A stretch of DNA of 64,000 nucleotides from a virus. Lineage: Duplodnaviria; Caudoviricetes. Shown here piece by piece: positions 1 to 64,000 of the stretch. Under the pieces are notes generated by a model, which worked only from the letters and a program-made list of their open reading frames with translations, was not told the DNA's origin and made no database searches. The translations under genes and the position numbers were made by a program. How positions within the stretch are numbered: position 1 is the first letter of the stretch; every line of letters begins with the position of its first letter. The stretch lies in IMG/VR virus record IMGVR_UViG_3300021431_000076, positions 96,001 through 160,000 of that record, one strand, 5' to 3'.

Positions 1-182
1 TATGTATAAGATGGTTCATAAATTGTCTCATGAAACTTCTGTCCTGTATTGTTATCTTTATAAATCAAAGTTACATAGTCTTTGTCTCTCTTTCCAGTTT
101 TCTCATTCTTCTTAGGAAACGTATAGAATGCATTCATAATAGTGAGATTGTCTCCTGGCTGTCGTCCTCGTAACGCTAACAT
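1..182 (-). CDS. N-terminus of a gene truncated by the window edge (MLALRGRQPGDNLTIMNAFY...), possibly a jumbo-phage family B DNA polymerase/exonuclease subunit
   Basis: Not in ORF track. ATG at 182 follows SD AAGGGGG and a late-type motif at 207-219; frame is open to base 1. Product call rests only on recalled N-terminal resemblance, with no catalytic motif visible. Confidence 0.4.
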   Translation of the reverse strand, partial: MLALRGRQPGDNLTIMNAFYTFPKKNEKTGKRDKDYVTLIYKDNNTGQKFHETIYEPSYT

Positions 183-292
183 TAAATTTTCCCCCTTATA
201 TTTTTCTCATCTTAAAGTCAACCTCTCCCTCAAAAGAAAAAATAGATTGATTTTATTGATGATTGTAAAATGTGATCTAGGTTTACACCTAG

Positions 293-691
293 TCACATTA
301 AACTACTTACAAATGATCTTAATACTTCTGGACCTCCAACTAAATGAACAATAAAATTTATCCATGAGAAGTAACAGCATATTACTCCTACTAATAAACA
401 CAATATATCAATCACAGTTCTGGTAAGATTGCCTCTTATTATTTCTTTAGCTTTATTTTTATCTCCTTTAGCTGGAGCAAGTTTCCATTTAGCTAATACT
501 TCTTGAAAATATAAACAATATGTACAAATACCAGCATTAATTGCTGGAGACAGCATTTCCCTATTGAATAATATAACATATACAGCTACTAATGGAAATA
601 CTGCTAAAGATATCTTGGTAAGATAATAATAATTCAGATACACCCCTATTCCTACAGTTTTAAATATCATTGCTTTCGTATGTTTATTCAT
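293..691 (-). CDS. Hypothetical membrane protein (132 aa)
   Basis: SD AAAGGAGG, early motif at 715-722, several hydrophobic segments. Confidence 0.7.
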   Translation of the reverse strand: MNKHTKAMIFKTVGIGVYLNYYYLTKISLAVFPLVAVYVILFNREMLSPAINAGICTYCLYFQEVLAKWKLAPAKGDKNKAKEIIRGNLTRTVIDILCLLVGVICCYFSWINFIVHLVGGPEVLRSFVSSLM

Positions 692-739
692 ACTAAAACC
701 TCCTTTACATATTAATAGTATATGCCTGTTTTCAAAGTT

Positions 740-763
740 AAAAAAAAGAGACCCGAAGGTCTC
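740..763 (-). terminator. Intrinsic terminator GAGACC-UUCG-GGUCUC plus U8
   Basis: Perfect 6-bp stem, cUUCGg tetraloop and U-tract; identical hairpin at 3946-3961. Confidence 0.85.
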
Positions 764-770
764 ATTGGTA

Positions 771-812
771 TTACCGACGGCGTACTACAGAGCCGCGATC
801 AAATCGTGCCAT
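771..812 (-). CDS. 13-aa micro-peptide MARFDRGSVVRRR in its own transcription unit
   Basis: Early motif at 856-863, SD AAGGAGGTG 7 nt before ATG, stop followed closely by a UUCG terminator. Confidence 0.6.
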   Translation of the reverse strand: MARFDRGSVVRRR

Positions 813-855
813 AATATTTCACCTCCTTAAATACATTCATGTTATTATCACGACT

Positions 856-863
856 ATAATATA
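856..863 (-). promoter_or_regulatory. Early-type phage promoter TATATTAT
   Basis: One of about 18 intergenic TATA(T/C)TAT copies, all on the minus strand; matches the AR9 early consensus. Confidence 0.7.
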
Positions 864-883
864 TAATTGAAATATACTAGTTT

Positions 884-896
884 TACAAATAGATAA
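884..896 (+). promoter_or_regulatory. Late-type promoter TACA-N6-TAA
   Basis: Member of the recurrent NAC(A/T)-N6-TRR motif, upstream of ORF 920. Confidence 0.55.
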
Positions 897-919
897 TCAC
901 ATAAGGAGGTAAATTAACT

Positions 920-1930
920 ATGAAGCAGGTTATTGAAATTGTAGATGACGATAATGAGCAGAAAGCAGAATATGGGCTTTCTGCATCATCTTTAGTACAA
1001 GAGGGAAATGATGATGTAATTGATACACCAGTACAAGTTCCTAAAAAAAGAGGTCCAGGCAGACCACCAAAAAACAAAGAAGCTACTTCTAATACATATA
1101 CTGATATTGTGGTATCTGATAAGAAGAAAAATACCCCAAATAGTTTAGTAAAGGAATATGAGAAAGGATACTATGACAATGCTAAACTTCTATATGGTGC
1201 TATAGCTCAGACTGAACAAGTATATGCTAATATAGAAGAAGAGCTAGATAAATATCGTAATAATAGAGCATATGGTGGTAAGAATCGTGCCATGAATATA
1301 TCACAATTCATGAGCACACAAGTAGGAGTTATCTCTACTAAGATTAATGCAGTAAGAGAACTCAACTCTGTCAGAAATAAGATTAATGATCTTGTAATGA
1401 AGAAAGAACAGATGTTGAAAGATACTGGAGAAGATAATGCAGATAAGAATATTATGGATGCTTATTATGCATTAGTAAATGCTCCAAGATATGGATTACC
1501 AGCATTTAATCAACAGCTTTCTCCTACTACTATTAATACTGGTACTATGATATCTGGTAATCAATTACCTTCCTCAGGTATAGTAACAGCAGGTACTACT
1601 AATAGTATTAAAGCTGCTAGTAGCAATAATCCAATAGATAAGCAGTTTGAGGATTATCAGAACAATCTAAACCCAATACAAAAAAGAATGATTGCTCAGA
1701 ATGATCCTAATGTAAAGACTGTAGTATGTTATGATGCATCTACTGGTAACAAATGGTTTGATGTAGTAAATGTACAGACTGGTATGTCTATTCCTGGTAT
1801 TCAAAGACCAGCAGAATTCTTATTAGATGATATGAGAGTTGATACCAGAAATGCTATTGCAGTAAATTCTAATACTAATATGACTTTCCCATTAGTTATT
1901 CTAGGTACTAGAGCAGCAGATGAATTATAA
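920..1930 (+). CDS. Hypothetical protein with AT-hook-like motif and coiled coil
   Basis: SD AAGGAGGT; KKRGPGRPPK motif; helical central region. Confidence 0.75.
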   Translation: MKQVIEIVDDDNEQKAEYGLSASSLVQEGNDDVIDTPVQVPKKRGPGRPPKNKEATSNTYTDIVVSDKKKNTPNSLVKEYEKGYYDNAKLLYGAIAQTEQVYANIEEELDKYRNNRAYGGKNRAMNISQFMSTQVGVISTKINAVRELNSVRNKINDLVMKKEQMLKDTGEDNADKNIMDAYYALVNAPRYGLPAFNQQLSPTTINTGTMISGNQLPSSGIVTAGTTNSIKAASSNNPIDKQFEDYQNNLNPIQKRMIAQNDPNVKTVVCYDASTGNKWFDVVNVQTGMSIPGIQRPAEFLLDDMRVDTRNAIAVNSNTNMTFPLVILGTRAADEL

Positions 1931-1936
1931 AAAATA

Positions 1937-1965
1937 ATCCCAAGAGCTATATTAGCTCTTGGGAT
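1937..1965. terminator. Bidirectional terminator
   Basis: 13-bp perfect inverted repeat ATCCCAAGAGCTA/TAGCTCTTGGGAT between convergent genes. Confidence 0.8.
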
Positions 1966-1975
1966 ATTTAATGCA

Positions 1976-2131
1976 TCAATAAATAGCAACCAACGCTAAA
2001 ATTGCAATTACACCTCCTATAATGATTTTTACTGTCATAGAATCATCAATATTGACGATATCCACATAATTCTTTCTTGCTTGTAGAGCATAAAGATCTA
2101 CAGCCTTAGTCTTTTGTAATTTGATTTTCAT
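1976..2131 (-). CDS. Small early protein (51 aa) with C-terminal transmembrane helix
   Basis: Below ORF-track cutoff. MKIKLQKTKAVD...IIIGGVIAILALVAIY; SD AGGAGGAGG; early motif at 2158-2165. Confidence 0.7.
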   Translation of the reverse strand: MKIKLQKTKAVDLYALQARKNYVDIVNIDDSMTVKIIIGGVIAILALVAIY

Positions 2132-2178
2132 TTTTCATCCTCCTCCTATTCATAACTATAATATATAACTGAAAACTT

Positions 2179-3894
2179 TTATGTTCTCTTATTCCAAGTG
2201 TTCTCATCATTTTTAACTTTAGTCCACATATCATATGCAGTAATAATAGACTCATTGTTATGAGGTTCTGTATCAGTAACAACATTGTATGTTTTCCAAA
2301 GTTTATTCAAACCAGGTTTCCATTTATCTTCTACAGGATCAGGAACAGTTATTTCTGTATAAATATATTTGCTGTAGTTAGTTTTGTATGGAAGAACTTC
2401 TATAACTGTATCAATATCATATTCCCACTCAAGTCTAAGCAAATGGTTATAGTAGTAATAATAAGTCATTATATCTCTATCGTCTGGAATATTATCGTAT
2501 AATACTCCATTTTCTCCAGTATTTACTATAATATGAGCAGGATCTGTAGCAGAAGAGTCAGTAACAAATGCATCTGTTAATGGTTTGATAAATAACCAAT
2601 ATAAAGCTTGATGACCACTAAAATCATTATTAACCATACTAACGCTCATGAATAAATCCCCAAGAGTATAAATATCTATCTTATTATGAGCTAGATCAAA
2701 TACCATTCCCCATTCATCTGGCTGTATAGGAGTAATTGGACTCAATACAGTCCCAGCATTATATTCAAAATGTACATTATATATATTTGAATGTTTCTTA
2801 TAAGGTTCATGCCTTTTATGTGCCATATCTATCCAAAATACTTTTTGATTGGCTACAGAATTAATAGCACTTGTTATTCCTATTCTTACAGGTATTCCAT
2901 TATAAGCCATATGACCTTGAGCATTTACTTTCATTAATGCATTTTTAACTATAAATTCTAGATATATCTTTTGGTCTGTTGGAATAGGCCAAGCAAGAGT
3001 AGATATATCATTTGAATCTGGAGACCTTAAAATCATTCCTAATGGATTGCTGGCATAACTCATATTACTAGGACTAGAATGAATAAGATAAGGATTTCTA
3101 TGTGTTTGTGTTGGCCAATTAATAGGTGCTAAATCATTTTGAACTGTAAATCCAATATCAAATTCTCTTCTTACTGGAGGATTAGTATATGTATTTCCAG
3201 CTTGAAGAGAAATAGTCATATCAGTTATGGCTTCTTTTTTATAGTAATATAATTGGTACATAGTCCAATATCCTGCTGGAGTATATTTACATTTATACCT
3301 TCCAAAGTTTACTGAACCAGACAATAAGCCATCTTCTTGATATGTTATACAAAAATAAAAATTATCTGGTTGAGAATTTATATTAAAGGTAGTAGGCTTG
3401 AAGGAATACATTTTATCTCCTTCAACATAAATGGATATAGTATTAGCCACCGTATCCACACCAATACCAATAACATGATCTACACTAGGAATTCTAGACC
3501 CTAATCTTTGAGTATTTTTAGTTACATTAACTACAGCATTATATTGATATCGTTCTACATATTGAATACTAGTAGGATGTAACCAATCCTTAGGATCAGA
3601 ATAATAATATGGATTACAGTAAAAAATAGATCCTAAACACATATCTGCTACTAGTATACCACCAACAGATGGTTCTTTATGGATTCCTATATACAAAGGA
3701 AGGTGTCTAATCTTAGCATTAGAAGGGTGTTGTTTAATAGTAAATTCCATGTAAGCCTTAGAATACTTAGGAATAGGCTTACTGGATAGAATAGTAAATT
3801 TCTTTTTACAAGTGAACTTCTCTCCACTAACAATGGAATTAGATTGTACTGAATCTCCATCATAAGCAACAGGAAGAATTCTATTCGCACTCAA
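2179..3894 (-). CDS. Tandem SPRY/ConA-like domain protein, probably structural
   Basis: Two repeats with SPRY-like motifs (KAYMEF...VIGIGVD...VNFG and KIYLEF...WGMVFDL...VNTG); late motif at 3919-3931; TTG start. Confidence 0.6.
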   Translation of the reverse strand: MSANRILPVAYDGDSVQSNSIVSGEKFTCKKKFTILSSKPIPKYSKAYMEFTIKQHPSNAKIRHLPLYIGIHKEPSVGGILVADMCLGSIFYCNPYYYSDPKDWLHPTSIQYVERYQYNAVVNVTKNTQRLGSRIPSVDHVIGIGVDTVANTISIYVEGDKMYSFKPTTFNINSQPDNFYFCITYQEDGLLSGSVNFGRYKCKYTPAGYWTMYQLYYYKKEAITDMTISLQAGNTYTNPPVRREFDIGFTVQNDLAPINWPTQTHRNPYLIHSSPSNMSYASNPLGMILRSPDSNDISTLAWPIPTDQKIYLEFIVKNALMKVNAQGHMAYNGIPVRIGITSAINSVANQKVFWIDMAHKRHEPYKKHSNIYNVHFEYNAGTVLSPITPIQPDEWGMVFDLAHNKIDIYTLGDLFMSVSMVNNDFSGHQALYWLFIKPLTDAFVTDSSATDPAHIIVNTGENGVLYDNIPDDRDIMTYYYYYNHLLRLEWEYDIDTVIEVLPYKTNYSKYIYTEITVPDPVEDKWKPGLNKLWKTYNVVTDTEPHNNESIITAYDMWTKVKNDENTWNKRT

Positions 3895-3939
3895 GTTATA
3901 TTCCTCCTTATAGTCATATTAACCAAATGTCGTGGAGAC

Positions 3940-3961
3940 AAAAAAGAGACCCGAAGGTCTC
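3940..3961 (-). terminator. Intrinsic terminator, same UUCG hairpin as 748-763
   Basis: GAGACC-UUCG-GGUCUC plus U6. Confidence 0.85.
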
Positions 3962-3968
3962 AAAGGAA

Positions 3969-4367
3969 TTATTTGATAGCTTGATTCAACCAAGCTTCAT
4001 ATTTTTCCTCATTATAATCAATAGTCTTTCCATCAATCTGGATTGGTATATCTTGCCCTGTTGCTACCTTGTATGCATCATTTATGAATGTAGCATTTAT
4101 AGCTGCGAATTTTGCTAAATCTGTTACCATTAATGGTACAATGAGTAAACTTGAAATTCCAGCTTTTAATGAGATTACATACAAGAGTAAAGTTTTTTTC
4201 AGATTAAACCTTAAAAGTGGAATAAAGATTAATCCCAAAGGAAACATGATAAGACCTTTGACCATATCTGTCAATATAGCAAAACGACGTTTATTTAAAA
4301 CGTCTTGTTCAGCTTTGATCATTCCATTTTTGATAGCATTGGCATACAGTTCATGACGAATATCCAT
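3969..4367 (-). CDS. Early membrane protein (132 aa, start corrected to MDIRHELY)
   Basis: SD AAAGGAGG before ATG 4367; two hydrophobic segments; own promoter at 4440-4447. Confidence 0.75.
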   Translation of the reverse strand: MDIRHELYANAIKNGMIKAEQDVLNKRRFAILTDMVKGLIMFPLGLIFIPLLRFNLKKTLLLYVISLKAGISSLLIVPLMVTDLAKFAAINATFINDAYKVATGQDIPIQIDGKTIDYNEEKYEAWLNQAIK

Positions 4368-4435
4368 GATAAACATCCTCCTTTTCAATATATACGTCTG
4401 CATCCAATCTCTGATACAGATCTTATGTTTATCAT
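4365..4435 (-). promoter_or_regulatory. Structured 5' leader, copy A
   Basis: The 5' end AUGAUAAACAU pairs over 11 bp with AUGUUUAUCAU, which overlaps the start codon; internal hairpin UCUGUAUC-AGAGAUUG-GAUGCAGA. Confidence 0.7.
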
Positions 4436-4467
4436 AGTTATAATATATAAACAATAAAAAATACTTT

Positions 4468-4499
4468 AACACCACTAGGGATTTCTCCCTAGTGGTGTT
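4468..4499 (-). terminator. Terminator with GAAA tetraloop
   Basis: 14-bp perfect stem; the GGGA-GAAA-TCCC core recurs near 53755 and 55292. Confidence 0.8.
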
Positions 4500-4502
4500 T
4501 GT

Positions 4503-5150
4503 TTATTTTCTCATCATGGCTAATATATCATCAATTCCATTTAATTTCATAAATCTATGCTTAGTATTACCATAGCTATTTTCACATAATACTTGGCAAT
4601 CTTTGATACGATCAGAATCAAATGTAAAATATACTAAATAGAAATGTGATTTATCTATATAAAGTTTATGGTAAGTAGTACAATTACCGTATGGGTCAAA
4701 ACTACTATTACTTGCAGCTTTTTTATGTAAAGAATCTTGTCCTCTTGTTTTGGTTTCATATTCTACATCATAAGAATAAGTAGAACTAGAAGAGGCATAA
4801 TTAGTATTAGAATTATTCTTACCATAACCAGGATTGTTATATGTGTTACTAACTGTCTGTTTATGTTTATTAACAGTCTCAGAATTAAATAAAGAATCAA
4901 GTTTATAATTATCTAAAACAACAGCTTCTTTAGTTCTAGAACGAATAACCTGAATAAGTCTTTTTCTAGCAGTTTCATTTAAAGTATAAAACTTTCTGAA
5001 ATACTGCAACTTCTTCTGATACTTATCTCCTTCAGTAAATGCTGCTTTAATCTGAGCCCATGTTGTAGACCAATTTTCATTTAAAGGTCTTCCTGTATCT
5101 ACTACAGCTTCTGTTAAAGTATATTGTCCATCAATTAATAAATAGCCCAA
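4503..5150 (-). CDS. Hypothetical late protein, possibly an internal head protein
   Basis: TTG start with SD AGAAAGGA; N-terminal LTEA/LNE motifs. Confidence 0.6.
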   Translation of the reverse strand: MGYLLIDGQYTLTEAVVDTGRPLNENWSTTWAQIKAAFTEGDKYQKKLQYFRKFYTLNETARKRLIQVIRSRTKEAVVLDNYKLDSLFNSETVNKHKQTVSNTYNNPGYGKNNSNTNYASSSSTYSYDVEYETKTRGQDSLHKKAASNSSFDPYGNCTTYHKLYIDKSHFYLVYFTFDSDRIKDCQVLCENSYGNTKHRFMKLNGIDDILAMMRK

Positions 5151-5174
5151 CTTTTTCTCATCCTTTCTAATTAA

Positions 5175-5588
5175 TTATCTATTTTCTTTTACCATTTTAG
5201 TAATATGAGAATTTATATAATAAAAAGCAGATTTTGTTTCATATATTTTAGAATTTGAATTTAGATTCTTATTTCCTTCTACAAGATATATAGTAACATC
5301 TACTTTATTTAAATAATCATACAGATCCTTAGAGATTTGTATTGGAGATGATTGCCAAGTGTAAAAATGGCATCCTTGTGGAACGTTATCATGTTTCTTA
5401 CTAAATAAATTAGACCAGAATTTATCATACCAATCTTGTATAGCTCCACGAATTGTCAAAGATTTAGTAGATTGAATCTTTTTGTTAATCAAGAAACCAT
5501 TTTTCTTCTGCTCTTCTGAAACTGCAACGTATCTAGATCCGCTGGTAAGATTTCCTAAAAATCCTTCATTCATGAATAAATATGCCAA
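5175..5588 (-). CDS. Hypothetical late protein
   Basis: TTG start 2 nt after the upstream stop; N-terminal MNEG motif. Confidence 0.6.
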   Translation of the reverse strand: MAYLFMNEGFLGNLTSGSRYVAVSEEQKKNGFLINKKIQSTKSLTIRGAIQDWYDKFWSNLFSKKHDNVPQGCHFYTWQSSPIQISKDLYDYLNKVDVTIYLVEGNKNLNSNSKIYETKSAFYYINSHITKMVKENR

Positions 5589-5590
5589 AA

Positions 5591-6376
5591 TTACACCTTC
5601 TTCTGTTCTTCTTTAATCTTATTTAAGAATTGATCTTTATCTTCTAGAGTATATTGTTCCGATACGATTCCTCTATCCATCTCATTTATTTTAGTTGAGA
5701 GTGTTTCTTGCAATTCTTGAATGTTTGGGAACTCATATGCTCCAGAAGGATCTATATAAACAGGGCTTACTTCAAGTATTCTACATTGAGATTTATAGTC
5801 ATAGACTTCAGATACTTTTTCAGCCTTGATAAGTATATTTTTTAAATCTGGATCCATATACATACCATATAGTTCAACAAACCTCTTATACATTCCATAT
5901 ACTCTAGTAGTAGGAATGAATAATTGACCTCTATGAACTATAGCATGTACTGTTTCAGATAATGGAATTAATCCAACCATTAAATTATAATGACACCACA
6001 TCACTTCTTTAGCAACCATCAATTCAGATATTGGTTCTCTATTCAATAATCTCTTAGCATATACTGTAGTTACTATATCATATAATGTTAATGGAGTGTG
6101 GTGAATATGAATCTTGATAGAGTAAGTATCTATATTATTTACGTTCTTGTAAAAGGAACATTTATTCATATCAACATGCTCTCTTAAGAAGTCTATTAAC
6201 TTCTTATAAGAACGAGAATTTCTACATATTCTTTCAATTGACTTGAAATAAGCAGTCAATTCTTTAGGATTAGACAAATCATAATCTTCTATATCAAACT
6301 CAGGGAGAGATTTAATGACAATAGATTCTTTCTTCTCTGGCAATTCTATTTCTGCATATTCTCTCATTATATTCAT
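5591..6376 (-). CDS. Hypothetical protein with HNH-like motif
   Basis: C...IHIHH...NLMVGLIPLSETVHAIVH pattern; SD AGAAAGGAG; late motif at 6406-6418. Confidence 0.55.
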   Translation of the reverse strand: MNIMREYAEIELPEKKESIVIKSLPEFDIEDYDLSNPKELTAYFKSIERICRNSRSYKKLIDFLREHVDMNKCSFYKNVNNIDTYSIKIHIHHTPLTLYDIVTTVYAKRLLNREPISELMVAKEVMWCHYNLMVGLIPLSETVHAIVHRGQLFIPTTRVYGMYKRFVELYGMYMDPDLKNILIKAEKVSEVYDYKSQCRILEVSPVYIDPSGAYEFPNIQELQETLSTKINEMDRGIVSEQYTLEDKDQFLNKIKEEQKKV

Positions 6377-6448
6377 CTCCTTTCTTAGGAGTTACGTTAC
6401 CTTCTTTACTCTATTGTTCCCCCTATCGGTGACAATAGGTATATCAAA

Positions 6449-6461
6449 AACATTCATATAA
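6449..6461 (+). promoter_or_regulatory. Late-type promoter AACA-N6-TAA
   Basis: Exact AR9 late-type consensus; divergent partner at 6406-6418. Confidence 0.7.
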
Positions 6462-6489
6462 TAGAAAAATATATATGGAGGTGGAAACT

Positions 6490-6825
6490 ATGCAAAAGGT
6501 TCTACAATGGTTAGATGAGTTGTTTAAAGGAATGATGTATGAGGATGATATGCTTTCTCTAACAAGGGTATTATCTGTATCTGGCTATGCTGCATTTCTA
6601 ATCGGCTCAATATATCTTATGGTAAATAACATCACATGGGATGGTTACTCTACATTCGCTGGATATACTGGTGGTGGTGGAGCAGCATTACAGTTTGGCA
6701 ATAAACTTGTCAATAGTAAATATAATTCTGCTATTGGTAGTTATGCACCAAAAGAAGATATAGAATCAATGAAAATGAGAGAAATCAAAAGAGAAGAACA
6801 AGGAAGACCAGTAGATAGAAAATAA
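6490..6825 (+). CDS. Small membrane protein, holin-like
   Basis: SD GGAGGTGG favours ATG 6490; one or two hydrophobic helices and a charged C-terminal tail; first gene of the late block. Confidence 0.45.
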   Translation: MQKVLQWLDELFKGMMYEDDMLSLTRVLSVSGYAAFLIGSIYLMVNNITWDGYSTFAGYTGGGGAALQFGNKLVNSKYNSAIGSYAPKEDIESMKMREIKREEQGRPVDRK

Positions 6826-6840
6826 AACTTCATATAGGGG

Positions 6841-7554
6841 ATGAAGTATATGAGTGATTTTACATTAGAAACTTTAGGGGTAACTACATTAGAATTGGTC
6901 TTGATTATAGTTATTTCTTTCATTGCATCTATAATGCATGAATATATGATTAGTATTAAACGATTTCATATAGATGATAAGATAGAAATAATCAATAATA
7001 TTTTAATGACAGTTCTCATAGATACTATAATTTGTATTGCTATTGATCCACTAGTTGCAATGGTTTCTCAAAGATTAATTTTAATTCCACCTCTTATTCT
7101 AGGACTTATAGGACCACAACTATTGTATTACTTCTCTGGTATCAGTAGTACTGCTAAACTTATTAAATACATCTTGTCTACTCTTGGAATTAAGAAATTT
7201 GATAAAGAAGTAGATATAGATGAATTAGAAAAACAAGTAGAAGAAAAGAAAAAGAAAGAACAAGAAGAAGCTGAAAGATTAGAAAAAGAAAGAAAGGATC
7301 AGATAGACTCTGATCTCTTATTAAAGCGTATTGATAAATTAGTATTAGCTTATGTAAATGAAAAGATAGATAAAAGTCAATTCATTATAGAGTATAAATC
7401 TATTGATATAGCTACTTCATCTTTTAAAGAAAGTGTATCTGGAGAAGATGTTCCTATACATACTGCTATGAAGTTAGCAGAGATAATACGAAACAAAGAA
7501 TTCTTAGATAAAACTTTCAACCAGATAATTAGTCAGACATCTAGTCCGACATAA
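6841..7554 (+). CDS. Membrane protein with three TM helices and a coiled coil
   Basis: Three hydrophobic segments followed by an EKKKKEQEEAERLEKE coiled coil. Confidence 0.7.
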   Translation: MKYMSDFTLETLGVTTLELVLIIVISFIASIMHEYMISIKRFHIDDKIEIINNILMTVLIDTIICIAIDPLVAMVSQRLILIPPLILGLIGPQLLYYFSGISSTAKLIKYILSTLGIKKFDKEVDIDELEKQVEEKKKKEQEEAERLEKERKDQIDSDLLLKRIDKLVLAYVNEKIDKSQFIIEYKSIDIATSSFKESVSGEDVPIHTAMKLAEIIRNKEFLDKTFNQIISQTSSPT

Positions 7555-7600
7555 AGTTAAGGTATTCCTAAATAATTTGAATAAATAGGAGGTAAAGACA

Positions 7601-9211
7601 ATGGCTTTTCCTAATGATTTATACGTCGCCAGTACTTATTCTGGTAATTTGTATAAATATGTTGATGATGAACTAGTTGGTTCAGCAACAGTTGGTCTTG
7701 GTAATAATAAACCTCAAGCTGTTTTTGTTGCTCAAGATCAAAGATCTGTATATGTTGCTAATAGAGAAAACAATACTGTTAGCTATATTTATGATGGTAT
7801 TAATGAAGGATATATTTCTGTAGGTAAACAACCATTTTCTATTTGTGAAGATGGTTTTGGTGCAATCTATGTAAGCTGCTATGCTGATTCTACAGTATAT
7901 AAAATTGAAAAGACAGCATCTGATCCAACTACAATTACTGCTATTATCCATGTAGATTCTGGTCCAACTGGTATTTGCTGCGATAGTGATAATACAGTTT
8001 GGGTATCTTGCTCTAATAAAGGTACTGTAAATAAGATTGTTAATAACCAGGTTGTTCTTAAGATTCCTTGTGCTGATGCTACAGTAGATAATACTGTATG
8101 TCGTCCAATGGGTATCTGTTGTGATAGACTTGATAACATTTATGTTGCTTGCTATGGTACAAGTGCTGTTATCAAGATTAGAAAATCTGTAAAGATTCAG
8201 ACTTTAACTTGTGGCTCAACTCCATTTGATGTAATTACAGATTCTAATAACAATGTTTATGTATGTTCTTATCTAGAAGATACAATTTCACGTTTCTCAA
8301 TTGCTGATATTAACCATCCAACTGTTATTCAGCTTCCTGAAGGTACTGGTGCTACAGCTCTTGCTATTAATAAAAATGATGAGCTATATGTTATTGGTTC
8401 TCTTTCTAATCAGATTATTAAGATTAAAAACTCTGAAATTGTAATGACCAAGACTTCACCAACCATTACTCCTGCTGGTTTTGGTGATCCTACTGGTTGC
8501 AAAGCATATAATGTATACAACAGAGGAAATGAATCTGGGTCTACTCTAACTCCAGCAGCATCTGCAATTCAGCTCATGTCTGCTATGAAATTAGTATGCA
8601 AAGTAGATGAAGTTCAAGAAACAACTGCTATGTCTACATTCTTACTGTCAAGCGATATGATTAAGCTGTTAAGTTTTGACCATTTGAAACTTAATGGTGA
8701 AACTTGTGATAAACTTGCTGCAACAAATCAAGTTAAAGCAACCCTTCCAAATGTTCCTCTTATTGATGAACTTAAATTAGTTGGTTACTTTGATTCTGCC
8801 GAAACAGAATATGCTGAATTTACTCCAATATCATATAGTGGTGAAAATCCAACTTTCAAAATGGTAGTCGGCTCTATGTCTGGTGATACAATTACTGGAT
8901 TCTCATTTACTCCAGCATCTGATCCAAATGCTATTGCTAATGTAAATGATCAGATTAATACAATAATTGTAGAAACTCAAGCTGATGGCAATCTTTGTGT
9001 TCTAATTCCAACTCGTGTTGCTAATGAAGTGGAAAAAGGTTTAGTTGTTAATGGTATGCAGATTTATAAAGATTGGGAAGTAACCGATCCTGGTGAGCTT
9101 GCAGGTATTAATGCAGCAATTTCAACTGCTTATCCAAACTATAAACCATTTGTAAATCCATATCCTGCATATGCTGGTACTTCAGTAATCCTAAACCGTT
9201 ACAAACTTTAA
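7601..9211 (+). CDS. Beta-propeller (NHL/YncE-like) protein
   Basis: About seven blades of the form P-x-[GS]-I-x-x-D-x-x-x-x-[IV][YW]V; late motif GACA-N6-TAA at 7548-7560. Confidence 0.8.
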   Translation: MAFPNDLYVASTYSGNLYKYVDDELVGSATVGLGNNKPQAVFVAQDQRSVYVANRENNTVSYIYDGINEGYISVGKQPFSICEDGFGAIYVSCYADSTVYKIEKTASDPTTITAIIHVDSGPTGICCDSDNTVWVSCSNKGTVNKIVNNQVVLKIPCADATVDNTVCRPMGICCDRLDNIYVACYGTSAVIKIRKSVKIQTLTCGSTPFDVITDSNNNVYVCSYLEDTISRFSIADINHPTVIQLPEGTGATALAINKNDELYVIGSLSNQIIKIKNSEIVMTKTSPTITPAGFGDPTGCKAYNVYNRGNESGSTLTPAASAIQLMSAMKLVCKVDEVQETTAMSTFLLSSDMIKLLSFDHLKLNGETCDKLAATNQVKATLPNVPLIDELKLVGYFDSAETEYAEFTPISYSGENPTFKMVVGSMSGDTITGFSFTPASDPNAIANVNDQINTIIVETQADGNLCVLIPTRVANEVEKGLVVNGMQIYKDWEVTDPGELAGINAAISTAYPNYKPFVNPYPAYAGTSVILNRYKL

Positions 9212-9229
9212 TATAATAGATCATATAAT

Positions 9230-9257
9230 CCAGGAAAGATCATATGATCTTTCCTGG
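9230..9257. terminator. 28-bp perfect palindrome, terminator-like
   Basis: CCAGGAAAGATCATATGATCTTTCCTGG. Confidence 0.6.
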
Positions 9258-9282
9258 TTCTTTATGTTAAGAGGTGAGAATA

Positions 9283-10353
9283 ATGTCAGCAAATAGAGGG
9301 TATAAAGTCCCTATGACAGTTGTTACTCAAGATAGTAGAGATAAATATCCTGTAGTAAACACTAATGATGTTGCTGGTGGCCTTCATTCAGTTGATACTA
9401 TAAATGATATGCTTATGATTCCATACCTTAGAAGAAAACTAGGTATGAGATGTTATGTAACTAGTTTAAGCAAAGAATATAAACTTATTTCTCATACTAG
9501 TGCAGATATTACTATTATATCTGATTGGGAAGAAATAGAAAAAGGGGTATCCCAATCAGAACTGGCTAATTATGCTCCTAAGACAGAATTAGATACATTA
9601 AAGGGTCAGGTGAATTCATTGCCTGATATGAGTCAATTTGCCACTCAGACTGAAGTACAATCAGTTCAATCTCAGATTCCTGATATGAGTCAGTATGTAA
9701 AGAAATCTGAAATATCTGTTCCAGGAACTGGTGGTGGTACTCCAACTCTTCCAGATTTTACTCAATTTGCTACTAAGACTGAGGTGCAATCAGTTCAATC
9801 TCAGATTCCTGATATGAGTCAATATGTAAAGAAATCTGAAATATCTGTTCCTTCTTCAGGTAGTGGTACTCCAACTCTTCCAGATTTTACTCAGTTTGCT
9901 ACTAAGAATGATGTACAGTCAGTAGATAATAAGACTGTTACAAATAAGAATAATCTAGCTAATCATATTATTTACACACAAGATGAATTGGACAAGCTTC
10001 AATGGCAACAAAAAGAGTTTACAGTAGAACAATCTGAAGTTCCAAAAGAAGTTACTATAGATATTAAGAATGCAAATTCTGCTTATAAATATCCTCCAGT
10101 AGAAGTATTAAAATATGATAAACTTGAAACTGCTATTACGGAAACAGTAACACTTGCTGACTTCGTAGCAAGTGAAGCAAGTCAATACGAGACTAATGAT
10201 AAAGTTACATTTGATGGTAGTTTGCATATATCTCCAGATGTTGCTATTAATATGAGTACCCCTGTCTTATTCAATTCTGGAATATATGTATCTGTAAGCG
10301 ATCCTATATCTTATGATAGAATTCAAAATGCTGCATCTATCACTATCGAATAA
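9283..10353 (+). CDS. Fibre-like protein with shared N-terminal domain and 43-aa repeats
   Basis: N-domain GYxVP...YPV..xDVAGG.H.V...IPxLRRKxGMxCYV is shared with 15779 and 16445; SD AGAGGTGA favours ATG 9283. Confidence 0.7.
   Translation: MSANRGYKVPMTVVTQDSRDKYPVVNTNDVAGGLHSVDTINDMLMIPYLRRKLGMRCYVTSLSKEYKLISHTSADITIISDWEEIEKGVSQSELANYAPKTELDTLKGQVNSLPDMSQFATQTEVQSVQSQIPDMSQYVKKSEISVPGTGGGTPTLPDFTQFATKTEVQSVQSQIPDMSQYVKKSEISVPSSGSGTPTLPDFTQFATKNDVQSVDNKTVTNKNNLANHIIYTQDELDKLQWQQKEFTVEQSEVPKEVTIDIKNANSAYKYPPVEVLKYDKLETAITETVTLADFVASEASQYETNDKVTFDGSLHISPDVAINMSTPVLFNSGIYVSVSDPISYDRIQNAASITIE
9622..9906 (+). repeat. Imperfect in-frame tandem repeat, period about 129 bp, about 2.2 copies
   Basis: QFATxTEVQSVQSQIPDMSQYVKKSEISVP...TPTLPDFT is repeated. 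Confidence 0.85.
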
Positions 10354-10365
10354 GAGGTGATATGA

Positions 10366-12192
10366 ATGGCATCTTATGTTACCGATTCAAGAACTATAGC
10401 ATTTTATAAGTTTAATAATGCAAATACTCCGTTTTATAATTCTATATCTGGAACTGCAAATTTATTAGAACCAATAAAAAACAATTATAATTCTTCTAGT
10501 ACAAATACACCAAATTATGGTGTAATATCTCAAGAACGATACAGATCTAGAAAATCATCATATAAATTAACTCATAACGAATCTACTTCCAAATATACAG
10601 GGTTGCAATTCAATTGTTATAATTATTCATTCTATAAAAACAGCCTTAAATTTGATCAATCTGGATCAGCAACAAATTATGTTGTTACAAAAAATGAGTG
10701 GACTGTAGATTTTTGGTTATATCCTAATATATTAAATATACAACCTACAGATGATTATTATTGCCCATTTTTAAGAATATTTAGTTCAGAGTCTGATTCG
10801 GCAATAAGGAATACTTTACATAATTATTTAAAATCTCTTAAAGCTGTAGATAAATATCTGTTTAGGATAAATCAAATTCATATGTTTGCTACAAATAAAA
10901 ATATAGAAAATGCAAATACTGAATTTTATTTAAATTTTAAAGCTGTTACGTACAAAACTGTTTATAACAGTACTCAAACACAAATTGAAGTAAGTAATAG
11001 TAATAATCCATATATTAGAGATTATATAGTAGGTTTACCAATAAATAAAAATGCATGGAATCATATAGCCCTTATAAATTCAATTGAAAAAGGAATAATA
11101 ATAGCTATTAATGGTCAAATAATAAAACTTATTGAAAATTTTGACAGTAATAGAGATTATTGTTTTATGAACAATGATGATGATTATAGAATATATATAG
11201 GGAGTACTCCTTATAAATCTTTAGGAACTACAAATCAAAATAATGTCGTTGGACGTCCATCTGAAGCAATGTCATTAAATATATATAAAAATGCTGATAT
11301 TTATAAAACGGGAGTAAATGCATCTCATACACAATACCAAATATTACCAGCTAATGTAGTTCAATCTTATACTAATAATTCTTATATTGATGATTTAAGA
11401 TTCTCTCAAGCAGCTTTATGGACAGAGAACTTTATACCTCCTGGATTGATCGGCAAACAGATATTCATCTATGATGAATATGCGTATTATACTGATCCAA
11501 ATACTGGTCTTGCAACTAAACTATCATTTGCTAAATGGAATGATATATCTGATTCAGATAAATTAATTTTATTAGATAGAGTAGCATATAATTATCTGCC
11601 AGATGTAAATCAAATCAAACTTATTCAAACAGATCCAACTAAAGATATAGTATGTTTAAATTACCAACTAGATACAGTAAAACCAACGATAAATATAGAT
11701 AAAATAAATCAATCCAGATCAGAAATAGTATATCCGACTCAGTTCATGAACTATAGTACTATTCAAAATTACTTAGTGAATATAACAGCAACTGGGTCTA
11801 CTAATAATACATCTATTATACGTTTAGGAGTTACTAGAGATGGTATAATTTATTATACCTATAATGCCACTAATGCTTCATGGGTTCCATTAGATAATAG
11901 AGAAGATGTTATTACAAATGGTATATTGATAAACTCTCTACAATATATTCCTAAATCTGCTTGGATACAATTTGATTTATCTAAATTTGCATTTGCTATT
12001 GCATTAACAAGAACAAACGATTCAGATCCTTGTAAGATTGATGATATAAAATTAAAAGTTAATCTAGAAGAAAAGTGGGTTAAAGCTAACAAAGAGAATC
12101 AAGTTAAATATAAATATGTAGGTCCTACTATGTTGAAAATAACTTTCCTAGAAGATGGAAATTATAAAGTAACTTATAATGATAGGGGGTGA
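10366..12192 (+). CDS. LamG/ConA-like lectin domain protein, paralogue 1
   Basis: EWTVDFW...WNHIAL...YIDDLRFS motifs; conserved C-terminus LKITFLEDGNYKVTY. Confidence 0.75.
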   Translation: MASYVTDSRTIAFYKFNNANTPFYNSISGTANLLEPIKNNYNSSSTNTPNYGVISQERYRSRKSSYKLTHNESTSKYTGLQFNCYNYSFYKNSLKFDQSGSATNYVVTKNEWTVDFWLYPNILNIQPTDDYYCPFLRIFSSESDSAIRNTLHNYLKSLKAVDKYLFRINQIHMFATNKNIENANTEFYLNFKAVTYKTVYNSTQTQIEVSNSNNPYIRDYIVGLPINKNAWNHIALINSIEKGIIIAINGQIIKLIENFDSNRDYCFMNNDDDYRIYIGSTPYKSLGTTNQNNVVGRPSEAMSLNIYKNADIYKTGVNASHTQYQILPANVVQSYTNNSYIDDLRFSQAALWTENFIPPGLIGKQIFIYDEYAYYTDPNTGLATKLSFAKWNDISDSDKLILLDRVAYNYLPDVNQIKLIQTDPTKDIVCLNYQLDTVKPTINIDKINQSRSEIVYPTQFMNYSTIQNYLVNITATGSTNNTSIIRLGVTRDGIIYYTYNATNASWVPLDNREDVITNGILINSLQYIPKSAWIQFDLSKFAFAIALTRTNDSDPCKIDDIKLKVNLEEKWVKANKENQVKYKYVGPTMLKITFLEDGNYKVTYNDRG

Positions 12193-12199
12193 AATAGGT

Positions 12200-13939
12200 A
12201 TGGATTATAAAATGGAAAATCTTTCTTCTTCTATAAGAAGATCTATATATAATTTTGAATCTAGTTGGAGTTTAAATGATATTCCTCCATTAGGAGAATT
12301 ATCAAATTATAATATAGGTCTTACTGTAAATGACAAGAATAAAATATCACTTACATCTTCCAATGTAAAATTTGGCACTTGTTGTCTTAAATTAAATTCA
12401 GGAGCTTGTGTATACAGTGATGGTATATTCAAAGATACTCAAGACAATATAAACTTTGCTAATAGAGAATTCACTATAGACTTTTGGGTTTATTGCGAAA
12501 AATCCTATGCTCAATTTGATCCTAGTACAGATTTATCTAAATCTAATATCTTTACAGAGAAATGCACTAATCCATATCTATTTGTATATGGTATGAAAGA
12601 CCCTATCTTTAGTTATCTTAAAGAAGATAAGAATGGATATAGATATATCCCACAAGTATTTGCTTTAGGATATAATTCTGTTACAGAGAAAGCATATATA
12701 TTAGTATTTAGGTCTAAAGTATATCAGCTTCAATCAGGACAAACTGTACCAGAGAATTCTACAAAATTCACTGTGAATGGTGGAGAATATTATGTAGATG
12801 GTGTACAAAATATATTTACAAATGAACATGACCCATATCAAATTTATGAATGCAATATGTCAGCTTATCAATGGCATCATATCACTTTCTCTTATAGTAA
12901 ATCTAATGGTGCTGGTATTTATATAGATTATGGAAATCCAGTAAATTCTAAAGGATTCAGTGTTTCTTGGGCTTCTACTTTCAATTATCCTCCTGATGAA
13001 CAAGGACCGTCTATTGCATTTGGTAATTATGGTAAATCTTATTTTAGAGGACAAGATGCATTCTTCTCTATAGGAAATCATTCTGTACCATATGCTCAAG
13101 ATTGGTTAGAATGGGAAAGATCAAATTCTGCTTTATATAAAAACTATGGGGTTATTCATATAGATCAACTTAGGGTTACTGATAGTAGTTTATCTATAGT
13201 TCCAGAAAAGAGAATAGCAGTAGTAAATAATGATGCATACGGAATGGTGAATGGAAATCTTATACAACTAGCAACTAATTGGAGTACTTTGTCTTCTGAT
13301 CAAAGATTGAGTTGCTATCAAATAGTAGACACTGAATCTCAATTTGATGCAGATGATTTGAAAGATTTAGTATTAGATAATACATATGAACTTAGAATAG
13401 AATCATATACTCCAGAATATACCAATACCAAAACTGTTTTGAGAACAGATTCAGATCATAGAGCTGTAGTAGAACCTAAAAAATTATGGGATATAGGAGT
13501 ATTTGGAGAAATTGAACAAATGACTGTAGATTTCAATATAGAGAATAATGGTAAAATAATGGTTGCTCCTACTAATGATTTAGTTAACGGAGTATACTTT
13601 GGATATGATTTCTCTTTATATCAATGGAAACCTATAGCAGCATCAGAAATAGAAACTAAAGGTATACAAGCAAATCAATTAGGAGCTATTCCTAAAATTT
13701 CTTGGAGTACATTAGGAAAGAATTTGGCATTTGGATATTATATAGAAGCTGAAGAAGAAGGAGTAGATGTAGCTGAATTAAATTCTATAGATGCAGTATG
13801 TACTATAGATACTATACAAGAAGAAGCTAGTTTTGTAACTGATGTAGAATACTCTTATTTATCTTTTGATAAACTACTAGTCAAATTTTTAAATAAAGGA
13901 AATTATAAAGTAACCTATTATGATAAGGAGGGGATCTAA
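12200..13939 (+). CDS. LamG/ConA-like lectin domain protein, paralogue 2
   Basis: EFTIDFW...WHHITF...IDQLRV motifs; C-terminus LLVKFLNKGNYKVTY; SD favours ATG 12200. Confidence 0.75.
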   Translation: MDYKMENLSSSIRRSIYNFESSWSLNDIPPLGELSNYNIGLTVNDKNKISLTSSNVKFGTCCLKLNSGACVYSDGIFKDTQDNINFANREFTIDFWVYCEKSYAQFDPSTDLSKSNIFTEKCTNPYLFVYGMKDPIFSYLKEDKNGYRYIPQVFALGYNSVTEKAYILVFRSKVYQLQSGQTVPENSTKFTVNGGEYYVDGVQNIFTNEHDPYQIYECNMSAYQWHHITFSYSKSNGAGIYIDYGNPVNSKGFSVSWASTFNYPPDEQGPSIAFGNYGKSYFRGQDAFFSIGNHSVPYAQDWLEWERSNSALYKNYGVIHIDQLRVTDSSLSIVPEKRIAVVNNDAYGMVNGNLIQLATNWSTLSSDQRLSCYQIVDTESQFDADDLKDLVLDNTYELRIESYTPEYTNTKTVLRTDSDHRAVVEPKKLWDIGVFGEIEQMTVDFNIENNGKIMVAPTNDLVNGVYFGYDFSLYQWKPIAASEIETKGIQANQLGAIPKISWSTLGKNLAFGYYIEAEEEGVDVAELNSIDAVCTIDTIQEEASFVTDVEYSYLSFDKLLVKFLNKGNYKVTYYDKEGI

Positions 13940-15763
13940 ATGTCTGGCATCAATCCAACAGAGTCTACCCTCTCTTTACTTAAATTCAATGATAAAAACC
14001 AATGGGGAAGAGAATCCATATCGAATTCTCCATTTGTATGGGAAAATTTAGCAATTAAAGATGGAGGTTATTATGGTAATATTTATGATCTAACTGTAGA
14101 TCATATAGGAGATTCTTTTACTGATGTTTCTGGTGGTCTTGGTTCAAAATATATTTCTAGAACCAAAGGTAAAGTATTAAAAGAATATTCATGCATATAT
14201 GCTAAATTACCTGATACATCATATGCTTCAATGACTGTAGAATTCTGGGTATATCTAGGATTTAATCCAACTAATACCACAGAAAAAGGAACTCTTCTAA
14301 ATTATAACTATTTTATGACTGATTATTATCCAACAGGAGCTGGATTGTTTGAACTGAATGTTCATAATGCAATAAATGGAAGAAGAGTATTCAATGCTGG
14401 TGGAAATAATTCTATATATTCTGTAAATGAATATCACTGGATGACATATAATACTTCTACTTATAAACAATGGGCATGGCCATTATTAGTATATCTAGCA
14501 TATTCTGCTGTTACTAAGAAATTTATGTACAGAGTTCCTAATAATATAGAAGTTGTAGAAACTAGTGGTGGTACAAAAGGCGGTAAATTAGTTCAAAGCT
14601 ATAAACACTATGAAACACTTGGTGTATACCCTCCTAATCATTGGTATCATATTGCTATTACTATGACAAGCTCTAGTGTATGCTTATTTATAAATGGTAA
14701 GAAAGCTGGAACTGGATTATCTATTTCAAATTCATCTTCTGGATCTACTTCTGGTACAACATATCAGAATAGATTACAATTTATGCAAACATCAGATTAT
14801 CATTTCTCTATAGGAAATAGAATGACTCCATCATACACATTATCCAGAGATGAGCAGATAGCATTCAATAATACTTTATCAAAGAATTATGCACCTTTTA
14901 GATTTTGGAATTGGAATGGTGGTACTGATCCAAATGTATTTGATCCACAGTATGATCAGACATACTATATTGATGATGTTAGAATATCTAATGGTGTTAT
15001 ATATACTGGAAACTTTAGACCACCAGGATTCCCAGGAATTCAATTATTAAATAACAATGATAAGATATATGCATATGATGATTCAACTTATTCATTTACT
15101 TTAATAACAGATAAATGGTCTACTAGGACAGATGCTGAAAAGAAAGCAATAGTAGATAGTATAGCTTTTATAGATTTAAACTTGGAAGATATTCAATCTG
15201 TTACTAATATAGGAGATAATCCAACTATAGAAGTATATAGGGATAGCAATGAACAAGTTACTTGTGAAATGCCAGTAAATGTATATGAAACTACTGTGGA
15301 ACCAAGTACTCTTATTCCTCTATATTCAAAAGAAAAAGATATCAATAAAATAGAGTTTGAACACTCCTTATCAGAAAAATCATATATAAAGGTATTGATT
15401 ACCGATTCAATAATTTCAGGTGCACAAGAATATAAGACGTATAATTTCACTACAAACGATTGGGAAACATGTGATATAGCTGATATATCTACAAATGGAA
15501 TTGATATAGATTCTGTTAAAGATATTCCGTCTTCTAAACTTATGGAACTTGGTTATGATATAGGATTTGCGTACTTCTTGCATTTAGAACCATATAAATC
15601 TGATTGTGAGATAAATAAGATTAATGTTAATCTTACTATGTCGAATGCATGGAAACATTGTAATCAGCTTAAAGCAAACTATGAATATACCATGTTTAAT
15701 AGACTTAGAGTCGTTTTCTATGAAGATGGTAAATATAAAGTGAATTATATGGACAAACCATAA
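13940..15763 (+). CDS. LamG/ConA-like lectin domain protein, paralogue 3
   Basis: MTVEFW...WYHIAI...YIDDVRIS motifs; C-terminus LRVVFYEDGKYKVNY. Confidence 0.75.
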   Translation: MSGINPTESTLSLLKFNDKNQWGRESISNSPFVWENLAIKDGGYYGNIYDLTVDHIGDSFTDVSGGLGSKYISRTKGKVLKEYSCIYAKLPDTSYASMTVEFWVYLGFNPTNTTEKGTLLNYNYFMTDYYPTGAGLFELNVHNAINGRRVFNAGGNNSIYSVNEYHWMTYNTSTYKQWAWPLLVYLAYSAVTKKFMYRVPNNIEVVETSGGTKGGKLVQSYKHYETLGVYPPNHWYHIAITMTSSSVCLFINGKKAGTGLSISNSSSGSTSGTTYQNRLQFMQTSDYHFSIGNRMTPSYTLSRDEQIAFNNTLSKNYAPFRFWNWNGGTDPNVFDPQYDQTYYIDDVRISNGVIYTGNFRPPGFPGIQLLNNNDKIYAYDDSTYSFTLITDKWSTRTDAEKKAIVDSIAFIDLNLEDIQSVTNIGDNPTIEVYRDSNEQVTCEMPVNVYETTVEPSTLIPLYSKEKDINKIEFEHSLSEKSYIKVLITDSIISGAQEYKTYNFTTNDWETCDIADISTNGIDIDSVKDIPSSKLMELGYDIGFAYFLHLEPYKSDCEINKINVNLTMSNAWKHCNQLKANYEYTMFNRLRVVFYEDGKYKVNYMDKP

Positions 15764-15778
15764 GAGAGGAGGAATAAC

Positions 15779-16354
15779 ATGGCATCTGAAATTAAGAAAG
15801 GATATAGAATACCTGCACCATTAACTACATTAAATTCTTCTCAAGAATATCCTGTAGCTGATATGGAAGATATTGCAGGAGGTTATCATATCGTAAAAAA
15901 TACAAACGAAATGTTTAATATTCCTCGCTTACATAGAAGAGTAGGAATGGTTTGTTATATACGAGATGAAGACCAAGAGTATAGATTAATAATCAATGCT
16001 AGTACAGATAAGACTACAGCTATAAACTGGATAAAGATTACAACTCCTGGAGGATCTGGAAGTGGAGGCTCAGTAGACTTATCTAATTATGTAACCAGAA
16101 CTCTATTTGATCCAGTTAAAGCCAAAGTAGATGATTTACCAGATATGGCTACAATGGCTACTAAAGCGGATGTACAGATAGCAAAGAATGGTGTAGTAAA
16201 ATATATAGATAATAAGACAGCTAATATGGCTACAATGGCAGATATACCAGATATTTCTCCATTCTTAACCCAGCCTCAAATAGAAGAACTTATCGACGAA
16301 TCAGATGATGATGATGACGTTACTCAAAGTGAAATAGATGCTCTATTTAATTAA
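15779..16354 (+). CDS. Short fibre-like protein with the shared N-terminal domain
   Basis: Same N-domain as 9283 and 16445; DLSNYVT motif; acidic tail. Confidence 0.7.
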   Translation: MASEIKKGYRIPAPLTTLNSSQEYPVADMEDIAGGYHIVKNTNEMFNIPRLHRRVGMVCYIRDEDQEYRLIINASTDKTTAINWIKITTPGGSGSGGSVDLSNYVTRTLFDPVKAKVDDLPDMATMATKADVQIAKNGVVKYIDNKTANMATMADIPDISPFLTQPQIEELIDESDDDDDVTQSEIDALFN

Positions 16355-16364
16355 TAAAAATAAG

Positions 16365-16391
16365 AAGTCCGGAGTATAACACTCCGGACTT
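16365..16391 (+). terminator. Terminator-like hairpin
   Basis: 11-bp perfect stem AAGTCCGGAGT/ACTCCGGACTT. Confidence 0.7.
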
Positions 16392-16444
16392 ATAAATAAG
16401 TGATTCTAGACAATCCTTAATTTAGAAGAAAGGATGATATATTA

Positions 16445-19400
16445 ATGGCTAAAAATAAAGGATATTTAGTTCCTGGTATAGTCAAGACATTAGATGACAG
16501 AGATAAATATCCTGTGGCTGATGTTAATGACGTAGCAGGTGCACGACATATTGTGCAAACAGATGCCGAAAGACTAGCTATTCCTAAACTCCGTCGTAAA
16601 ATCGGTATGGAATGCTATGTCGCTGGCACTGGTATGCTTTATAAACTTACAAATGATCCAGCTACTGATAGTACTACAGTAAATGATTGGTCCGAAGAAA
16701 AAATTCTTACTGCTGCTGAAGTGGCTCAGTTTGTTACTACGACTAATTTAACTTCTAAACTTTCTCTTTATGCTCTTAAGACAGATCTTCCAGACTTGTC
16801 TCAGTATGCTACACTAGCTACCACTTCTCTTGCTAATTATTATGTAAAGTCTGATACTTACAGCAAGACCGAAGCAGACAATGAATTTGTTAAGAAAACA
16901 GACCTTCCTAAATTTGATAAAATTATTGTAGCATTAAAGAGACCAGATATTATCAGTGTAAACTATAACACCGATATTAAAGATATTACACTACCAACTG
17001 ATATTGATGTAACTTATGCAAATGGTTCTGCAGCTACACTTCCAGTAGTATGGGAAAAATCTACTTACAATAAAACTGCTTCTGGAGTACAAATTTTACT
17101 TGGTACCCTGACTTTACCAACAGGCACCAAGAATGCTATCGTCAACGTAATCCAGCATATTATTGTAGGTCCAGAACTACATGTTATTGACCATATCATT
17201 GGTACTGTTCCTGTACCAATTACAGCTGAATATGATGCTCCATTTGATAAGCTTGGTCTACCAACTAGAATGCAAGTAGAATACGTTGATGGTACTACTG
17301 GATATCTAGATATAGACTGGAGTGGAGCAGTATCTTCTTATAATCCTAAAGAGGTAAATGTTCAGACACTTACTGGTACATTCTTGCTACCAACTAGTGT
17401 ACAGCAACCATCTACTCCTGTAGAACCAGAAGTAGAAGTTCAGGCTAGGATTAAACCTCTTAAGATTATATCTGATGCATCTATGGTTATGCCTCTTGTT
17501 ATTGAAGGTACATTATTTGATGCTGCTGGTTTCCCAACTTCTAATACTGTAACACTTGAAGATAACTCTACAACCACTTTAAATATTAAATGGAACAAAG
17601 GCTCATATAATCCATTTGATATAGGAAGACAGTATCTTACTGGTGAATATGTGTTAGTAGATGGTATTGTTAATGATGATGATGTAACTCCAGATATAAT
17701 CTTTGAAGTTGGTACTCCACCAGATATTTGTCAAGTAATTGATCCAGATCCAGTATTTACTGGAATTGGTGTAAATGCTGCAAATTTGACACTTCCACCA
17801 TCTGTAACTGTTAAAGTACTTGCTTATGATGGTACTATAACAACAGCTTCTGCTAATGTAAATTGGAACTTAAATCCATATAATGCTACTACTGAACCAA
17901 ATGGTACTACATATGATAAGAATGTTCCAGGTTCTTATTATATCTATGGTACTTTAGTACCTCCTGCTGGTGTTACTAATAAAACCAATCTTGATACTGA
18001 AATCGTTGTAAATGTAACTGCTGGTGTAACTTATTCTGTAAAGAATGATGTTATCGAAACCCACGCAGATCTACCAAATGGTTCAACACTAGCTGATATT
18101 GTTAAACCTTCTTCTGTAACAGTAGAACTTGTTGGATCTGATGGAACTACTTCCACAGATACTGCTAATGTTACTTGGAGTGCTGCTGATACAGTTCCAG
18201 CATTCGATGGTACTAAAGCAGGTACTTATACTTGGTATAGTGATCCATTTGCTGATACTGCAAACTATACCAACCCTGGTCAGAAGAGAGTTAAACTTGA
18301 CGTAACTGTACAAGCTCCTGTTACAGTTGTATATACATTAGAAACAGTTGGCCAATCTATTGGAACAAGTGCTACATTAACAGAAGGAGATACTTACACA
18401 GAAGCTTCTCTCAATTTGCCTAATGGTACAAATGTAACAGTAAAACGTTCTGATACTCAAGAAATTAAAACATATATTGCACCAATAGTTTCTTGGAATA
18501 AGAGTAATTTAGATAGTAATGACGATGGAGTAGTAGATTCTAATATTGCTTCTTCTTCTCCAATAGAAATTTATGGTTCTATTGATTTAGGCAATATTAT
18601 TTCTGGAGTAGCAGTAAAGAATCCTAATGGTTTAACTTATATTAATAAAGTACAAGTAAATGCAGCTCCTCCAACTCCAGTTACTCGTAATACTATTAAA
18701 GGATTAGCAACTCCCATTCCTGAAGTGACAAATGGTATGACAGTTCCATTTAATGGTAACGTAAATGATATCATTACCCAGCTATCTACTTCTTATCCAA
18801 CAATAGATCTTGAATATGGTGATGGTACAAATCCAGACTCTATTATTACTGGTATTGCTGTTACTTGGTCTGCTGATCCATTAGCTGATACTTCTAGTGC
18901 TAATAGCACTTTCAATGTATATGGTAATGTAGATCTTACTGCATTAGAGAATGGTTCTACTCCTATCTATAATGATCTGAATTTCATTCCTATTAAGATT
19001 CAGGTTACTGTAGGTGCAGCTCCTGTTGTTAAGACTTTTGAATCATTTGAATATGTTCCAGCTAGTGCTGCTACAGTTAATGTGGCTTATGGTACTGCTG
19101 AGAATGATATCACTGGTTTACCATCTACAATCAAAGTAAATTGTGTTGAAGATGGTAGCAATAATAGTCATACACTTAATATTACTGGTTGGACTAGCAC
19201 AAACTATGATCCAACAACTCCAGGGGATTATGTATTCACACCAACCATCAATATGACTTCTGATAGCAATAATGTTGATATTAGCGATCATACTGGCAAT
19301 CCAACTGTTCCAACTGTAACAGTTACAGTAGGTTCTGCTCCAGTTACTGGTACAACATATCTGACCTCTGAATATACTGTTCCAAGTGATAGAGTAACTC

Positions 19401-19858
19401 AGCCAGATGTATACATGAGTAATTACTCTGATGATGTATTTGCTAAATTAAAGGCAATTGCTAATAGCTCTGGTAGTGCTAATATCGAAGATGCATATAT
19501 GGGTCTCTATGATGATCAGACTGGTGAAACTGACTTCTCTAAGAGAACAGTTGAATTCAGATTTATGGGTACTCCAGTACAACCAATTGCTGATGGTGTG
19601 CTGATTCCTAATGCTGAACAAATTACCAATGACCCATCTATTGGAACCAAATTCCAAGCTAAACTTAATGAACTTGGTATTGCTGATGGTGTATTTGGCT
19701 CAGCTTCTGATCCACAATATATTGCTGGTATAGAAATCAGAGACGATAAAGCTTCTTCACAAATTATATTCAGCCAAGCTTTACCAAATGCTATAATTCA
19801 GATTAGAGTTGTTGATCAAGGTACTTATATTACTGATGATCCTAACTCTTATCTATAA
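16445..19858 (+). CDS. Large protein with about eight bacterial Ig-like (Big_4-like) repeats
   Basis: Repeated LP..V.V.Y.DG....V.W....Y.....G.Y...G pattern; shared N-domain; no signal peptide seen. Confidence 0.75.
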   Translation: MAKNKGYLVPGIVKTLDDRDKYPVADVNDVAGARHIVQTDAERLAIPKLRRKIGMECYVAGTGMLYKLTNDPATDSTTVNDWSEEKILTAAEVAQFVTTTNLTSKLSLYALKTDLPDLSQYATLATTSLANYYVKSDTYSKTEADNEFVKKTDLPKFDKIIVALKRPDIISVNYNTDIKDITLPTDIDVTYANGSAATLPVVWEKSTYNKTASGVQILLGTLTLPTGTKNAIVNVIQHIIVGPELHVIDHIIGTVPVPITAEYDAPFDKLGLPTRMQVEYVDGTTGYLDIDWSGAVSSYNPKEVNVQTLTGTFLLPTSVQQPSTPVEPEVEVQARIKPLKIISDASMVMPLVIEGTLFDAAGFPTSNTVTLEDNSTTTLNIKWNKGSYNPFDIGRQYLTGEYVLVDGIVNDDDVTPDIIFEVGTPPDICQVIDPDPVFTGIGVNAANLTLPPSVTVKVLAYDGTITTASANVNWNLNPYNATTEPNGTTYDKNVPGSYYIYGTLVPPAGVTNKTNLDTEIVVNVTAGVTYSVKNDVIETHADLPNGSTLADIVKPSSVTVELVGSDGTTSTDTANVTWSAADTVPAFDGTKAGTYTWYSDPFADTANYTNPGQKRVKLDVTVQAPVTVVYTLETVGQSIGTSATLTEGDTYTEASLNLPNGTNVTVKRSDTQEIKTYIAPIVSWNKSNLDSNDDGVVDSNIASSSPIEIYGSIDLGNIISGVAVKNPNGLTYINKVQVNAAPPTPVTRNTIKGLATPIPEVTNGMTVPFNGNVNDIITQLSTSYPTIDLEYGDGTNPDSIITGIAVTWSADPLADTSSANSTFNVYGNVDLTALENGSTPIYNDLNFIPIKIQVTVGAAPVVKTFESFEYVPASAATVNVAYGTAENDITGLPSTIKVNCVEDGSNNSHTLNITGWTSTNYDPTTPGDYVFTPTINMTSDSNNVDISDHTGNPTVPTVTVTVGSAPVTGTTYLTSEYTVPSDRVTQPDVYMSNYSDDVFAKLKAIANSSGSANIEDAYMGLYDDQTGETDFSKRTVEFRFMGTPVQPIADGVLIPNAEQITNDPSIGTKFQAKLNELGIADGVFGSASDPQYIAGIEIRDDKASSQIIFSQALPNAIIQIRVVDQGTYITDDPNSYL

Positions 19859-19961
19859 GATATTCACTAAGAGGTATTCATAAGAGTACCTCTTAGTTTT
19901 TAATATATACTAAAAAGAAAGGAGGATTCCCTTTCTTTTGTAGTGAAAGGGAGATTGAAAT

Positions 19962-20654
19962 ATGTTTGCAACTCCAGAAACTCAGTTATATAAAAACCAA
20001 TATGATGCTCTTTTTGAATCTACTGAAAAAAATCCTTATCTAACTGCTAGTACAAGAGCTAGTAAAAATAAGGCTTTAAAAACAAATGATAAAAGAATCA
20101 TTGCTGCTATTAATGAAGTTAAAGCTAAAACCGATAGCTTAAATTCTACAGTTAATACTACTCTTGTCAATCAGAATATTAAGATAGGTCCACTTGACAG
20201 TGATCCTGATCTATATAATGAATTTCAGAATGCTGGCTATACTAGTTTAGCAGATGGTATAGTAAAAGTTAGTAAAAAGGTTGGAGATGCGTCAAAGAAT
20301 ATAGTGTTTGTTATTCAAAAAGTGAATAGCTCAACTATATTCCCTGAAATATTTATACCTTTTGATATGCATATTTTAAATGTAACTGCTAGATTCTCAG
20401 AAGCTGATAATGATAAGACTCAGTTTACTGACGATATAATTATCCAGCTACAACATACAGATAAAGCAGATCCAACAGGTTTTGCTACTTTTAAAACAGT
20501 AACTATTCCTGTTACTAATAATAATGCTGATTCTTTTGTTTCTGAAGATTTTGAACAAGACCTTTCTAGTGGAATTATGAAAGCCAAAGTAACTCAATTC
20601 CCAGATGGTCTTAAAAATCTTAACATAGTTGTTACAGTAACTAAGAATAATTAA
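19962..20654 (+). CDS. Hypothetical structural protein
   Basis: ALKTNDKRIIAAINEV fibre-type motif followed by a beta-rich C-domain. Confidence 0.65.
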   Translation: MFATPETQLYKNQYDALFESTEKNPYLTASTRASKNKALKTNDKRIIAAINEVKAKTDSLNSTVNTTLVNQNIKIGPLDSDPDLYNEFQNAGYTSLADGIVKVSKKVGDASKNIVFVIQKVNSSTIFPEIFIPFDMHILNVTARFSEADNDKTQFTDDIIIQLQHTDKADPTGFATFKTVTIPVTNNNADSFVSEDFEQDLSSGIMKAKVTQFPDGLKNLNIVVTVTKNN

Positions 20655-20677
20655 TTAATTAAAGGAGAATGATTAAT

Positions 20678-21331
20678 ATGGCAACAGCTCCAATTGTGGA
20701 ATATTATCGTTTAGTAGACGACGGCACAAATTCTAATTCTTTCCAGTATGTAAATCCAGCAGCTCCTGCTCCAGAAACTCTTCTGGATTTTGGCACCGTA
20801 GATGCTGGTACTAATACTTATCAGACAGCATATGATGGTGATAATTCTCTTCTGACAGATACAAATAAGGCTGTTCAGGTATATGCTATCTATAATAATA
20901 ACTCCAATAGCACTAGCTACAATAGTTCTGGTGTTTCTGATATGCAGGACACTTATCTTAGCATTGTTTCTAATGAAACTGGTCAGCAAGGTAACTCTGC
21001 TGGTGATGTGTATGAACATAGATGGGTAAATGTTCTTCTAAATAATGGTACTTATGGTACAGATGATGTAGCTCTTGGTAAATATACAGTTACTACATCT
21101 CCAACTGCTGTTGCAGATACTACTGAAACAAAACTTCAGCTTACAGCTATGGGCCTAGATGCAACTGTTAGCACAAATGTTGGTGTTATTAAAGGTAAAG
21201 CCAATGGTGGTTCTTTAACTGGCACTGATACAGAAAACTTTGCTCAGATTAAAACTTGGGTAGATATTAAACCAAATGCTCCTGCAGGTCCACACCTCTT
21301 CCGTCTGCGTACTACTTATTCTTATACCTAA
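20678..21331 (+). CDS. Small beta-rich structural subunit, paralogue of 31899 and 32393
   Basis: Shared motifs G.V.A, I[YW]NN, SD[ML].D, W[VL].V, IKG.AN.G and terminal F..R...Y. Confidence 0.7.
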   Translation: MATAPIVEYYRLVDDGTNSNSFQYVNPAAPAPETLLDFGTVDAGTNTYQTAYDGDNSLLTDTNKAVQVYAIYNNNSNSTSYNSSGVSDMQDTYLSIVSNETGQQGNSAGDVYEHRWVNVLLNNGTYGTDDVALGKYTVTTSPTAVADTTETKLQLTAMGLDATVSTNVGVIKGKANGGSLTGTDTENFAQIKTWVDIKPNAPAGPHLFRLRTTYSYT

Positions 21332-21425
21332 TTAAATATAAGACCTTCTACTTATAGTTAAAAAATAATAAACAATAGGTAGGGTGGTTTTCATCCTACC
21401 TATAAATTTTAAGGAGGGTCATTTT

Positions 21426-22046
21426 ATGACAACAACATTTCAAGCAATAGAAAAACTTAGATCACCGGAACATGATCAAGTTTATATTTACTTTGCTGAA
21501 TATTTTGATGGGACTATCTTATATGAGTATGATAACAACCATGTTCATTTAAGCTTTCAGGATATTGATCAATCTAAAGTAAAATACTTTGGGTTTATTG
21601 GTAATGGGATGAAAATCTATTGGGATATTCCTGCTGGAATACTTCATGTTGGTAAAAAAGAATATATGGTCAAAATATCATCAGATACAAGCATAATTCC
21701 TTTTGTCGGATCTAAGAAAGATCTTATCACTTTTAAACTTGCTCACACCGATAGTATAATTAATGGTGGTAGAATTACTAGATCTGAACTGGGAAATGTT
21801 ATAGATTGCTTTTGTATTGGGTTTAAGATGAACTTAGATTCTGTATTCACCCAAATTCTATTTAATATTCCTATGACAGGACCAAATAGAAAGCCATTCT
21901 TTGGGGTTAGAATCTCTAATAAGAATGATGAGATTTACACTGCAGAATTGATTGGTATGAATGGTGAAGACGAATCTACTTTTACTAAGACGGAAATTAA
22001 ACTAACAGATGGTAAATCATCTGCAGTTGAGTTATATTTTAATTAA
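21426..22046 (+). CDS. Hypothetical protein, paralogue of 32954 (putative assembly factor)
   Basis: Shared SP....YI[YW]FA...DG..[IL]YEY...G..G.G and ID....G[FY] motifs; SD AAGGAGG favours ATG 21426. Confidence 0.65.
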   Translation: MTTTFQAIEKLRSPEHDQVYIYFAEYFDGTILYEYDNNHVHLSFQDIDQSKVKYFGFIGNGMKIYWDIPAGILHVGKKEYMVKISSDTSIIPFVGSKKDLITFKLAHTDSIINGGRITRSELGNVIDCFCIGFKMNLDSVFTQILFNIPMTGPNRKPFFGVRISNKNDEIYTAELIGMNGEDESTFTKTEIKLTDGKSSAVELYFN

Positions 22047-22062
22047 TACGAGGTGATTATTA

Positions 22063-23358
22063 ATGCCAGCACCTGATACAGCCGGTAAATATGTCAGTGG
22101 TCTAAGTGGAATGGCAATTGATGACTATATCAAATGCATCTATGAAGCACCATTTGACAATGTTGCCGGATATTTTTCTCAATTAGGTAATAAGGAGCCA
22201 TGGATAGAAGTACATACGACTACTAATGGTGGTGCAGAAGTAGTTACTAAAGAACCATATAATGAACTTCCTACTACACCAGCATCAAATAATATCTCTG
22301 GTTATTTTTATCTAATTAAAGTAGACAACGGTATGCTTATTGCTGACCGTATGGTTCAACAAGCTATTTCTTGGGAATCTCTTAATAAAAAGAATTACAT
22401 CTATGGTGGGGTATTTGATACTGTTAATAGTAGAACAGTTAGATATGATGTAGTAACGACAGCCACTTATAATTCTGAAACTGATTCTGCTAAAACAGAA
22501 ATTTTAAATCCAGATACTGATGAAGTGATCACTGCTAATGATGCTCAAGAATTCTTTAATAACTATGATAAAAAGAGCCGTAAAGTGAGAACAGTAACCA
22601 TTGATACAACTAATAATGTTACAACAACAACTATTTCTACATGGCATTATGCTTATATTCCAGATGAACTTCCAGATAGAATTCAAAATGCAGTGATTGA
22701 TCCAAATAATACATCTCTTACTTATGATACTGAAAAGAATATGAGTATATTGAGTATTCCATATAATTCTGAAATCAGTGCCATTAGTGATGTATTGGAT
22801 ACGATTACAACAGTACAATGTACTGTATTAAAAGACAATGGTGAAACTTATACATATGATGTAGGAGTTACTTGGAAATATACTAAAGAAGACGATACTG
22901 CAATATATAAGAAAGGCGACGTTGGTACAGTAATTGTTTATGGTGATCTTGCTGATATGGATATCGATCCTGTTAAACCTATGCAAAATCCAAATGAAAT
23001 AAAAGCATCTTGCGTTGTTATGATTCAATCTGATGAAATTCAGAGTATTGAAACTCAATTTGCAAATATTACTATAGATACTGATACTGGTGCTAATGCT
23101 CTTGCTTCTCAGCTTTCTAGTACATATCCTTCTTGTACTGTACTTTGTAAGAGATATGGTAGTCCAGAAGAAGAACCCCAATATCAACAGAATGGCATTT
23201 CAATTGAATGGGATGTATCCAATTATACTCCTGGTGTAGTTGGTACAACTACAATTATTGGTGAGCTTACTGGAATTGAAAGTTATGGTTTGACTAATAC
23301 AGCTGGTATTAGAGCAGAAATTACTGTTATTACCGAGCCTGTAATTTCTGATTCTTAA
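22063..23358 (+). CDS. Structural/adhesin-like protein with IADR domain and Ig-like repeats
   Basis: GYFYLIKVDNGMLIADRMVQQAISWESLN matches the domain repeated in 24367; two Big_4-like repeats. Confidence 0.65.
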   Translation: MPAPDTAGKYVSGLSGMAIDDYIKCIYEAPFDNVAGYFSQLGNKEPWIEVHTTTNGGAEVVTKEPYNELPTTPASNNISGYFYLIKVDNGMLIADRMVQQAISWESLNKKNYIYGGVFDTVNSRTVRYDVVTTATYNSETDSAKTEILNPDTDEVITANDAQEFFNNYDKKSRKVRTVTIDTTNNVTTTTISTWHYAYIPDELPDRIQNAVIDPNNTSLTYDTEKNMSILSIPYNSEISAISDVLDTITTVQCTVLKDNGETYTYDVGVTWKYTKEDDTAIYKKGDVGTVIVYGDLADMDIDPVKPMQNPNEIKASCVVMIQSDEIQSIETQFANITIDTDTGANALASQLSSTYPSCTVLCKRYGSPEEEPQYQQNGISIEWDVSNYTPGVVGTTTIIGELTGIESYGLTNTAGIRAEITVITEPVISDS

Positions 23359-23520
23359 GGAGCGATACTACAGGCTATTTGCCAATAATACAATTTGATG
23401 AAAATTACTATAATAAACATTACAGATAGGGATCTCCCCTATCTGTTCTTATTTGTTAAGACAATAGTGTAACGGGAATATCCCCTATATTTACAATACA
23501 ATGTAAAGGAGGAAACTATT

Positions 23521-24327
23521 TTGGCAACGACTTTAAGTTACCTAGATACTAAAAATCATAGACTCTATGATAGAACTAAAGCCACTATTACCCAAGGCTT
23601 AGTTACTATCAATAATGAGTTTGGTAAGTTTGATGGCTCTTGTATTGATTTTACTAATCCATCTCATACTGGTATTTTGTTTCCTAATGGAGTAGATTAC
23701 TCTAATGAAGCATTTACTATTTCTGCTTGGATTAAACTGACTGAAACAATTGATAACTTTGTATTTATTGGCAATGCTGATGATGTAACAGATATTGATG
23801 CTTGGGAGGCTGGTAATGATACGGCATTATCTGCAGAAACATTAGACCATACTACTCCTACAGAATTTGTTATTTCTACTGATAATCAGCATCTTGTTAA
23901 TGCTAGTATTATTGCCTTAGACGATTATACTTGGCATCATTTTGTATTAACTCGTATCAAAGGATCTTCAAATGATTCTCTGATTCAGTTTGTTGATGGT
24001 GTTAAGATTTCTGAAACTACTTTAGAGACAGCTAAGAAAATTGACTTCTCTAAATTAGTAATTGGTTGTAGTGGTGGAGAGAATCCATTGATTGGTTATA
24101 TGGATGATTTCTGCTTAATTAAAGGAGCTAATCTTTGGACTGCAGCATTTACTCCTCCAGAAGTTCCTATTAGAGAAGCAACTGGACTAACTGATCAGTC
24201 AGATATTGCTGCTCAGACTGCTAGAACATGGAATGGTAGTACTGATATTATTGATTGTTCTACTAACCCAAATATTGCTACTTGGGAATTACTAGAACTA
24301 AATAAAAGTTTCGCTCTTAAGCTATAA
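23521..24327 (+). CDS. LamG/ConA-like domain protein
   Basis: FTISAWIK...WHHFVLTR...FVDG...GYMDDF motifs; TTG start, SD AAAGGAGG, late motif at 23460-23472. Confidence 0.8.
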   Translation: MATTLSYLDTKNHRLYDRTKATITQGLVTINNEFGKFDGSCIDFTNPSHTGILFPNGVDYSNEAFTISAWIKLTETIDNFVFIGNADDVTDIDAWEAGNDTALSAETLDHTTPTEFVISTDNQHLVNASIIALDDYTWHHFVLTRIKGSSNDSLIQFVDGVKISETTLETAKKIDFSKLVIGCSGGENPLIGYMDDFCLIKGANLWTAAFTPPEVPIREATGLTDQSDIAAQTARTWNGSTDIIDCSTNPNIATWELLELNKSFALKL

Positions 24328-24366
24328 GCTTTTCTATTAATACAATAATGGAAAGGGGATTTAAAT

Positions 24367-27300
24367 ATGGCAGTAGGCCAAGTATATTCCACCCCAGAAG
24401 CGGGATGGAAACAAGTAAATTGTAACCTAAATCCTAATTTATATACTTATGTAAATATGAATTATGGTGGAGATGGTAATGCTGCTAGTGGTGGTTTATA
24501 TTATCCTGCCCCTAGTGGAATGAATAAACTCAATTATCAGACTCCTCATAATCATGCTTACATGTTTTGTAACTTCACTGGTACTAAAATTAGAATTATT
24601 GGTTACTCAACAAATACCAGCTCAACTCCAGAAATTGCATCTATCTATATTGATGGTGATTATTCTGGTAAATGGTATGTACCATCTGATAGATCTGCTG
24701 GTAATATTTACAAATTCTGTGGATATGAAAACACAAATCTAACTGATAAAGAGCATACCTTACTTATCGTTGTAGAACCAGAATCTGGTAGATGGCGTTT
24801 CGATTGTCTTCACATTGATGAAAATGCTTCAGTTATCAAAGTTGATTCTTTATTTGAATTTAATAAAAATCAATTCAGAGCTTTCACTGGTGTGGATGAT
24901 AAAGAAACTAAGAAGATTAAAGATGATACTATTATCACTGCTAAATATCTTGAAATCAATCCAACTAGATTTGGCGTATTCTCAGATATCAGAATTTCTA
25001 ATTCTCCAGTAGATAATGATGTTAGATCTGGTGAAGGTATTAATCTAGAAACTAAGCCTTACTTTGATTTCTATATAACTCCAGAAGATCCTGATGTATA
25101 TGAGCTTAAAGGTACTAATGTAGTATTTAAGACCACTAGAGATCTTAAAGAAACAGATGGAGTTACAGAAACTATTGATCCTTCTAATTATCAAGAAGTA
25201 ATTGATATAGATTACACTAATAAGAAACTCTCAGTAGTTCCTAAGAATGTAATCTTAAAATCTAAACAATTGATTCCAGTAGATAATACTTTCTCTGGTG
25301 TTAAATGCACATTTAGTCATAGCGATATGAGTGCTAAGTTCTTAGTATCATTAGATAATGAAAACTTCTTCACTTATGATGCTGGTACTACTTCATGGGT
25401 AGCTGCTTCTATTGATGAGATTGATGAAAAAGGTATTAGTGACTTCTATACAATTCCATATGCAAATATGCAGTCATTCTTTACTGAACCTGCAGTTGGT
25501 ATAGCAATGAAGTTATATGTAGAAGATCCTGAAGATATTGCATTCTATAATAAAGCAGATAGAAAATTCTCTGGTTTTAAATTCACTACAGGAGATCCTG
25601 CTCTCTGTAAAGTAGAATCTTGTGTAAGAGATGTAAACTTCTATGTTAATAATATAGGAGGATCTTATAATGGAAATGAGAAATCTCTTATCTGTGATAC
25701 TGTTTTAAGTAAAGGTATCAATTGGACTAAGGCTAATGACTTAAATAGATCTTACTCTGAATATAGTGCTTCTGACTTTATTACCAATATTGGTTATGAT
25801 ATGTCCTATTCAGATTATGATGTTCAAACAGCTCTTAGATTGCTTACTACTGAAGATTATAATACTTATGTATTAGATCCAGCAAATGAAGCTAAACTCA
25901 ATCCATCAAAAGATGTAGCTACTTGGGTAGATAATGGAGCTAATCTAACTAATAATGAAGATTTTAATGCTCTCGGTGATTCTACTCTTACTATCACTCA
26001 TGCTACTGCAGATAAGGATACAGTATATAATAATATTGGTATTCGTCCTCAGCTATTCTTCAATACTAGATCTAAAGTATATCATAGATTTGATTCTGAA
26101 ACCTATCTACCAGTAGTAAGAAAGGTTAAAGATCTTGAACCTGGTAAAGCAATTGCTTGCTCTTATACTGCTACTACTTCTGGTGTAGCTGCAGGAGCTG
26201 GAGGATTTGCTATTGGTAAAAACGGTAAACAACTATTACCAGATTATGGTCTAGCTACTCCTGATGGATATTTCTATTTCATTTGCGTAGGTTATGCTCC
26301 TTCTGGTGCATTGAAATGTATTGCAGATAGAGTTATTCAAACCAATGTTTCTTGGGAAGCATTAAACGATAAAGGTTATTGTGTAACCTCTGGTGTATCT
26401 CTTAAATTTGGTTCTGCTAAGAATTGCTTACTGAGACTTCCAAACACTGTATCTGAAAATACATCTGGCTGGAATAATCTTGGAGAATGGGATGCTTGCA
26501 TTTCTTATTATGGTCAGCATGGTATTAATCCATCTTCTAATGCAGTATGGAATGCAGCTTCAAGATATTCTTGGACTCTTGTAACTCCACAATCTAATAT
26601 GGCTAATCGTATTGTTCGTGGTTATCAAGATGAATCAAATGTTTCTGATACATATGCTCAAAATGCTACTATGGCAGAAACATTTGGTGGTGGTACTGAT
26701 AAAGTATCTACTTATGTTGGTGCTGATGTTGGTTTCCGTCCAGTTATTGAAATTCAGACTTATGTAGATGAATCTCAGGTTACTACATATCCTGAATGCT
26801 ATCTTGATATTGCTCCTTCTCTTGGTGCTTGTAAACCTGGTCAAGCTGTAGTATGTGAATATAGACAAGATACTGCTAACGTTGCTGGTGCTGCTAATGC
26901 ATTCAACTTCAATCCAGAATCTGCCAAAGATCCTATTCCTGATCCTGCTCCAGATACACCAAATGGTAAATTCTATTTCGTATGTGTAGGATATGCTCCT
27001 TCTGGTGCTAAGAAATTTGTTGCTGATAGAAATATTCAGGCAAATGTATCTTGGGAAGATCTTAATGATAAAGGATACTGTGTAACTTCTGGTGTAGATG
27101 TATCTGAACAGACTGGATTTGAAAAATCTCTTATGAGATTAATGGTATCTGATGTTACTAACTATAATATGCGTCTTGAATCTTCTGAGTGGGATGCTAT
27201 TATAATGAGAGAGAACATTGGTAACACTGATGTATCTGCTGCTGGATGCAATTATTGGAATATGAAGAAAACCTTAAGCTGGATGCTCAATACACCACAT

Positions 27301-28005
27301 GATGTAAATGCTTCTGGTAATATGGGTACTATGTCTCAACGTGTAGTTAGAGGTAAAGAAACTATTGACTATGGTGATGAAGCCAATTTCATTTCAGAAT
27401 CTACTACTAGATCTTCTTCTATTGGTTTCCGTCCAGTATTAGAAGTCCGTATCGAAGGTAAGACGGCATATAACAATTGCAAGATTGATACTACTAGAGT
27501 ATCAGAAAAGAACAAAGAAAATATGTTCATTGGTATTGATGGCTCTTATGAATTCTTTGATGAAAATCAGAGTGCTGCTAATGCATCTATAAAGATGATT
27601 ATCAATAGTGATGTAGAAAATACAGACTTTGCTCCTGTAATGTCTGATGAGGATAAGACTTATCATTATGACTTACCTATTACTAAATTAGATTATGGTG
27701 ATAATACCATTAGAATAGTCCTTTCAACATTCGAAAGAAGAACTAATAATAACGGTGAAGAAGTTCTTGATAATGTGGTTGATAATGAGTTCGAATATAT
27801 TATTCACAAAGAATATATTACAGAACCTGAATGCAAGACTAAGATGAGAGAACTTGAAAATTACACTGCTGGTTTTGATATGGGTAATGGTTTAACCGTT
27901 GAGAATAAACTGGTTGTCAATAATGGTAAAGTTAAGACTGATGAATCACCAAAAGAAATCAGAATTCCTGCCAATACTATCAAGATTACATTTAGTGCTG
28001 AATAA
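24367..28005 (+). CDS. Large multidomain adhesin-like protein
   Basis: N-terminal beta-sandwich plus three copies of a domain with [IV]ADR.IQ.NVSW..LN...GFRPV. Confidence 0.7.
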   Translation: MAVGQVYSTPEAGWKQVNCNLNPNLYTYVNMNYGGDGNAASGGLYYPAPSGMNKLNYQTPHNHAYMFCNFTGTKIRIIGYSTNTSSTPEIASIYIDGDYSGKWYVPSDRSAGNIYKFCGYENTNLTDKEHTLLIVVEPESGRWRFDCLHIDENASVIKVDSLFEFNKNQFRAFTGVDDKETKKIKDDTIITAKYLEINPTRFGVFSDIRISNSPVDNDVRSGEGINLETKPYFDFYITPEDPDVYELKGTNVVFKTTRDLKETDGVTETIDPSNYQEVIDIDYTNKKLSVVPKNVILKSKQLIPVDNTFSGVKCTFSHSDMSAKFLVSLDNENFFTYDAGTTSWVAASIDEIDEKGISDFYTIPYANMQSFFTEPAVGIAMKLYVEDPEDIAFYNKADRKFSGFKFTTGDPALCKVESCVRDVNFYVNNIGGSYNGNEKSLICDTVLSKGINWTKANDLNRSYSEYSASDFITNIGYDMSYSDYDVQTALRLLTTEDYNTYVLDPANEAKLNPSKDVATWVDNGANLTNNEDFNALGDSTLTITHATADKDTVYNNIGIRPQLFFNTRSKVYHRFDSETYLPVVRKVKDLEPGKAIACSYTATTSGVAAGAGGFAIGKNGKQLLPDYGLATPDGYFYFICVGYAPSGALKCIADRVIQTNVSWEALNDKGYCVTSGVSLKFGSAKNCLLRLPNTVSENTSGWNNLGEWDACISYYGQHGINPSSNAVWNAASRYSWTLVTPQSNMANRIVRGYQDESNVSDTYAQNATMAETFGGGTDKVSTYVGADVGFRPVIEIQTYVDESQVTTYPECYLDIAPSLGACKPGQAVVCEYRQDTANVAGAANAFNFNPESAKDPIPDPAPDTPNGKFYFVCVGYAPSGAKKFVADRNIQANVSWEDLNDKGYCVTSGVDVSEQTGFEKSLMRLMVSDVTNYNMRLESSEWDAIIMRENIGNTDVSAAGCNYWNMKKTLSWMLNTPHDVNASGNMGTMSQRVVRGKETIDYGDEANFISESTTRSSSIGFRPVLEVRIEGKTAYNNCKIDTTRVSEKNKENMFIGIDGSYEFFDENQSAANASIKMIINSDVENTDFAPVMSDEDKTYHYDLPITKLDYGDNTIRIVLSTFERRTNNNGEEVLDNVVDNEFEYIIHKEYITEPECKTKMRELENYTAGFDMGNGLTVENKLVVNNGKVKTDESPKEIRIPANTIKITFSAE

Positions 28006-28019
28006 GGAGAGTGATTAAA

Positions 28020-29783
28020 ATGAGTAGATATTGTGCATTTAAAACTTCTGGTCAGTACTATGTGTTTAATAATGATAAAACGGCTCTTGTTCCTATAACA
28101 TTTAATCCTAAAGATCCCATTTATACTAAATGGATGAATCCAGAAGATTTAAATAATCTTACTGAAGAGCAATGTGCTAAGTTATCTGGTTATTTCTTAG
28201 AGTTATATTCTGATATAGAAGATGATGTATATACAGTAACTATGGAGAACTTCGATATTCTTCAAACTACAGATACATCACACTTTGTACTTAGTGGTTT
28301 TGCTGGTATTTCTTCAATGAAATTTAATGATACTTCTACCACTTGTCATGTTATATTGAGCTTTGATGGTAGAAAGACTTGGTACTATTATGATTTTACA
28401 GCAAAAGAATGGAAGAAAACAGTCCTAACAAAACTCTATAGTTCTGATTCTAATACAGTGGCTCAGATTCCTAATCTAACAGAAGCTATCTTTGAAAAGA
28501 TATTTACAAAACATTGTACTTTAGATTATGCTGTATCTATAACGAATGCAGAGCATGTAGGAAGTGTTACTTTAAATCTTCCAGGAAATCAAGCTCCTAA
28601 AATTTTATCTCTTACAGTAGAACAAAATCAGACAACACATACCAAACTAATAAAAGTTGTGGCAGTTGTTGAAGACTTTGAAGGAGATACAATTAATTAT
28701 GATATTAAACGTATCTTCAAAGGATTAAATGATGATCAGACTATTTACAAAGAAGGATATAACAAAATTCCTCCAATCAAATCTGGTACATGTAATCCTG
28801 CTACTAATACTTATGAGTATTATATAGATCCAGCGAATATTGAAATTGGATATAGTGAACTTGTATTTACTTATACCGATGAAAAGGGTCTATCTGATTC
28901 AAAGACTGTTAAAATAATAAAGACAAACAAAAAAGCATACATTGCTATGGTAATTAATAGAAATCATCTTTCATATACTATAGAAGACGAAGATTCAGAC
29001 TTTGGTAAATATAGAATTGTTATGAATGATACTATTATCACTCCAGGTCATCAGCAAACTCCACTTATTCAAGGTGATACAACAACTGGTTGGACTCAAC
29101 TAGTGCCTGTTCCAGTAAATAATTCATTTGATATTCCGTTAAATCTTGTTAAATTTGGCGATCCAACAAATGAGATTACTATTGAATTCCAAGAAGAATT
29201 CTATGATGCGCCAAAGATATCTTTGTCTAAAAAGTTTATGGGATATTATTATGGAATTCTCTTCATTGATCCCTCTCAACCATATGAATTAACTCAAGAT
29301 GTTACTATTACAAATACATTTGTAAATGAACTAGGAAATACTGTAACTGAAACTACTACAGTTAAACAACCAAACCCAGACTATTATTATTCTACATCTC
29401 TTGGAGATATACTGAAGAAGCTCAATCTAGGTTCTATTACTCATACTAGAAACTCTAATACTTTTGAAGTTGGTATAGTAAACCTTAGCGAAGACATTAT
29501 TTCACAAGTTGTTATTAATGGATTCACTAATGCTGCTAACAACTATAAAGTTTGTGTATCACTTACAGAAACATTTAGTAATAATCTAGATAATATGACT
29601 ATTCGCTTTAATGATGTATATCCATTTGATCCTAATAGCGCAGATCCTAAGTTTGGTGTACATACGTTCTACGTTAAACTATTCTCATTGGATACTACCA
29701 ATTGGGATATAGATGACTTTATTACTTTAGAAGCGGATTCTGCAGGTAAATATGAACCTGACACCCAAACTATTGGAAGCTAA
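28020..29783 (+). CDS. Structural protein with cadherin/Ig-like segment
   Basis: NQAPKI...VEDFEGDTINY and IEDEDSD motifs; SFDGRKTWY motif is related to the LamG paralogues. Confidence 0.6.
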   Translation: MSRYCAFKTSGQYYVFNNDKTALVPITFNPKDPIYTKWMNPEDLNNLTEEQCAKLSGYFLELYSDIEDDVYTVTMENFDILQTTDTSHFVLSGFAGISSMKFNDTSTTCHVILSFDGRKTWYYYDFTAKEWKKTVLTKLYSSDSNTVAQIPNLTEAIFEKIFTKHCTLDYAVSITNAEHVGSVTLNLPGNQAPKILSLTVEQNQTTHTKLIKVVAVVEDFEGDTINYDIKRIFKGLNDDQTIYKEGYNKIPPIKSGTCNPATNTYEYYIDPANIEIGYSELVFTYTDEKGLSDSKTVKIIKTNKKAYIAMVINRNHLSYTIEDEDSDFGKYRIVMNDTIITPGHQQTPLIQGDTTTGWTQLVPVPVNNSFDIPLNLVKFGDPTNEITIEFQEEFYDAPKISLSKKFMGYYYGILFIDPSQPYELTQDVTITNTFVNELGNTVTETTTVKQPNPDYYYSTSLGDILKKLNLGSITHTRNSNTFEVGIVNLSEDIISQVVINGFTNAANNYKVCVSLTETFSNNLDNMTIRFNDVYPFDPNSADPKFGVHTFYVKLFSLDTTNWDIDDFITLEADSAGKYEPDTQTIGS

Positions 29784-29816
29784 CCTAGGCAATACAATGC
29801 AAAGGAGAGAATAATA

Positions 29817-31781
29817 ATGGCAGATTATACAAATAGACTTAACGTCATTGCTAATATAATCGACCCAATAACTAGAACTATTTATGTATATCCTGTTAAG
29901 GATGCTTATCTTTCTGAAGAAGAAGCAGTATTTCCTCATGGTATACAGAAAATGTTATTGGTAAATAATTCTACTGTTGGAAGAGCTAATAAAACCATTA
30001 TGGCTTTTGATATTCCACAAATAAAAGATATTCAATATGAGAATCTTGTTTCGGTAGAATTGATTTTGCAAACAATAGTTGTTCCAAGAAGAGATGTAAA
30101 TATCGGATTCAAATATCATGAAGATAACGGATGGGTTGAAGACGGTACTACTTACTTAGGTCAACCTCAAGATGAACCAGAATTTGTCCAAATGAAAACT
30201 CTAGGTTCACTTGATAGAAATCTAGTATATGATATTACTGATATCTTTACTTCTCATGAGAATAAAGAATTCCATTTCCCAATTACTATAATGGAAGAGG
30301 AATCTAACGTATCAGGAGCTCCAGTAATATTTAACTCTAGAGAAGCAGGACCAAAACTGTCTCCAGTAGTTAAAATTTCTTATTACTATTTTCCTGAGAT
30401 AATAGATGCTGCTAAATTAGACAGTAGTCTTACTATCAGAAGAAATGTTCCTAATGATACTGAACCATATCCTTATCTTCCTGGTCAGCTTGAAATCTGG
30501 GGAGGAACATATAAAACACAGTTAGATGGTGAATTGACAATAAAAGCTATTCCTGTACCAGATCCTAATGCAGATCCTCCAGTAGAAGCTCCAGAACTTC
30601 CTGGTACTATTAATGTAAAAAGAAGTTATTATAACTTCTTAGACGGTCAGTTGACAATTCGTCAGAATAAACAAAAGGAACTAGATGGTAGAATAGATGT
30701 GAATTTCTATATTACTAGACCTGGTGCTCCTAATATAGATGATCCTCCTGCTAAATTACCATCTGATGGTAGATGGGTACAACCAATACCAATTCCATAT
30801 CTTGAAGGTTCTGTAGAAGTAAAAATCTTCCCTGTTCCTGATCCTACTGCTGATCCTCCAGTAGAAGCACCATTTATTGAAGGTCAGTTAAATATTAAAG
30901 ATCTAAAAGATCTAGATGGACAATTAACTATACCTAAATACCATGCAGATGATGGTGGTCCAGATTATGTAGGACCTGATGGAACTCCACATAAATTTGG
31001 TCCTTCTTCTCCTCTTAATGGTCAAATCAATATCAAAGTTAAAGATCTAAAAGATCTAGATGGACAATTAACTATACCTAAATACCATGCAGATGATGGT
31101 GGTCCAGATTATGTAGGACCTGATGGAACTCCACATAAATTTGGTCCTTCTTCTCCTCTTAATGGTCAAATCAATATCAAAGTTAAAGATCTAAAAGATC
31201 TAGATGGACAATTAACTATACCTAAATACCATGCAGATCTTAATCCAGATCCTGCTGAGCCTATTAATCCTAGTGCTATAGATGGCACTCCAGATGCACA
31301 TGATAAATATGTTCATTATTCTAAATTAGATGGTGCAATTACCATAAAACGGCATGTTCCTAGCGACACTCCTATTAGTGGTGAAGAAATTCCTGATTTA
31401 GATGGTGAAGTATTCATTAAAATACATAAAGCTATTATCAATGGAGTTCCTGGACCAATTTTAGATGGCGCAATTAATATTAATAGAACTTATGAAATAT
31501 ATCATCCTGCTGATGATTTAGAAGGTCAACTTAATATTAGAGAAACTGCTGCTTTAGATTCTCAATTATCTATAAACTTCTATACTGAATCTACTGATCT
31601 TGATGGTCAATTAAATATTCCTGATAGTGTAGATCTAGAAGGTAGTTTAGTAGTTAAACAAAATAAAAATGCTAATCTAAATGCTAAATTTAAAATCAAT
31701 GGTCGTGGATTTAAAGATATGATAGGTTCTCTCAATATAGATGATTCTTCTAGTGGTTCTTATGCATTCATTATAGACTAA
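29817..31781 (+). CDS. DNRLRE-like domain protein with many LxGxLxI strand repeats
   Basis: PVKDAYL...FDI...FNSREA..P pattern, then about 20 L[DE]G[QE][LI]xI motifs separated by Pro-rich spacers. Confidence 0.65.
   Translation: MADYTNRLNVIANIIDPITRTIYVYPVKDAYLSEEEAVFPHGIQKMLLVNNSTVGRANKTIMAFDIPQIKDIQYENLVSVELILQTIVVPRRDVNIGFKYHEDNGWVEDGTTYLGQPQDEPEFVQMKTLGSLDRNLVYDITDIFTSHENKEFHFPITIMEEESNVSGAPVIFNSREAGPKLSPVVKISYYYFPEIIDAAKLDSSLTIRRNVPNDTEPYPYLPGQLEIWGGTYKTQLDGELTIKAIPVPDPNADPPVEAPELPGTINVKRSYYNFLDGQLTIRQNKQKELDGRIDVNFYITRPGAPNIDDPPAKLPSDGRWVQPIPIPYLEGSVEVKIFPVPDPTADPPVEAPFIEGQLNIKDLKDLDGQLTIPKYHADDGGPDYVGPDGTPHKFGPSSPLNGQINIKVKDLKDLDGQLTIPKYHADDGGPDYVGPDGTPHKFGPSSPLNGQINIKVKDLKDLDGQLTIPKYHADLNPDPAEPINPSAIDGTPDAHDKYVHYSKLDGAITIKRHVPSDTPISGEEIPDLDGEVFIKIHKAIINGVPGPILDGAININRTYEIYHPADDLEGQLNIRETAALDSQLSINFYTESTDLDGQLNIPDSVDLEGSLVVKQNKNANLNAKFKINGRGFKDMIGSLNIDDSSSGSYAFIID
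30895..31238 (+). repeat. Perfect 144-bp in-frame tandem repeat, about 2.4 copies
   Basis: Units start at 30895, 31039 and 31183; the 48-aa unit KDLKDLDGQLTIPKYHAD...NGQINIKV is identical at DNA level. Confidence 0.95.
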
Positions 31782-31792
31782 TCAAAATTATG

Positions 31793-31821
31793 CAATCCTA
31801 GGGATTGATTCCCTAGGATTG
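31793..31821 (+). terminator. Intrinsic terminator
   Basis: 12-bp stem followed by TTTTT. Confidence 0.85.
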
Positions 31822-31830
31822 TTTTTCTTA

Positions 31831-31843
31831 GACATGTGTGTAA
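31831..31843 (+). promoter_or_regulatory. Late-type promoter GACA-N6-TAA
   Basis: Directly after the terminator, upstream of 31899. Confidence 0.7.
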
Positions 31844-31898
31844 AGAGAGGTTTCTCTTTATGCATAAATAGAAACAAAATATAAGGAGGTTTCGTAAT

Positions 31899-32378
31899 AT
31901 GGCTGCTCCGTCTATTACAGTTGTTAATGCTTCTTCAAATACAACCCAGACTAACTGGTCTGCTGGTGTTGTTAAAGCTAGTCAGAGTTCCAATGTTTTA
32001 ACTATTCAGATTTGGAATAATAGAGGTAATAACTCTACTGCTCTAGCTGATCTTAGAGATGCTTCTATTACATCTCTAGACACTAATGGTGGTAGCACTT
32101 CTGATCCAGTATCAGGTAAATGGCTAAAAGTAAACTGCCCAAATCTTTCTGAACAATCAGGTACTTGGACTGCTGTTGGTGGTACTACTACTAAATTTAT
32201 TCGTGGTGATGGTGTACCAGCATCAGATGGTAATATTATTAGAGGTACTGCTAATCCTGGTTCTTCTAGTAATACAACTAATTATTGCACAGTAAAACTA
32301 AGAATTGATGTTCCTGCAAATGCTACACCTAATACATATAACTTTAAGACCAGAATTAATGGTTACTATGTTGGTTAA
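31899..32378 (+). CDS. Small beta-rich structural subunit, candidate major fibre subunit
   Basis: Own late promoter, SD AAGGAGGT, S/T/N/G-rich composition; paralogue of 32393 and 20678. Confidence 0.7.
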   Translation: MAAPSITVVNASSNTTQTNWSAGVVKASQSSNVLTIQIWNNRGNNSTALADLRDASITSLDTNGGSTSDPVSGKWLKVNCPNLSEQSGTWTAVGGTTTKFIRGDGVPASDGNIIRGTANPGSSSNTTNYCTVKLRIDVPANATPNTYNFKTRINGYYVG

Positions 32379-32392
32379 TGGAGGTGACTTAA

Positions 32393-32863
32393 ATGGGTCC
32401 ATTAATCGGAATTTTTGATGAAACCAACACAGCTGTTCAAGCAACATGGAATGTTGGAATTGTCAGAGCTCAAATTCCATCTGAAGAATTGACTATTAAT
32501 ATTTGGAATAATAAAACTGGTACTGATGATGTGTCTGATCTTAGAGATCCTATGTTAGCAGTATTAGATTCTAATGGTCTAACAGCAAATACTCCAATTC
32601 CACAAGATAAATGGGTACAGGTTAATGTAGAATCAGTTGATGGTAATACAACTACTTGGACTCCTATTGGTGGTACTACTACTAAATTACTAAGAGCTAA
32701 TAGTGGTGTAATTACAGATGTTATTAAAGGTACTATGAACAATGGTGATCCCTTACTATATCCACAAAATGTATGTACTGCTAAATTAAGAATTGTTGCT
32801 CCAATCAATTCTATTCCTGGAGATTTTACATTTAAAATTAGACTTACTGGTTATTATACCTAA
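32393..32863 (+). CDS. Small beta-rich structural subunit, paralogue
   Basis: Aligns end to end with 31899 (IWNN, DLRD, KW..VN, GGTTTK, FK.R..GYY). Confidence 0.75.
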   Translation: MGPLIGIFDETNTAVQATWNVGIVRAQIPSEELTINIWNNKTGTDDVSDLRDPMLAVLDSNGLTANTPIPQDKWVQVNVESVDGNTTTWTPIGGTTTKLLRANSGVITDVIKGTMNNGDPLLYPQNVCTAKLRIVAPINSIPGDFTFKIRLTGYYT

Positions 32864-32866
32864 TAC

Positions 32867-32895
32867 AATCCTCTACCCATAACGGGTAGAGGATT
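32867..32895 (+). terminator. Intrinsic terminator
   Basis: 12-bp perfect stem ending in a T-run. Confidence 0.85.
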
Positions 32896-32953
32896 TTTAA
32901 TTATTGTGCAAACTTTTATATAATCGTTAATTATTTATAGGGGGTAATTTAAT

Positions 32954-33646
32954 ATGTTAGAAGTTTGTCATTCTCCATTAGAAGCAGAGGGTCAGAATTA
33001 TATTTGGTTTGCTATTACTAAAGATGGTAAAAGTATTTATGAATATAATGATAACTGGGAAAAGAAGGATTTTACTACAGATGTATATGAACCAAGATAT
33101 TTTATGAATACTTTGGGTCTTATGGGAAAAGGTTCTCTTTATACTATGGATTTAGATATATTAGATAAAGATGATATAGAATCTAATATGTTTGCTCATC
33201 ATGTTATGCATGGAGATAAAACAAGTTTGATTTTACCTAAAATATTTTTAGCTCATTCTACTTATCCAGTAGAAGTTTATTCTTTATCTACTCCTAATAT
33301 GGTAATCTCTAGTCCTAAAGATGATATCTTTGTAAGAAAATATGTCCATTGTGATTTGAAAGTAGCAAAAAATAAAGAAACATCTGCTAGTGCTATGATA
33401 GACTATTATGCTTTAGGATATTCTAATAAAATAGAAATGAATGGTTCTATTATTAGATATGCCTTGATGTTGTGTGTTCCTAATGATGATGATAGAGACC
33501 CATTTTATAAAATTCAACTTACTTCAACAAAAGATATCACTGTAGATTTATATGCTACGCCACATATATTCTGTATAACAGATCCTCATAAGACTATTGA
33601 ACTTAAAGCACATGAGAGAACTGAATTTGACTACCGCTTAGGATAA
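32954..33646 (+). CDS. Hypothetical protein, paralogue of 21426
   Basis: Same motifs as 21426; late motif AACT-N6-TAA at 32911-32923. Confidence 0.65.
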   Translation: MLEVCHSPLEAEGQNYIWFAITKDGKSIYEYNDNWEKKDFTTDVYEPRYFMNTLGLMGKGSLYTMDLDILDKDDIESNMFAHHVMHGDKTSLILPKIFLAHSTYPVEVYSLSTPNMVISSPKDDIFVRKYVHCDLKVAKNKETSASAMIDYYALGYSNKIEMNGSIIRYALMLCVPNDDDRDPFYKIQLTSTKDITVDLYATPHIFCITDPHKTIELKAHERTEFDYRLG

Positions 33647-33649
33647 AAA

Positions 33650-33963
33650 ATAAAAGAGAGGTTTGAGTGGATAGATATAAATTTTGTATACCAGAACCTC
33701 TCTTAACTATTTATCTCCTCCATTTCTTGACAAAGTTTGTCTCTCAAATAATTATCAATAGTCCAGCTTATAGTGCTATCCACAATACTATGAGGATCTA
33801 TTGATACCTGAAACAACACCAACCCCTTCTCCACTATATTATGCTGGGAAATTTCGTTATGCACTACCTTATTATATGTAGCATTAAACAAAGTGTTTGT
33901 GGTCCTATGACGAATATACAACTTTTATTCTCATATGAACTTCCCCTTTATCTATCCACTCAT
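33650..33963 (-). other. Early transcription unit with 5'-3' complementarity and a frame-disrupted ORF
   Basis: Promoter at 33968-33975; 14-nt inverted repeat 33664-33677/33949-33962; the SD-led ATG 33934 gives only 9 aa and is out of frame with the 72-aa ORF 33703-33921. Confidence 0.45.
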
Positions 33964-34036
33964 ATAAATAGTATATGTTTATAATTTATTTTACTCAAAT
34001 ATATCCCTGATGGTATCAAACCATCAGGGAGGATTA

Positions 34037-34372
34037 TTATTTATCATATATTTTAATCAAACCCATCTTAGTAACTATACAATGTAAAGTTTTCTTACAA
34101 TTTAAATTTTTATTAGTTTCTATAGTAATCTTATTACCATTAACAGAACAACAACAAACATATCTAGGATATTCCTGTTCAAGATTAACCGTAAAGTTTC
34201 CTTCATGATCTTTAAACGAAATTATCTCTTTAGTAAACGTAGTATTTGATTTAGAGTCATATCTAATTAAAGTAATATGCAATGTATCTTTTTCTTCTAT
34301 AACTTTATACAGATAGATATATAATGCTGATACTACACCAGCAGCTATCATTAGTACAACGATGTCAGTCAT
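34037..34372 (-). CDS. Membrane-anchored hypothetical protein
   Basis: N-terminal TM helix; ATGA overlap with the upstream gene. Confidence 0.7.
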   Translation of the reverse strand: MTDIVVLMIAAGVVSALYIYLYKVIEEKDTLHITLIRYDSKSNTTFTKEIISFKDHEGNFTVNLEQEYPRYVCCCSVNGNKITIETNKNLNCKKTLHCIVTKMGLIKIYDK

Positions 34373-34773
34373 TTTATCATCTCCTCACAATAGCCATCTT
34401 CAGTTGTATAAAATATTTTCTTAATTCCAGCTTTTTTGATTACTTCCATACATGCAGGACAAGGTCTACATGGTGCTAATTTTCCTCTTTTATCTTCTCG
34501 ATACACATAAATACATGCTCCAGATAAGTCTTCTTTATCTGCATTTATTATAGCTCGCATTTCAGCATGAAGATAATGATGATATTCAGGTTGACAATTG
34601 AATCTAAGAGAGTTATATTTCTTTTGCATAGGATGAGATTTTTTGACATTGACTCCTGCTGATAAGATTTCTTTCTTATAAACTATAATACATCCAATCT
34701 TTATACGATCAAATGTAGAAGTCTTTGAAACTGCTTTAGCAATCTTGAAATAATGGAAATCTCTTTTAACCAT
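34369..34773 (-). CDS. Zn-dependent CMP/dCMP deaminase family protein
   Basis: HAE and PCPAC motifs; SD AAGGGAGG favours ATG 34773. Confidence 0.85.
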   Translation of the reverse strand: MVKRDFHYFKIAKAVSKTSTFDRIKIGCIIVYKKEILSAGVNVKKSHPMQKKYNSLRFNCQPEYHHYLHAEMRAIINADKEDLSGACIYVYREDKRGKLAPCRPCPACMEVIKKAGIKKIFYTTEDGYCEEMIK

Positions 34774-34854
34774 AATAATACCTCCCTTATAGGAAAGTAT
34801 CCTATGGTTTAAAAAAATATCCAGGATCAATAAAGATCCTGGATATCCTTGTTA

Positions 34855-35025
34855 TTAAACTTTGGATCTAAGAATTTCAAGTACACGAGCATATTGAGCT
34901 TCATCAATTTCTTCACCCATTTGCTCTACTTGTTGAAGCATAGCTTGCAACTGTCTCTGCTTTTCAGCAGTAGACATTAGAAAACCTTCTTTGATTGTAC
35001 GAATGACTATATCTTTGCTAATCAT
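34855..35025 (-). CDS. Small helical protein (56 aa, MISKDIVIRTIKEG...)
   Basis: Below ORF-track cutoff; SD AGGAGGT; fills the operon gap. Confidence 0.7.
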   Translation of the reverse strand: MISKDIVIRTIKEGFLMSTAEKQRQLQAMLQQVEQMGEEIDEAQYARVLEILRSKV

Positions 35026-35059
35026 TGTTAAATACCTCCTAAATTGTATTATTTAACTG

Positions 35060-35497
35060 TTAAAGATATCTAACCCTAGAACCATCATCAAGGTGTTTAA
35101 CTTTAATAGAATCTGGTTCTATCATAGTCATTCCAACAGTAGTAGCTTTCTTATTTTCTTTAATGGTATCATTTACGTTCATCATCAGATTATGACCTAA
35201 CCATGCTCCTACAATACAAGCAATAATAAACAATACACAAAAACCAACCTTAGATTTATGAAAGATTATAAATTCTTTAGCTTGATCTAATCTATTTCTA
35301 AGAGTTAGTTTTCTATTTGGATTTTCAACAACACTAACTAGATTATTTCCAGCAGCTTGTAATTGTTCTATAACTCTATCTTCTTTTTCTGTACGAAATT
35401 TAAACTGTACAGGTTTGTCTTTAAGACAAGTAAAGTAGAATACAGTACTAAGAACACCAAGAGCAACAGATAAAACCACAATCAAAATCATTTCCAT
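35060..35497 (-). CDS. Membrane protein with two TM helices
   Basis: Two hydrophobic segments; SD AAAGGGG. Confidence 0.7.
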   Translation of the reverse strand: MEMILIVVLSVALGVLSTVFYFTCLKDKPVQFKFRTEKEDRVIEQLQAAGNNLVSVVENPNRKLTLRNRLDQAKEFIIFHKSKVGFCVLFIIACIVGAWLGHNLMMNVNDTIKENKKATTVGMTMIEPDSIKVKHLDDGSRVRYL

Positions 35498-35519
35498 TTT
35501 CTAAAAATCCCCTTTTGAA

Positions 35520-36065
35520 TTATTTACCAGTAGAACCTATACCACCGGTTCTTACCCCTTTTGCATTATCATCTTCCATAGTGAAGTATCTCTGTATAAT
35601 TCCTTGACAGAATTTGCTACCAGCAGGAAGTTTGAGAGGAACACCAACTCTAAATGCTATTAGAATGTGTCCTTCATTGTCACTATTGTTGTAATAGTCA
35701 GCATCAATAATAGGTATAGTATTTGGCATACTAAATCTATATCCAAATCCAAGAGAAGATCTAGGATATAATGCTAAGAATACTTTACCAGCTAATTTTA
35801 CATCAATAGCATTACTAGCTTCTGGTCTTACTAAATCATCCATATTAGCCTTAATACCAGATGGAAGAACTATAGTCTTATCTGCAGGAACATCAATATC
35901 AAATGGCAGTTTAAAATCATACCCAGCTGATTTTGATGTAGATCTTTCAGGTTTTGCGATATACTTATAATTCAACTCATCTGTTCTTGGTAAATACTCT
36001 GTCCCCTCATAATTAAGAGTATTAAACTTCAACCAAGTTTCCAAACTAATCTTTTCAAAAGCCAT
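35520..36065 (-). CDS. dut: Trimeric dUTPase
   Basis: SAGYDF, PRSS, IIDADYY, QGII and RTGGIGSTG motifs. Confidence 0.92.
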   Translation of the reverse strand: MAFEKISLETWLKFNTLNYEGTEYLPRTDELNYKYIAKPERSTSKSAGYDFKLPFDIDVPADKTIVLPSGIKANMDDLVRPEASNAIDVKLAGKVFLALYPRSSLGFGYRFSMPNTIPIIDADYYNNSDNEGHILIAFRVGVPLKLPAGSKFCQGIIQRYFTMEDDNAKGVRTGGIGSTGK

Positions 36066-36160
36066 TTCTTATACCTCCATTTTACAAAATGATAGCTCTG
36101 AACACTACTAGAGTGTTCAGAGCATTGTATAAAGAAATGTTTAGTTATGAAAATCAAGTT

Positions 36161-36235
36161 TGGCCCGCCTACCAAGAATCGAACTTGGATTAAAGGTTTA
36201 GAAGACCCTTGTACTATCCATTATACTATAGGCGG
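36161..36235 (-). tRNA. tRNA-Arg(UCU)
   Basis: Cloverleaf: acceptor CCGCCTA/TAGGCGG, anticodon loop CTTCTAA, T-loop TTCGATT, discriminator G, encoded CCA; late motif at 36247-36259. Confidence 0.95.
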
Positions 36236-36276
36236 AATCTTTTAGACTAATATATTGTTAGTGTGTTTGTAATTTA

Positions 36277-37878
36277 TTATTCATTTATTTTAGAATAACA
36301 CATCACACCAAAGATGATAGTAAATGTTCTAACCATTATATCAATTTCTGGTTCAAATCTTAGATGATATGTTTTCTTTTTGAATTCATATTGTTTTTGA
36401 ATTTGTTCCTTGATATCATCCAAGATATATAAACAATCTACATTAAATTTATCTAATCCTAATGGTATCTTTGGATTATTATATTCTTCATTAGGATAGT
36501 AATATTGAATTTCACCTACCTCTGTTGGACTAAATATTGATTCTGTACTTAGTTTAAGCATATCTTTTCTAGATATTCTCATACCAGCAGCACCTGGATG
36601 ACCTTGACCTAAACCAAATGTACCAAATACATTATTAATACCAACATCCTTTATTATTTGATCTGATGTATATCCAGATGCAGATAATATAGCTGGTTTA
36701 TTAGTATACCGTATTAATAATGTAATTTCGTAATCATACTCAGATTGATCATGTCTTTCCACAAATCTAGAACTATTTCCAGTACCATATATAGCTCTAA
36801 TAGTTAAAGTCTTTCCATTTTCATATTGTATAGTATACTTATACACATAATCAAATTTATACAATAACTTTAACTTCTTTAAATTAAGATCCCATAATAA
36901 CTTACCAGCTACCATCATTCTAGTGATAGACTCTATCTGATATTCTTCCATGAAAGAATCTTTCCAGAATTTGGTGAATACATATACTGTTTGATAATCC
37001 CAGTAATACTGATTCATATATAGAGCTTTTTGATATGATTCTGGAAATCTTTCATCCATTTTCATGTCATATATACTAATCAATGCTGCTATTTTATAAC
37101 CAGTTATGTGCTTAGTCTCTTTAATACGTTTTATGTATGGATGTAACCATAATAAGGCTAATTGAGTGGCTGACATTCTGGTATCTAATACATAAGAGAA
37201 ATCACTAGTAACCGAGTTAGTTTTCATTGACTTTATAAAGTCACCAGACTCTAACTCATTGACAACTGGAATAGATCCAGCATGGTGATCTATCCAAACT
37301 ACTTTATTAAACGTACTTAACAACATAGTCATATACAGAATCTTTGGAGATAGGTCAACTATGAATAAAACAAATTTCTTTTCTGGATTATTGGCTTTTG
37401 CTACATTTACATCTAAGATTAATTGATCTAATACATCATATTCATAATTGAAACGTGTAATATTTACATTATCTCCAAAATGCAATGAGTTAAATACTAA
37501 ACTACCAGATGCATCTCCATCCATATCTGTATGGCATAACATATATACCACACATTCTTTAGATCTTATAGCAGTTATATCACTATCTAACAGTATACCT
37601 TCTTTGTTATATGAGTATTGAGCTATATGATTAGAAGTTTTCTTACTATCAAATATTCTCACAATATTAGAATTAGTAAGATTAGAATTCTTTCTAGTTA
37701 CATAGGTTTCATCAAAACCCATATAACCATTTAGTTTCTTTGGATATTTATCATTCTCTGAAATAACTAGATCGTTTATTGAGTTATAGAACAATTTGTT
37801 TTGTTCTTCTGATGAGAATATAGCAAATTCTCCATTATCTAGCTCAGACAACATTTGATCTATGTCTACATCAATCAC
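36277..37878 (-). CDS. DHH/DHHA1 family phosphoesterase
   Basis: HTDMDG, VDLS, IDHH and GQGHPGAAG motifs. Confidence 0.85.
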   Translation of the reverse strand: MIDVDIDQMLSELDNGEFAIFSSEEQNKLFYNSINDLVISENDKYPKKLNGYMGFDETYVTRKNSNLTNSNIVRIFDSKKTSNHIAQYSYNKEGILLDSDITAIRSKECVVYMLCHTDMDGDASGSLVFNSLHFGDNVNITRFNYEYDVLDQLILDVNVAKANNPEKKFVLFIVDLSPKILYMTMLLSTFNKVVWIDHHAGSIPVVNELESGDFIKSMKTNSVTSDFSYVLDTRMSATQLALLWLHPYIKRIKETKHITGYKIAALISIYDMKMDERFPESYQKALYMNQYYWDYQTVYVFTKFWKDSFMEEYQIESITRMMVAGKLLWDLNLKKLKLLYKFDYVYKYTIQYENGKTLTIRAIYGTGNSSRFVERHDQSEYDYEITLLIRYTNKPAILSASGYTSDQIIKDVGINNVFGTFGLGQGHPGAAGMRISRKDMLKLSTESIFSPTEVGEIQYYYPNEEYNNPKIPLGLDKFNVDCLYILDDIKEQIQKQYEFKKKTYHLRFEPEIDIMVRTFTIIFGVMCYSKINE

Positions 37879-38213
37879 AGATAGTCACTCCTTCTTAAAG
37901 ATTCATTCATTTCATTTGCTTCTTCTTGAGTTATTACTCCGTTAGCTTCAAAATAAACTACTTGTTTTTTCGGTTTTACTTTAGTGTATCTCTCTGCTTC
38001 AGACTTTATTCCAGTCATATCTATATTAGCATGAATAGGAAAGTTCCTAACTCTAGTATCCACACTAATAAAATTAGGAATGTTTAATAACATTTGAGAT
38101 GCTGTTCTCTTCAACTCCTTTTCTGGTTGAGTGCATAATCTTCCTATAGTATCAATGGTATTACCAATAGGTGTCTGTTTGAATGCATCCCATAAGATGT
38201 TTCCAAAGTTCAT
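37875..38213 (-). CDS. Hypothetical early protein
   Basis: SD AAGGAGGAG; early motif at 38244-38251. Confidence 0.7.
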   Translation of the reverse strand: MNFGNILWDAFKQTPIGNTIDTIGRLCTQPEKELKRTASQMLLNIPNFISVDTRVRNFPIHANIDMTGIKSEAERYTKVKPKKQVVYFEANGVITQEEANEMNESLRRSDYL

Positions 38214-38298
38214 AATATCTCCTCCTTAAATAAATACATAGTAATAGTATATCATTATTCAAAAATTTAAAGGAGTACCATTTCTGGTACTCCTGTTT

Positions 38299-40665
38299 TT
38301 AGAATTCATATTGTGATATGTCTACACCTTTTAACAAGCTGTATTTATCATCATTGACTTTTCTCATCATCTCTATTTCTTTAGCAATATCTTGAGTAGT
38401 ATATCTCAATAGTTTTCTATGAGCTGGATCAAGAGTGGAGATACCTAATTCTCTTGGATTTAATTCACCTAACCCTTTTGCTCGTTCCATATTCTTTGGT
38501 TCGGCATTTCTTATTTCATGAGTTAATTCATATAATCCTACCTTTTTGCCATTCATTAAATATCTCTTTTCAGACGCATCAATATATGATAACAGTGGGG
38601 TTACATCATTCATGAATTGCTCTGTTAATATAACTGACTGAATACCAGATTCTCCATTATCTGCTAAGCCATTCAGGATAGTAACTCCCTTCTTCTGAGA
38701 TACTTCAAGATATGGATACTTCTTATTGAAATTCTGCTTCATCTTACTGAAACTTAATCCTCTAGAGATTAGAATATCTTCTAACAATATTGGATTGATT
38801 GCTTTGTTATAAGCTATATGTTCCATAAGTCTATCATAATCTTTATATTTATTCATAAATGAACTAAACTCACTAGAAGAGAATTTTTTCTTTGTTCTTA
38901 AATGGCACAACTCATGTTTGGATAAGAAATCTTTTCTAACGTAATCTATTACTGCATCCATATCTATAAAATACTTCCAATTTTTTGTTCCCATATCCAC
39001 ATGATATAATGGAGATAATGCAGTATACACTCTTCCTGCCTCTATTAATGGACGGCAATATATTAATAAGAATTTTAATACAAGTGTACGAATGTGGGCT
39101 CCATCGCTATCTCCGTCAGGGAGAATAATGACCTTCTGGAATGGACATTTAGAAATATCAAAATTCTTTCCATAACCAGATCCTAATATAGATAGAATAC
39201 CTTTAACTTCTTCATTAGCTAAAAATTTTTCTCTACTAGTAGAGAATGCATTAGGCATTTTACCACGTATAGCATATATAGCTTGATATTTAGCATTTCT
39301 TGAAGTTTCACATGGAGAAGATGCTGAAAGACCTTCAACTATAAACAATTCGAGATTATCTTTATTCTCTGCCTTTACATATCCCTTTGGTAACTTAGTA
39401 AAATCACCATTATTATACTTCTTTGCTACATTAGCTCTTTCTTTATCTGCACGAGATCTTGCTAATGCTACATCTTTTAAGAATGCACATACTTTTTGAA
39501 GATCATCTGGATTTTGTTTAGACCATTGTTTTAATGCTTCTACTACTACATCATGCATGAATGGTTCTAAATCTTCATTCTTACATACATTCTTTGCTTG
39601 ACCGTCGAACATTACTTCCATATGACAAGCAGATACTGCTGCTACTAGTCCAGTAGTAACATCTCCATTTGTTGCTTCTAGTTTAGATCTAGTGGTTGCT
39701 AGATATATCTTGTTCATATAGTTCTTAAAGAAGTCTTGTACTCCTCTCATGAATCCTTTAGATGGAGTAGATTCTATTGTATTTACTGGAGTCATATTAG
39801 CAAAAGTAATTACATTAGCACTAGCATTTATATCCTGAGTGAATATCATTGCTATATCTGCTTTCATTACTCCAGTATCTTGGAATATCATAATAGGTTT
39901 AATCATTGGTTTCTTAGTCATTCTCATAAGATATGTAAGAGTACCATCTACATTAGTAAGCTCTTTATGAATAACCAATTCTTTTCCATTTGGTTTTGGT
40001 TTATGACCAATGAAGTCTATCTTAGCACCTTGTTTAAGAAGAGGAACCAAATTCTCTAAGAACATCAATACATCTTCACATCTTATGGTTATATTACCCA
40101 TAATAGAGAAGTCTGGAACAAATCTTACTATGGTTCCATGATCTTGAGATTTATTAGGTCTCTTCTCAGGACCTTTCTTATATTTAGGAAGAGGTTTACC
40201 TTCAGAGAACTCTATAAAACCAGTAACAAATCCATCTTTCTTATTATAGGTATATGACTCTACCTCAAACTTAGATGATACTGCATTAGTACATTTAGCA
40301 CCAACACCATGTAACCCTGAAGGATAATTTCCTTTCTCTTTAGTATAGTTGGTTGATGTATGTTCTCTAGAGAAGATTCTAACCAAATCATCTACAGGAC
40401 ATCCTCGACCATTATCTCTTACTATACATCCTCTAGTTCTCTCATCATATTCAACCCATACTTCTGTAGCAAACCCTCTCTGAATTTCATCAGTACCATT
40501 TTGAATTACTTCTCGAATACCATTCATCCATCCTTCATTTCCTATAGAGGATAGATACTCACCTGGATTTTGTCTTACTGAATCTACAAATAGTTCAATG
40601 GTTTTGATTCCCTTAGTATAGGAATCCATATTATTTAGAAATTCTTTAGATATCTCCTTTTTCAA
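38299..40665 (-). CDS. gyrB: Type IIA topoisomerase B subunit (GyrB/ParE-like)
   Basis: GHKL motifs EVIQNGTDE, DNGRG and GLHGVG; TOPRIM motifs IVEGLSA, RGK, DGDSDG and KGLGE; TTG start. Gyrase versus Topo IV type is not resolved. Confidence 0.92.
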   Translation of the reverse strand: MKKEISKEFLNNMDSYTKGIKTIELFVDSVRQNPGEYLSSIGNEGWMNGIREVIQNGTDEIQRGFATEVWVEYDERTRGCIVRDNGRGCPVDDLVRIFSREHTSTNYTKEKGNYPSGLHGVGAKCTNAVSSKFEVESYTYNKKDGFVTGFIEFSEGKPLPKYKKGPEKRPNKSQDHGTIVRFVPDFSIMGNITIRCEDVLMFLENLVPLLKQGAKIDFIGHKPKPNGKELVIHKELTNVDGTLTYLMRMTKKPMIKPIMIFQDTGVMKADIAMIFTQDINASANVITFANMTPVNTIESTPSKGFMRGVQDFFKNYMNKIYLATTRSKLEATNGDVTTGLVAAVSACHMEVMFDGQAKNVCKNEDLEPFMHDVVVEALKQWSKQNPDDLQKVCAFLKDVALARSRADKERANVAKKYNNGDFTKLPKGYVKAENKDNLELFIVEGLSASSPCETSRNAKYQAIYAIRGKMPNAFSTSREKFLANEEVKGILSILGSGYGKNFDISKCPFQKVIILPDGDSDGAHIRTLVLKFLLIYCRPLIEAGRVYTALSPLYHVDMGTKNWKYFIDMDAVIDYVRKDFLSKHELCHLRTKKKFSSSEFSSFMNKYKDYDRLMEHIAYNKAINPILLEDILISRGLSFSKMKQNFNKKYPYLEVSQKKGVTILNGLADNGESGIQSVILTEQFMNDVTPLLSYIDASEKRYLMNGKKVGLYELTHEIRNAEPKNMERAKGLGELNPRELGISTLDPAHRKLLRYTTQDIAKEIEMMRKVNDDKYSLLKGVDISQYEF

Positions 40666-40816
40666 AACTATTCTCCTTTCTTTAGTCAGAATAACTGAGT
40701 CACCAAGATGTTTATCTGTGTTTTAAAATTTTAAAAAAGAATCACAGAGAGGAATAAATCCTCTCTGTGATAAATACTTGATTCAGATAATGATTAATAA
40801 CGTTAATGAGATTTAC

Positions 40817-41842
40817 TTAGTTTTTTGCAGGTTCCTGCAGATTCGGATTCTTCGGTGCTTCAGGCATCGGAGGAGTCTGAGTATTAGCTACAGAAGGACC
40901 AGGCATAGCTACATTCTGTACAGTCTGAGCTTGCTGAGGCTGCTGTACTACACTGGTAAAATCAGGCTGAACAGTCTGATTCTGTTCTACATAGCCAATG
41001 GGATTAGTACCCATCTGAGCTACACCACCAAGACCATAGGTCTGACCAGCAGGAGCAGTATTAGCTACAGGCTGTTGATTGGGTTGAGGTACATACACGC
41101 CATTCTGCTGTACATACTGAGGCTGATTGAACTGACCCATAGCAGGAGCAGCATATACAGGCTGTTGGTTAGCCGCAAAATACGGATTTACACCACCAGT
41201 CTGAATACCATTGAACATATTGAAATTACCACCCATGCCACCAAGCAGTGCACCAAGAGCACCAAAGGCATTATCAGCACCATACTGCTGGTTTGGATTG
41301 AGCTGATAATAATTGGAAGAGTTTTCGAAATACTTCTTTGCAACCTTCCAAAGCTGAGGTACTTTACCAATAAGACCAGCAATGATATAGATCTCTTTGA
41401 GAGCCAGAGGTACATTGCCATAATAAGTCTTAATGGACTGGAAGAGGTCAAGGAAGTCACCACAAATACGCTCTACTTCTTCATCAGTCGTGTTAAGATC
41501 AAGCAGATTCCACTCTGCACCACAGATATTGCACTTTACACGACCAGTGCCATCTTTTGTTTCTTCAATGGAATAATGACCTTGAGTATCTTTATGAGTA
41601 CAAATAGCGCGAAGATATTCTTCACGAGTTAACCGACCCTGGAAACCTACAGGCTGTTTCTGCAATTCTGCAATCTGTTCTGCAGACAAGAACTGCACAT
41701 TTTGAGATTCAGGAGTTACTACTTGTGCAGGTTGTACAACAGGATTCATCATGGGATTATAAATGGGATTAAACCCACCCATAACTTGTGCCTGCTGAGG
41801 CTGTTGAACTACCGGATTTGGACCAAAGTTGTTGTTAAACAT
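40817..41842 (-). CDS. Q/N/P/G-rich low-complexity protein with central Zn-ribbon-like domain
   Basis: CTH...CNIC motif; low-complexity termini; GC above genome background; own early promoter and terminator. Confidence 0.8.
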   Translation of the reverse strand: MFNNNFGPNPVVQQPQQAQVMGGFNPIYNPMMNPVVQPAQVVTPESQNVQFLSAEQIAELQKQPVGFQGRLTREEYLRAICTHKDTQGHYSIEETKDGTGRVKCNICGAEWNLLDLNTTDEEVERICGDFLDLFQSIKTYYGNVPLALKEIYIIAGLIGKVPQLWKVAKKYFENSSNYYQLNPNQQYGADNAFGALGALLGGMGGNFNMFNGIQTGGVNPYFAANQQPVYAAPAMGQFNQPQYVQQNGVYVPQPNQQPVANTAPAGQTYGLGGVAQMGTNPIGYVEQNQTVQPDFTSVVQQPQQAQTVQNVAMPGPSVANTQTPPMPEAPKNPNLQEPAKN

Positions 41843-41876
41843 AAAAAATTACCTCCATATGATAATTGATTATTAA

Positions 41877-41908
41877 ATCTGGGTATCCGCTTACGCGAAT
41901 ATCCAGAT
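41877..41908 (-). promoter_or_regulatory. 5' leader hairpin of the 41842 mRNA
   Basis: AUCUGGAUAUUCGC-GUAA-GCGGAUACCCAGAU with a GNRA loop, close to the predicted +1. Confidence 0.6.
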
Positions 41909-42044
41909 CTTCACTATAATAGTATATAACTGAAATTTCGAACCCTCTGCAAAATATGTATATTTTGTAGAGCTTCCTTTGGGTTCGAAATTCCAGTGAC
42001 CTAAGTAGGTTACACCTTAGTCTAACCTGTTGTAAATTATAATT

Positions 42045-42608
42045 TTAGAATGCCATTGGATGAACAGTGCTGTTGTATTCATGAATATCCTGATAGTGTC
42101 TGGTTGCCGGATCCTTGCGCTTATCAGTCATAGTCATGTAAGATCTATTTCTTGCTTTTGGAATCTGAATTGCATTATCAGTATCAATATACAGCATTTT
42201 CTTAATAGCAGCTTTCTGAGGATCTGTCATGCCAATAGCATTAGCAAAATTCTCATATGCTTCTTCTGTAAGCTGTACTCTGATATTCTGAATCTCTCCA
42301 TAGTCTACACAAATACATGCACCTGCAATAGTTGGTTTGTTACCAAATGACATTGCTGGAGATGCACCATGGAAAGTAGCATCAGTATTATATACAAATG
42401 CATAGAATACCTCGTTACTATCATCCCAGAAAACTGTGGGATTGTTTGGATTATAGATAACATTTAGAGAGTTATCACAGACTATATGAATCAAAGACTT
42501 AACTGTCTTTGTTGCGTCTGCTGGTGCACAATTCTTATCCTTATTATAAAGGGTAAATGTAGCTTGTTCACATTTCTGTCTTAATAATTGTACGGTAGCT
42601 GTTTCCAT
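42045..42608 (-). CDS. Hypothetical protein
   Basis: SD AAGGAGG; late motif at 42650-42662. Confidence 0.75.
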   Translation of the reverse strand: METATVQLLRQKCEQATFTLYNKDKNCAPADATKTVKSLIHIVCDNSLNVIYNPNNPTVFWDDSNEVFYAFVYNTDATFHGASPAMSFGNKPTIAGACICVDYGEIQNIRVQLTEEAYENFANAIGMTDPQKAAIKKMLYIDTDNAIQIPKARNRSYMTMTDKRKDPATRHYQDIHEYNSTVHPMAF

Positions 42609-42684
42609 AAATTAAAATCCTCCTTAAGAATGAGAGTATTCATAAATGATTATTAAACTGTTTATGAGATACTCTCTTATTCTA

Positions 42685-43224
42685 TCAAAGGATTAAATTC
42701 TTTGCACCCTTCATAAATGGATTTCCATTAAGCTGAATAGATATAGTGACTAAGAACTGAGGATTGCACATCTCAGGATGTATAAATCCATCAGGACCCA
42801 TACCAGAATCTCTATATTTTACTATACCTTCCATTATAGTGGAATATGCTATATATTTAAGCTCAGCTTTTTGCATAACAGATCCAAATACAGGATTTGC
42901 TAATATAGGTCTAGTATCAGGATCTTGTGGTCTATTAGCAGCAAATCTTAATGCATCTCTACATGCTAAAGTTTCTAATACTTTATTTTGAAGATCATTT
43001 ATAGCTTCTTGAACTATTCTAGGATCTCCTATAAAATATTGATAATACTTATTCTGCTGAAGATTACCAAATGCTAAATCTAAGTATAATACTTTTAACT
43101 TAGCCTGTATATCAGCAGTAGATGCTTTAGCAGTACATGTAGGGCCATTAGCACTTAGAAAGTGCTCAAAGAATTTACTAGGTCTGAGTTTCTTGTTTAA
43201 TGTAGAAGCTTTTAGTGCTCTCAT
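42685..43224 (-). CDS. Hypothetical protein
   Basis: Coupled to the upstream ORF by a 1-nt gap. Confidence 0.75.
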   Translation of the reverse strand: MRALKASTLNKKLRPSKFFEHFLSANGPTCTAKASTADIQAKLKVLYLDLAFGNLQQNKYYQYFIGDPRIVQEAINDLQNKVLETLACRDALRFAANRPQDPDTRPILANPVFGSVMQKAELKYIAYSTIMEGIVKYRDSGMGPDGFIHPEMCNPQFLVTISIQLNGNPFMKGAKNLIL

Positions 43225-43225
43225 T

Positions 43226-43657
43226 TTACTTTACCCCTTTATTGATTTCTTTGTTATACAACAGATTCAAATCCAAATCAGGATAGAGGTCAGAAGCATA
43301 TGCATCCAAATCATCTACTGTGAAATTGGTATGAACTTTACCACTTTCAATACAGTGTCTCATAAAGCTATATACACTAACTTCTTCACCAAGATGGATA
43401 TGACCAGTCATAACATAAGAATTGACAATATCAATTCCCATACATTCTCCTTCAAGATATCCAAATGCTCCATCTCTCCCTCTTATAGATATCCAACGAC
43501 CTTCATGACAATCATCATCTCCAGGATTGTCTACATCAGTCATTAAGATAAGATATGGTTTAGATTCAATCATATCAATATCTTCAAACTGATTAGTGTT
43601 CGGATTGATGAACTGAACAACAGATTTGAAAGCTTCGACAGGTTTGTGTAATGGCAT
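43226..43657 (-). CDS. Hypothetical acidic protein
   Basis: SD GGGAGG; early motif at 43746-43753; structured leader. Confidence 0.75.
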   Translation of the reverse strand: MPLHKPVEAFKSVVQFINPNTNQFEDIDMIESKPYLILMTDVDNPGDDDCHEGRWISIRGRDGAFGYLEGECMGIDIVNSYVMTGHIHLGEEVSVYSFMRHCIESGKVHTNFTVDDLDAYASDLYPDLDLNLLYNKEINKGVK

Positions 43658-43801
43658 GGTAATTCCTCCCTAATAATAAAAAACATTTAATTTACCATGA
43701 GTTTAATAGTGATGAGCATTAGCTCATCACTAATCACTCATATGTATAGTATATGTCTAAATTTTAGTTTACTTTTACAAATAACAGTACTAATATATAA
43801 T

Positions 43802-43926
43802 GAAGAATAGGGTTGCCTCCATTAATACGGTTTGCTCATCCGTGGTCATATCCTTTCTGATAATTGATTGTTATACATGCGTCTATTTTCCTATTCTTCT
43901 CCCATAGGTCATGGATGGCCTATGGG
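43802..43926 (+). ncRNA. Candidate trans-acting sRNA with two anti-RBS seeds
   Basis: Late-type motif at 43788-43800; closing stem GAAGAAUAGG/CCUAUUCUUC; seeds contain CCUCC and UCCUUUC; 3' hairpin 43901-43926 has a G-U pair that forms only on the plus strand. Confidence 0.55.
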
Positions 43927-43938
43927 ATACTCATTGTC

Positions 43939-45198
43939 TTATACAGATCTACCATTGATAGATACTACAGATTTAAGAATAGGAACTTGTATACCAAGAG
44001 AAGGAATAACATAGATGCACTTCTGTCTGAATCTAGTAATGCCTGTATAGTTCAATCTTCTATTTACATCATATCCACCACCAAAGTATTCTTGGAAATA
44101 GATTCCATTGAAATACTGACTACCCTGAGAGATATGAGTAGTTATAGCATAGCCAAATTCAAACTTCTCTCCATCTGGTCTATATAGAGCATTACCAAAC
44201 TCTTTCATACATTTTCTAGTCTTATTATCAGCTACGAAATATGGATAGTCACATTCTATATTTCTAAATGTAAGAGAAGGAAACAAGTCTGGTATAAAGT
44301 CCATCTTAAATAGACCTTTCTTAGTAAATGTAGCTATACTAGGCATACTGGCAACTACACCAGATAATCCATTGGTTAGATTTACTCCTTCTAATTCAAT
44401 ATCCCAGTTATTCTTTCTACATATTACTCTTTCTCCTAGCTCAGGTAAGATACCATGTTTTCCTAGAATATCTTTTCTGATATGAAAGTTATAATAATCT
44501 CTGGTCTTATTCAATCCACAGATTATGATTCTATACTTAGGGATTATATGATTCTCATACTTCTCAAACATATCTCTAGGTAAGACTATCACATCATTAA
44601 AATCTCCAGGAGGTATATCCTCACCATGTAGAATTCTTTGAGAGAATTCTACTATGGCAGAATATTGTGCTTGTCTCATTATCTTAGTGAGATAATGTAT
44701 CTTAGAAGGATCTGTAAGAAATAACTCTTTATCCTTTACTGGAGGAAGCTGATTTAGATCTCCACAGACTAATACTTTTATACCAGTTCTAAATATATCA
44801 TTACCCATATGAAAAGGAACCATAGATCCTTCATCAATACAGATCAGTTTGATTACATCACTATTCAAACCAGTATAGATATATCTAAGTCTTTTTCTAC
44901 TTTCTCCAGTATATGGATCAGTTACAGTTTCTTCTATTGGTGTATAGAGAGATGAATGGATAGTTCTAGCATTTACAAAACCATTTATCTTCATAACAGT
45001 TGTAGCAGAACCTGTATATGCCATAGCAGCATATTCCCATTCATCTAACCCTAATGCATCTATGATAGCATGCATAACCAAAGACTTACCAGCACCAGCA
45101 GGACCACTATATTCAAATACTTGATCACTGCTATTATAGAACCATGAGACAGCATCTTTTATGATATTCTGTTGTTCATCAGTAAGTTCTATATTCAT
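43939..45198 (-). CDS. SF1B helicase (Dda/RecD-like)
   Basis: GPAGAGKS, IDEGSM, GDLNQLPPV, YAITTHISQGS and YTGITR motifs. Confidence 0.9.
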   Translation of the reverse strand: MNIELTDEQQNIIKDAVSWFYNSSDQVFEYSGPAGAGKSLVMHAIIDALGLDEWEYAAMAYTGSATTVMKINGFVNARTIHSSLYTPIEETVTDPYTGESRKRLRYIYTGLNSDVIKLICIDEGSMVPFHMGNDIFRTGIKVLVCGDLNQLPPVKDKELFLTDPSKIHYLTKIMRQAQYSAIVEFSQRILHGEDIPPGDFNDVIVLPRDMFEKYENHIIPKYRIIICGLNKTRDYYNFHIRKDILGKHGILPELGERVICRKNNWDIELEGVNLTNGLSGVVASMPSIATFTKKGLFKMDFIPDLFPSLTFRNIECDYPYFVADNKTRKCMKEFGNALYRPDGEKFEFGYAITTHISQGSQYFNGIYFQEYFGGGYDVNRRLNYTGITRFRQKCIYVIPSLGIQVPILKSVVSINGRSV

Positions 45199-45752
45199 TT
45201 ATTATTTGCCTCAAACCATTCTTTCTCAAATACGTCATACTGATTTAGTACATCATCTATCATTTTATCAGTCATAGATTCTAGTCTCATAAAAGCTTCA
45301 AGATACTTAGTAGAATCCTTATAATGATTCTTAGTAACTATTCTAGCTCCATTACCATAAAGAATAGCTATATATCCATATGTATCTGTTCTAGGAATCT
45401 CTGTAGTAGAAGCTGCAAAGATTTGTGTAGCTACTATCTCTGGATGTACTTCTTCTACATATTTCTTAAATAACTCTTCCATAATGATTGGATTATTGTA
45501 TGGGTCAAATACTAAATCATTAGAATGGACTATACCCATATTAGTATATCTCAATACCTTTCCTTTAATCATTATATAGTCAGGTTCTAATGGATTATCT
45601 TCTGTATCTACTATATATCCTTCAGAATCATACTCTAATCCAGTTATTCTAAGTACATCATTAATGAAACTATCTGATAACTCAGGATTAGTGCATAGCT
45701 TAGATTTAATGTTAGTAAGGGATTGGATTTTGGGTTTCTTTTGTCTTGGCAT
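45195..45752 (-). CDS. Hypothetical protein
   Basis: SD AGGAGGAG; early motif at 45780-45787. Confidence 0.75.
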   Translation of the reverse strand: MPRQKKPKIQSLTNIKSKLCTNPELSDSFINDVLRITGLEYDSEGYIVDTEDNPLEPDYIMIKGKVLRYTNMGIVHSNDLVFDPYNNPIIMEELFKKYVEEVHPEIVATQIFAASTTEIPRTDTYGYIAILYGNGARIVTKNHYKDSTKYLEAFMRLESMTDKMIDDVLNQYDVFEKEWFEANNK

Positions 45753-45839
45753 TTGGAACTCCTCCTAATACTTTTAAATATAATATATCTCCAGATTTCT
45801 TATTCCTCTGACAAAGGGATAATGAAAGGGGAGATATAA

Positions 45840-46184
45840 ATGGCTAATATTGAGAATACTACCACTACAGAAATAGCTATTCTTATGGATGACCATGTAG
45901 ATAAATATCATCCAGGAATACAAGCTTTTAAATTACAATCTGTAAATGGTTTACAAAATACAACAAGAGAACAACAAACATTCTCTGTTAATATACCTAA
46001 TCTTATGAATAAAGATCCTATAAACATTGGTAAGATAAACACCTCTTCCATAGTTAAGATTAAACTTCCTAGAGAAGTTACTAGAGATTATCCTAAGAAG
46101 TATATTCCAGTAGGGACTAGATTCATAGTAACATTTAATTCTGGTGATATAACCAAACCAGTAATAGTAGGGAGAGAAGAGTAA
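45840..46184 (+). CDS. Baseplate spike OB-fold-like protein (gp5/gpV N-domain-like)
   Basis: C-terminal IPVGTRFIVTFNSGDITKPVIVG motif; late motif at 45810-45822. Confidence 0.55.
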   Translation: MANIENTTTTEIAILMDDHVDKYHPGIQAFKLQSVNGLQNTTREQQTFSVNIPNLMNKDPINIGKINTSSIVKIKLPREVTRDYPKKYIPVGTRFIVTFNSGDITKPVIVGREE

Positions 46185-46666
46185 TGGCAGTTTATAATGC
46201 AGATATAAAAATTCCTTCAGATGCACATACTATAAAAGAATTTGTAGAAGTAGGTAATCAAAATAGAGCAAAGATAGGATATTCTGATTTGTCATATATA
46301 GAGAAAAGAGATGGAATGGAATATATAGTAAAGAATACTATTAATGATTATCTTTGGGAATTTAAAAGATATGCTAATACTGTGATCTTATCTAGTGATG
46401 AGGTATTAACTTATAGATATAATCCAAAGAAGTTAGCATTTGATATATATGGTTCTACTAGACTTTATTATATAATTCTTCTTATGAATGATATGTGCGA
46501 TGTTCATCAATTTAATTTAAAGAATAAAACTCTTCTTCTACTATCTCCTACACAATTATCTGACTATCTTTCTAGTGTATATAAAGCAGATATGAACTCT
46601 ATTGCTAAATTTAATAAAGCTCATGAAAATGATGTAGTTTATAGACCGATACTTCCATATAAATAA
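46184..46666 (+). CDS. Baseplate wedge protein, T4 gp53/LysM-like
   Basis: YRYNPKKLAFDIYGSTRLYYIILLMN motif. Confidence 0.65.
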   Translation: MAVYNADIKIPSDAHTIKEFVEVGNQNRAKIGYSDLSYIEKRDGMEYIVKNTINDYLWEFKRYANTVILSSDEVLTYRYNPKKLAFDIYGSTRLYYIILLMNDMCDVHQFNLKNKTLLLLSPTQLSDYLSSVYKADMNSIAKFNKAHENDVVYRPILPYK

Positions 46667-46668
46667 TA

Positions 46669-46694
46669 AGTAGTATGGGGAAACCCATACTACT
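46669..46694. terminator. Bidirectional terminator
   Basis: 11-bp stem with GAAA loop between convergent genes. Confidence 0.8.
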
Positions 46695-46697
46695 ATA

Positions 46698-48572
46698 TTA
46701 TTCGTTATTATATCCTTGCATCATATGATGTACTACAGCATTTATATATTCATTATATTCTTCATCAGATATATTCTTATATTTCTGAGGAACATGCTCA
46801 CATACTACTATACCTTCTGGTTCTTTCTTATCATCTTCTACTATTTGACTAAATTTAATATCAATCTCCTCTTGTTGTGGTGTAGGTTGAATAGGTATAT
46901 TTCCTAATCCTGGTTGTTCTACTGGCATTACTGTATTTTGACTAAGAGCATTCATTGTAGGTACAGTTTGCATTTGAGCAAAGTTAGAGAACTGATCAAT
47001 TATATCATCTTCAGTAGTATCTAATGAAGTCTTATACACTGGAGTTGCTAATCCATAATCCTCCATAAATGCTATTTGAGATGAATCATAGTATGGTATA
47101 TAGATACTAGTATCAGTTTTCTTTTCATCTATTGGATATCTATGTTTTACTAACTTCATACCCATAAATAAATGCAGTAAACCTCTAGCGTCTACCCATT
47201 TTTCTGGAATTATGATAATACTACAATCTAGATTTCTATCTATATTGATAGAATCACCAAAATCTGCTCTAGTAACATTCTTAATTAGATTATGCTTAAG
47301 CTTAGCTCTAGATTCATCTGTAACTTTTACTGCGCCTCTATTCAACTGAGATGCTGTAATTACTGGGATATTCTCTAAAGTACCAAAGGTCTTAAAGTCA
47401 TTTACAACAGTACCTAAATCCTGATACTGATCTTTAGTCCATACAGATGGTCTGATACGCATAAGATAATCTTGAATCAGACAAATTGGTTCAAATCCTT
47501 CATCTTTCAATTCATCTGTAAGCTGATATAGATAATCTGTGTTTACAGACATAACTGGTTTGAACTTAATTACTATCTCTATGGGATTACCTTTACCATA
47601 CTCAAACTGACATCTAGCAAATTCTGCTAATGCTTCTTCTGCACTAGCACACTCTCTTAATTCTTTACCACGAGTGATGATATGATACAATGCACAGATA
47701 TATTCTATAACAAAGTTTTCCATAGTCAATAAAACTATACAAGGTTTCTTTGTTGGATCCATAGTCTTATAATCTGCATTATATTTCCATATCTGATATA
47801 ACAAATTCTCTAGAGTGACTGTCTTTCCTTCACCTGGTAATCCAAAGAAACAATATACTCGACCTTTTTCAAAACCTCCACCTAGTATATTATTCAAACC
47901 TACCATACCAGTCTTAAGCTTATAAGATGGAGCTGTAATAAATTTATGTACATCATACAAACTATCTTGAATAGTAGATAATCTAAATAAAGTAGATGCA
48001 TCATCTGTATCAAAGCTATTCTTTCTCATATCATTATTGAAAGACCCTACAAGGTTCATTATAGGTTTGAACATTTGATTCTTTACTCTAAAATCAGAAG
48101 TTGTATAGTTCTCAAATGTATCTCTCATCTTAATGGCATAGTTATCCATAGTAACATTATTACACATTTGCTGGATAAATTGCTCTATAGACGATACAGT
48201 TTCATCCGATAGGTCTGTTAAGATTGGTTCTATTGGTTTAATATCTATTATGTTATCTATCATAGATAGCATAGTTAATCTACTAGCACCATTGTTCTTG
48301 ATTCTTATACCTAAAGCTACTTTAAGAAATGTAAACTTTAGAAGCATTGTTTGAGTCTTGAAATTAGTCTCATCTAAACAATCAATGACATCCTTAAGCT
48401 TTTTAATAGCTGCTCTATGTATATTAGTATTATCCGCAATAACATAACTGCATAGATTCTCCATAATAGGTTCTGATAATCCATAGAGTCTAGCTTCTAC
48501 AGATTGCATTGGTTTAGATAGATCATTACCTTTAAATTTCTTTCTTCTTTCTTCCTGTGTGCTTTTAGCCAT
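46698..48572 (-). CDS. dnaB: DnaB-like (SF4) replicative helicase
   Basis: GLPGEGKT, LTMEN, IQDYL, ITASQLNR and KHR motifs; SD AAGGGAG favours ATG 48572. Confidence 0.88.
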   Translation of the reverse strand: MAKSTQEERRKKFKGNDLSKPMQSVEARLYGLSEPIMENLCSYVIADNTNIHRAAIKKLKDVIDCLDETNFKTQTMLLKFTFLKVALGIRIKNNGASRLTMLSMIDNIIDIKPIEPILTDLSDETVSSIEQFIQQMCNNVTMDNYAIKMRDTFENYTTSDFRVKNQMFKPIMNLVGSFNNDMRKNSFDTDDASTLFRLSTIQDSLYDVHKFITAPSYKLKTGMVGLNNILGGGFEKGRVYCFFGLPGEGKTVTLENLLYQIWKYNADYKTMDPTKKPCIVLLTMENFVIEYICALYHIITRGKELRECASAEEALAEFARCQFEYGKGNPIEIVIKFKPVMSVNTDYLYQLTDELKDEGFEPICLIQDYLMRIRPSVWTKDQYQDLGTVVNDFKTFGTLENIPVITASQLNRGAVKVTDESRAKLKHNLIKNVTRADFGDSINIDRNLDCSIIIIPEKWVDARGLLHLFMGMKLVKHRYPIDEKKTDTSIYIPYYDSSQIAFMEDYGLATPVYKTSLDTTEDDIIDQFSNFAQMQTVPTMNALSQNTVMPVEQPGLGNIPIQPTPQQEEIDIKFSQIVEDDKKEPEGIVVCEHVPQKYKNISDEEYNEYINAVVHHMMQGYNNE

Positions 48573-48630
48573 ACTAAAATCTCCCTTACTTGATTCTCTC
48601 GTACTAATCTGTCGAGGATATTTTTGATGT

Positions 48631-49776
48631 TTACAATGCACTGATTTCCTTGATAAATGATTTTAAGAGATCTGTTGTCCAATAAGATATTCCTTCTTTG
48701 CTATTTATAAACTGCACTAGCTTATCTTCTGCTGTAGAATTATCAAAGAGATAAGAATACTTATCATAGTTCATATTCATCTCTTCTAACTGTTTTTGTA
48801 TTCTGTGTTTTTCAAAGTTTGTTTCTATCTTGATATCCTTTCTATTAGCAAATACTGTCTTCAATATAGCTATCTTATCTAAATCTTCTACAGTAAATCT
48901 TACTCGTATATTATCAACTCCTTGAGCTTTAAGATTATTTATATAATCTACCATATATCTAGGATCTGTCTTAAGCATATCATCTAGATTAATAGTCTTA
49001 TATACAAATGATTCTATCTCTTCCATATGAACCATATATTGTCTAGTAGCTAGATTATGTAACAATACTAAATATCCTTTAGGTTCTTCTTCTCCATGTC
49101 TCCAACGTAAAGGAGATCCACAATAATAGAAGTCTTTCTTATAGATATTATGTACATGCACATGACCAGATATGATAGGTCCTCTACAAAGAGCAAAATC
49201 ATTCATACAGAATACTGGTTCTCTTGCAGAATCTAAATCAGGTTTATTCTTTCCTATAATAGAACCAACGAAAGTACCATGCATATAACAAGCATCATAA
49301 AGTCCAGAATCATAAAGAAAACGCTTATAATAATCATATCCTTTACCATACTCTTCCGTAATACAAAGAATTTTCTTACCTTTAACAAAAAGAAATTGAG
49401 TATTCAAAACTAATCTTAGATCAACTCCTGCCCCCATAAAGGGAGTAAAGAGTTTTAATTGGTCTGCATCATGAGAGCTAGTTCCATTTAAGATAATCAA
49501 TGTAGCATTCTTCTGAATACATATATCTACTAAGTCTCTTATAAACATCATAGCATACATAACTGCATCAGAATTAGCCATTAACTTTCTATCAAATACA
49601 TCTCCATCTATAGATACTATATCTAATACATTCATTTCTCTCAAATGAGATAAAAATTGATCAGAGAGTATTTGATATTCTTTAAGAGGATCTACTACAC
49701 CAAAGTGTAGATCCGCTATATGTGCTTCCATAAATACTTCTTGTGGTCTAATAAATTCAACTACTTTCTTTAACAT
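48631..49776 (-). CDS. SbcD/Mre11-like metallophosphoesterase nuclease
   Basis: ADLHFG, GDVFD, GTSSHD, MHG, SGHVH and YCGS motifs. Confidence 0.88.
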   Translation of the reverse strand: MLKKVVEFIRPQEVFMEAHIADLHFGVVDPLKEYQILSDQFLSHLREMNVLDIVSIDGDVFDRKLMANSDAVMYAMMFIRDLVDICIQKNATLIILNGTSSHDADQLKLFTPFMGAGVDLRLVLNTQFLFVKGKKILCITEEYGKGYDYYKRFLYDSGLYDACYMHGTFVGSIIGKNKPDLDSAREPVFCMNDFALCRGPIISGHVHVHNIYKKDFYYCGSPLRWRHGEEEPKGYLVLLHNLATRQYMVHMEEIESFVYKTINLDDMLKTDPRYMVDYINNLKAQGVDNIRVRFTVEDLDKIAILKTVFANRKDIKIETNFEKHRIQKQLEEMNMNYDKYSYLFDNSTAEDKLVQFINSKEGISYWTTDLLKSFIKEISAL

Positions 49777-49833
49777 GTTGACTCCTCCTTATCTATCATT
49801 ATAATAGTATATGTCTAAAAATCATATTAGAGA

Positions 49834-49868
49834 AAAAAATACAAGGATGTAGAGTCCTTGTATTTTTT
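49834..49868 (-). terminator. Terminator with conserved loop (CUCUACA)
   Basis: 14-bp stem; same core AGGA-TGTAGAG-TCCT as 58323-58353. Confidence 0.8.
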
Positions 49869-49873
49869 CCTGC

Positions 49874-50317
49874 TTATTTGCAGGAATCATCATCTGGATC
49901 ATTCCACTGTACTACCATATATGTGAATGGGTGTTCTTTGTTTGGATTAAATCTAGAAATTGCAAAACCGGCTTGCTCTGTAAGAGCCATAACTGCATCA
50001 CCAAGCACGTCTTTAGTGCATGTGATATCAGGTTCAATTTTGCTTTCTTTCTCTTTAGAAGATGCAACTTGAGCCATCGCCGTCTTGATATCATCGGCTG
50101 TTGCTTTTTCGTCAGATGCTTCTATTTCCTTATATAAAATAGTAGCATTAAACTGAGCTTTGTTCATAGCATCTTCGATCTTAGAAACAATGACATTTAT
50201 AACATTTTGCACATTTTTGTCATGTTTCTCTTGCTTTCTTTTAACAATTTCTGCGTAAACTTTTGCAGAAACCTCAGATGCTTTTGCGGCGTTGATAGAA
50301 ATGTTGAACTTTGTCAT
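49874..50317 (-). CDS. Early hypothetical protein (start corrected to MTKFNIS)
   Basis: SD AGAAAGGAG before ATG 50317; own promoter at 50393-50400. Confidence 0.75.
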   Translation of the reverse strand: MTKFNISINAAKASEVSAKVYAEIVKRKQEKHDKNVQNVINVIVSKIEDAMNKAQFNATILYKEIEASDEKATADDIKTAMAQVASSKEKESKIEPDITCTKDVLGDAVMALTEQAGFAISRFNPNKEHPFTYMVVQWNDPDDDSCK

Positions 50318-50388
50318 GATAAAAGACTCCTTTCTACTTTTAACTGTCTGCATATCAATCTCGTATGCAGATCTTTTGTCTTTATCAC
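50315..50388 (-). promoter_or_regulatory. Structured 5' leader, copy B
   Basis: GUGAUAAAGAC pairs with GUCUUUUAUCAU at the start codon; hairpin UCUGCAUA-CGAGAUUGA-UAUGCAGA. Confidence 0.7.
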
Positions 50389-50466
50389 GGCTATAATATA
50401 CATTTGAAATATAGTATTTTTACAAAAAAGATAGTAAGGGAAAAATCCCTTACTATCCAATTTACA

Positions 50467-51171
50467 CTAATTTTCTTTTTTTAACTTGGTGATGTTGTAA
50501 TACATTGTTTTTAAAGAAACTGTATGTAGGTCAACAAACTTAGGAGGAGTATCGTCATAAAGATCATATGGATCATCACGCCTAATATAGCGCATATCAG
50601 CTTTGAGTTTATCTGTAAGACTTTTTTTAATTTCCATCATCTTATCATATGCTTCAGAGCATTTAATATTGATAAAATCTTCAGGAATGGAAGAGAAGAT
50701 CCTAGATAATGTAATCGAAACATCACAATCTTCAAAGCAGCCAATTACATCATTCTCATCAATAGGTGCGCTCATTTTAACCCATATAGAATCAGTATAA
50801 GATGTTTCAATAGTCAAATCTTTTTTGTCTAATAACGTAGCTGCAACTAATGATATTCGTGATTTGGAACTTTTATGACAGTTATCAAATATACTGCCAA
50901 GCATTACATTAAATATACTCGATACAAAATCTTCTACAGCAACATATGCAAAGAATGGAAATTTAACAGTCATATTGTCTTCCCTGAGTTTACCAGTTTT
51001 AATATCAAGGTTATATGCAGAATTGACTATAAAATTAGTCTCGAAAACATCTGAATCATGCGCATATGATCCTGTATATACTGAAATGAAATCAGGATTG
51101 TTCTTGTCATCCTCTTCTGGTATATTCAGATTACTAGGAATCCAACTTTTGATGATTTCTTCTTTATTCAT
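50467..51171 (-). CDS. Hypothetical protein
   Basis: SD AAAGGAG; lies downstream of telA in the same operon. Confidence 0.7.
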   Translation of the reverse strand: MNKEEIIKSWIPSNLNIPEEDDKNNPDFISVYTGSYAHDSDVFETNFIVNSAYNLDIKTGKLREDNMTVKFPFFAYVAVEDFVSSIFNVMLGSIFDNCHKSSKSRISLVAATLLDKKDLTIETSYTDSIWVKMSAPIDENDVIGCFEDCDVSITLSRIFSSIPEDFINIKCSEAYDKMMEIKKSLTDKLKADMRYIRRDDPYDLYDDTPPKFVDLHTVSLKTMYYNITKLKKEN

Positions 51172-51183
51172 ATTGCTTCTCCT

Positions 51184-52350
51184 TTACACAGTTCCTCTAC
51201 TATTTTGAGTTGTAGCATATAACGTATCTTTGAGTCTAGACTCAATTTGAACAAGTTCTTGTTCAACTTGCTGTCTCTTAGCTCTGCCTTCTTGTTGAAT
51301 ACGAAGAGTCTCTTCGATGGTAGTGATAAGAGATTCATTTGCTTCTTTAAGACTCTCTATATCTACTATACCTCTTTCAGACTCTTTAGCAGTCTCAATG
51401 CTATTAGTCTTCAGCATCTCAGCATTTTTCTTGATAAGTTGATTAGTCATATCGGTAACAGACCGATTCAGTTTTAATACTTGAGCCTGTCTATTCAGAC
51501 CAAGAGATACACACACACTCATCTTCCAAAGAGGAAGTGTATTATTGATAGTGGTCTGTACTCTATCAATCAGCATCTTGTCATTATTCTGAATTAGACG
51601 AATCTGAGGAGCAGTTTGAATAGATATAGTCTTGGATATCTTCAAGTCATGAAGTTTCTTTTCAAATCTATCTACCATCTGTTCAAAATCTGCTACAGCT
51701 TGATTAGCCATCATATCACCAGACTCAAGAGCTTGCTGTTTAAGAGATGGTAACGCTACTTCTCTTAATTCAGTAAGTTTCTCTTCGCCAGCCTGTATAT
51801 ATAACTGAAGGTTCTTAAAGTATTCATAATTCTTCTTATATAAAGTATCATAAATCTTTATATCCTTCATCATCATATGCTGGGCCTTATCTAATTCAGA
51901 CTCTATTCTGGTGACCTGAGTAGATAGAGAATCATATCCTCTAATCATCTTCTTAGAGTTATCTACTAATTTACCTAAGAATGGAATCTTAGTAAGGAAA
52001 GAATTGTTAGACTTATCAAAGTCTTGTACTTTTCCTACTAAGTCATTCAGCAACTCACCAACATGACCAGAATCTTTAGTCTTTACATTCTGAAGTATAG
52101 AGTCTGAGAAAGTTGTAATATTTCTCTGTGCTACATTACCAAATGAAATTACTGAATTGGTATCAGTTATATTGATAGAATCTTTGATTCTATCAATCTC
52201 TTTTCTATCCTCAGGAGAAATCTCTGCTAGCTCAAAATCATTTTTAACAGGCATGGTTTCCTGCACATTCTGAATAGCAGTTTCAGAACTAGGAACTGCT
52301 TTATTAGCAGCTCCACTCATAATATCCTCCAATTTGTACTCTGTTGCCAT
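51184..52350 (-). CDS. telA: Toxic anion resistance protein (TelA/YaaN family)
   Basis: FSDSILQNVKTKDSG..GELL, FEKKLHDL, APQIRLIQNND, LPLWK and ERGIVDIESL motifs. Confidence 0.9.
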   Translation of the reverse strand: MATEYKLEDIMSGAANKAVPSSETAIQNVQETMPVKNDFELAEISPEDRKEIDRIKDSINITDTNSVISFGNVAQRNITTFSDSILQNVKTKDSGHVGELLNDLVGKVQDFDKSNNSFLTKIPFLGKLVDNSKKMIRGYDSLSTQVTRIESELDKAQHMMMKDIKIYDTLYKKNYEYFKNLQLYIQAGEEKLTELREVALPSLKQQALESGDMMANQAVADFEQMVDRFEKKLHDLKISKTISIQTAPQIRLIQNNDKMLIDRVQTTINNTLPLWKMSVCVSLGLNRQAQVLKLNRSVTDMTNQLIKKNAEMLKTNSIETAKESERGIVDIESLKEANESLITTIEETLRIQQEGRAKRQQVEQELVQIESRLKDTLYATTQNSRGTV

Positions 52351-52373
52351 AACTAAGCATTCCTCTCTTTATA

Positions 52374-53588
52374 TTATTCATAAATGGTTGCATGATGAGA
52401 TGCTATCTGTCTTTTAAGTTTTTCAGAATCGTACCATGCAATCATTTTAGCCCACGCGAGATCATTAAAGAAGATATCCAAACCATCCTTTTTAAGAAAA
52501 TCGGCATCATTTCCAATAGCAGTAGTGATTCCTTCACATATAGAAAGTAAGTATGGAACAAATGTAAAGAAAAGAACTGTTCTAATAAGAAATGAAGGTT
52601 GATTAGAATATTGCTTATGGAATGAAAATATTCCAGTAATTGGAAATAGTGCCAATCCTATATATGTTTTTCTTGATTTATGTACAGCATTTTTTTGTTC
52701 TGCAGTAGCAATATGATTATACCAAAATTCAGCATATTCTTCCTGTATCTGTCTTATCTGTTCCATAGGAACTCTATTACTAAATGCTTCACTTAAATCT
52801 TTGCAATATTCTTTCAAAACTCTTTCCACTTCCCTATTTTTTGGTTTGCCATATAAAGGATGCGATGTATCCGTATAGTAGTAATCACTATTATCAGTAA
52901 TCTCTGCCACTTGATTTTTTGTAACTGTAGTATTTTCTTCTTCAGAAGATAAATCTATTTCATCCATCCTTTCCTCTATATCTTCATAAATCTTTTGAAC
53001 TTTTTCTCTTTTCTCATTAGAATTACTAGTATCAACTTCCTTTATTTCTCCAACCTCAATACCCTGCTGTTGCATATCTTCCATCAACACAGCCAATTCT
53101 GCATTGATATCAATATGATCAGTATCTGTAATCTTCTTATATTCATTATTAAATACATCTACAAAACTTATCAATACATTTCTTATATTAGATTTAGTAT
53201 TAATAAAGTCAGTATCAATAACTACAGATGCAGCTTCATTCATAGAACTAAATTTACGAGAAAGCATAACTGCTTTATCTTGATAATGTTCTATAAACTT
53301 CCTAGCAGTAAAGATTTTTTCTGGATTCTTCTGAATATGCTTAATGATTGTAAAAGAAATCTCAGCCAATTTGAATAAAGCAGTTGCTAATTCTTTATCA
53401 TTACCAGTCTTATCTATATTACCACTAGATAACCTTAAAGTATTTTGGTCTTTCACTGCTTTAGAAAGTAATTCTTTTTGAAACTTTTCCATTTCATCTT
53501 GAGTATAAGATTCCCCATCAAGTAGTTCCATATTTGACCCTCCTCTTGTTATTTCTTTGCCGTTTATGAATATTCTACACGAAAACAT
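52374..53588 (-). CDS. XpaC-like protein fused to a C-terminal TM2-like domain
   Basis: IIKHIQKNPEKIFTARKFIEHY resembles XpaC; KSRKTYIGLALF..GIFSFHKQY resembles TM2; canonical position upstream of telA; alternative in-frame start at 53531. Confidence 0.7.
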   Translation of the reverse strand: MFSCRIFINGKEITRGGSNMELLDGESYTQDEMEKFQKELLSKAVKDQNTLRLSSGNIDKTGNDKELATALFKLAEISFTIIKHIQKNPEKIFTARKFIEHYQDKAVMLSRKFSSMNEAASVVIDTDFINTKSNIRNVLISFVDVFNNEYKKITDTDHIDINAELAVLMEDMQQQGIEVGEIKEVDTSNSNEKREKVQKIYEDIEERMDEIDLSSEEENTTVTKNQVAEITDNSDYYYTDTSHPLYGKPKNREVERVLKEYCKDLSEAFSNRVPMEQIRQIQEEYAEFWYNHIATAEQKNAVHKSRKTYIGLALFPITGIFSFHKQYSNQPSFLIRTVLFFTFVPYLLSICEGITTAIGNDADFLKKDGLDIFFNDLAWAKMIAWYDSEKLKRQIASHHATIYE

Positions 53589-53615
53589 ATTATACACCTC
53601 CTTTTTAAAATTACG

Positions 53616-53720
53616 AAAGAGAAAGAGAGTGGAAATACTCCACTCTCTGTATCAAATATTGGAGATGCACACACTTTATTATATAAGTATGTGCAATATT
53701 TGCTTTTAACTCCTTCAATC
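53616..53720 (-). promoter_or_regulatory. Structured leader or sRNA with terminator-like hairpin upstream of xpaC-telA
   Basis: Promoter at 53723-53730; hairpin at 53653-53702; hairpin at 53624-53648 followed by a pyrimidine tract. Confidence 0.5.
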
Positions 53721-53775
53721 CTATAATATATATTTAAACAAAAATTTAATAGGAAGGGATTTCTCCCTTCCTATG

Positions 53776-54540
53776 TTATTCGTTTGTATTAAAGAACATC
53801 TTGATTCCCAATTTTAATTCTATAAGAGATAATACCATTATAGTTAGTAACTTCAATATATGGATTCCCATATAGATAAAATCATTACTATCTTCATCTT
53901 TTATAGCTGTATCTAGAAGATAGTTTGGATTAGACATATTACCATCACTATCAATCTTTATATATTTAAACTTAAGCATATCTGCTGTCTTAGCATGAAA
54001 CTCATCTTCACAATCATATATTGTTTGTGTAAGTTCACAAGTACCATCTAATAAATTTACATTAGCTTTAGTAATAGTATACTTATTTTCAAAGTTGTTA
54101 AATGTTTCTGCAGATCTGCATATAACATTAAACCAATCCATTACTACCATATCATCAGTACTATCTTCATCTAAGTTAGATTGAATAGTGAATTCATTAT
54201 TTGGAAATACAGTTTTGATGATATCATTCATATCTTTCTCTGCTGTAGCTGCATATGTAAGTAAAAATTCAATATAACTAAGAAATATTGGTATGATTCT
54301 ATTTGGATACTTCTCAATAGTCTTAATATACTTTGTCATACTATTTTCAGCAAACTTAATTATTCTAGGATACTTCCATTCAATGAAATACCATAGTTTA
54401 ATCTTATTAATAATCTTACTAAACCAAGAAGTTTGAGTATTCATTGCAATACCAAGATTAGATAAAGAATTTAGAAACTTCATATACATAGTAAACAGCC
54501 TCATTAGTCTTCCATCGTCATTTTGATTGTTCCAAAACAT
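53776..54540 (-). CDS. Hypothetical protein
   Basis: SD GAAGGTGAG favours ATG 54540, which overlaps the 3' end of the nuclease gene. Confidence 0.7.
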   Translation of the reverse strand: MFWNNQNDDGRLMRLFTMYMKFLNSLSNLGIAMNTQTSWFSKIINKIKLWYFIEWKYPRIIKFAENSMTKYIKTIEKYPNRIIPIFLSYIEFLLTYAATAEKDMNDIIKTVFPNNEFTIQSNLDEDSTDDMVVMDWFNVICRSAETFNNFENKYTITKANVNLLDGTCELTQTIYDCEDEFHAKTADMLKFKYIKIDSDGNMSNPNYLLDTAIKDEDSNDFIYMGIHILKLLTIMVLSLIELKLGIKMFFNTNE

Positions 54541-55234
54541 GTTTAAACTCACCTTCCAAATACTTGACGTGATAGTATGAATATAATAAAGACATAAAAG
54601 TTCTTTCACAAGTATCTATATACTTCTTATGTATAGGATTTGTAAAATCTAGAGTATATTCATTATAAGTAGGAGAAGTTTTAGATAATTGTAAGATTAC
54701 AGCTCCTCTAAGATTTAGTTTTTGTTCATCCCTTAAAACTTTATTGTATGCTGCTAATTGAAGGAAGTATTTATATGTAATATGATTAGATGTTTTAAAG
54801 TCTATCAACCATAGTTCTCCATTAATAGATACTAGTAAATCATAGGTACCACCATAATACTGGCAGATTAGTGGAACTTCTTGCCCTAATATCTGTACAG
54901 TCTGATTAGATATTAGATTATTCCACCAGCCAATAAATGCCATCATAGAAAAATAAGGAGCATCTTGCAAGACTCTATTTTCTTTTAGGAATATCTCTAT
55001 TCCATGATGTGTCTTACTACCGTAATCACAAGCTTCATTTAGTACATCTCTATATTTCTGATGCTTAAATCCTAGACTATTAGCCCATATAGTTATAGCA
55101 TCTGAATGAATCATATCAGATATGATAGATGTTACTCTAGGTACTTTATTTCCATTGAATGTATAGTCTGAAACTGATTCAGATAGTTTAAACTCTAAAT
55201 CATCTATGTCTTTAAAACTAAAATCATATTGCAT
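54518..55234 (-). CDS. PD-(D/E)XK (RecB-like) exonuclease
   Basis: PRVTSII, GSKTH, YGGTYDL, IDFKTS and QLAAY motifs; SD favours ATG 55234. Confidence 0.88.
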   Translation of the reverse strand: MQYDFSFKDIDDLEFKLSESVSDYTFNGNKVPRVTSIISDMIHSDAITIWANSLGFKHQKYRDVLNEACDYGSKTHHGIEIFLKENRVLQDAPYFSMMAFIGWWNNLISNQTVQILGQEVPLICQYYGGTYDLLVSINGELWLIDFKTSNHITYKYFLQLAAYNKVLRDEQKLNLRGAVILQLSKTSPTYNEYTLDFTNPIHKKYIDTCERTFMSLLYSYYHVKYLEGEFKHVLEQSK

Positions 55235-55315
55235 AATGTTGCCCTCCTTTATTCTGCTTATCTTGAAGTCTTCAATACAATAAAAAAACATAGGGATTTC
55301 TCCCTATGCTTTCAT

Positions 55316-55582
55316 TTAGAAATCAAGAATCTGATTGTCTGGATGAAGATCATTATATTTTCTGATACAATTAGATCTGGCTATCTTTAGTCTTTCTTCA
55401 TCAAACTGTAATGCATTATACACTCCAGCTTTGTAAAGTTGATAGTAGATCTGACTATAAGACATTCCACATAGGTTTGTCATATAGTTGAAAAACTTTC
55501 TCCATTTTCCATACATCTCTTCTTGCTTTGTCAATAAAATTCTTCCTCCTTTGTCTACTGACACTAGATTATCTAATCTCAT
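55316..55582 (-). CDS. Hypothetical protein on a probable leaderless mRNA
   Basis: Early motif at 55587-55594 sits 4 nt before the ATG; no SD. Confidence 0.7.
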   Translation of the reverse strand: MRLDNLVSVDKGGRILLTKQEEMYGKWRKFFNYMTNLCGMSYSQIYYQLYKAGVYNALQFDEERLKIARSNCIRKYNDLHPDNQILDF

Positions 55583-55597
55583 AAATATAATATATAT

Positions 55598-56461
55598 TTA
55601 TTTTTTATTTTTCCTTTTTAACTTATGAGCATTAACAACATCATCTACAACATCAAATAGTTCTGGATGGTCTATAAAATCATGAATATTTAAACCAAGA
55701 TACTTACATACATAATATTCCTTTACAGTTCCGTATGTTAAAGAATGCTTTTTTGCTATTTTATTCAATTCATCTTTAACTTTATTTAATGAATCTCTCA
55801 TCTTTACTTTTCTTAAAAATTCTTCTTGAGTATTAGAATCTTTATACAACCTTATTGCTTGGGTATAGTCAATACTTGTATTAAGTTGTGCGAAGTATTC
55901 ATTAAAAGTTTTAAACTTTTTCTCTTCTCCAAATTTAAAGTCAAAAGTGCATATACAACTAAATTTTAAATATATATTCTTTAAATAGTAATCTATTTTT
56001 TGTAAATCTTCTTCAGATGATGTTGGTAAAATCTTGATGTTGTTATGCCTTAAATATCGAGTTGTTGCTGAATATGCTTTTGAAAAATCTAAATTTAGAG
56101 ACTTACAACATTTTTTTACTCTAGATGAAATTATCCCTTTAAAACCAATGTTGTTTACTTTGCAATATGTATCCAAGTCAATCAAATCTTGTTTTGTTGC
56201 TTCCTTAGTATTAACACCTAAATTCTTATTTAATATACTTCGCATACTAATATATTCGATATTATATTTTGATGCTAAAAATTTTAATTGATTTTGTACA
56301 TATGACAGTTGATGTATTTCAGATAGTTTGACATCCATAGCATCTAAATTTCTATCTAATCTATAGAATAGAGTACGAATTGACTCAATTGTACTGTGTG
56401 GATACTTTTTTGTAAAGATATCTATTGCATTTTGCAATTCTTTGTTTCTTCTGGAATTCAT
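55598..56461 (-). CDS. Basic hypothetical protein with repeated helical motif
   Basis: SD AAAGGAG; early motif at 56512-56519. Confidence 0.7.
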   Translation of the reverse strand: MNSRRNKELQNAIDIFTKKYPHSTIESIRTLFYRLDRNLDAMDVKLSEIHQLSYVQNQLKFLASKYNIEYISMRSILNKNLGVNTKEATKQDLIDLDTYCKVNNIGFKGIISSRVKKCCKSLNLDFSKAYSATTRYLRHNNIKILPTSSEEDLQKIDYYLKNIYLKFSCICTFDFKFGEEKKFKTFNEYFAQLNTSIDYTQAIRLYKDSNTQEEFLRKVKMRDSLNKVKDELNKIAKKHSLTYGTVKEYYVCKYLGLNIHDFIDHPELFDVVDDVVNAHKLKRKNKK

Positions 56462-56578
56462 TTTATTAATACGCTCCTTTTTGTATTCTTTCTCATTATC
56501 CTTTCATATAAATAATATACATTTAAAAAATAATTTACTTTGAAAATAAAAACAAGAGGGAATTCCCTCTTGTTTTTA

Positions 56579-56878
56579 TTAATGACCATACTCATTCTCA
56601 AATGATTTTTTAGCATTGTTTATTATGATATCAGTACAATGCTTGGTATCAAACATACCATGTTCTTTAAGCTTTTTGTAACAATCATCATATGACAGAT
56701 TATATTGATCTACCATATCATCTACAAAGTCTTTTACATGAGCTTTGCACCGACGTTCTCTTAAAACATTCAACACCTTCTTCTCATCATATTCACAAGA
56801 TTCATACACCCTGTCAACATCTCTCATTCTGTATCCAAGTTCTGTTTCAATAGAGTAAATCTCATCTTTAATAGCCAT
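56579..56878 (-). CDS. Hypothetical protein
   Basis: SD AAGGAGG; early motif at 56914-56921. Confidence 0.75.
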   Translation of the reverse strand: MAIKDEIYSIETELGYRMRDVDRVYESCEYDEKKVLNVLRERRCKAHVKDFVDDMVDQYNLSYDDCYKKLKEHGMFDTKHCTDIIINNAKKSFENEYGH

Positions 56879-56994
56879 TTTAACTATTCCTCCTTCACTC
56901 TCTACTCAATAGAATAGTATATATCTAAAAAATTTTTTACTTTGCAAAATTCGAAAAGATAAGTATTAGAGCTTATGCTCTAATACTATATTTG

Positions 56995-57324
56995 TTAGTC
57001 AATTACCATAAAACTAGAAACAAATTTATCTCTTTCCAAATTTACTATTACAGTATTATCCAATGTAACTTGAATTCTAGACGAACGTGGATCGTTCCAC
57101 CAATACCACTGTTGATTAGGATTCAATCTTAATTCCATTACTGGAGTAATAATAGTAGAATTAATCATAGGTTGACACAATCCAGGATTGCTCATACTAT
57201 GACTTACTGCTACAGTATATCCATCTTTAACTACTTTAGTTATATTAGTAGGTGGAGGAATAAGACCTAAGTTAAAATTACTCCTACTCATACTACTAAT
57301 TGGTTGAACTCCAATCATAGTCAT
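56995..57324 (-). CDS. Hypothetical protein
   Basis: SD AAAGGAG; start at about 57324 or 57318. Confidence 0.65.
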   Translation of the reverse strand: MTMIGVQPISSMSRSNFNLGLIPPPTNITKVVKDGYTVAVSHSMSNPGLCQPMINSTIITPVMELRLNPNQQWYWWNDPRSSRIQVTLDNTVIVNLERDKFVSSFMVID

Positions 57325-57335
57325 CACTCCTTTGA

Positions 57336-57950
57336 TTAATCTTCCCAATATACAGAAATTAGTGCATCTTTCTTAGCCATGTAATAATTTATATTTTCTA
57401 TAACACAATCTTTCCATTCTGAATTGCATTTATCCCAATAATACACAGATAACCATTTTCTAAAATACTCTATTGCTTCATCTAAGTTATTAGTAACCAT
57501 TTCTTTTCTTGGATGATGCCAATAACTATTAATGAACTCTTCATGAAATGGAAACTTCTTAGTCCATAACACATTAAGTGGAACTATTTTAGATTCCTTG
57601 TATTTAGGTTTTACTATGGAGTCGTATGTTTTTCCAATATAATCTTTCTCAATTTTGTAGTACGGACAAATATAATTAGAATATACTCTCTTTCTCAGAT
57701 AATATGTATTGATAAAGGAATTATGTCCATGATAAAATTTACGTTTATCCAATGTTTTCCAAGAACTTATTTCCCAAATAGCTGAAAGGGATAAATCATC
57801 ATCATATTGGGTTCCATCCTTTTTATAGAACTTGTATTCTTTATTAGTATACGTTATCTTATTTCCAACTATATTCCCAATCAATTCATCTCTTGCAAAT
57901 TCTATTTCTAGTGGTTCAAACACTCTTAAGATTACATCACACCGCTCCAT
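57336..57950 (-). CDS. Hypothetical protein
   Basis: SD AGAGAGG; within operon. Confidence 0.7.
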   Translation of the reverse strand: MERCDVILRVFEPLEIEFARDELIGNIVGNKITYTNKEYKFYKKDGTQYDDDLSLSAIWEISSWKTLDKRKFYHGHNSFINTYYLRKRVYSNYICPYYKIEKDYIGKTYDSIVKPKYKESKIVPLNVLWTKKFPFHEEFINSYWHHPRKEMVTNNLDEAIEYFRKWLSVYYWDKCNSEWKDCVIENINYYMAKKDALISVYWED

Positions 57951-57966
57951 AGTAAATTACCTCTCT

Positions 57967-58260
57967 TTAAAATCCTAATTGATCTTTAATATATCTAAAA
58001 TCTCCCTCCAATTCTTTAGGTAATAGTCCTCTTTTGAATAATATATTAGATAGGTTATTGATTAATCTACCAGCATCTCTTCTTTTAAAGAAATTTCTCT
58101 GATCTGTATCTGCTGCTATTCCAATATCATATTTAAAATCATTAATAGCAGATACTAACCTTGACATTTCACTTGCATCTGCAGTATATACTTTTTTCAC
58201 CTCTTCTGTACCTGGAATTTTTACTTCTTTTAATACTTTCTTTACTTTAGATCTAGGCAT
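57967..58260 (-). CDS. Hypothetical protein
   Basis: SD GAGGAG; early motif at 58295-58302. Confidence 0.7.
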   Translation of the reverse strand: MPRSKVKKVLKEVKIPGTEEVKKVYTADASEMSRLVSAINDFKYDIGIAADTDQRNFFKRRDAGRLINNLSNILFKRGLLPKELEGDFRYIKDQLGF

Positions 58261-58322
58261 TTACATTCTCCTCTCTTAATCTACCTACAATAAAATAGTA
58301 TATATCTATAAAAAATATTAAA

Positions 58323-58353
58323 AAAGAAACAGGATGTAGAGTCCTGTTTCTTT
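58323..58353 (-). terminator. Terminator, same family as 49834-49868
   Basis: 12-bp stem with an identical 7-nt loop. Confidence 0.8.
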
Positions 58354-58358
58354 CCTGA

Positions 58359-58739
58359 TCATTTGAGAAATGCATATTTATAATCATTCTCAAATATCTT
58401 TTTTATCTCTTTCTTAAATACCTCCTGTTGGTATTCTGAAAAGGGTTTTGTTTTTACTGTTATTTCCACATCCTTTCTATCTCTTTTTGCTAAGATATAG
58501 AAAGAACTTTGTTCTTCTACGGATTCATGATGAGTAATATTTTCTAATGAAAATTCACCTCCTTCCTTTTCAAACAGATTTAGATCTTCTTTGAGAGCTT
58601 CCATGAACTCTCCGCAACATTGATAAACCATTTTGAAACCTTTATCGGTTTCTACTAAACAAGATCCGCTTTCAGTGAATACCCCTAAATATTCAGACAG
58701 TTCGGACATTGCTGCTTCTTTGGAAATGTTTTTCTTCAT
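58359..58739 (-). CDS. Early hypothetical protein
   Basis: SD AAGGAGGT; N-terminus NISKEAAMSELS resembles NISINAAKASEVS of the 50317 protein. Confidence 0.75.
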   Translation of the reverse strand: MKKNISKEAAMSELSEYLGVFTESGSCLVETDKGFKMVYQCCGEFMEALKEDLNLFEKEGGEFSLENITHHESVEEQSSFYILAKRDRKDVEITVKTKPFSEYQQEVFKKEIKKIFENDYKYAFLK

Positions 58740-58804
58740 GATAAAGTTACCTCCTTATCAAATACATGAACTACATCTTCTCGTGTAGTTCTTTACTTTA
58801 TCAC
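58737..58804 (-). promoter_or_regulatory. Structured 5' leader, copy C
   Basis: GUGAUAAAGU pairs with ACUUUAUCAU at the start codon; hairpin GAACUACA-CGAGAAGA-UGUAGUUC. Confidence 0.7.
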
Positions 58805-58828
58805 AGTTATAATATGCAACTAAAAAAA

Positions 58829-58942
58829 TAAAAAATGACATGATGCGGAAGAGATCTGTTTCTGACTTCAGATCTCTTGGTAATGTGTTAACTATCAATT
58901 TCCCCCAAAATTAATAATACTCCTTCATCCACATCACATCAC
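58829..58942 (-). ncRNA. Candidate early ncRNA of about 115 nt with paired ends
   Basis: Promoter at 58947-58954; 15-bp 5'/3' helix with four G-U pairs that form only on the minus strand; internal 10-bp hairpin; U-tract. Confidence 0.6.
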
Positions 58943-59031
58943 TATTATAATATATAACTATAATTTGGTTTACTTTGCAGAATCAAAATACGCTTTTAGT
59001 GTATTTTTAAATTCATGCTATTCCCCTAAAT

Positions 59032-59208
59032 TTAATCTTTCTCTTTCTGGTCTAATATTGCTTTAATAGCAGACACATTATCTTCTATTGCATCTACCAG
59101 CATATCAACCACAAAGGTCTTTTTAGGATCTGGATTTGGACCCAACGCTTCCAAGATATTTCCCTTTAGCATCTCGAAGTTGTCTTCAATCTCATCCATA
59201 GGATTCAT
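59032..59208 (-). CDS. Small acidic protein (58 aa, MNPMDEIEDNF...)
   Basis: Below ORF-track cutoff; SD AAGGAG lies inside the end of the upstream gene. Confidence 0.65.
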   Translation of the reverse strand: MNPMDEIEDNFEMLKGNILEALGPNPDPKKTFVVDMLVDAIEDNVSAIKAILDQKEKD

Positions 59209-59209
59209 G

Positions 59210-59473
59210 TTATTTCAACTCCTTAAAATATTCCCTTAGTTTATCCCTGAATTTTTCTTCAGATTCACAAGATTTCCTAATGTTAGTTACCTCCTTCTTT
59301 ATAGAATTGAAATCTTCTTCAAACTTATTGATTCTAGGATGTAGTATCTTAATACTATTCATTACAGTATCAATAGTTTGAAGCATTCTCTCATTAGCTT
59401 CAGAGATCTTGATAATTGCATCTACCAGATCTTCTTTGCTTAATTTAAGAAGGGATTCTTTTGATATCACCAT
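59210..59473 (-). CDS. Coiled-coil hypothetical protein
   Basis: SD AAAGGAGGTG favours ATG 59473; early motif at 59528-59535. Confidence 0.7.
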   Translation of the reverse strand: MVISKESLLKLSKEDLVDAIIKISEANERMLQTIDTVMNSIKILHPRINKFEEDFNSIKKEVTNIRKSCESEEKFRDKLREYFKELK

Positions 59474-59585
59474 TTGTTTCACCTCCTTTCAAAAGTATAC
59501 CTCTCTCACATACTCATACTCATAAAAATAGTATATAACTGAAAATTTGAACCCTCTTCAAAAATAGAGTGAAAGATACTAAGAC

Positions 59586-59598
59586 GACATTTACATAA
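59586..59598 (+). promoter_or_regulatory. Late-type promoter GACA-N6-TAA
   Basis: Upstream of the last plus-strand block. Confidence 0.7.
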
Positions 59599-59638
59599 AT
59601 TGAGATCTAATTATTTCATAAGGGAGGAATATATACAG

Positions 59639-60619
59639 ATGAGCGACATCAAAACATATTCTGATACTTATTTATATCAGAAATATCCTATTTATACAAA
59701 GAAACTTACAGATGCTATTATGAGAGATCCTGTAATTGAAAAGAATGCAGATACATTCTCAGATGTAGAGTATGTAGTTAAGAAAGCAAGAATCTCTGAT
59801 TCTTTAGTAAACATTCTCAAATCTAGAAATGTTATACTGTTAGCATGTGAAGATCCTCTTCCTAGAGCATTTAAAGTATTTGCTGCTAGAGATATGAAAT
59901 CTAAAGATAGAGCACTTAGAATCTTCATAGACTGTACTGGTGTAATTACTAAGTCTAAAACTTCTATGGATTATACTGTAAATGAATCTAAGCTTTTATC
60001 ATATCTATTATCTGCTGGTGTTACTATGGCTTATCATAAAGATGCTAGTATGATTACTAGAAGAAGTGCACTAGTTACTGGTTCAACAGAAGCATTTGCT
60101 AAATGCTTTACTTTCATTATAGACTATCTAACTAAAGTATCTATTCAGGAATCTAGTAAAGTAAAGGTAATGTATCTATCTTCGATGTATTTCCTAATTG
60201 GTCAGTTAGGATTAGATGAATCTAGAGCACAACCTATTGCTAAGAAGATTGCTGGTATTTCTGAAAGGGAAGCTACTATGCTAGATATGCTTCTAGAGAA
60301 ATATAGTGTTCCTAAGGGTGGAAATACTAGAGATCATTCTCCATATGAGAATATCAAAGTCTTTGTATCTGCTCTTAGAGAAGTAATGCATTTCAATGCT
60401 AAAACTATTAGTGTAGATATTGTAGTAGAGAGATGGATGCATTCTTATGGTGTAGGAACAGTATTTGCATTAGAATATTTCCCAGCATTCTCTGCTATGA
60501 TGACTGATGCTTATATTGGTGGTTATCTAAACTCTCAGAAGACTATAGAAAAAGTTTGTGGATCTACTATGGTTCAATATTCTAAGGATGCAATAGACTT
60601 TGTAAGTAGTTTAGCATAA
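59639..60619 (+). CDS. Hypothetical late protein, probably virion-associated
   Basis: SD AGGGAGG favours ATG 59639; late promoter upstream. Confidence 0.7.
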   Translation: MSDIKTYSDTYLYQKYPIYTKKLTDAIMRDPVIEKNADTFSDVEYVVKKARISDSLVNILKSRNVILLACEDPLPRAFKVFAARDMKSKDRALRIFIDCTGVITKSKTSMDYTVNESKLLSYLLSAGVTMAYHKDASMITRRSALVTGSTEAFAKCFTFIIDYLTKVSIQESSKVKVMYLSSMYFLIGQLGLDESRAQPIAKKIAGISEREATMLDMLLEKYSVPKGGNTRDHSPYENIKVFVSALREVMHFNAKTISVDIVVERWMHSYGVGTVFALEYFPAFSAMMTDAYIGGYLNSQKTIEKVCGSTMVQYSKDAIDFVSSLA

Positions 60620-60634
60620 GAAAGTAGTGATAAG

Positions 60635-63600
60635 ATGAATATATTTGGCAGATTCTTATTACAACTAAACTTTGATTCTAATGGGTGTACTGATACAAGA
60701 GTTGCTAATGTAGGAGAAGTAAACTTTGAAACAGAATCTGCTATTAAAAGAGATCAAGGAAGATCTGCATATTTTCCTCCATATTCTAATGCAGGACTAA
60801 GATTTACAGATTCTACCAATAGTATCAAGTCTCTATTAGAAGATCCTAATAAAGAATTTACTATCTATTTTAACTACAAGATCAATAGAAGATATATAAG
60901 AAGAGATATGACTATCCTTCCAATTATATCTTATAGGGTAGGGAATGATATCATACCTTGTGTTTATATAAATAAAGGAAAGAATCTAGTATTAGACTTA
61001 GAATTTGCTGATCAAAGGCTCAAATTCTATTCTAGAGATATATCTTATACATTGAATGATAGATGGCATAATATAGTAATCACTAGGATAAGAAATACAT
61101 ATGCAATATATGTAGATGGTGTAAAGAATACAGAGTCTATAAACTACAATGGAGTTAAGTTTGGTGAACTATATGTAGGATTATATAGACTAACCTCTTC
61201 TAATATAGCCAAAACTTTTCATAATGGATGCTTAGATGATATATGTATAACAGATAAGGTTAATTATTTCGAAAACTTTGTTCCTCCAACTCTATATTGG
61301 AAAGGTTATGACTCAATAGATAACTTTCCTTATCATAGTATGCATAATATAAACAATCTAGATCCAGATTTAGCATTCCAAATGGAAAAGAATAGAGAAC
61401 ATACTGTACAGCAGATTATAAGAAATCAAGCAGGAAATATACCATATAGAATGAAGATAGAATGGTATACAGATAATGAATATTTCATTAATGATACAGA
61501 ATTGGTTAGAGTTAGAGATGATAAGAGGACTTATACAGTTCTAAGAATTTTCATGGTAGAAAATCTTCATATGTTTGTAGATAATACAGAAAGATTTGGT
61601 GAATGGGATGCTTTTACTGAAGTATCTATCAAATACACTATGTGGCCATTTGTATTATTTATAAATAAGAAGTTCATTGCTCTTAGTAGAATAAGAATAA
61701 TCAAATCTGATCATTGGTATACATTTATTATTCAAGATCTTCCTGCTACTGTTAAAGTAACAGACGTAAAGATGCTATTCATTCCTTTCAGATGCCTATA
61801 TGAAGAATATAGAGGAGAAAGACCAGATAAGCAAGTCTTATATTCTTTTAAAGAGAATGGAAAATTTGCTACAGATGGAGCAGACTTCTATTATTATCTA
61901 GATGATATACGAAATCCTAATCTTAAATGTAGTGGTATAAGAAGAGAAGTTATACCAGATTCTATATTAAAATATGAACCTCCTGGAAGTGGACCAGTAG
62001 AAAGTACACAATTAATGCATTACTCTTGGAGATATGGAAACTTTGAGACTAAAAGAAATGATGGTACTTCTACATATGTATATTTTATGGCTTGGGATAA
62101 TGGTTTTATAAAACCAGGAGATGAAGTTCTATTATATGCTGGAACTACATTGATAGATAAGGTTCACTATAGAGTAGTAGGATATGACCTTTTAGAGTTC
62201 TTCAACTATTATACACTAGGAATAGAAAACAAACTAATCACTATGTGTATAATAACTGATAATAGAGAAAATGAGTGGTTATTCCAAGACTATACAGATA
62301 CAAAAGTGGTACAAGTAACAGCCACGCAAAATAATCAAAATGTATTCAAAATACCAGATGTAAGTGATGATATGAGTGTACAGTTTGACAAATTCTTACT
62401 ATTCAAAGGATCTGTATCTTTAGAGAACTATAAGAGGTATAAGATAAACTATGAAAACGGAACAGTAGTTTTACTACATCCATCAGATTGGATGGCTTTA
62501 GGAAGAAATCTAACTTTTGTATTCGTAAGATTACATAAAGGGGATGAATGGGGTCCATTCTGGATGAAACCTATATTCCAATATATAGAGATAGATGTTA
62601 CTGATTCTATAAATGGATTTACTTCTGCTAATCCTCTTAAATCATTTGATCTTCCTGATCCTCAAAAATATAAGTATACTATGAGCAATACTATGCTCTA
62701 TGTTCATGATACGTTTATTCCTCCTCAAAGATATAGAATAGTAAATAATAAAACTGTAGAATTTGTTCAACCTGGAGATGGATTGTTAGGATTTCCTAAT
62801 ATAACTATAGTTCTTATCAAGATGGCAACTCAGTTAGAGAAAGATACTGCTAGAAATAAGATGGTAATAGAGCAGTATAGAAAAGGAAAGAGATTTGTCC
62901 TAACAAATACTGGTATAGATAAGAAGAGAAAGATTACTCTAGAAAATATAACTGCATTTGATCAAAATGGAGAATATGTAGATGATCTAATGGGATATAT
63001 CTATAATATGAATGTAATCAAACAGTTATATACTTCTGATCCTATGAAAAGAGTAGTAGAGTCTATACAGATAATATATCACGATTGGTCTGCAGAAAAC
63101 TATTCTAATATAACTTTACCAGATAATGATAACTATATTAAAAACTATCTGTGTATGTTTACAGAGTTTGAAGAACTAGATAAACATTTTGATGAATTCA
63201 TATCTGAATATGAAGATAAATATAGAAAGTATTTCCCATGGGCTAGTCCTAAGATACAATACCAATATGGAGTTAATCTAGCCAAGGAATTACAATATCA
63301 GACGTATTATAATCAAGATAAGTTTGATGCAGTTTATGAACGTAAAAGAACTGTTACTAGGAAGACATTCAACAAAGATACTATGAATGCTGAACTCAAA
63401 TTAGTAAATGGAAGATATACTATGAGTATTCCTCAGAATACTAAATGGTTTATCAATAATATATATGATACATATTCTCTATTCTTTAGAAATGGATATC
63501 TCATAGACCATGAACAATCAGTAAAATATGTAGGTAATGAATGTAAACTAAGTTTACCTTCTAAACTTACTACATATGAATGGTTTGAATCTATTGATTG

Positions 63601-64000
63601 TCATAAACAATTAAATAGACTTGATCCAATACCTTATGGAATAAAGAACTTCAATCCTCCTGCTAGTATAAATTATATACCAAATCCTTATTCTCCATCT
63701 GGTACTAATATATATAAGGATATAAACATGACAGTCATTGTACAAGAACACCATTATCAAGATATACTCAATATATCTGTGAAAGTAGATTGGTTCTATA
63801 AAACCAATATTGCTATCAATGAATTACCACCTGATAGAATAAAAGATATAAGTATTAATCTACATACTTCTGCAGATTGGCAGAAAGATCCTCTTATGAC
63901 TATATCTATTACTACTTGGACAGATCCTCCTCCATATGTACCACCTGCTGGATGGAAAGGTCCAGAATACTATGATATCTATTGCAAAATTACTACAACT
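60635..64000 (+). CDS. Large structural protein with N-terminal LamG-like domain, truncated at the window end
   Basis: Not in ORF track because it has no stop. Starts MNIFGRFLLQLNF; EFTIYF...WHNIVITR...YVDG...LDDICI motifs; same frame at both ends (1122 codons). Confidence 0.75.
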   Translation, partial: MNIFGRFLLQLNFDSNGCTDTRVANVGEVNFETESAIKRDQGRSAYFPPYSNAGLRFTDSTNSIKSLLEDPNKEFTIYFNYKINRRYIRRDMTILPIISYRVGNDIIPCVYINKGKNLVLDLEFADQRLKFYSRDISYTLNDRWHNIVITRIRNTYAIYVDGVKNTESINYNGVKFGELYVGLYRLTSSNIAKTFHNGCLDDICITDKVNYFENFVPPTLYWKGYDSIDNFPYHSMHNINNLDPDLAFQMEKNREHTVQQIIRNQAGNIPYRMKIEWYTDNEYFINDTELVRVRDDKRTYTVLRIFMVENLHMFVDNTERFGEWDAFTEVSIKYTMWPFVLFINKKFIALSRIRIIKSDHWYTFIIQDLPATVKVTDVKMLFIPFRCLYEEYRGERPDKQVLYSFKENGKFATDGADFYYYLDDIRNPNLKCSGIRREVIPDSILKYEPPGSGPVESTQLMHYSWRYGNFETKRNDGTSTYVYFMAWDNGFIKPGDEVLLYAGTTLIDKVHYRVVGYDLLEFFNYYTLGIENKLITMCIITDNRENEWLFQDYTDTKVVQVTATQNNQNVFKIPDVSDDMSVQFDKFLLFKGSVSLENYKRYKINYENGTVVLLHPSDWMALGRNLTFVFVRLHKGDEWGPFWMKPIFQYIEIDVTDSINGFTSANPLKSFDLPDPQKYKYTMSNTMLYVHDTFIPPQRYRIVNNKTVEFVQPGDGLLGFPNITIVLIKMATQLEKDTARNKMVIEQYRKGKRFVLTNTGIDKKRKITLENITAFDQNGEYVDDLMGYIYNMNVIKQLYTSDPMKRVVESIQIIYHDWSAENYSNITLPDNDNYIKNYLCMFTEFEELDKHFDEFISEYEDKYRKYFPWASPKIQYQYGVNLAKELQYQTYYNQDKFDAVYERKRTVTRKTFNKDTMNAELKLVNGRYTMSIPQNTKWFINNIYDTYSLFFRNGYLIDHEQSVKYVGNECKLSLPSKLTTYEWFESIDCHKQLNRLDPIPYGIKNFNPPASINYIPNPYSPSGTNIYKDINMTVIVQEHHYQDILNISVKVDWFYKTNIAINELPPDRIKDISINLHTSADWQKDPLMTISITTWTDPPPYVPPAGWKGPEYYDIYCKITTT

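Follow-up and report, generated by a model that had tools for sequence, protein, structure and literature searches.

A probable movable micro-gene of 13 codons in a predicted early transcription unit of a gut jumbo phage

The short peptides trpL, hisL and pheL are leader peptides of transcription attenuators, and T4 Stp is a peptide of 26 residues. Tandem rare arginine codons and minigenes have been found to sequester tRNA (PMC2490762, PMC2034473), and in minigenes this sequestration falls with the length of the open reading frame (ORF) over 3-8 codons (PMC2490762). For early phage transcription the closest described system is that of AR9, in which the early promoter consensus was defined experimentally as AAATATATATTAT-(6N)-G(+1), with the core TATATTAT, and is read by an injected virion RNA polymerase; the late consensus of this phage is AACA-(6N)-TA/G (PMC5312081). 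An early motif as in AR9 was also reported for Staphylococcus jumbo phages (MarsHill preprint 10.1101/2020.12.14.422802).

Here we describe a locus that shares features with each of these systems. It lies in a stretch of 64,000 nucleotides (hereafter the window) that comprises bases 96001-160000 of record IMGVR_UViG_3300021431_000076, a gut jumbo phage genome of 332,775 bp with 31% GC. Near one end of the window, a 42-nt ORF (the micro-ORF) encodes the 13-residue basic peptide MARFDRGSVVRRR. Like T4 Stp and other phage and bacterial small proteins (PMC11364881; PMC13525628), its product is predicted to be directly translated, unprocessed, early and accessory, with a ribosome-binding site of its own and a conserved peptide sequence; unlike them, it has no homologue, motif or known partner here, and at 13 residues it falls below the usual range of gene callers and catalogues. 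We place MARFDRGSVVRRR, as a new peptide, among the phage small proteins already known as a class, where it stands at the very short extreme. Genes this short escape gene callers and protein databases and, if confirmed, the micro-ORF would count as one of the shortest phage genes that stand alone.

Anatomy and predicted timing of the unit

The original prediction for this locus was a mini-transcription unit made up of a promoter, a ribosome-binding sequence (SD), a 42-nt ORF and a UUCG terminator 7 nt past the stop codon. All of these elements are present on the minus strand, and re-reading of the sequence returned the same coordinates. The features of the unit, in window positions, are as follows.

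889-881, minus strand: upstream promoter element TTTGTAAAA, common to the genome's strongest early-type promoters
864-856, minus strand: early promoter core ATATATTAT (sequence reading), with TATATTAT itself at 863-856
855-850, minus strand: promoter spacer AGTCGT, six bases (sequence reading)
849, minus strand: predicted start G(+1), positioned by the AR9 consensus
848-813, minus strand: 5' untranslated leader of about 37 nt, which contains the SD
774-844, minus strand: cargo segment (leader and micro-ORF), the sole part of the slot that cannot be aligned to the closest relatives
828-820, minus strand: SD AAGGAGGTG, 7 nt 5' of the ATG
812-771, minus strand: 42-nt ORF of 13 codons encoding MARFDRGSVVRRR, with ATG at 812 and stop codon TAA at 773-771
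763-740, minus strand: intrinsic terminator GAGACC-TTCG-GGTCTC followed by T8, with the hairpin (6-bp stem, UUCG loop) at 763-748 and T8 at 747-740
730-719, minus strand: late-type promoter-like site AACA-GGCATA-TA before a 132-aa gene (691-293), the downstream bound of the unit

An in-frame TGA lies three codons 5' of the micro-ORF ATG, and the frame therefore cannot be longer. An independent assembly from another ENA sample (L017) is 100% identical to the region over 286 nt, which rules out an assembly artefact and brings no evolutionary information. Only three places in the 333-kb genome combine an SD and a start codon with an ORF no longer than 40 codons and a perfect terminator, and of these that of the micro-ORF is the most canonical. 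The exact GAGACC-TTCG-GGTCTC terminator has only two copies in the genome, one at window 763-748 and the other at 3961-3946 (minus strand).

The promoter of the micro-ORF has every element of the AR9 early consensus, namely the core TATATTAT, six bases and a G at +1. In a position-weight matrix built over all 150 TATATTAT sites of the genome (sites with TATATTATAG were listed too) it ranks 5th of 150, a rank that is partly circular because the promoter was itself a seed site. The phage encodes homologues of a multisubunit RNA polymerase, with two beta-like genes and one beta'-like gene; PF00562 gave two matching loci and PF00623 one, each above the curated cut-off. The claim that the downstream gene has a promoter of its own also holds, in that the 132-aa gene is preceded at 730-719 by AACA-N6-TA, the AR9 late consensus. 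This late-type site is kept in three relatives (L019-L021) that have neither the early promoter nor the hairpin.

The unit thus resembles the early units of AR9 and phiKZ-type phages in its core TATATTAT-6N-G, in the split multisubunit RNA polymerase homologues of its genome and in the late-type AACA-N6-TA site by the neighbouring gene. It differs from them in that it belongs to an uncultured gut phage whose strongest promoters add the upstream TTTGTAAAA and a transcribed GTGATAAAG, in that its product has just 13 residues, and in that its early timing is predicted. A distant blastn search with window 1-4000 gave no match among GenBank phages. We infer on good grounds, by analogy with AR9, that the unit would be expressed early, and its layout supports the reading of the micro-ORF as a self-contained, putatively early transcription unit. 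In such a unit the injected virion RNA polymerase would start at G849 and stop at the UUCG terminator, and its product would be a monocistronic RNA of about 108 nt on which the strong SD would direct synthesis of the peptide.

A second copy and the sequence differences between the copies

When the 83-nt core was compared with all the fetched loci by short-word search, one match was significant. It lies in a 95-kb contig (L022) of a related metagenomic phage; the 337-aa neighbour gene there is homologous to window 920-1930 (92% identity). This second copy is at a different site, L022 6977-6936, about 3 kb past the 337-aa gene, and it encodes the identical peptide MARFDRGSVVRRR. The two frames differ at 4 of 42 bases (CGA to CGT, CGC to CGT, GGC to GGT and CGT to CGC, from the window to L022); every one of these differences is at a third position and synonymous, with zero amino-acid change, and if read in the other five frames they would alter 1-4 residues each. 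Synonymous changes make up 29-31% of the possible single changes, which gives P 0.007-0.009 under neutrality for four of four, in a test that comprises only two independent copies (L017 being identical to the window) and four substitutions. By a rough estimate, that synonymous rate would lead one to expect several replacements in the eight non-arginine codons, and none was seen.

Outside the frame the copies diverge. The spacer between the SD and the ATG differs by an indel as well as by substitutions, and the 3' spacer is not the same either. The SD of L022, AAAGGAGGTG, stands 6 nt before the ATG, so that the SD and its spacing were kept although the spacer sequence differs, and both are optimal in the two copies (7 nt in the window). 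The original prediction had treated the frame as coding and had proposed a short-word tBLASTn and synteny search for synonymous-site variation as a check; our short-word search found the L022 copy, and by its exclusively synonymous changes the frame looks translated and selected. The pattern across these two independent copies points to purifying selection on the encoded sequence, and selection would thus target the peptide rather than the RNA.

The same comparison bears on the possibility that the product of the unit is a regulatory small RNA, about 108 nt long, in which the ORF is incidental. Such an RNA would fit a short transcript that has a promoter and a terminator to itself, and a core that is GC-rich although the genome is AT-rich. 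We consider it highly improbable, however, because the substitutions fall at third codon positions only and none is compensatory, an A-to-T change in L022 breaks a predicted CGAU/AUCG hairpin, and the 35-nt gap between the preceding gene and the L022 copy holds no promoter of its own. In addition, a search of Rfam (Rfam 15) over 740-870 gave no match even at E up to 10, and the GC-rich core has no complementary target longer than 12 nt in the genome. Folds were computed on the native sequences and on shuffles, and the native fold was not better than the shuffles (z-scores -0.16 to -1.28).

The place of the arginine codons invites comparison with the trpL, hisL and pheL leader peptides, which like the micro-ORF have 13-16 codons, a run of codons for one amino acid and a terminator close behind. 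In an attenuator of this kind, ribosome speed at the arginine codons would decide on read-through of the terminator into the next gene. Five of the 13 codons specify arginine, and three of the five form a tandem run at the end, directly before the terminator; the geometry suggests that a ribosome which has reached the stop codon would already sit on the first hairpin bases. Unlike in those leaders, no upstream segment pairs with either arm of the terminator, and the best and consensus folds, which hold no antiterminator, leave the terminator intact. The 7-nt distance from stop codon to hairpin is also found behind an ordinary gene (window 3969), and the element is present at another gene's end as well. 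The two copies are followed by different downstream genes, which have promoter-like sites of their own and show no link to arginine or tRNA. We therefore regard an attenuator as the least probable of the explanations considered, in agreement with the original prediction, which had seen no obvious attenuator here.

The surroundings of the second copy suggest how the micro-ORF may have travelled. In L022 the frame starts 35 nt after the stop codon of a 134-aa gene, and eight bases separate its end from the same UUCG terminator. At this site two relatives of L022 (L029 and L030) run directly from the stop codon to the terminator, which indicates that the micro-ORF in L022 is an insertion of about 76 nt. 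The two micro-ORF sites, in the window phage and in L022, are the two sites with exact copies of the UUCG terminator, and exchange via the shared stop-spacer-terminator module is a plausible route of movement. The cassette (leader, SD and ORF) would then be a small, movable element that lands just 5' of one particular terminator module. With an identical peptide at two sites, the micro-ORF is probably a real, movable micro-gene.

The slot in related phages and a proposed role for the peptide

For comparison of the slot in which the micro-ORF lies, 17 related contigs were fetched; the divergent 336-aa neighbour (window 920-1930) has more than 120 homologues in metagenomes. A blastn alignment of L008 with the genome shows 90% identity up to window 773 and resumes at 845. 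The space in between, flanked by the same promoter and the same terminator, is taken up in L008 by a gene of 180 aa with the motif HENRH (3083-3622, minus strand), of which 189- and 191-aa versions are found in L018 (1063-1632, minus strand) and L038 (5290-5865, minus strand). This HExxH gene of the relatives, with the motif HE(N/L)RH and a length of 180-191 aa, is a borderline match to DUF6782 (putative metallopeptidase), and a weak match of the same metallopeptidase-like kind was seen in L009 (3014-3551, minus strand). The slot holds a membrane ORF and a 33-aa ORF in L023 and L024 and a 118-aa ORF on the opposite strand in L025 and L028, and it is empty in L019-L021, without even the promoter. 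Because its contents differ among relatives, the slot is a hot spot for putatively early-expressed cargo, in which the micro-ORF with its leader (774-844) is one alternative. By this comparison the micro-ORF is best described as a sporadic cassette in an accessory-gene hot spot.

Other contigs agree with a variable slot or are neutral. Contigs of four further gut metagenome runs span both flanks and then continue into unrelated sequence; the zero depth over 782-823 in these four DNA runs means only that those relatives carry other cargo. Two contigs from one study (L026 and L027) have 100-N scaffold gaps at 2875-2974, exactly at the slot, which are uninformative on cargo and suggest strain heterogeneity that breaks the assembly there. 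Phage-family and Pfam scans of the neighbour genes gave nothing useful.

Where the nearest relatives have the HExxH gene, the window phage has the cassette, which has replaced that gene in the same early slot. Origin of the micro-ORF by internal deletion of the HExxH gene was considered and rejected: comparison with the HExxH genes and with other gene ends in the genome and its relatives revealed no similarity, and no HExxH homologue was found in this genome.

Further copies were sought in large collections, in scans that may omit the window's own record and very near ones. An exact 27-mer of the micro-ORF was not found in IMG/VR. Strict and relaxed back-translated patterns gave no copy in IMG/VR, JGI metagenomes and GTDB genomes, and neither did a pattern of RRR and stop next to a UUCG terminator; from the back-translated patterns we take the micro-gene to be rare and dispensable. 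A peptide pattern without start or stop, run in the three collections, returned no parent protein containing the peptide, and the 13 residues have no fold, no recognisable motif and no homologue in the collections searched. A pattern of the N-terminal half plus the SD picked up four IMG/VR contigs with long proteins that start MARFDRG or MARFDSG. These use AGG and AGA codons, have no nucleotide similarity to the micro-ORF and are about as many as expected by chance, and we judged them a coincidence. In three IMG/VR contigs of 44-46% GC (L034, L036 and L037) long proteins of unrelated phages start MARFDRGKTL behind a similar SD, again with AGG and AGA codons, and this too we judged a coincidence. 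A match to the start of another gene at genome position 44885 was set aside, as it extends no further than the SD and the first codons.

Given such a variable setting, the micro-ORF might be a neutral leftover, that is, a functionless stub with promoter, SD and terminator whose presence at two sites would stem from recombination at the terminator that they have in common. The region is indeed very dynamic: in L022 a clean deletion, bounded by two TCTTTTTTG repeats (about 1665-1800), has taken the HExxH gene with its terminator out of the slot, and the neighbour gene, which has 292 aa in L018, is reduced to 152 aa by a frameshift in L022. Slot cargo differs in nearly every relative, the micro-ORF is rare, and its two sites are exactly those with the same terminator module. 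A leftover of this kind is nonetheless unlikely, as all four differences between the copies are synonymous while the flanks diverge, and as the stub resembles neither HExxH genes nor other gene ends and has no parent protein in the three collections.

We favour, with modest confidence, the account that the micro-ORF encodes an early effector that acts as a peptide and is carried on a movable cassette. Since it is predicted to be early, is sporadic and lies in a cargo hot spot, the peptide would act on a component of the host, most likely as a linear basic motif in host takeover or counter-defence. An early accessory slot in which related jumbo phages swap cargo is a promising place for such functions.

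Arginine codons and other small early genes

A function of the peptide only leaves the exclusive use of CGN arginine codons unexplained. The micro-ORF has 23 G or C among 42 bases, a count that our recount reproduced and that only 0.2% of all 42-nt windows reach in this genome of 31% GC. Its third positions are AT-rich like those of the phage (GC3 33% in the window, 25% in the second copy), and the GC excess therefore stems from the amino-acid make-up and the choice of CGN, not from a generally GC-rich origin. The five arginine codons are CGA, CGC, CGC, CGT and CGG, all CGN, as had been listed. In 172 long ORFs of the phage, AGA accounts for 79% of arginine codons, AGR for 85% and all CGN codons together for 15%, so that the contrast, which the original prediction had drawn with the structural genes, is real (P about 9e-5 for five of five). 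Among the first genes behind early-type promoters the CGN share is 20% (P about 3e-4), and the codon habits of early genes therefore do not account for it. The sole tRNA gene of the 333-kb genome, a tRNA-Arg(UCU) at window 36161-36235 (minus strand), fits the dominant AGA codon. The all-CGN usage is a real anomaly, and some other early cargo genes are CGN-rich as well.

One way to account for the anomaly is a device that works at the level of codons. In this scheme ribosomes on an early, CGN-only and predicted highly expressed frame would use host tRNA-Arg(ACG/CCG), and their transit over the five codons would report on, or tie up, the host tRNA-Arg that reads CGN, as a sensor or a sink; alternatively, the arginine codons would fold back onto the SD, occlude it and so make the frame self-regulating. 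The codon bias speaks for such a device, as does its restriction to arginine in a frame whose third positions are otherwise AT-rich like the phage, together with the tRNA-Arg(UCU) that is the phage's only tRNA. The folds provide further evidence: in both copies the best fold joins the SD to codons 11-13 (CGC CGY C). In the window, the SD bases GGAGGUG (820-828) are predicted to pair with CGC-CGU-C (776-782, minus strand), and in L022 the T-to-C change makes a G-C pair out of a G-U pair; with AGA codons this pairing would be impossible. The SD has a predicted accessibility of 0.17 in the window as in L022, against a median of 0.54 over 31 early-type leaders, among which this value is third from the bottom. 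On weak in-silico evidence, SD pairing may be part of the reason for the CGN usage.

We find a codon-level device improbable, however. The micro-ORF resembles lambda bar and synthetic arginine-codon minigenes (PMC2490762, PMC2034473) in its SD, very short ORF, genome-rare arginine codons and proposed action on tRNA-Arg. Those minigenes act by peptidyl-tRNA drop-off in ORFs of 2-8 codons, the range of bar-type toxic minigenes, and weaken as they lengthen, whereas here there are 13 codons, the arginine run is at the end (codons 11-13) and the whole peptide is conserved. Conservation of all eight non-arginine residues would be needless for a pure codon device. SD occlusion amounts to an in-silico rank of 3 of 31, with folds that are not more stable than shuffles, and the other CGN-rich early cargo genes suggest foreign origin rather than design. 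The original suggestion that the gene drains CGN tRNAs is accordingly disfavoured, on account of the length effect, the place of the arginine run and the conserved non-arginine residues, and we retain the peptide-level effector as the preferred reading.

Other small units were seen in the same genome and its relatives. At window 1976-2167 (minus strand), an ORF of 51 aa whose product has a hydrophobic tail is driven by the early promoter TATATATTATAG (2167-2156); the unit ends in a 13-bp terminator at 1965-1937, and relatives carry a 120-121-aa gene there. A hit to NsiR1 proved spurious, as it arises from this 13-bp terminator.

Outside the window, at genome 30455-30520 (plus strand; L039 76-141), a TATATTAT-6N-G promoter and an SD precede a frame for the 21-residue, very acidic peptide MDDSEVIAGVYSEDEFGDDED, which is followed by a terminator. 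The clade thus holds at least one further family of conserved, stand-alone early micro-genes, with acidic products of 19-26 aa, which speaks for the micro-gene reading and makes tiny early genes a habit of these phages. In one relative (G001; L040 about 1571-1720) two tandem paralogues, 19 and 26 residues long, lie behind the same promoter and have in common the motif G(L/V)(W/Y)xxD(D/E)F.

Follow-up and report, generated by a model that had tools for sequence, protein, structure and literature searches.

A covarying 5′ leader RNA on small early gene cassettes of an AR9-like jumbo phage, predicted to pair the transcript start with the bases before the start codon

Three unrelated small genes in a jumbo phage genome carry a common 5′ leader, in which the predicted first bases of the transcript are complementary to the bases that immediately precede the start codon. 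The leader recurs elsewhere in the genome and in related phages, and its helices are maintained by compensatory change. We are close to certain that it is a real, selected RNA structure. From its sequence context, it would be a structured 5′ leader that acts in cis on short, single-gene early mRNAs transcribed by the virion RNA polymerase. The mechanism that we favor, while giving it about an even chance, is sequestration of the 5′ end to protect the mRNA, coupled to an initiation gate that would be opened by the ribosome.

Results

The source phage and its relatives

The window, the whole 64,000-nucleotide stretch analyzed here, comprises bases 96,001–160,000 of a 332,775-bp record from an uncultivated phage (31% G+C, rated complete in IMG/VR); window coordinates are used unless “genome” is stated. 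The DnaB-like helicase of this phage finds its best matches in Bacillus phages AR9, PBS1 and BpSp, in Staphylococcus jumbo phages and in Listeria phage LPJP1 (~30–37% amino acid identity), and the genome contains two separate Rpb2_6 (beta-like) RNA polymerase (RNAP) loci and one Rpb1_2 (beta′-like) locus. Thus, the phage is a distant member of the AR9-like jumbo phages, whose early genes are transcribed by an injected multisubunit RNAP. A protein-based locus search gave only a sister phage (342 kb), with a helicase 95% identical to that of the source phage. Other relatives were found by DNA pattern scans, and blastn searches of cultured phages with the locus DNA gave no match.

Three copies of one leader design

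All three sites lie on the minus strand and read through the same parts from 5′ to 3′. The hairpin and T-run of the previous unit are followed by a promoter octamer, six bases, a leader that starts G-A-U-A-A-A-G/C, an 8-bp hairpin (P2), an A/U-rich stretch, a Shine-Dalgarno (SD) sequence GGAG(G), a segment complementary to the first ~9 bases (forming the helix P1), and AUG. The first-pass annotation had proposed that a single leader design is shared by three genes with unrelated bodies. Every string that it quoted is present in its place on the minus strand, and the three cargo proteins show no mutual relationship.

In copy A (minus strand), the upstream unit ends in a hairpin and T-run at approximately 4468–4499, just before a promoter core TATATTAT of the AR9 virion-RNAP type (4440–4447). 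The reported spacing (PMC5312081) places the predicted +1 at the G at 4433. The 5′ arm of P1, predicted transcript positions +1 to +9, covers 4425–4433. P2 occupies 4397–4420 (8 bp, with GAGAUU in the loop) and is followed by CGU. The SD core GGAGG (4377–4381) is unpaired within the loop closed by P1, and the 3′ arm of P1 (4368–4376, positions −9 to −1) constitutes the entire SD–AUG spacer. The cargo is a 132-residue orphan ORF (3969–4367, ATG at 4365–4367) that has no homolog in the sister phage and is followed by an intrinsic terminator at ~3940–3961.

Copy B (minus strand) has the core TATATTAT at 50393–50400, a predicted +1 at 50386 and a leader that spans 50315–50386 from +1 to AUG. P1 pairs 50378–50386 with 50318–50327 (one bulged U), P2 pairs 50364–50371 with 50347–50354, and the SD lies at 50327–50331. 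Its 147-residue orphan ORF (49874–50317, terminator ~49833–49867) has an ortholog in the sister phage with 82% amino acid identity and compensatory changes in P2. Copy C (minus strand) carries the variant core CATATTAT at 58809–58816, with a predicted +1 at 58802 and a leader at 58737–58802 (+1 to AUG). Here P1 pairs 58795–58802 with 58740–58747, P2 pairs 58784–58791 with 58768–58775 and is followed by CAUG, and the SD lies at 58750–58754. The cargo, a 126-residue orphan ORF (58359–58739, terminator ~58320–58352), is 62% identical to its ortholog in the sister phage. The terminators of cassettes B and C (49833–49867 and 58320–58352, minus strand) have a common core, AGGACUCUACAUCCU, despite their unrelated cargos, and these terminators are present in the sister phage too.

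Early promoters predict a transcript start at the first base of the helix

The early promoters of AR9, mapped by dRNA-seq and primer extension, have the consensus AAATATATATTAT-(6N)-G(+1), and the 6-nt spacing to +1 is also found in phiKZ and phiR1-37 (PMC5312081). When the rule TATATTAT-N6-G was run on AR9, it recovered the published transcription start site (TSS) coordinates and UTR lengths (Table S2), for example TSS 66 with a UTR of 33 and TSS 11208 with a UTR of 34. The same promoter core has been reported upstream of 29 genes in Staphylococcus phage MarsHill (MarsHill genome paper). The source genome contains 50 such sites, 38 of them with an SD and an ORF within 200 nt. A promoter of this type precedes all of the leader copies, with core and TSS spacing identical to those of AR9/phiKZ-type virion-RNAP early promoters. 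Since every leader sits behind a TATATTAT-N6-G site, the RNA should begin at the G of GAUAAAG, by homology to the mapped AR9 promoters.

This start defines the extent of the helix. P1 pairs +1 with the base just before AUG, and the whole SD–AUG spacer lies inside the helix. The first-pass annotation had extended P1 into the start codon, which it described as clamped. The pairing of the 5′ arm with the spacer stands, but the outermost two pairs would use bases −2 and −1. Most non-family promoters also have R-T at these positions, and one family copy has C at −1; they are probably general promoter positions that are not transcribed. With the predicted +1 at the promoter G, P1 ends at −1. P1 therefore most likely spans +1 to −1 and abuts AUG, with AUG itself outside the helix, and the notion of a clamped start codon is not retained.

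A second promoter-like class, ATATACTAT-N6-G with GTAAA ~15–20 nt upstream, is found in the region of window position 49812 (genome 145812, minus strand) and at ~40 other intergenic sites across the genome. It often lies just downstream of leader cassettes, and no family leader stands behind any of these sites, which may constitute a separate temporal class.

The leader forms a covarying RNA family

The pattern TGATAAA-N30-60-TTTATCATG occurs three times in the window compared to 0.03 expected, a count reached by none of 100 shuffles. It occurs nine times in the whole genome, in which the reversed-pattern control gives zero. These counts indicate that the shared leader is real and not due to chance. 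We scanned the genome and the sister phage with a covariance model built from 15 copies. The source genome contains 10 full and 2 minimal (P1-only) copies, and the sister phage contains 8 (7 full and 1 minimal). At least two copies with flush P1 are present in a more distant, 229-kb relative (39% G+C), and further copies lie on short metagenome contigs.

In an alignment of 24 copies, 90.1% of cells are paired, compared to 32–44% when the partners are slid by 1–3 columns. Both sides changed in 12 of the 17 pairs, and none of 500 shuffles reached the observed covariation score; a 20-copy alignment gives the same picture. The compensatory changes noted at the outset in both helices thus hold against slid and shuffled controls. 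Complementarity is kept in all of at least 10 distinct P1 sequence variants, with 5′ arms of the types GAUAAAG, GAUAAAC, GAUAAGA, GAUGAAU, GAUGAUA, GAUAGAU and GAUAGAG, each with its matching 3′ arm. P1 is anchored at its two ends, by +1 and by AUG, and so cannot be an artifact of the alignment. Two unbiased scans, in which only GAU at +1 to +3, an SD and AUC before AUG were fixed, gave a bimodal distribution of flush-pairing length (background 3, family 7–10). Between orthologous leaders of the source and sister phages, one pair has both sides changed at P1 positions 4 and 7, and three pairs have compensated changes in P2. G·U pairs number 27 and A·C pairs 10, an excess that fits a structure in the sense RNA rather than in DNA or the antisense strand.

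The leader had initially been described as an RNA of unrecognized kind, and comparison with Rfam 15 bears this out, with no family at the gathering threshold. A permissive scan of four copies gave best scores of 17–25 bits against thresholds of 45–100 (E ≥ 0.07), and a scan of the window gave only a tRNA. This tRNA gene, at 36164–36235 (minus strand), is the sole Rfam match in the window.

Predicted fold and conserved loop sequences

For the stretch from +1 to AUG, the predicted folds of copies A and B contain P1 and P2 and leave the SD unpaired (z = −3.3 and −2.1, respectively). The SD and the A/U-rich stretch are single-stranded within the loop enclosed by P1, in line with the original description of an SD left open between the two helices. 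A riboregulator that sequesters the SD, such as a thermometer or a riboswitch platform, was rejected, as both the consensus fold and the MFE folds of copies A and B leave the SD core unpaired. We likewise rejected an upstream ORF in the leader; ATGs in or after P2 yield frames that differ in length, frame and stop among the copies. P1 is A/U-rich and thermodynamically marginal; with 33–63 nt of the ORF added, its predicted occupancy drops to less than 0.3 in roughly half of the 10 scored copies. The mean unpaired probability of the SD in the predicted folds is 0.44–0.87. Copy C has an alternative fold of equal energy in which a second GAUAAGG, beside or overlapping the SD, captures the 3′ arm of P1 and buries part of the SD (58737–58760, minus strand). 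Its ortholog in the sister phage has a weaker, 6-bp version of this pairing. In these models, copy C is possibly a two-state leader.

The P2 loops fall into two types, one containing GAGAUUAG and the other CAUCAUGGUGGUG, and they are conserved while the stems covary. In 14 of the 19 full-length copies, C-A/G-U directly follows P2. This motif is complementary to the invariant AUG, with which it could pair, stacking on the end of P1 in a pseudoknot-like manner. Conserved loops on covarying stems, the motif after P2 and the presence of one leader on many unrelated genes speak for an operator through which a regulon is controlled after transcription. Translation of the early gene set would be switched off or on, much as T4 RegA/RegB do, by a protein or RNA of phage or host that reads the P2 loop, the CAUG that follows P2, or the helix P1. 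As in the T4 system, many unrelated early mRNAs would then carry a common signal in the initiation region. In T4, a known protein reads short single-stranded sequences, whereas the signal in this leader is a helix. No candidate factor was identified, and a search of the genome for RNA complementary to the P2 loops gave only the leaders' own antisense strand and a few 9-mer matches (seven besides the antisense of one leader). We regard such an operator as doubtful, though a serious contender. For the candidate sRNA at window position 43788–43926, a duplex calculation yielded no informative result.

The same region could also be a processing site. In most copies the hairpin is followed by G and an A/U-rich single strand, and an endonuclease acting in the manner of RNase Y might cut there, for example after the G of CAUG. 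Such a cut would remove the 5′ arm, free the spacer and leave the SD near the new 5′ end. The resulting mRNA would resemble the short leaders with a 5′-proximal SD that are the other common early class in the source genome. Since the idea derives purely from sequence and several copies lack the motif or have it in altered form, we consider activation by processing decidedly unlikely.

Leaders belong to exchangeable one-gene cassettes

Each leader heads a one-gene unit that consists of a terminator, promoter, leader, small orphan ORF and terminator. The cargo ORFs encode 69–216 residues, with an intrinsic terminator ~10–40 nt from the stop codon. The 12 cargo proteins of the source genome are mutually unrelated, and searches of Pfam and PHROGs gave nothing informative for them. 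Six of the 12 have no homolog in the sister phage, and homologs of all 12 are absent from AR9 and from the more distant relatives. A gene with 90% amino acid identity between the sister phages carries different leader subtypes, and another orthologous gene is headed by a minimal P1 leader in the source phage and by a short one with a 5′-proximal SD in the sister phage. This suggests that the leader classes are interchangeable. Taken together, the swapped leaders and differing cargos indicate that the leader belongs to a modular, exchangeable cassette. Fixed membership of a regulon would not predict orthologs with different subtypes or without the leader, and a generic mRNA-end device fits interchangeable leaders at least as well as a dedicated regulon, judging from the sequences compared.

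Two further observations were made in the sister phage. The ortholog of the cargo gene at genome 268069 (sister phage ~205607–205660) is in frame only when one A is added to an A7 run, which could reflect a misassembly, a genuine frameshift or slippage. A different kind of repeated early leader, which starts with GAGAGAUAUAGAAGAAAU and contains an inner hairpin, is found at 125309 (minus strand) and 228621 (plus strand) and is distinct from the P1/P2 family.

The arrangement is reminiscent of the T4-type PeSL cassettes, repeated regulatory modules that flank unrelated orphan early genes and are shuffled among close phages (PMC2839356, PMC4122927). Conserved promoter and terminator modules likewise surround non-homologous ORFs that differ between close relatives. 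PeSLs have their stem-loop in the terminator and a sigma-70-type T4 early promoter, whereas here the promoter is TATATTAT-N6-G and a covarying leader RNA stands between promoter and AUG. A T4-type PeSL unit was rejected because the repeated structured part lies downstream of +1, behind this promoter.

The cassette architecture, the absence of half of the cargos from a sister phage with a near-identical helicase, and the highly conserved gene that swapped its leader might alternatively point to a DNA-level or selfish element. Its inverted repeats would serve cassette recombination or mobility in a PeSL-like manner, or the function of the polymerase or promoter. Against this stand the G·U excess and the retention of pairing by compensatory change between arms 45–55 nt apart. 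Recombination via shared sequence would favor identity, not covariation, and transcription reaches the 3′ arm too late to assist promoter escape. We thus find a DNA-level element highly improbable, and a DNA operator or cruciform is disfavored by the same covariation, G·U bias and arm distance.

Paired 5′ ends in the early leaders of other phages

To place the family in a broader context, we compared the 5′ ends of early leaders across phages. Of the 35 early leaders in the source genome, 26 carry P1, a purine tract resembling an SD in the first 12 nt, or a 5′ hairpin, compared to ~11 in shuffles. In the cultured phage MarsHill, the first four nucleotides are paired with a probability above 0.8 in 20 of the 28 early leaders of at least 30 nt, nearly all of these being hairpins flush with +1. 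The mean 5′ pairing probability in MarsHill is 0.80, versus 0.30 in shuffles (Wilcoxon p = 8e-7). The MarsHill hairpins (MW248466.1; for example at 4801, 7160, 19969, 227105 and 265412) are 9–13 bp long and are followed by an A/U-rich tract and an SD. Neither the MarsHill genome paper nor the phiKZ dRNA-seq paper mentions hairpins, stem-loops or other leader structure. The leader classes of the source genome and the MarsHill hairpins point to the 5′ end as a selected feature.

A universal rule of paired 5′ ends was rejected. Non-family long leaders of the source phage, the sister phage and AR9 show paired 5′ ends no more often than shuffles (0.33 against 0.27). None of the 32 scored AR9 early leaders has a flush P1 (maximum 3 bp), nor does any leader of a 248-kb relative with the same promoter. 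Thus, 5′-end pairing is not universal in the clade, and the leader, which has no flush-P1 counterpart in AR9, is an addition specific to its lineage. The AR9 paper mentions a motif in early 5′ UTRs that its authors left unexplained, and describes no such fold (PMC5312081). Long hairpins that begin at or almost at +1 also follow early promoters at genome 44615 (plus strand) and genome 83047, and in the sister phage at 237614 and 247956. The site at genome 44615, outside the window, has no obvious downstream ORF and is a candidate small RNA.

Discussion

Base pairing at the 5′ terminus and ribosome binding close to it stabilize bacterial mRNAs (references listed in PMC3997798; for hbs, PMC5737220). 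In the mechanism that we favor, the paired 5′-triphosphate end would be hidden from an RppH-type pyrophosphohydrolase, from the 5′ exonuclease RNase J and from 5′-sensing endonucleases, so that an untranslated early mRNA would stay stable. A ribosome bound to the exposed SD would have to melt the marginal, A/U-rich P1 before it could occupy the spacer and AUG. In this way P1 would be a mild gate opened by the ribosome, and the 5′ end would become exposed as initiation begins. The 5′ hairpins of MarsHill support this mechanism indirectly. P2 and its conserved loops, together with the C-A/G-U that follows, might make the fold more stable or pair weakly with the start codon in a stacked arrangement.

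The closest parallels are the stabilizers formed by a 5′-terminal stem-loop or a 5′-proximal ribosome-binding site (RBS), namely those of E. coli ompA and papA, B. subtilis aprE and the SP82 polypurine stabilizer. With these the leader shares a helix from the first nucleotide and a strong exposed SD adjacent to it. Base pairing begins at the predicted +1 in every copy, within the 0–2 nt characteristic of stem-loop stabilizers, given a TSS placed by homology. Such stabilizers block decay that depends on the 5′ end (references in PMC3997798). The leader differs from them in that the partner of the 5′ end is the SD–AUG spacer ~55 nt downstream and not the strand of a local hairpin. Its helix also encloses the whole leader and must open for initiation, and stabilization here is a proposal.

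Long-range pairing of a 5′ region is itself known. In hok fold-back inhibition and in the MS2 maturation-gene leader, the 5′ region pairs with a distant segment, limiting nucleases and/or ribosomes. Pairing of the 5′ and 3′ UTRs of B. subtilis hbs similarly lets a 5′ region and a distant segment control nuclease access and/or ribosome entry (PMC5737220). These are single-gene systems in which the 3′ UTR or the SD itself is paired, whereas the present leader spares the SD, ends at −1 and forms a multi-copy family. A hok-type fold-back was rejected, as the 5′ end pairs with the spacer upstream of AUG and the 3′ ends of the mRNAs are ordinary terminators. The leader would be a 5′-UTR element of stability and translation with a new topology, multi-copy, borne on cassettes and tied to virion-RNAP promoters.

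Several considerations weigh against the favored mechanism. P1 is only marginally stable in the predicted folds, copy C has a competing fold, and paired 5′ ends are not universal in the clade. A local hairpin, as in MarsHill, would protect the 5′ end equally well, and protection alone explains neither the choice of the spacer as partner nor the conserved P2 loops and the CAUG after P2. A bolder and unlikely reading combines these features. The triphosphate 5′ end beside AUG, the P2 loops and the C-A/G-U would form a platform read by a phage factor or, in a non-standard way, by the ribosome, giving private translation control of a reshuffled set of early accessory genes (host-takeover or anti-defense). 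Virion-RNAP transcripts of the clade would in that case generally require a paired 5′ end, by long-range pairing here and by local hairpins in MarsHill.

Most early genes of jumbo phages are orphans, and little is understood about how they come to be reliably expressed during the first minutes after infection. The leader is an RNA family that Rfam does not contain; its covariation is unusually clean, and its geometry, with +1 paired to −1, is unusual. Since 5′-terminal pairing dominates the early leaders of MarsHill, a need of virion-RNAP transcripts for an occupied 5′ end can be tested in S. aureus or B. subtilis. The leader also marks mobile early accessory genes, making such genes easy to find in metagenomes.

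Follow-up and report, generated by a model that had tools for sequence, protein, structure and literature searches.

The block at positions 7601-33646 of our window, a 64,000-nucleotide stretch of a 333-kb giant phage, raises the question of what structure its 26 kb of lectin-like and Ig-like genes encodes. The initial annotation had read it as a cytoplasmically assembled, lectin-tipped filament shared by bacteria and jumbo phages. The recurring gene set on which that view drew is borne out below, but neither a filament nor a special cytoplasmic assembly is. From sequence comparison and structural models, we consider it probable that the block encodes a virion host-adhesion apparatus carried on a mobile, uncharacterised cassette.

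ORF calling filled 6475-33646 with 20 ORFs, all on one strand (+), which applies to every coordinate given here. Two small genes for 116-aa and 237-aa proteins (6475..7554), upstream of the range first annotated, open this same-strand block, and in the related 284-kb phage L022 both are conserved and precede the propeller gene in the same order. The 237-aa protein (6841) has a hydrophobic membrane-type helix at residue 14. No protein encoded in 7601-33646 has a hydrophobic N-terminus, in line with the earlier remark that signal peptides are absent; this is normal for virion proteins and so is no sign of a special cytoplasmic filament. Hairpin terminators divide the block into ~8 transcription units. 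The late-type promoters claimed for it were not confirmed when the nine intergenic gaps were scanned with the strict AR9 late-promoter consensus, AACA-N6-T[A/G], as the sole site found was AACA-N6-TA at 6449, upstream of 6475.

Three paralogous small Ig-like subunits are encoded in the block, as had been proposed, and all of them match phrog_11814. Two are tandem genes for proteins of 159 and 156 aa (31899..32863; E 6e-27 and 9e-23), 38% identical to each other (31899 versus 32393, E 6e-34), which form a separate unit between hairpins with a strong Shine-Dalgarno sequence on both genes. The third, paralogue A (20678..21331; E 7e-13), carries insertions and is the most divergent, with 26% identity to 31899 when read from 20669 (E 1e-5). 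The start at 20678 is preferred because it restores the conserved N-terminus of the family, M-A-x-P, which together with the alternating hydrophobic residues that follow is near-invariant across 82 diverse phrog_11814-type members; the family as a whole amounts to 274 representative clusters at 50% identity. The paralogous partner gene expected after each subunit group is also present. Partner A (21426..22046; E 2e-18), a predicted beta-supersandwich, and the divergent partner B (32954..33646; E 2e-7) both match phrog_11178 and are 22% identical (E ~1e-4 with partner A read from 21384). For partner A, the start at 21426 is better than that at 21384, since the ESM Atlas sequence of the partner begins at the corresponding residue. 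Both families, phrog_11814 and phrog_11178, are annotated solely as "unknown function."

The genes around these pairs form a set that recurs elsewhere. Just before the subunit gene lies a 230-aa protein (19962..20654) with no Pfam, PHROG or NCBIfam match and no phage tblastn match; it occupies the position held in other loci by a phrog_11315-type protein, an analogy of position alone. After partner A come a 431-aa protein with a phrog_30895 N-terminal domain by PHROG profile (22063..23358), which has a homologue in a Paenibacillus stand-alone cluster described below, and a 1212-aa protein (24367..28005) with a phrog_10059 N-terminus and internal phrog_30895-like repeats, for which that cluster has a 751-aa counterpart at 31% identity. 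They are followed by a 590-aa RCC1-like beta-propeller protein (28011..29783; phrog_16766, E 1.4e-8), likely a receptor-binding head. The next protein (29817..31781; 654 aa) had been described as DNRLRE-like with about 20 strand repeats, and this description stands with a small adjustment. Its N-terminal CBM96 module exceeds the Pfam cut-off (E 1.6e-10; 41.5 bits vs a cut-off of 26, profile positions 3-162 of 164), its match to NCBIfam DNRLRE_dom is below threshold (E 3e-5; 24 bits, under the cut-off of 34), and we counted 17 L-x-G-x-[LIV]-x-[IVL] strand motifs after the module, separated by Pro/Asp-rich linkers. Within the gene, a 144-bp unit is repeated 2.4 times with 100% identity at 30895-31238. 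Multi-copy CBM96/DNRLRE versions are found in LIS04 (3567 aa), Jenst (1575 aa) and Paenibacillus (2055 aa).

Most of the remaining genes probably form a lineage-specific layer. Carbohydrate-binding domains are dense across the block (four LamG, Big_4, CBM96 and two propellers). The second propeller, where only one had been noticed, is a 536-aa NHL/SGL/virginiamycin-B-lyase-like protein (7601..9211; Pfam SGL 32.4 bits and NHL 29.3 bits, both above cut-off; Vgb_lyase, E 6e-13) with a hairpin 3' of its stop codon. A 359-aa fibre-like protein (9274..10353), whose gene contains a 129-bp tandem repeat at 9633-9923, is the first of three proteins sharing one N-terminal domain by blastp. Over the common 125-170 aa it is 31% identical to a 191-aa protein that consists of this domain alone (15779..16354, with a hairpin 3' of the stop codon; E 3e-29) and 46% identical to a 1137-aa protein (16445..19858; E 2e-28) in which the domain is joined to two Big_4 Ig-like domains (two stretches, E 1.7e-18), the Ig-repeat protein seen earlier. 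One N-terminal domain on three different proteins suggests, at the level of sequence, fibres docking at one site. The four LamG-like lectins were likewise recovered as Laminin_G_3 matches, two of the four under the Pfam cut-off. Three of them are tandem paralogues of 608, 586 and 607 aa (10366..15763, genes at 10366, 12179 and 13940; E 4e-3, 2e-3 and 6e-7) with divergent heads and a common C-terminal region of ~270 aa (23-28% similarity, E 7e-9 to 2e-21). The fourth, of 268 aa (23521..24327; E 2.6e-11), lies among the cassette genes, and "baseplate wedge subunit" families are among its hits to PHROG. No family corresponding to the "IADR domain" once assigned to the block was found.

To place this gene set, its neighborhood in other phages was compared. 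LIS04 has a tail protein I gene between two baseplate J genes, and immediately behind this trio come the subunit and partner (LIS04_81 and 82), followed by an RCC1-like protein and the 3567-aa pectin-lyase/DNRLRE protein. In Jenst, tape-measure and virion structural genes precede the pair, and RCC1-like proteins and the lysis genes come next. In these two phages the cassette thus sits in the distal part of the tail module, the region that encodes tail fibres. In phage G the cassette is far from the main tail module, and mass spectrometry of virions picked up gp365, the product of the fourth gene downstream from the subunit homologue. LIS04, phage G, Jenst and the bacterial loci have a partner A orthologue behind a subunit gene, and RCC1-like homologues come after the subunit-partner pair in the same three phages and in Paenibacillus. 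Because the cassette genes are the only ones that the window phage shares with LIS04, phage G and Jenst, and because AR9 lacks both phrog_11814 and phrog_11178, we conclude that the cassette moves between unrelated tails, as receptor-binding modules do. Against the closest relative, identity is 71-87% for the subunits and partner, 52% for the RCC1-like protein and 41% for the CBM96 protein; by sequence, the lectin-like members diverge fastest.

We therefore favor a role in host adhesion, organized in two layers. The first would be a conserved, horizontally mobile core cassette in the order Ig-like subunit, supersandwich partner, phrog_30895 and phrog_10059 proteins, RCC1-like propeller and CBM96/DNRLRE repeat protein. 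The second would be a set of lineage-specific lectin-like fibres, comprising the three proteins with the N-terminal docking domain, the LamG trio and the NHL-type propeller. The conserved subunits and partner could provide a structural connector or scaffold and are probably multi-copy, given that terminators set the subunit pair apart as a unit and that its ribosome-binding sites are strong, while the fast-diverging propeller, LamG and CBM96 proteins would bind glycans and set the host range. Fibres and accessory proteins are probably mounted on the baseplate or tail tip and would target cell-wall polysaccharides of a Gram-positive host. In the window phage itself this attachment is something we infer, since no sheath, tube or baseplate J gene was located there by Pfam profile. 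Assembly would be entirely cytoplasmic, as with any virion part.

The closest parallel is offered by the tail-fibre and receptor-binding modules of Gram-positive phages, for which the baseplates of TP901-1, A511 and phi812 are structural examples. Like these modules, the cassette follows baseplate genes (in LIS04 and Jenst), comes with many carbohydrate-binding domains, shared N-terminal docking domains and fast-evolving distal proteins, and is exchanged between unrelated phages. Unlike them, its proteins match no solved tail-fibre or baseplate protein in sequence or fold searches, the latter including the subunit and partner models, and there are bacterial copies without a tail.

The bacterial copies deserve closer attention. 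The cluster that the initial annotation had placed in Clostridium and Paenibacillus chromosomes is real: besides phages, genomes of Paenibacillus, Bacillus pumilus and Clostridium contain the same gene set, and a synteny check showed it to be a coherent recurring unit across both. Some bacterial copies are phage-tail elements, sitting in tail modules beside Dit-like, PAAR and amidase genes or beside tube and tape-measure genes. Five Paenibacillus species share a syntenic cluster of 11-12 genes bounded by the same housekeeping flanks, which are 78-98% identical versus 35-82% for the cluster genes. The cluster is intact in four of them; the fifth has a truncated copy at the same site, with the polymerase gene and two neighbours truncated or deleted. 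Judging by score class, about 18 of the 93 Paenibacillus species genomes likely have this stand-alone form. The intact clusters are headed by a gene for a YonO-type RNA polymerase (722-886 aa), homologous to those of SPbeta-like, Enterocloster and Clostridium phages, and YonO is the enzyme that transcribes the SPbeta late genes (PMC5467207). As in the SPbeta late region, the polymerase gene is followed by phage late-type structural genes. In contrast to that region, no tail-shaft or capsid genes were identified within ~20 kb upstream and ~4-5 kb downstream of the intact cassettes, and no lysis or integration genes were seen adjoining the cluster. The likeness to YonO regions belongs to the bacterial relatives and not to the window phage, whose own relatives use multisubunit RNA polymerases.

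Because no tail-shaft or capsid neighbours were seen for the intact Paenibacillus copies, which have their own polymerase gene, the cassette may work without a tail. This would fit an autonomous adhesive complex, a free-standing particle that phages plug onto their tails and that Paenibacillus has domesticated under its own polymerase. There it might function as a particle that is freed on lysis or made in the mother cell, or else supply resident tail-like elements with spare fibres. The shared site in five species, the number of genomes in the same score class, the polymerase gene at the head of the intact clusters and the lack of signal peptides on the cluster proteins all speak for it. However, all of the cluster genes fall into phage protein families, some of them labelled tail protein, and the same genomes have tail sheath and tube genes elsewhere, so that reserve fibres or the remnant of a decaying prophage would explain the cluster equally well. 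The damaged polymerase region of the fifth species also argues against such a complex, which in any case says little about the window phage. We hold it to be unlikely.

A pilus-like polymer, in which Ig-like subunits are joined head to tail by strand exchange into a filament with lectin tips, and in which the partner or the CBM96 strand motifs assist polymerisation, must also be weighed. Small Ig-like subunits, a partner gene next to them and a conserved N-terminal strand are indeed reminiscent of chaperone-usher pili (Fim, Pap, CFA/I) and TasA fibres. When the subunit model was searched against the PDB with Foldseek, the best matches were the donor-strand pilins FimA, FimG, CfaB and PapA, along with the TasA fibre; the duplicated subunit genes occupy a unit apart with signals for strong translation, and the CBM96 protein would supply 17 repeated strand motifs. 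These structural matches are, however, weak and generic, with TM 0.34-0.47 (0.47 for FimA) and rmsd >5 A, and by VIA the Z scores (<=7.5, pilins ~6) do not rise above the tool's stated background, and PapD/MSP-like and glycosidase Ig domains score equally well. The AF2 monomer of 31899 is already a complete Ig-like sandwich (pLDDT 96.3) with its N-terminal strand packed in place, although strand exchange between copies is not visible in a monomer model. No usher family is among the Pfam matches of the 20 block proteins, which, unlike pilus components, also have no signal peptides in 7601-33646. A two-domain chaperone-like partner is not supported: the AF2 model of partner A (pLDDT 85.6) is a single beta-supersandwich, with VIA Z scores of 8-9.8 to glycoside-hydrolase N-terminal and galactose-mutarotase-like domains, and no PapD-like chaperone is among the structural matches listed for it.

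Comparison with jumbo phages that have extra high-copy tail appendages with partly assigned genes, namely the helical or curly fibres of 0305phi8-36, AR9/PBS1 and BpSp and the outer coil of phage G, gives a divided answer on such a polymer. Polymeric helical or curly fibres do occur on Bacillus jumbo phages, and phage G, with its unexplained "outer coil," has the cassette and the subunit family. Yet AR9 has helical fibres without either family, and SP-15 has both families but shows by electron microscopy only 10-nm spikes on an indistinct baseplate. Overall, we find a pilus-like polymer improbable.

That the propeller, supersandwich and CBM96 proteins are soluble lyases or hydrolases acting on host envelope polymers is very improbable. 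In its favor, the 7601 protein has profile matches to propellers of the virginiamycin-B-lyase and lactonase type, the partner model looks like the N-terminal domains found in glycoside hydrolases and mutarotases, and CBM96, which binds alginate, was originally described from alginate lyases (PMC9971899), but the domains matched are the non-catalytic ones, no catalytic domain scored above the curated Pfam or NCBIfam threshold in the block proteins, and the tail-module position and shared docking domains favor structural roles.

An unexpected outcome is that core genes located at the tail tips of unrelated phages also stand alone in Paenibacillus behind a phage-type RNA polymerase gene. There is a small chance that the cassette is a self-contained adhesive appendage, with multi-copy subunits organized by the partner and the strand-repeat CBM96 protein and with exchangeable lectin heads, which unrelated phages have bolted onto their tails and which a Paenibacillus lineage has domesticated under its own YonO-type polymerase. 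If this were true, Paenibacillus would be using the cassette for its own purposes in the cell or the spore.

The source record is 332,775 bp long, and the window covers its bases 96001-160000. The block comprises 20 ORFs, here named by start position, all on the + strand and nearly gapless from 6475 to 33646, flanked by opposite-strand replication genes encoding a topoisomerase II, a Dda/RecD-type helicase and a DnaB-type helicase. Hairpins 3' of eight stop codons split the block into separate units. The tandem genes 31899 and 32393, which encode a small Ig-like protein (the subunit), constitute a separate unit whose ribosome-binding sites are strong. GC-rich hairpins at 31782-31898 and 32864-32953 bracket both genes, so that transcription of the neighboring partner gene, 32954, is separate. 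A hairpin also lies between the third subunit gene, 20678, and its partner, 21426. Because hairpins separate both subunit-partner pairs, subunit and partner may be produced in different amounts. The initial annotation had the block driven by late-type promoters. The strict AR9 late-promoter consensus AACA-N6-T[A/G] (PMC5312081) was found upstream of one unit only, and was not enriched upstream of the units between 6377 and 33646 (one of nine intergenic gaps, at 6449). TATAAAT- or TTTATG-like strings occur downstream of hairpins in several gaps of the same range, and the late promoters here may differ from those of AR9. A 237-aa protein encoded at 6841-7554, just upstream of the locus as first delimited, carries a helix of strong hydrophobicity close to the N-terminus. 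It is surprising to find a membrane protein opening a structural block; in a related 284-kb phage (L022), this gene and its neighbor 6475 are conserved upstream of the propeller gene.

Database searches recovered most of the protein content first described from the sequence. The small paralogues all match phrog_11814, 31899 and 32393 being 38% identical (E 6e-34) and 20669 (another start call for 20678) a distant third (26%, E 1e-5). The partners are likewise paralogous, as proposed: phrog_11178 matches both 32954 and 21384 (another start call for 21426), which are 22% identical. The starts originally chosen, 20678 and 21426, are the better choice. Pfam places LamG_3 on four proteins, in agreement with the four LamG-like lectins described, Big_4 on the Ig-repeat protein 16445, and CBM96, the curated name of the DNRLRE domain, on the DNRLRE-like protein 29817; the beta-propeller call is matched by an NHL/SGL type on 7601 (Pfam) and an RCC1-like family on 28011 (PHROGs). 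Strand repeats are indeed present in 29817, but number 17 (L-x-G-x-L-x-I-type motifs) rather than about 20, and the gene carries a 144-bp unit, 100% identical, in 2.4 copies at 30895-31238. A 129-bp tandem repeat at 9633-9923, inside the fibre-like gene 9274 (2.3 copies, 89% matches), is a second recent in-frame expansion beside this perfect one. No protein from 7601 to 33646 has a signal-peptide-like N-terminus, as had been stated; no "IADR domain" was found. Paralogy extends beyond the original list, with one N-terminal domain common to 9274, 15779 and 16445 and a C-terminal region common to the LamG trio. Identity to the closest relative is 71-87% for the subunits and partner, 52% for the RCC1-like protein and 41% for the CBM96 protein. 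PDB sequence searches with the subunit profile and with proteins 24367, 28011 and 16445 were empty, and profile comparison did not link the subunit family to the 28011, 24367 and 19962 proteins.

A tblastn search with 31899 uncovered 30-40% identical proteins in 11 phage records, the phages matched being Listeria LIS04, Bacillus SP-15, G and EZ-2018a, and Brevibacillus Jenst, SecTim467 and Sundance. The same search with 24367 and 19962 gave essentially no match, nor did Megablast of 14 kb against phage records. A full-library profile search placed the subunit family in 274 representative clusters, almost all of them stand-alone proteins of 150-200 aa. No Pfam family matches more than one of 82 members, WxL included, the name that UniRef gives to a Clostridium homologue. 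In LIS04, baseplate J, tail protein I and baseplate J genes are followed directly by the subunit homologue and partner; next come an RCC1-like protein and a DNRLRE/pectin-lyase protein of 3567 aa. In Jenst, the tape-measure gene and a series of virion structural genes precede the pair, and after it come two RCC1-like proteins, a DNRLRE protein of 1575 aa and the lysis genes. The corresponding run in phage G is gp360-gp366 (L002), of which gp365 was detected by particle proteomics in a published report. Phage G also carries a second, distant subunit-family member near its main tail module (positions 104228-104584 of its record, gp173 region, E 1.7e-7); the main cassette lies ~170 kb further along the genome. 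A phrog_11315 protein is found upstream of the subunit gene in many loci, and a phrog_21223 protein downstream of the partner in Paenibacillus clusters and phage G.

The only proteins detectably common to the window phage and the fetched LIS04, G and Jenst tail/structural regions are those of this cassette (subunit, partner, phrog_30895 and phrog_10059 proteins, RCC1-like propeller and CBM96/DNRLRE protein) plus three scattered matches outside the block, and neither the subunit nor the partner family was found in AR9. Sharing confined to these genes, together with the absence of both families from AR9, marks the cassette as a mobile unit carried on unrelated tails. Searches of the 333-kb genome with the Pfam tail-sheath, baseplate J and T4 gp19 tube profiles gave no match. 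With no homologue in AR9, the family as source of the AR9/PBS1 helical fibres was rejected as unsupported.

We consider it rather likely that the block encodes a putative virion host-adhesion apparatus, because the place that the genes take in LIS04 and Jenst, the abundance of sugar-binding domains, the shared docking domains, the divergence pattern and the exchange between unrelated phages all fit. In such an apparatus, the conserved subunit and partner would be structural connectors, and the propeller, LamG and CBM96 proteins would be the binders.

The bacterial cluster that the initial annotation had pointed to in Clostridium and Paenibacillus is real; its named members belong to Paenibacillus species and Clostridium tagluense. 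The loci retrieved are from six Paenibacillus-group genomes and Bacillus pumilus, and the family was present in 37 of the 93 genomes that represent species of the genus to which Paenibacillus amylolyticus belongs, in two kinds of copy. The first is part of phage-tail elements. At ~160-206 kb, the P. amylolyticus chromosome is a gene-by-gene match to Jenst (34-87% identity), from tail tube through tape measure to lysin (L013-L016, 150-230 kb). No match to the Jenst terminase, the terminase-to-capsid genes or a capsid-related gene was found in the fetched 80 kb, and the gap at their place is only ~900 bp. This module may specify a headless tail-like particle, that is, a tailocin-type element. 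A related element in other species (L040-L045) has a tape-measure homologue of only 286 aa. In a second type of tail element, the cassette is surrounded by Dit-like, PAAR and amidase genes.

The second kind stands alone between the same housekeeping genes in five species (loci L034-L037, L017/L018 and L046-L048; genomes G078, G013, G070, G011 and G001), with DegV, polysaccharide deacetylase and ABC transporter genes on one side and MtnA-family and APH genes on the other. The flanks are 78-98% identical across species, and the cluster genes, at 35-82%, have diverged far more; about 18 of the 93 species genomes fall in the stand-alone score class. Intact clusters, in four species, have 11-12 genes in the order 722-886-aa protein, two ~250-aa proteins, subunit, partner, phrog_21223, phrog_30895 and phrog_10059 proteins, discoidin "tail proteins," RCC1-like protein and CBM96 protein. 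The first protein has homologues over 84-97% of its length in Clostridium phage c-st, Enterocloster, Thomasclavelia and SPbeta-like phages, some annotated "RNA-dependent RNA polymerase," and by sequence is a YonO-type single-subunit RNA polymerase. YonO transcribes the SPbeta late genes (PMC5467207). In P. amylolyticus this gene is cut to 396 aa (L017:18712-19902) and the next two are missing, indicating partial decay; the nine cassette proteins and a downstream flank protein have no signal peptides. Capsid, tube, sheath, tape-measure, lysis or integrase genes were not identified in ~20 kb upstream or in the fetched 4-5 kb downstream. These stand-alone clusters could mean that the cassette forms an autonomous complex, which we regard as unlikely; just as well, they may be prophage remnants of long standing, or spare fibre sets that serve resident tail-like particles. 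Sheath and tube genes do occur in the same Paenibacillus genomes, hundreds of kilobases away.

The pilus-like polymer of subunits first proposed appears improbable. In its favor, the best PDB matches of the 31899 model (pLDDT 96.3, a single seven-strand sandwich from an 82-sequence alignment) are pilin-like (FimA, FimG, CfaB, PapA and TasA), the subunit N-terminus is a near-invariant M-A-x-P followed by alternating hydrophobic residues, and the subunit genes form a separate, strongly translated unit. Bacillus jumbo phages also have polymeric appendages of unassigned origin, including the outer coil of phage G. The fold evidence, however, is at noise level: Foldseek TM was 0.34-0.47, and in an exhaustive VIA search Z reached at most 7.5, the tool's stated background level, with ties among PapD/MSP-like domains, glycosidase Ig domains, a WxL-interacting protein and pilins. 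In comparisons with predicted viral structures, the 31899 model matched the SP-15 orthologue (TM 0.93) and phage G gp173 (TM 0.73), and Foldseek placed a subunit-like fold (~TM 0.5) inside phage G gp366 and SP-15 RCC1-type proteins. For the subunit, the ESM Atlas returned only viral clusters belonging to the family itself; for the partner, it gave sub-threshold leads. The partner model (pLDDT 85.6, 19 sequences) is one beta-supersandwich with best matches (Z 8-9.8) to N-terminal glycoside hydrolase domains, galactose mutarotases and the YidC periplasmic domain; the two-domain pilus chaperone is absent among its listed matches. Moreover, SP-15 has the family yet shows only short spikes. Since it shows no such coil, linking the cassette to the phage G outer coil is pure speculation. 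A purely enzymatic role is very improbable, as no catalytic domain scored above threshold.

Literature searches found nothing describing these families or the Paenibacillus cluster, and for DNRLRE/CBM96 returned carbohydrate-enzyme work and unrelated uses only. A phage receptor-binding module is of a known kind; what is new is the tail-less bacterial form headed by a polymerase gene, and the core proteins, which are unstudied and lack both a Pfam family and a solved structure. The cassette is spread over jumbo phages, SP-15/LIS04-type myoviruses, phage G, Jenst-type phages and tail-like bacterial elements. If the host-adhesion reading is true, it would be a widespread host-recognition module of Bacillota phages, and its architecture would aid in predicting and re-targeting which Gram-positive hosts phages and tail-like particles attack. 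It would also be a source of candidate genes for as yet unassigned tail appendages such as the phage G outer coil, and the YonO-headed Paenibacillus clusters would clearly illustrate how bacteria retain a phage adhesion module together with its own transcription enzyme.

Follow-up and report, generated by a model that had tools for sequence, protein, structure and literature searches.

What kind of element occupies the 281-nt gap (positions 43658–43938) between two minus-strand genes of an uncultivated AR9-like jumbo phage, and from which strand does it act? The phage genome is a 332,775-bp IMG/VR record with 31% G+C, and the window, the 64,000-nt stretch analyzed here, comprises its bases 96001 to 160000. 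The original prediction for this gap was a multi-target small RNA (sRNA), expressed late from the plus strand, that pairs with ribosome-binding sites (RBSs) through two seeds, shuts off an early gene, and sets subunit stoichiometry. To our knowledge, the regulatory RNAs of virulent phages, especially of jumbo phages with their own RNA polymerases, are almost uncharted. Base-pairing sRNAs of Gram-positive bacteria, among them RsaE/RoxS and the hairpins of RNAIII, use C/U-rich motifs directed against the Shine–Dalgarno (SD) sequence. For the phage phiKZ, a 75-nt sRNA was predicted and a Northern blot did not confirm it; such RNAs are expected late in infection (PMC8244752).

We find that the gap holds a 125-base folded, non-coding intergenic module that is conserved, structured, discrete, and under selection. 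The single most likely explanation of this module, which we advance tentatively, is a base-pairing plus-strand sRNA; the module is thus presented as a well-delimited candidate sRNA, not a demonstrated one.

A folded module between a helicase gene and an early promoter

Every gene from ~33,700 to 45,750 lies on the minus strand, and helicase, topoisomerase, and DnaB-like genes are among those around the module. A tRNA-Arg(TCT) gene at 36161–36235 (minus strand) is also located inside this early/replication gene block. The features of the locus are listed here, with the module-carrying lineages denoted as groups A to D (defined in the next section).

43226–43657, minus strand: gene for a 143-aa protein of no known family
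43739–43776, minus strand: early promoter of the 143-aa gene, TATACTAT-N6-G (core 43753–43739) with an upstream GTAAAC; it bounds the module and is not part of it
43788–43800, plus strand: TACT-N6-TAA, putative AR9-type late promoter; predicted start A43799, 3 nt before P1
43802–43812, plus strand: P1 5′ arm, GAAGAATAGG plus G43812, from folding; invariant in relatives
43812–43826, plus strand: seed 1 block, GUUGCCUCCAUU(AAU), containing the anti-SD CCUCC; kept in groups A and C only
43827–43843, plus strand: P2, a small hairpin from folding, ACGG / loop UUUGCUCAU / CCGU
43851–43873, plus strand: seed 2, a CU-rich tract and the 12-mer UGAUAAUUGAUU (43858–43869); 12-mer invariant in groups A, B, and C
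43874–43889, plus strand: variable linker, which holds most of the indels among relatives
43890–43899, plus strand: P1 3′ arm, CCTATTCTTC, from folding; invariant in relatives
43900–43927, plus strand: H1 hairpin from folding, stem CCCAUAGG/CCUAUGGG followed by U-G and C-G pairs
43939–45198, minus strand: Dda/RecD-like helicase gene, whose best named relatives are in the Bacillus phages AR9 and PBS1 (33% identity)

Folding recovered each structural element that had been proposed. The 10-bp closing stem is present as P1 (43802–43811 with 43890–43899), and on the plus strand a G43812–U43889 wobble forms an eleventh pair. The small ACGG/CCGU hairpin and the two single-stranded segments that it separates were found where they had been placed, and the 11-bp 3′ hairpin corresponds to the core of H1 (43901–43926; 11 pairs on the plus strand), to which a T43900–A43927 pair is added. 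The P2 stem has 5 to 6 pairs on the plus strand, by way of G-U pairs, and 3 to 4 on the minus strand; its loop block UUGCUCAU is conserved, and the stem is absent from groups B and D. The 12-mer is mostly unpaired in the consensus fold. Both strands of the module fold better than shuffled sequences, with z scores of −2.5 (plus strand) and −2.9 (minus strand). The two strands differ little in consensus-structure energy (−28.9 versus −27.2 kcal/mol, respectively), a point against assigning the module to the plus strand.

An Rfam covariance-model search with the module returned no match, either at the gathering threshold or at E values up to 10. A covariance model built from the module itself found one copy per genome, plus one gene-end hairpin in the sister genome. 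Paralogues of the module within the genome were rejected on this result, the extra match being an unrelated hairpin.

The module is a lineage-specific insertion

Relatives were recovered by searches with neighboring proteins and by DNA pattern searches. A near DNA match was not found in the phage database search, and the IMG/VR search yielded a single close relative. Ten of the 12 matches from a metagenome pattern scan were due to chance, and the remainder were members of groups already known. Group A consists of the window, the sister genome L006 (also L028; = G001), and L017, with L006 and L017 each ~92% identical to the window. Group B is L009; group C comprises L010, L011, L027, and L030; and group D comprises L014, L015, and L016. 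In L009, an extra 415-aa gene (4449–5696) lies between the 144-aa and 179-aa genes, and the window does not have this gene.

The arms of P1 and the stem of H1 are invariant in all four module-carrying lineages. Over the same comparisons, the neighboring 143-aa protein of group A is 57 to 71% identical to those of groups B, C, and D, with third-codon-position identities of 0.60, 0.49, and 0.41, respectively. Over the whole element, groups A and C share 84% identity. Lineages differ in the H1 loop, in the linkers, and in interior length, with 76 to ~140 nt separating the two P1 arms; the module measures ~125 nt here and 125 to 190 nt in relatives. In group D, the inner G-C pair of P1 has changed to A-T in a compensatory manner, and two outer A-T pairs have been gained. 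The seed 1 block is missing in groups B and D.

Outgroup genomes with helicases 60 to 65% identical (L031–L033, L037, and L038) have a gap of just 70 to 97 nt at this position. The module is absent from these gaps, in which the early promoter and RBS alone are present. Because distant relatives have only this short gap, the module is, by sequence comparison, a lineage-specific insertion of ~170 nt under purifying selection. That P1 and H1 are invariant despite divergence of the neighboring gene, and that distant relatives are without the module, mark it as discrete, selected, and single-copy.

Transcription signals at the module

In AR9, the early promoter consensus is AAATATATATTAT-N6-G and the late consensus is AACA-N6-T[A/G], with the last base at +1; seven of the late promoters of AR9 drive antisense RNAs (PMC5312081). 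Late transcription in AR9 is abolished by substitution at any of positions −11 to −8 (PMC5449584). The present phage uses the same two promoter types, in the forms TATAYTAT-N6-G (early) and A/C/G-ACA-N6-TA (late); examples of AR9-like promoters lie at 43739–43776, 41900–41940, and 49780–49830, all on the minus strand. The early-type motif TATA(C/T)TAT-N6-G occurs at 52 sense-orientation sites in the genome (G000), often with TTGTAAAA/GTAAAC and TTTCA upstream and often followed by a 5′ stem-loop. The late-type motif is enriched 4- to 7-fold in the sense orientation upstream of genes, and this enrichment is specific to the N6 spacing. Position −11 is accordingly relaxed here relative to the AACA of AR9, since the enriched form accepts A, C, or G.

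The stem-loops of early transcripts are an observation in their own right. A stable 5′ stem-loop follows within a few bases of the predicted +1 at 43710–43729 and ~41880–41915 (both minus strand) and in L031, L033, and L037; the stem sequence differs by gene and lineage, and the hairpin is always there.

The plus-strand late-type promoter claimed for the module fared poorly against these statistics. Its site reads TACT-AATATA-TA-A, which does not match the AACA of AR9 late promoters at −11 to −8. It shares with them the central A-C, the N6 spacing, and the TA but differs at −11 (T) and −8 (T), both of which are essential in AR9. Neither TACT-N6-TA nor TACA-N6-TA is enriched upstream of genes genome-wide; for TACT-N6-TA, 12 sense and 16 antisense sites compare with 10.5 expected. 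With a position weight matrix (PWM), the candidate scores 0.07 bits, compared with 3.4 to 15.7 bits for the training sites, and ~1.3% of genome positions (about one in 80) reach that score. By the phage's own statistics, the TACT variant is therefore not a credible late promoter. A TAC(T/A)-N6-TAA motif is nevertheless kept 0 to 3 nt before P1 in all four lineages, and its group D form (TACA) scores 6.6 bits.

Other promoters near the module were also considered. No early-type promoter was found beside P1 on either strand, where PWM scores are far below those of real sites. A sigma-70-type sequence, TTTACA-16-TATAAT (11 of 12 positions), was rejected: it is confined to group A, its predicted start falls inside P1, its −35 element is the reverse complement of the upstream element of the neighboring early promoter, and ~27 such sites occur genome-wide. 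On the minus strand at 43861–43872, group A carries a perfect strict late motif (AACA-ATCAAT-TA) that overlaps the conserved 12-mer; it is not conserved, groups B and C having AAAT and AATA there, respectively.

Strand-specific features of the fold

Only 12 nt separate the helicase stop codon from H1, and no terminator lies between them, so that the minus strand across the module must be transcribed in any case, as the 3′ UTR of the helicase mRNA. The element may thus act from the minus strand, as part of this 3′ UTR or of read-through transcripts, a reading that we consider somewhat unlikely. It calls for no separate promoter, the minus strand being transcribed whenever the helicase gene is, and P1 and H1 fold there too, with the z score of −2.9 given above. 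In this orientation, stacking of H1 on P1 (~22 bp together) could serve RNA processing or stabilization.

Several positions in the stems differ in pairing between the two strands. Position 9 of the H1 stem is a U-G pair on the plus strand in groups A, C, and D and a U-A pair in group B, whereas on the minus strand the same position becomes a C-A mismatch in groups A, C, and D. The C-G pair next to it is invariant, although the loop varies. In P2, position 4 changes from A-U to G-U and position 5 is U-G on the plus strand; both are mismatches on the minus strand. The minimum free energy is 3 to 8 kcal/mol lower on the plus strand than on the minus strand in eight of eight variants. That conserved stem positions turn into C-A mismatches argues against a minus-strand RNA.

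The sequence following H1 bears on both strands. H1 resembles the phage's own intrinsic terminators in its GC-based hairpin, and many gene-end hairpins are similar, but the other terminators of this phage consist of a hairpin and a T-run, and H1 has no T-run on either side in the window. A search for terminator-like sites (hairpin plus U-tract) across 43200–44300 found none, in agreement with the original caveat that no U-tract follows the 3′ hairpin. Of 9 nt in the plus-strand tail of H1, 4 are T in the window and 5 to 6 in groups B to D. The minus-strand tail, which is the invariant P1 arm, is purine-rich (1 T of 9) and unusual among 142 gene-end hairpins; an invariant purine run in this place, unlike the terminators of the genome, also weighs against the minus-strand reading. 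Taken together, the strand-specific clues lean, though not strongly, toward a plus-strand RNA.

Elsewhere in these phages, an H1-like gene-end hairpin at 1514–1542 of L041 (G001 ~212873–212901) has CCCCTAGG where H1 has CCCATAGG and is flanked on either side by a T-rich tail, and CCCTAGGG-like stems are common to many terminators.

Complementarity of the two seeds to predicted targets

The predicted target of seed 2 is the leader of an early gene on the minus strand.

40817–41842, minus strand: early gene for a 341-aa protein that is widespread across the jumbo-phage family
41860–41875, minus strand: leader of the 341-aa gene, with AAUCAAUUAUCA just upstream of GGAGG

The 16 contiguous pairs claimed between seed 2 and this leader are present at 41860–41875. 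The complementarity claimed for seed 1, with the start region of the gene at 32393, is present as well, at a length of 17 contiguous pairs (32374–32390) rather than 15. The latter gene (32393–32863, plus strand) and the one preceding it (31899–32378, plus strand), 14 nt apart, are a paralogue pair of PHROG 11814 (function unknown), and the SD of the second overlaps the stop region of the first.

By contiguous pairing, the 32393 site and the 341-aa leader rank 1 and 2 among 319 start regions. Control sequences frequently do as well. Among 200 dinucleotide shuffles of the RNA, 21 equaled the top score and 4 the second; among 200 random natural 125-nt windows, the corresponding numbers were 33 and 10. 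The predicted targets thus do not outrank controls, which equal the best match in 10 to 16% of trials and the second best in 2 to 5%. Folding of full-length duplexes gave long, meaningless interior loops. By hybridization energies on the two unpaired segments, the 32393 site ranks 2 and the 341-aa leader ranks 6; energies as good were reached by 7 of 60 shuffles for the former and by 18 of 54 for the latter.

The proposed target of seed 1 is not supported, the block being missing in two of four lineages and its pairing not exceeding controls, and nothing was found in support of a role in setting subunit stoichiometry. The sister genome has an additional site (G001 85035–85043, minus strand) with GGAGGCAAC, which complements seed 1 exactly; this additional "target" is missing from the present genome, where the sequence has no further copy, which shows that such "targets" come and go easily. 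The RBS of the 143-aa gene was rejected as a conserved target, as a cross-lineage matrix gave no diagonal signal.

Seed 2 differs from seed 1 in its conservation. Its 12-mer, read on the minus strand as AATCAATTATCA, has three copies in the genome: in the element, in the leader of the 341-aa gene, and at one coding site. Outside group A, the leader was read in one module-carrying lineage, group B (L009), where the 12-mer is also kept, next to an anti-SD/SD pair. It is absent from the 341-aa leaders of the module-less outgroups L031, L033, and L037. In groups A and B, the 12-mer stands at both sites without any variation; because it never varies, covariation with the target cannot decide between readings. 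Moreover, antisense pairing by a plus-strand RNA and a shared site for an RNA- or DNA-binding protein fit equally well, because both copies of the 12-mer lie on the same strand.

This second possibility gives the minus-strand reading a regulatory form. The interior AAUCAAUUAUCA and SD-like tract could duplicate an operator that a phage RNA-binding translational repressor would also recognize in the leader of the 341-aa gene. Control of the T4 RegA or gp32 type is a precedent for translational repression of this kind. In groups A and B, element and leader both carry the 12-mer with a purine-rich tract behind it, and in the same orientation; against this reading, the outgroups do without the element, and no candidate binding protein was identified.

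The product of the 341-aa gene offers few clues to function. It contains an invariant C81-x-H83 ... C104-x2-C107 motif, and its structural model has a folded, confident core at approximately residues 51 to 176 with long Q/N/P/G-rich termini of low confidence. Sequence searches of Pfam, PHROG, and PDB gave no match, and fold matches were generic helical hairpins only.

Of the multi-target sRNA first proposed, then, the conserved and structured module, the lean toward the plus strand, and the retention of seed 2 stand; the promoter, seed 1, and the superiority of the pairing over controls are not supported.

DNA-level, cis-acting, and coding explanations

The inverted repeats may instead function in the DNA, as a cruciform or single-stranded-DNA signal (e.g., for priming or for the loading of a protein) or as binding targets of a DNA-binding protein, which we regard as improbable. 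Each arm of P1 and H1 is conserved in its very sequence and not just in its complementarity, as would suit sequence-specific recognition, and the location among helicase, topoisomerase, and DnaB-like genes would be apt. However, the P1 arms lie anywhere between 76 and ~140 nt apart, the element is single copy and iterons or other repeats were not found, and a DNA-level signal leaves the wobble-type substitutions unexplained. Cumulative GC skew has no turning point at the module, and an origin of replication at this site was rejected for want of that signal.

A plus-strand RNA could also act in cis only, as an antisense to read-through helicase transcripts or as a terminator or insulator against antisense transcription, with no targets in trans. 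The same strand clues that favor a base-pairing sRNA apply here, and the statistically unremarkable trans targets would be expected; yet such an RNA faces the same promoter problem and leaves unexplained why invariant interior blocks stand amid freely varying linkers. We consider it distinctly improbable.

It is very improbable that a micro-protein (MTTDEQTVLMEATLFFIIY and its relatives) is encoded by these blocks on the minus strand. In favor of coding, groups A, B, and C share an open ..DEQ..LFF.. frame, all three space the GATGAGCAA and CTATTCTTC blocks by a multiple of three, and the window, group B, and group C have an ATG in frame. Coding does not explain the conservation, however: the ATG is lost in L006, displaced in L017, and just 0 to 1 nt from the SD-like purine tract before it; groups A and C use different frames for the conserved block AATGGAGGCAAC; and no ORF of this kind exists in group D. 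The intervening residues are not conserved either, so that the translated micro-ORF named in the original prediction as its possible refutation is not borne out by start codon, SD spacing, or amino-acid conservation.

Discussion

We return to the base-pairing plus-strand sRNA as the preferred explanation. The module would be a self-contained, non-coding unit of ~125 nt, an insertion that separates the helicase stop codon from the early promoter of the 143-aa gene, and would be expressed as a small plus-strand RNA that is antisense in orientation to all neighboring genes. The 5′ and 3′ parts of this RNA would pair to form P1, of 10 to 12 bp, followed directly by the stable terminal hairpin H1. 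Between the arms of P1, it would expose largely unpaired conserved blocks, namely the CU-rich tract and the 12-mer and, in some lineages, GCCUCCAU. The 12-mer and CU tract may pair with the leader and SD sequence of the 341-aa gene and thereby lower its translation. Transcription of the plus strand, the ends and timing of the RNA, and its effect on the target are what we infer from the sequence. A more specific version, in which a dedicated phage sRNA gene is transcribed by a phage RNA polymerase from a non-consensus promoter and uses a 12-nt seed and an anti-SD to repress the conserved early gene of a Zn-ribbon protein, is in our judgment unlikely.

Such an RNA would resemble RsaE/RoxS- and RNAIII-type sRNAs in being short and structured, in directing pyrimidine tracts against GGAGG-type RBSs, in having several candidate targets, and in its terminal hairpin. 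It differs from them in lacking a canonical promoter, a U-tract terminator, and an Rfam match, in that its seeds are not all conserved, and in that its target scores do not rise above controls. Like the 75-nt candidate of phiKZ, it is a putative small RNA from a jumbo phage with RNA polymerases of its own; the present candidate rests on conservation.

If the more specific version above is true, a phage with a transcription system of its own would have a trans-acting sRNA of defined function. The module provides a concrete, testable candidate for a phage regulatory RNA, being compact, conserved, and single-copy and containing a conserved 12-nt block that matches the leader of one early gene. 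Even if it turns out to work from the minus strand or at the DNA level, the replication gene cluster of these phages would contain a control element specific to their lineage.
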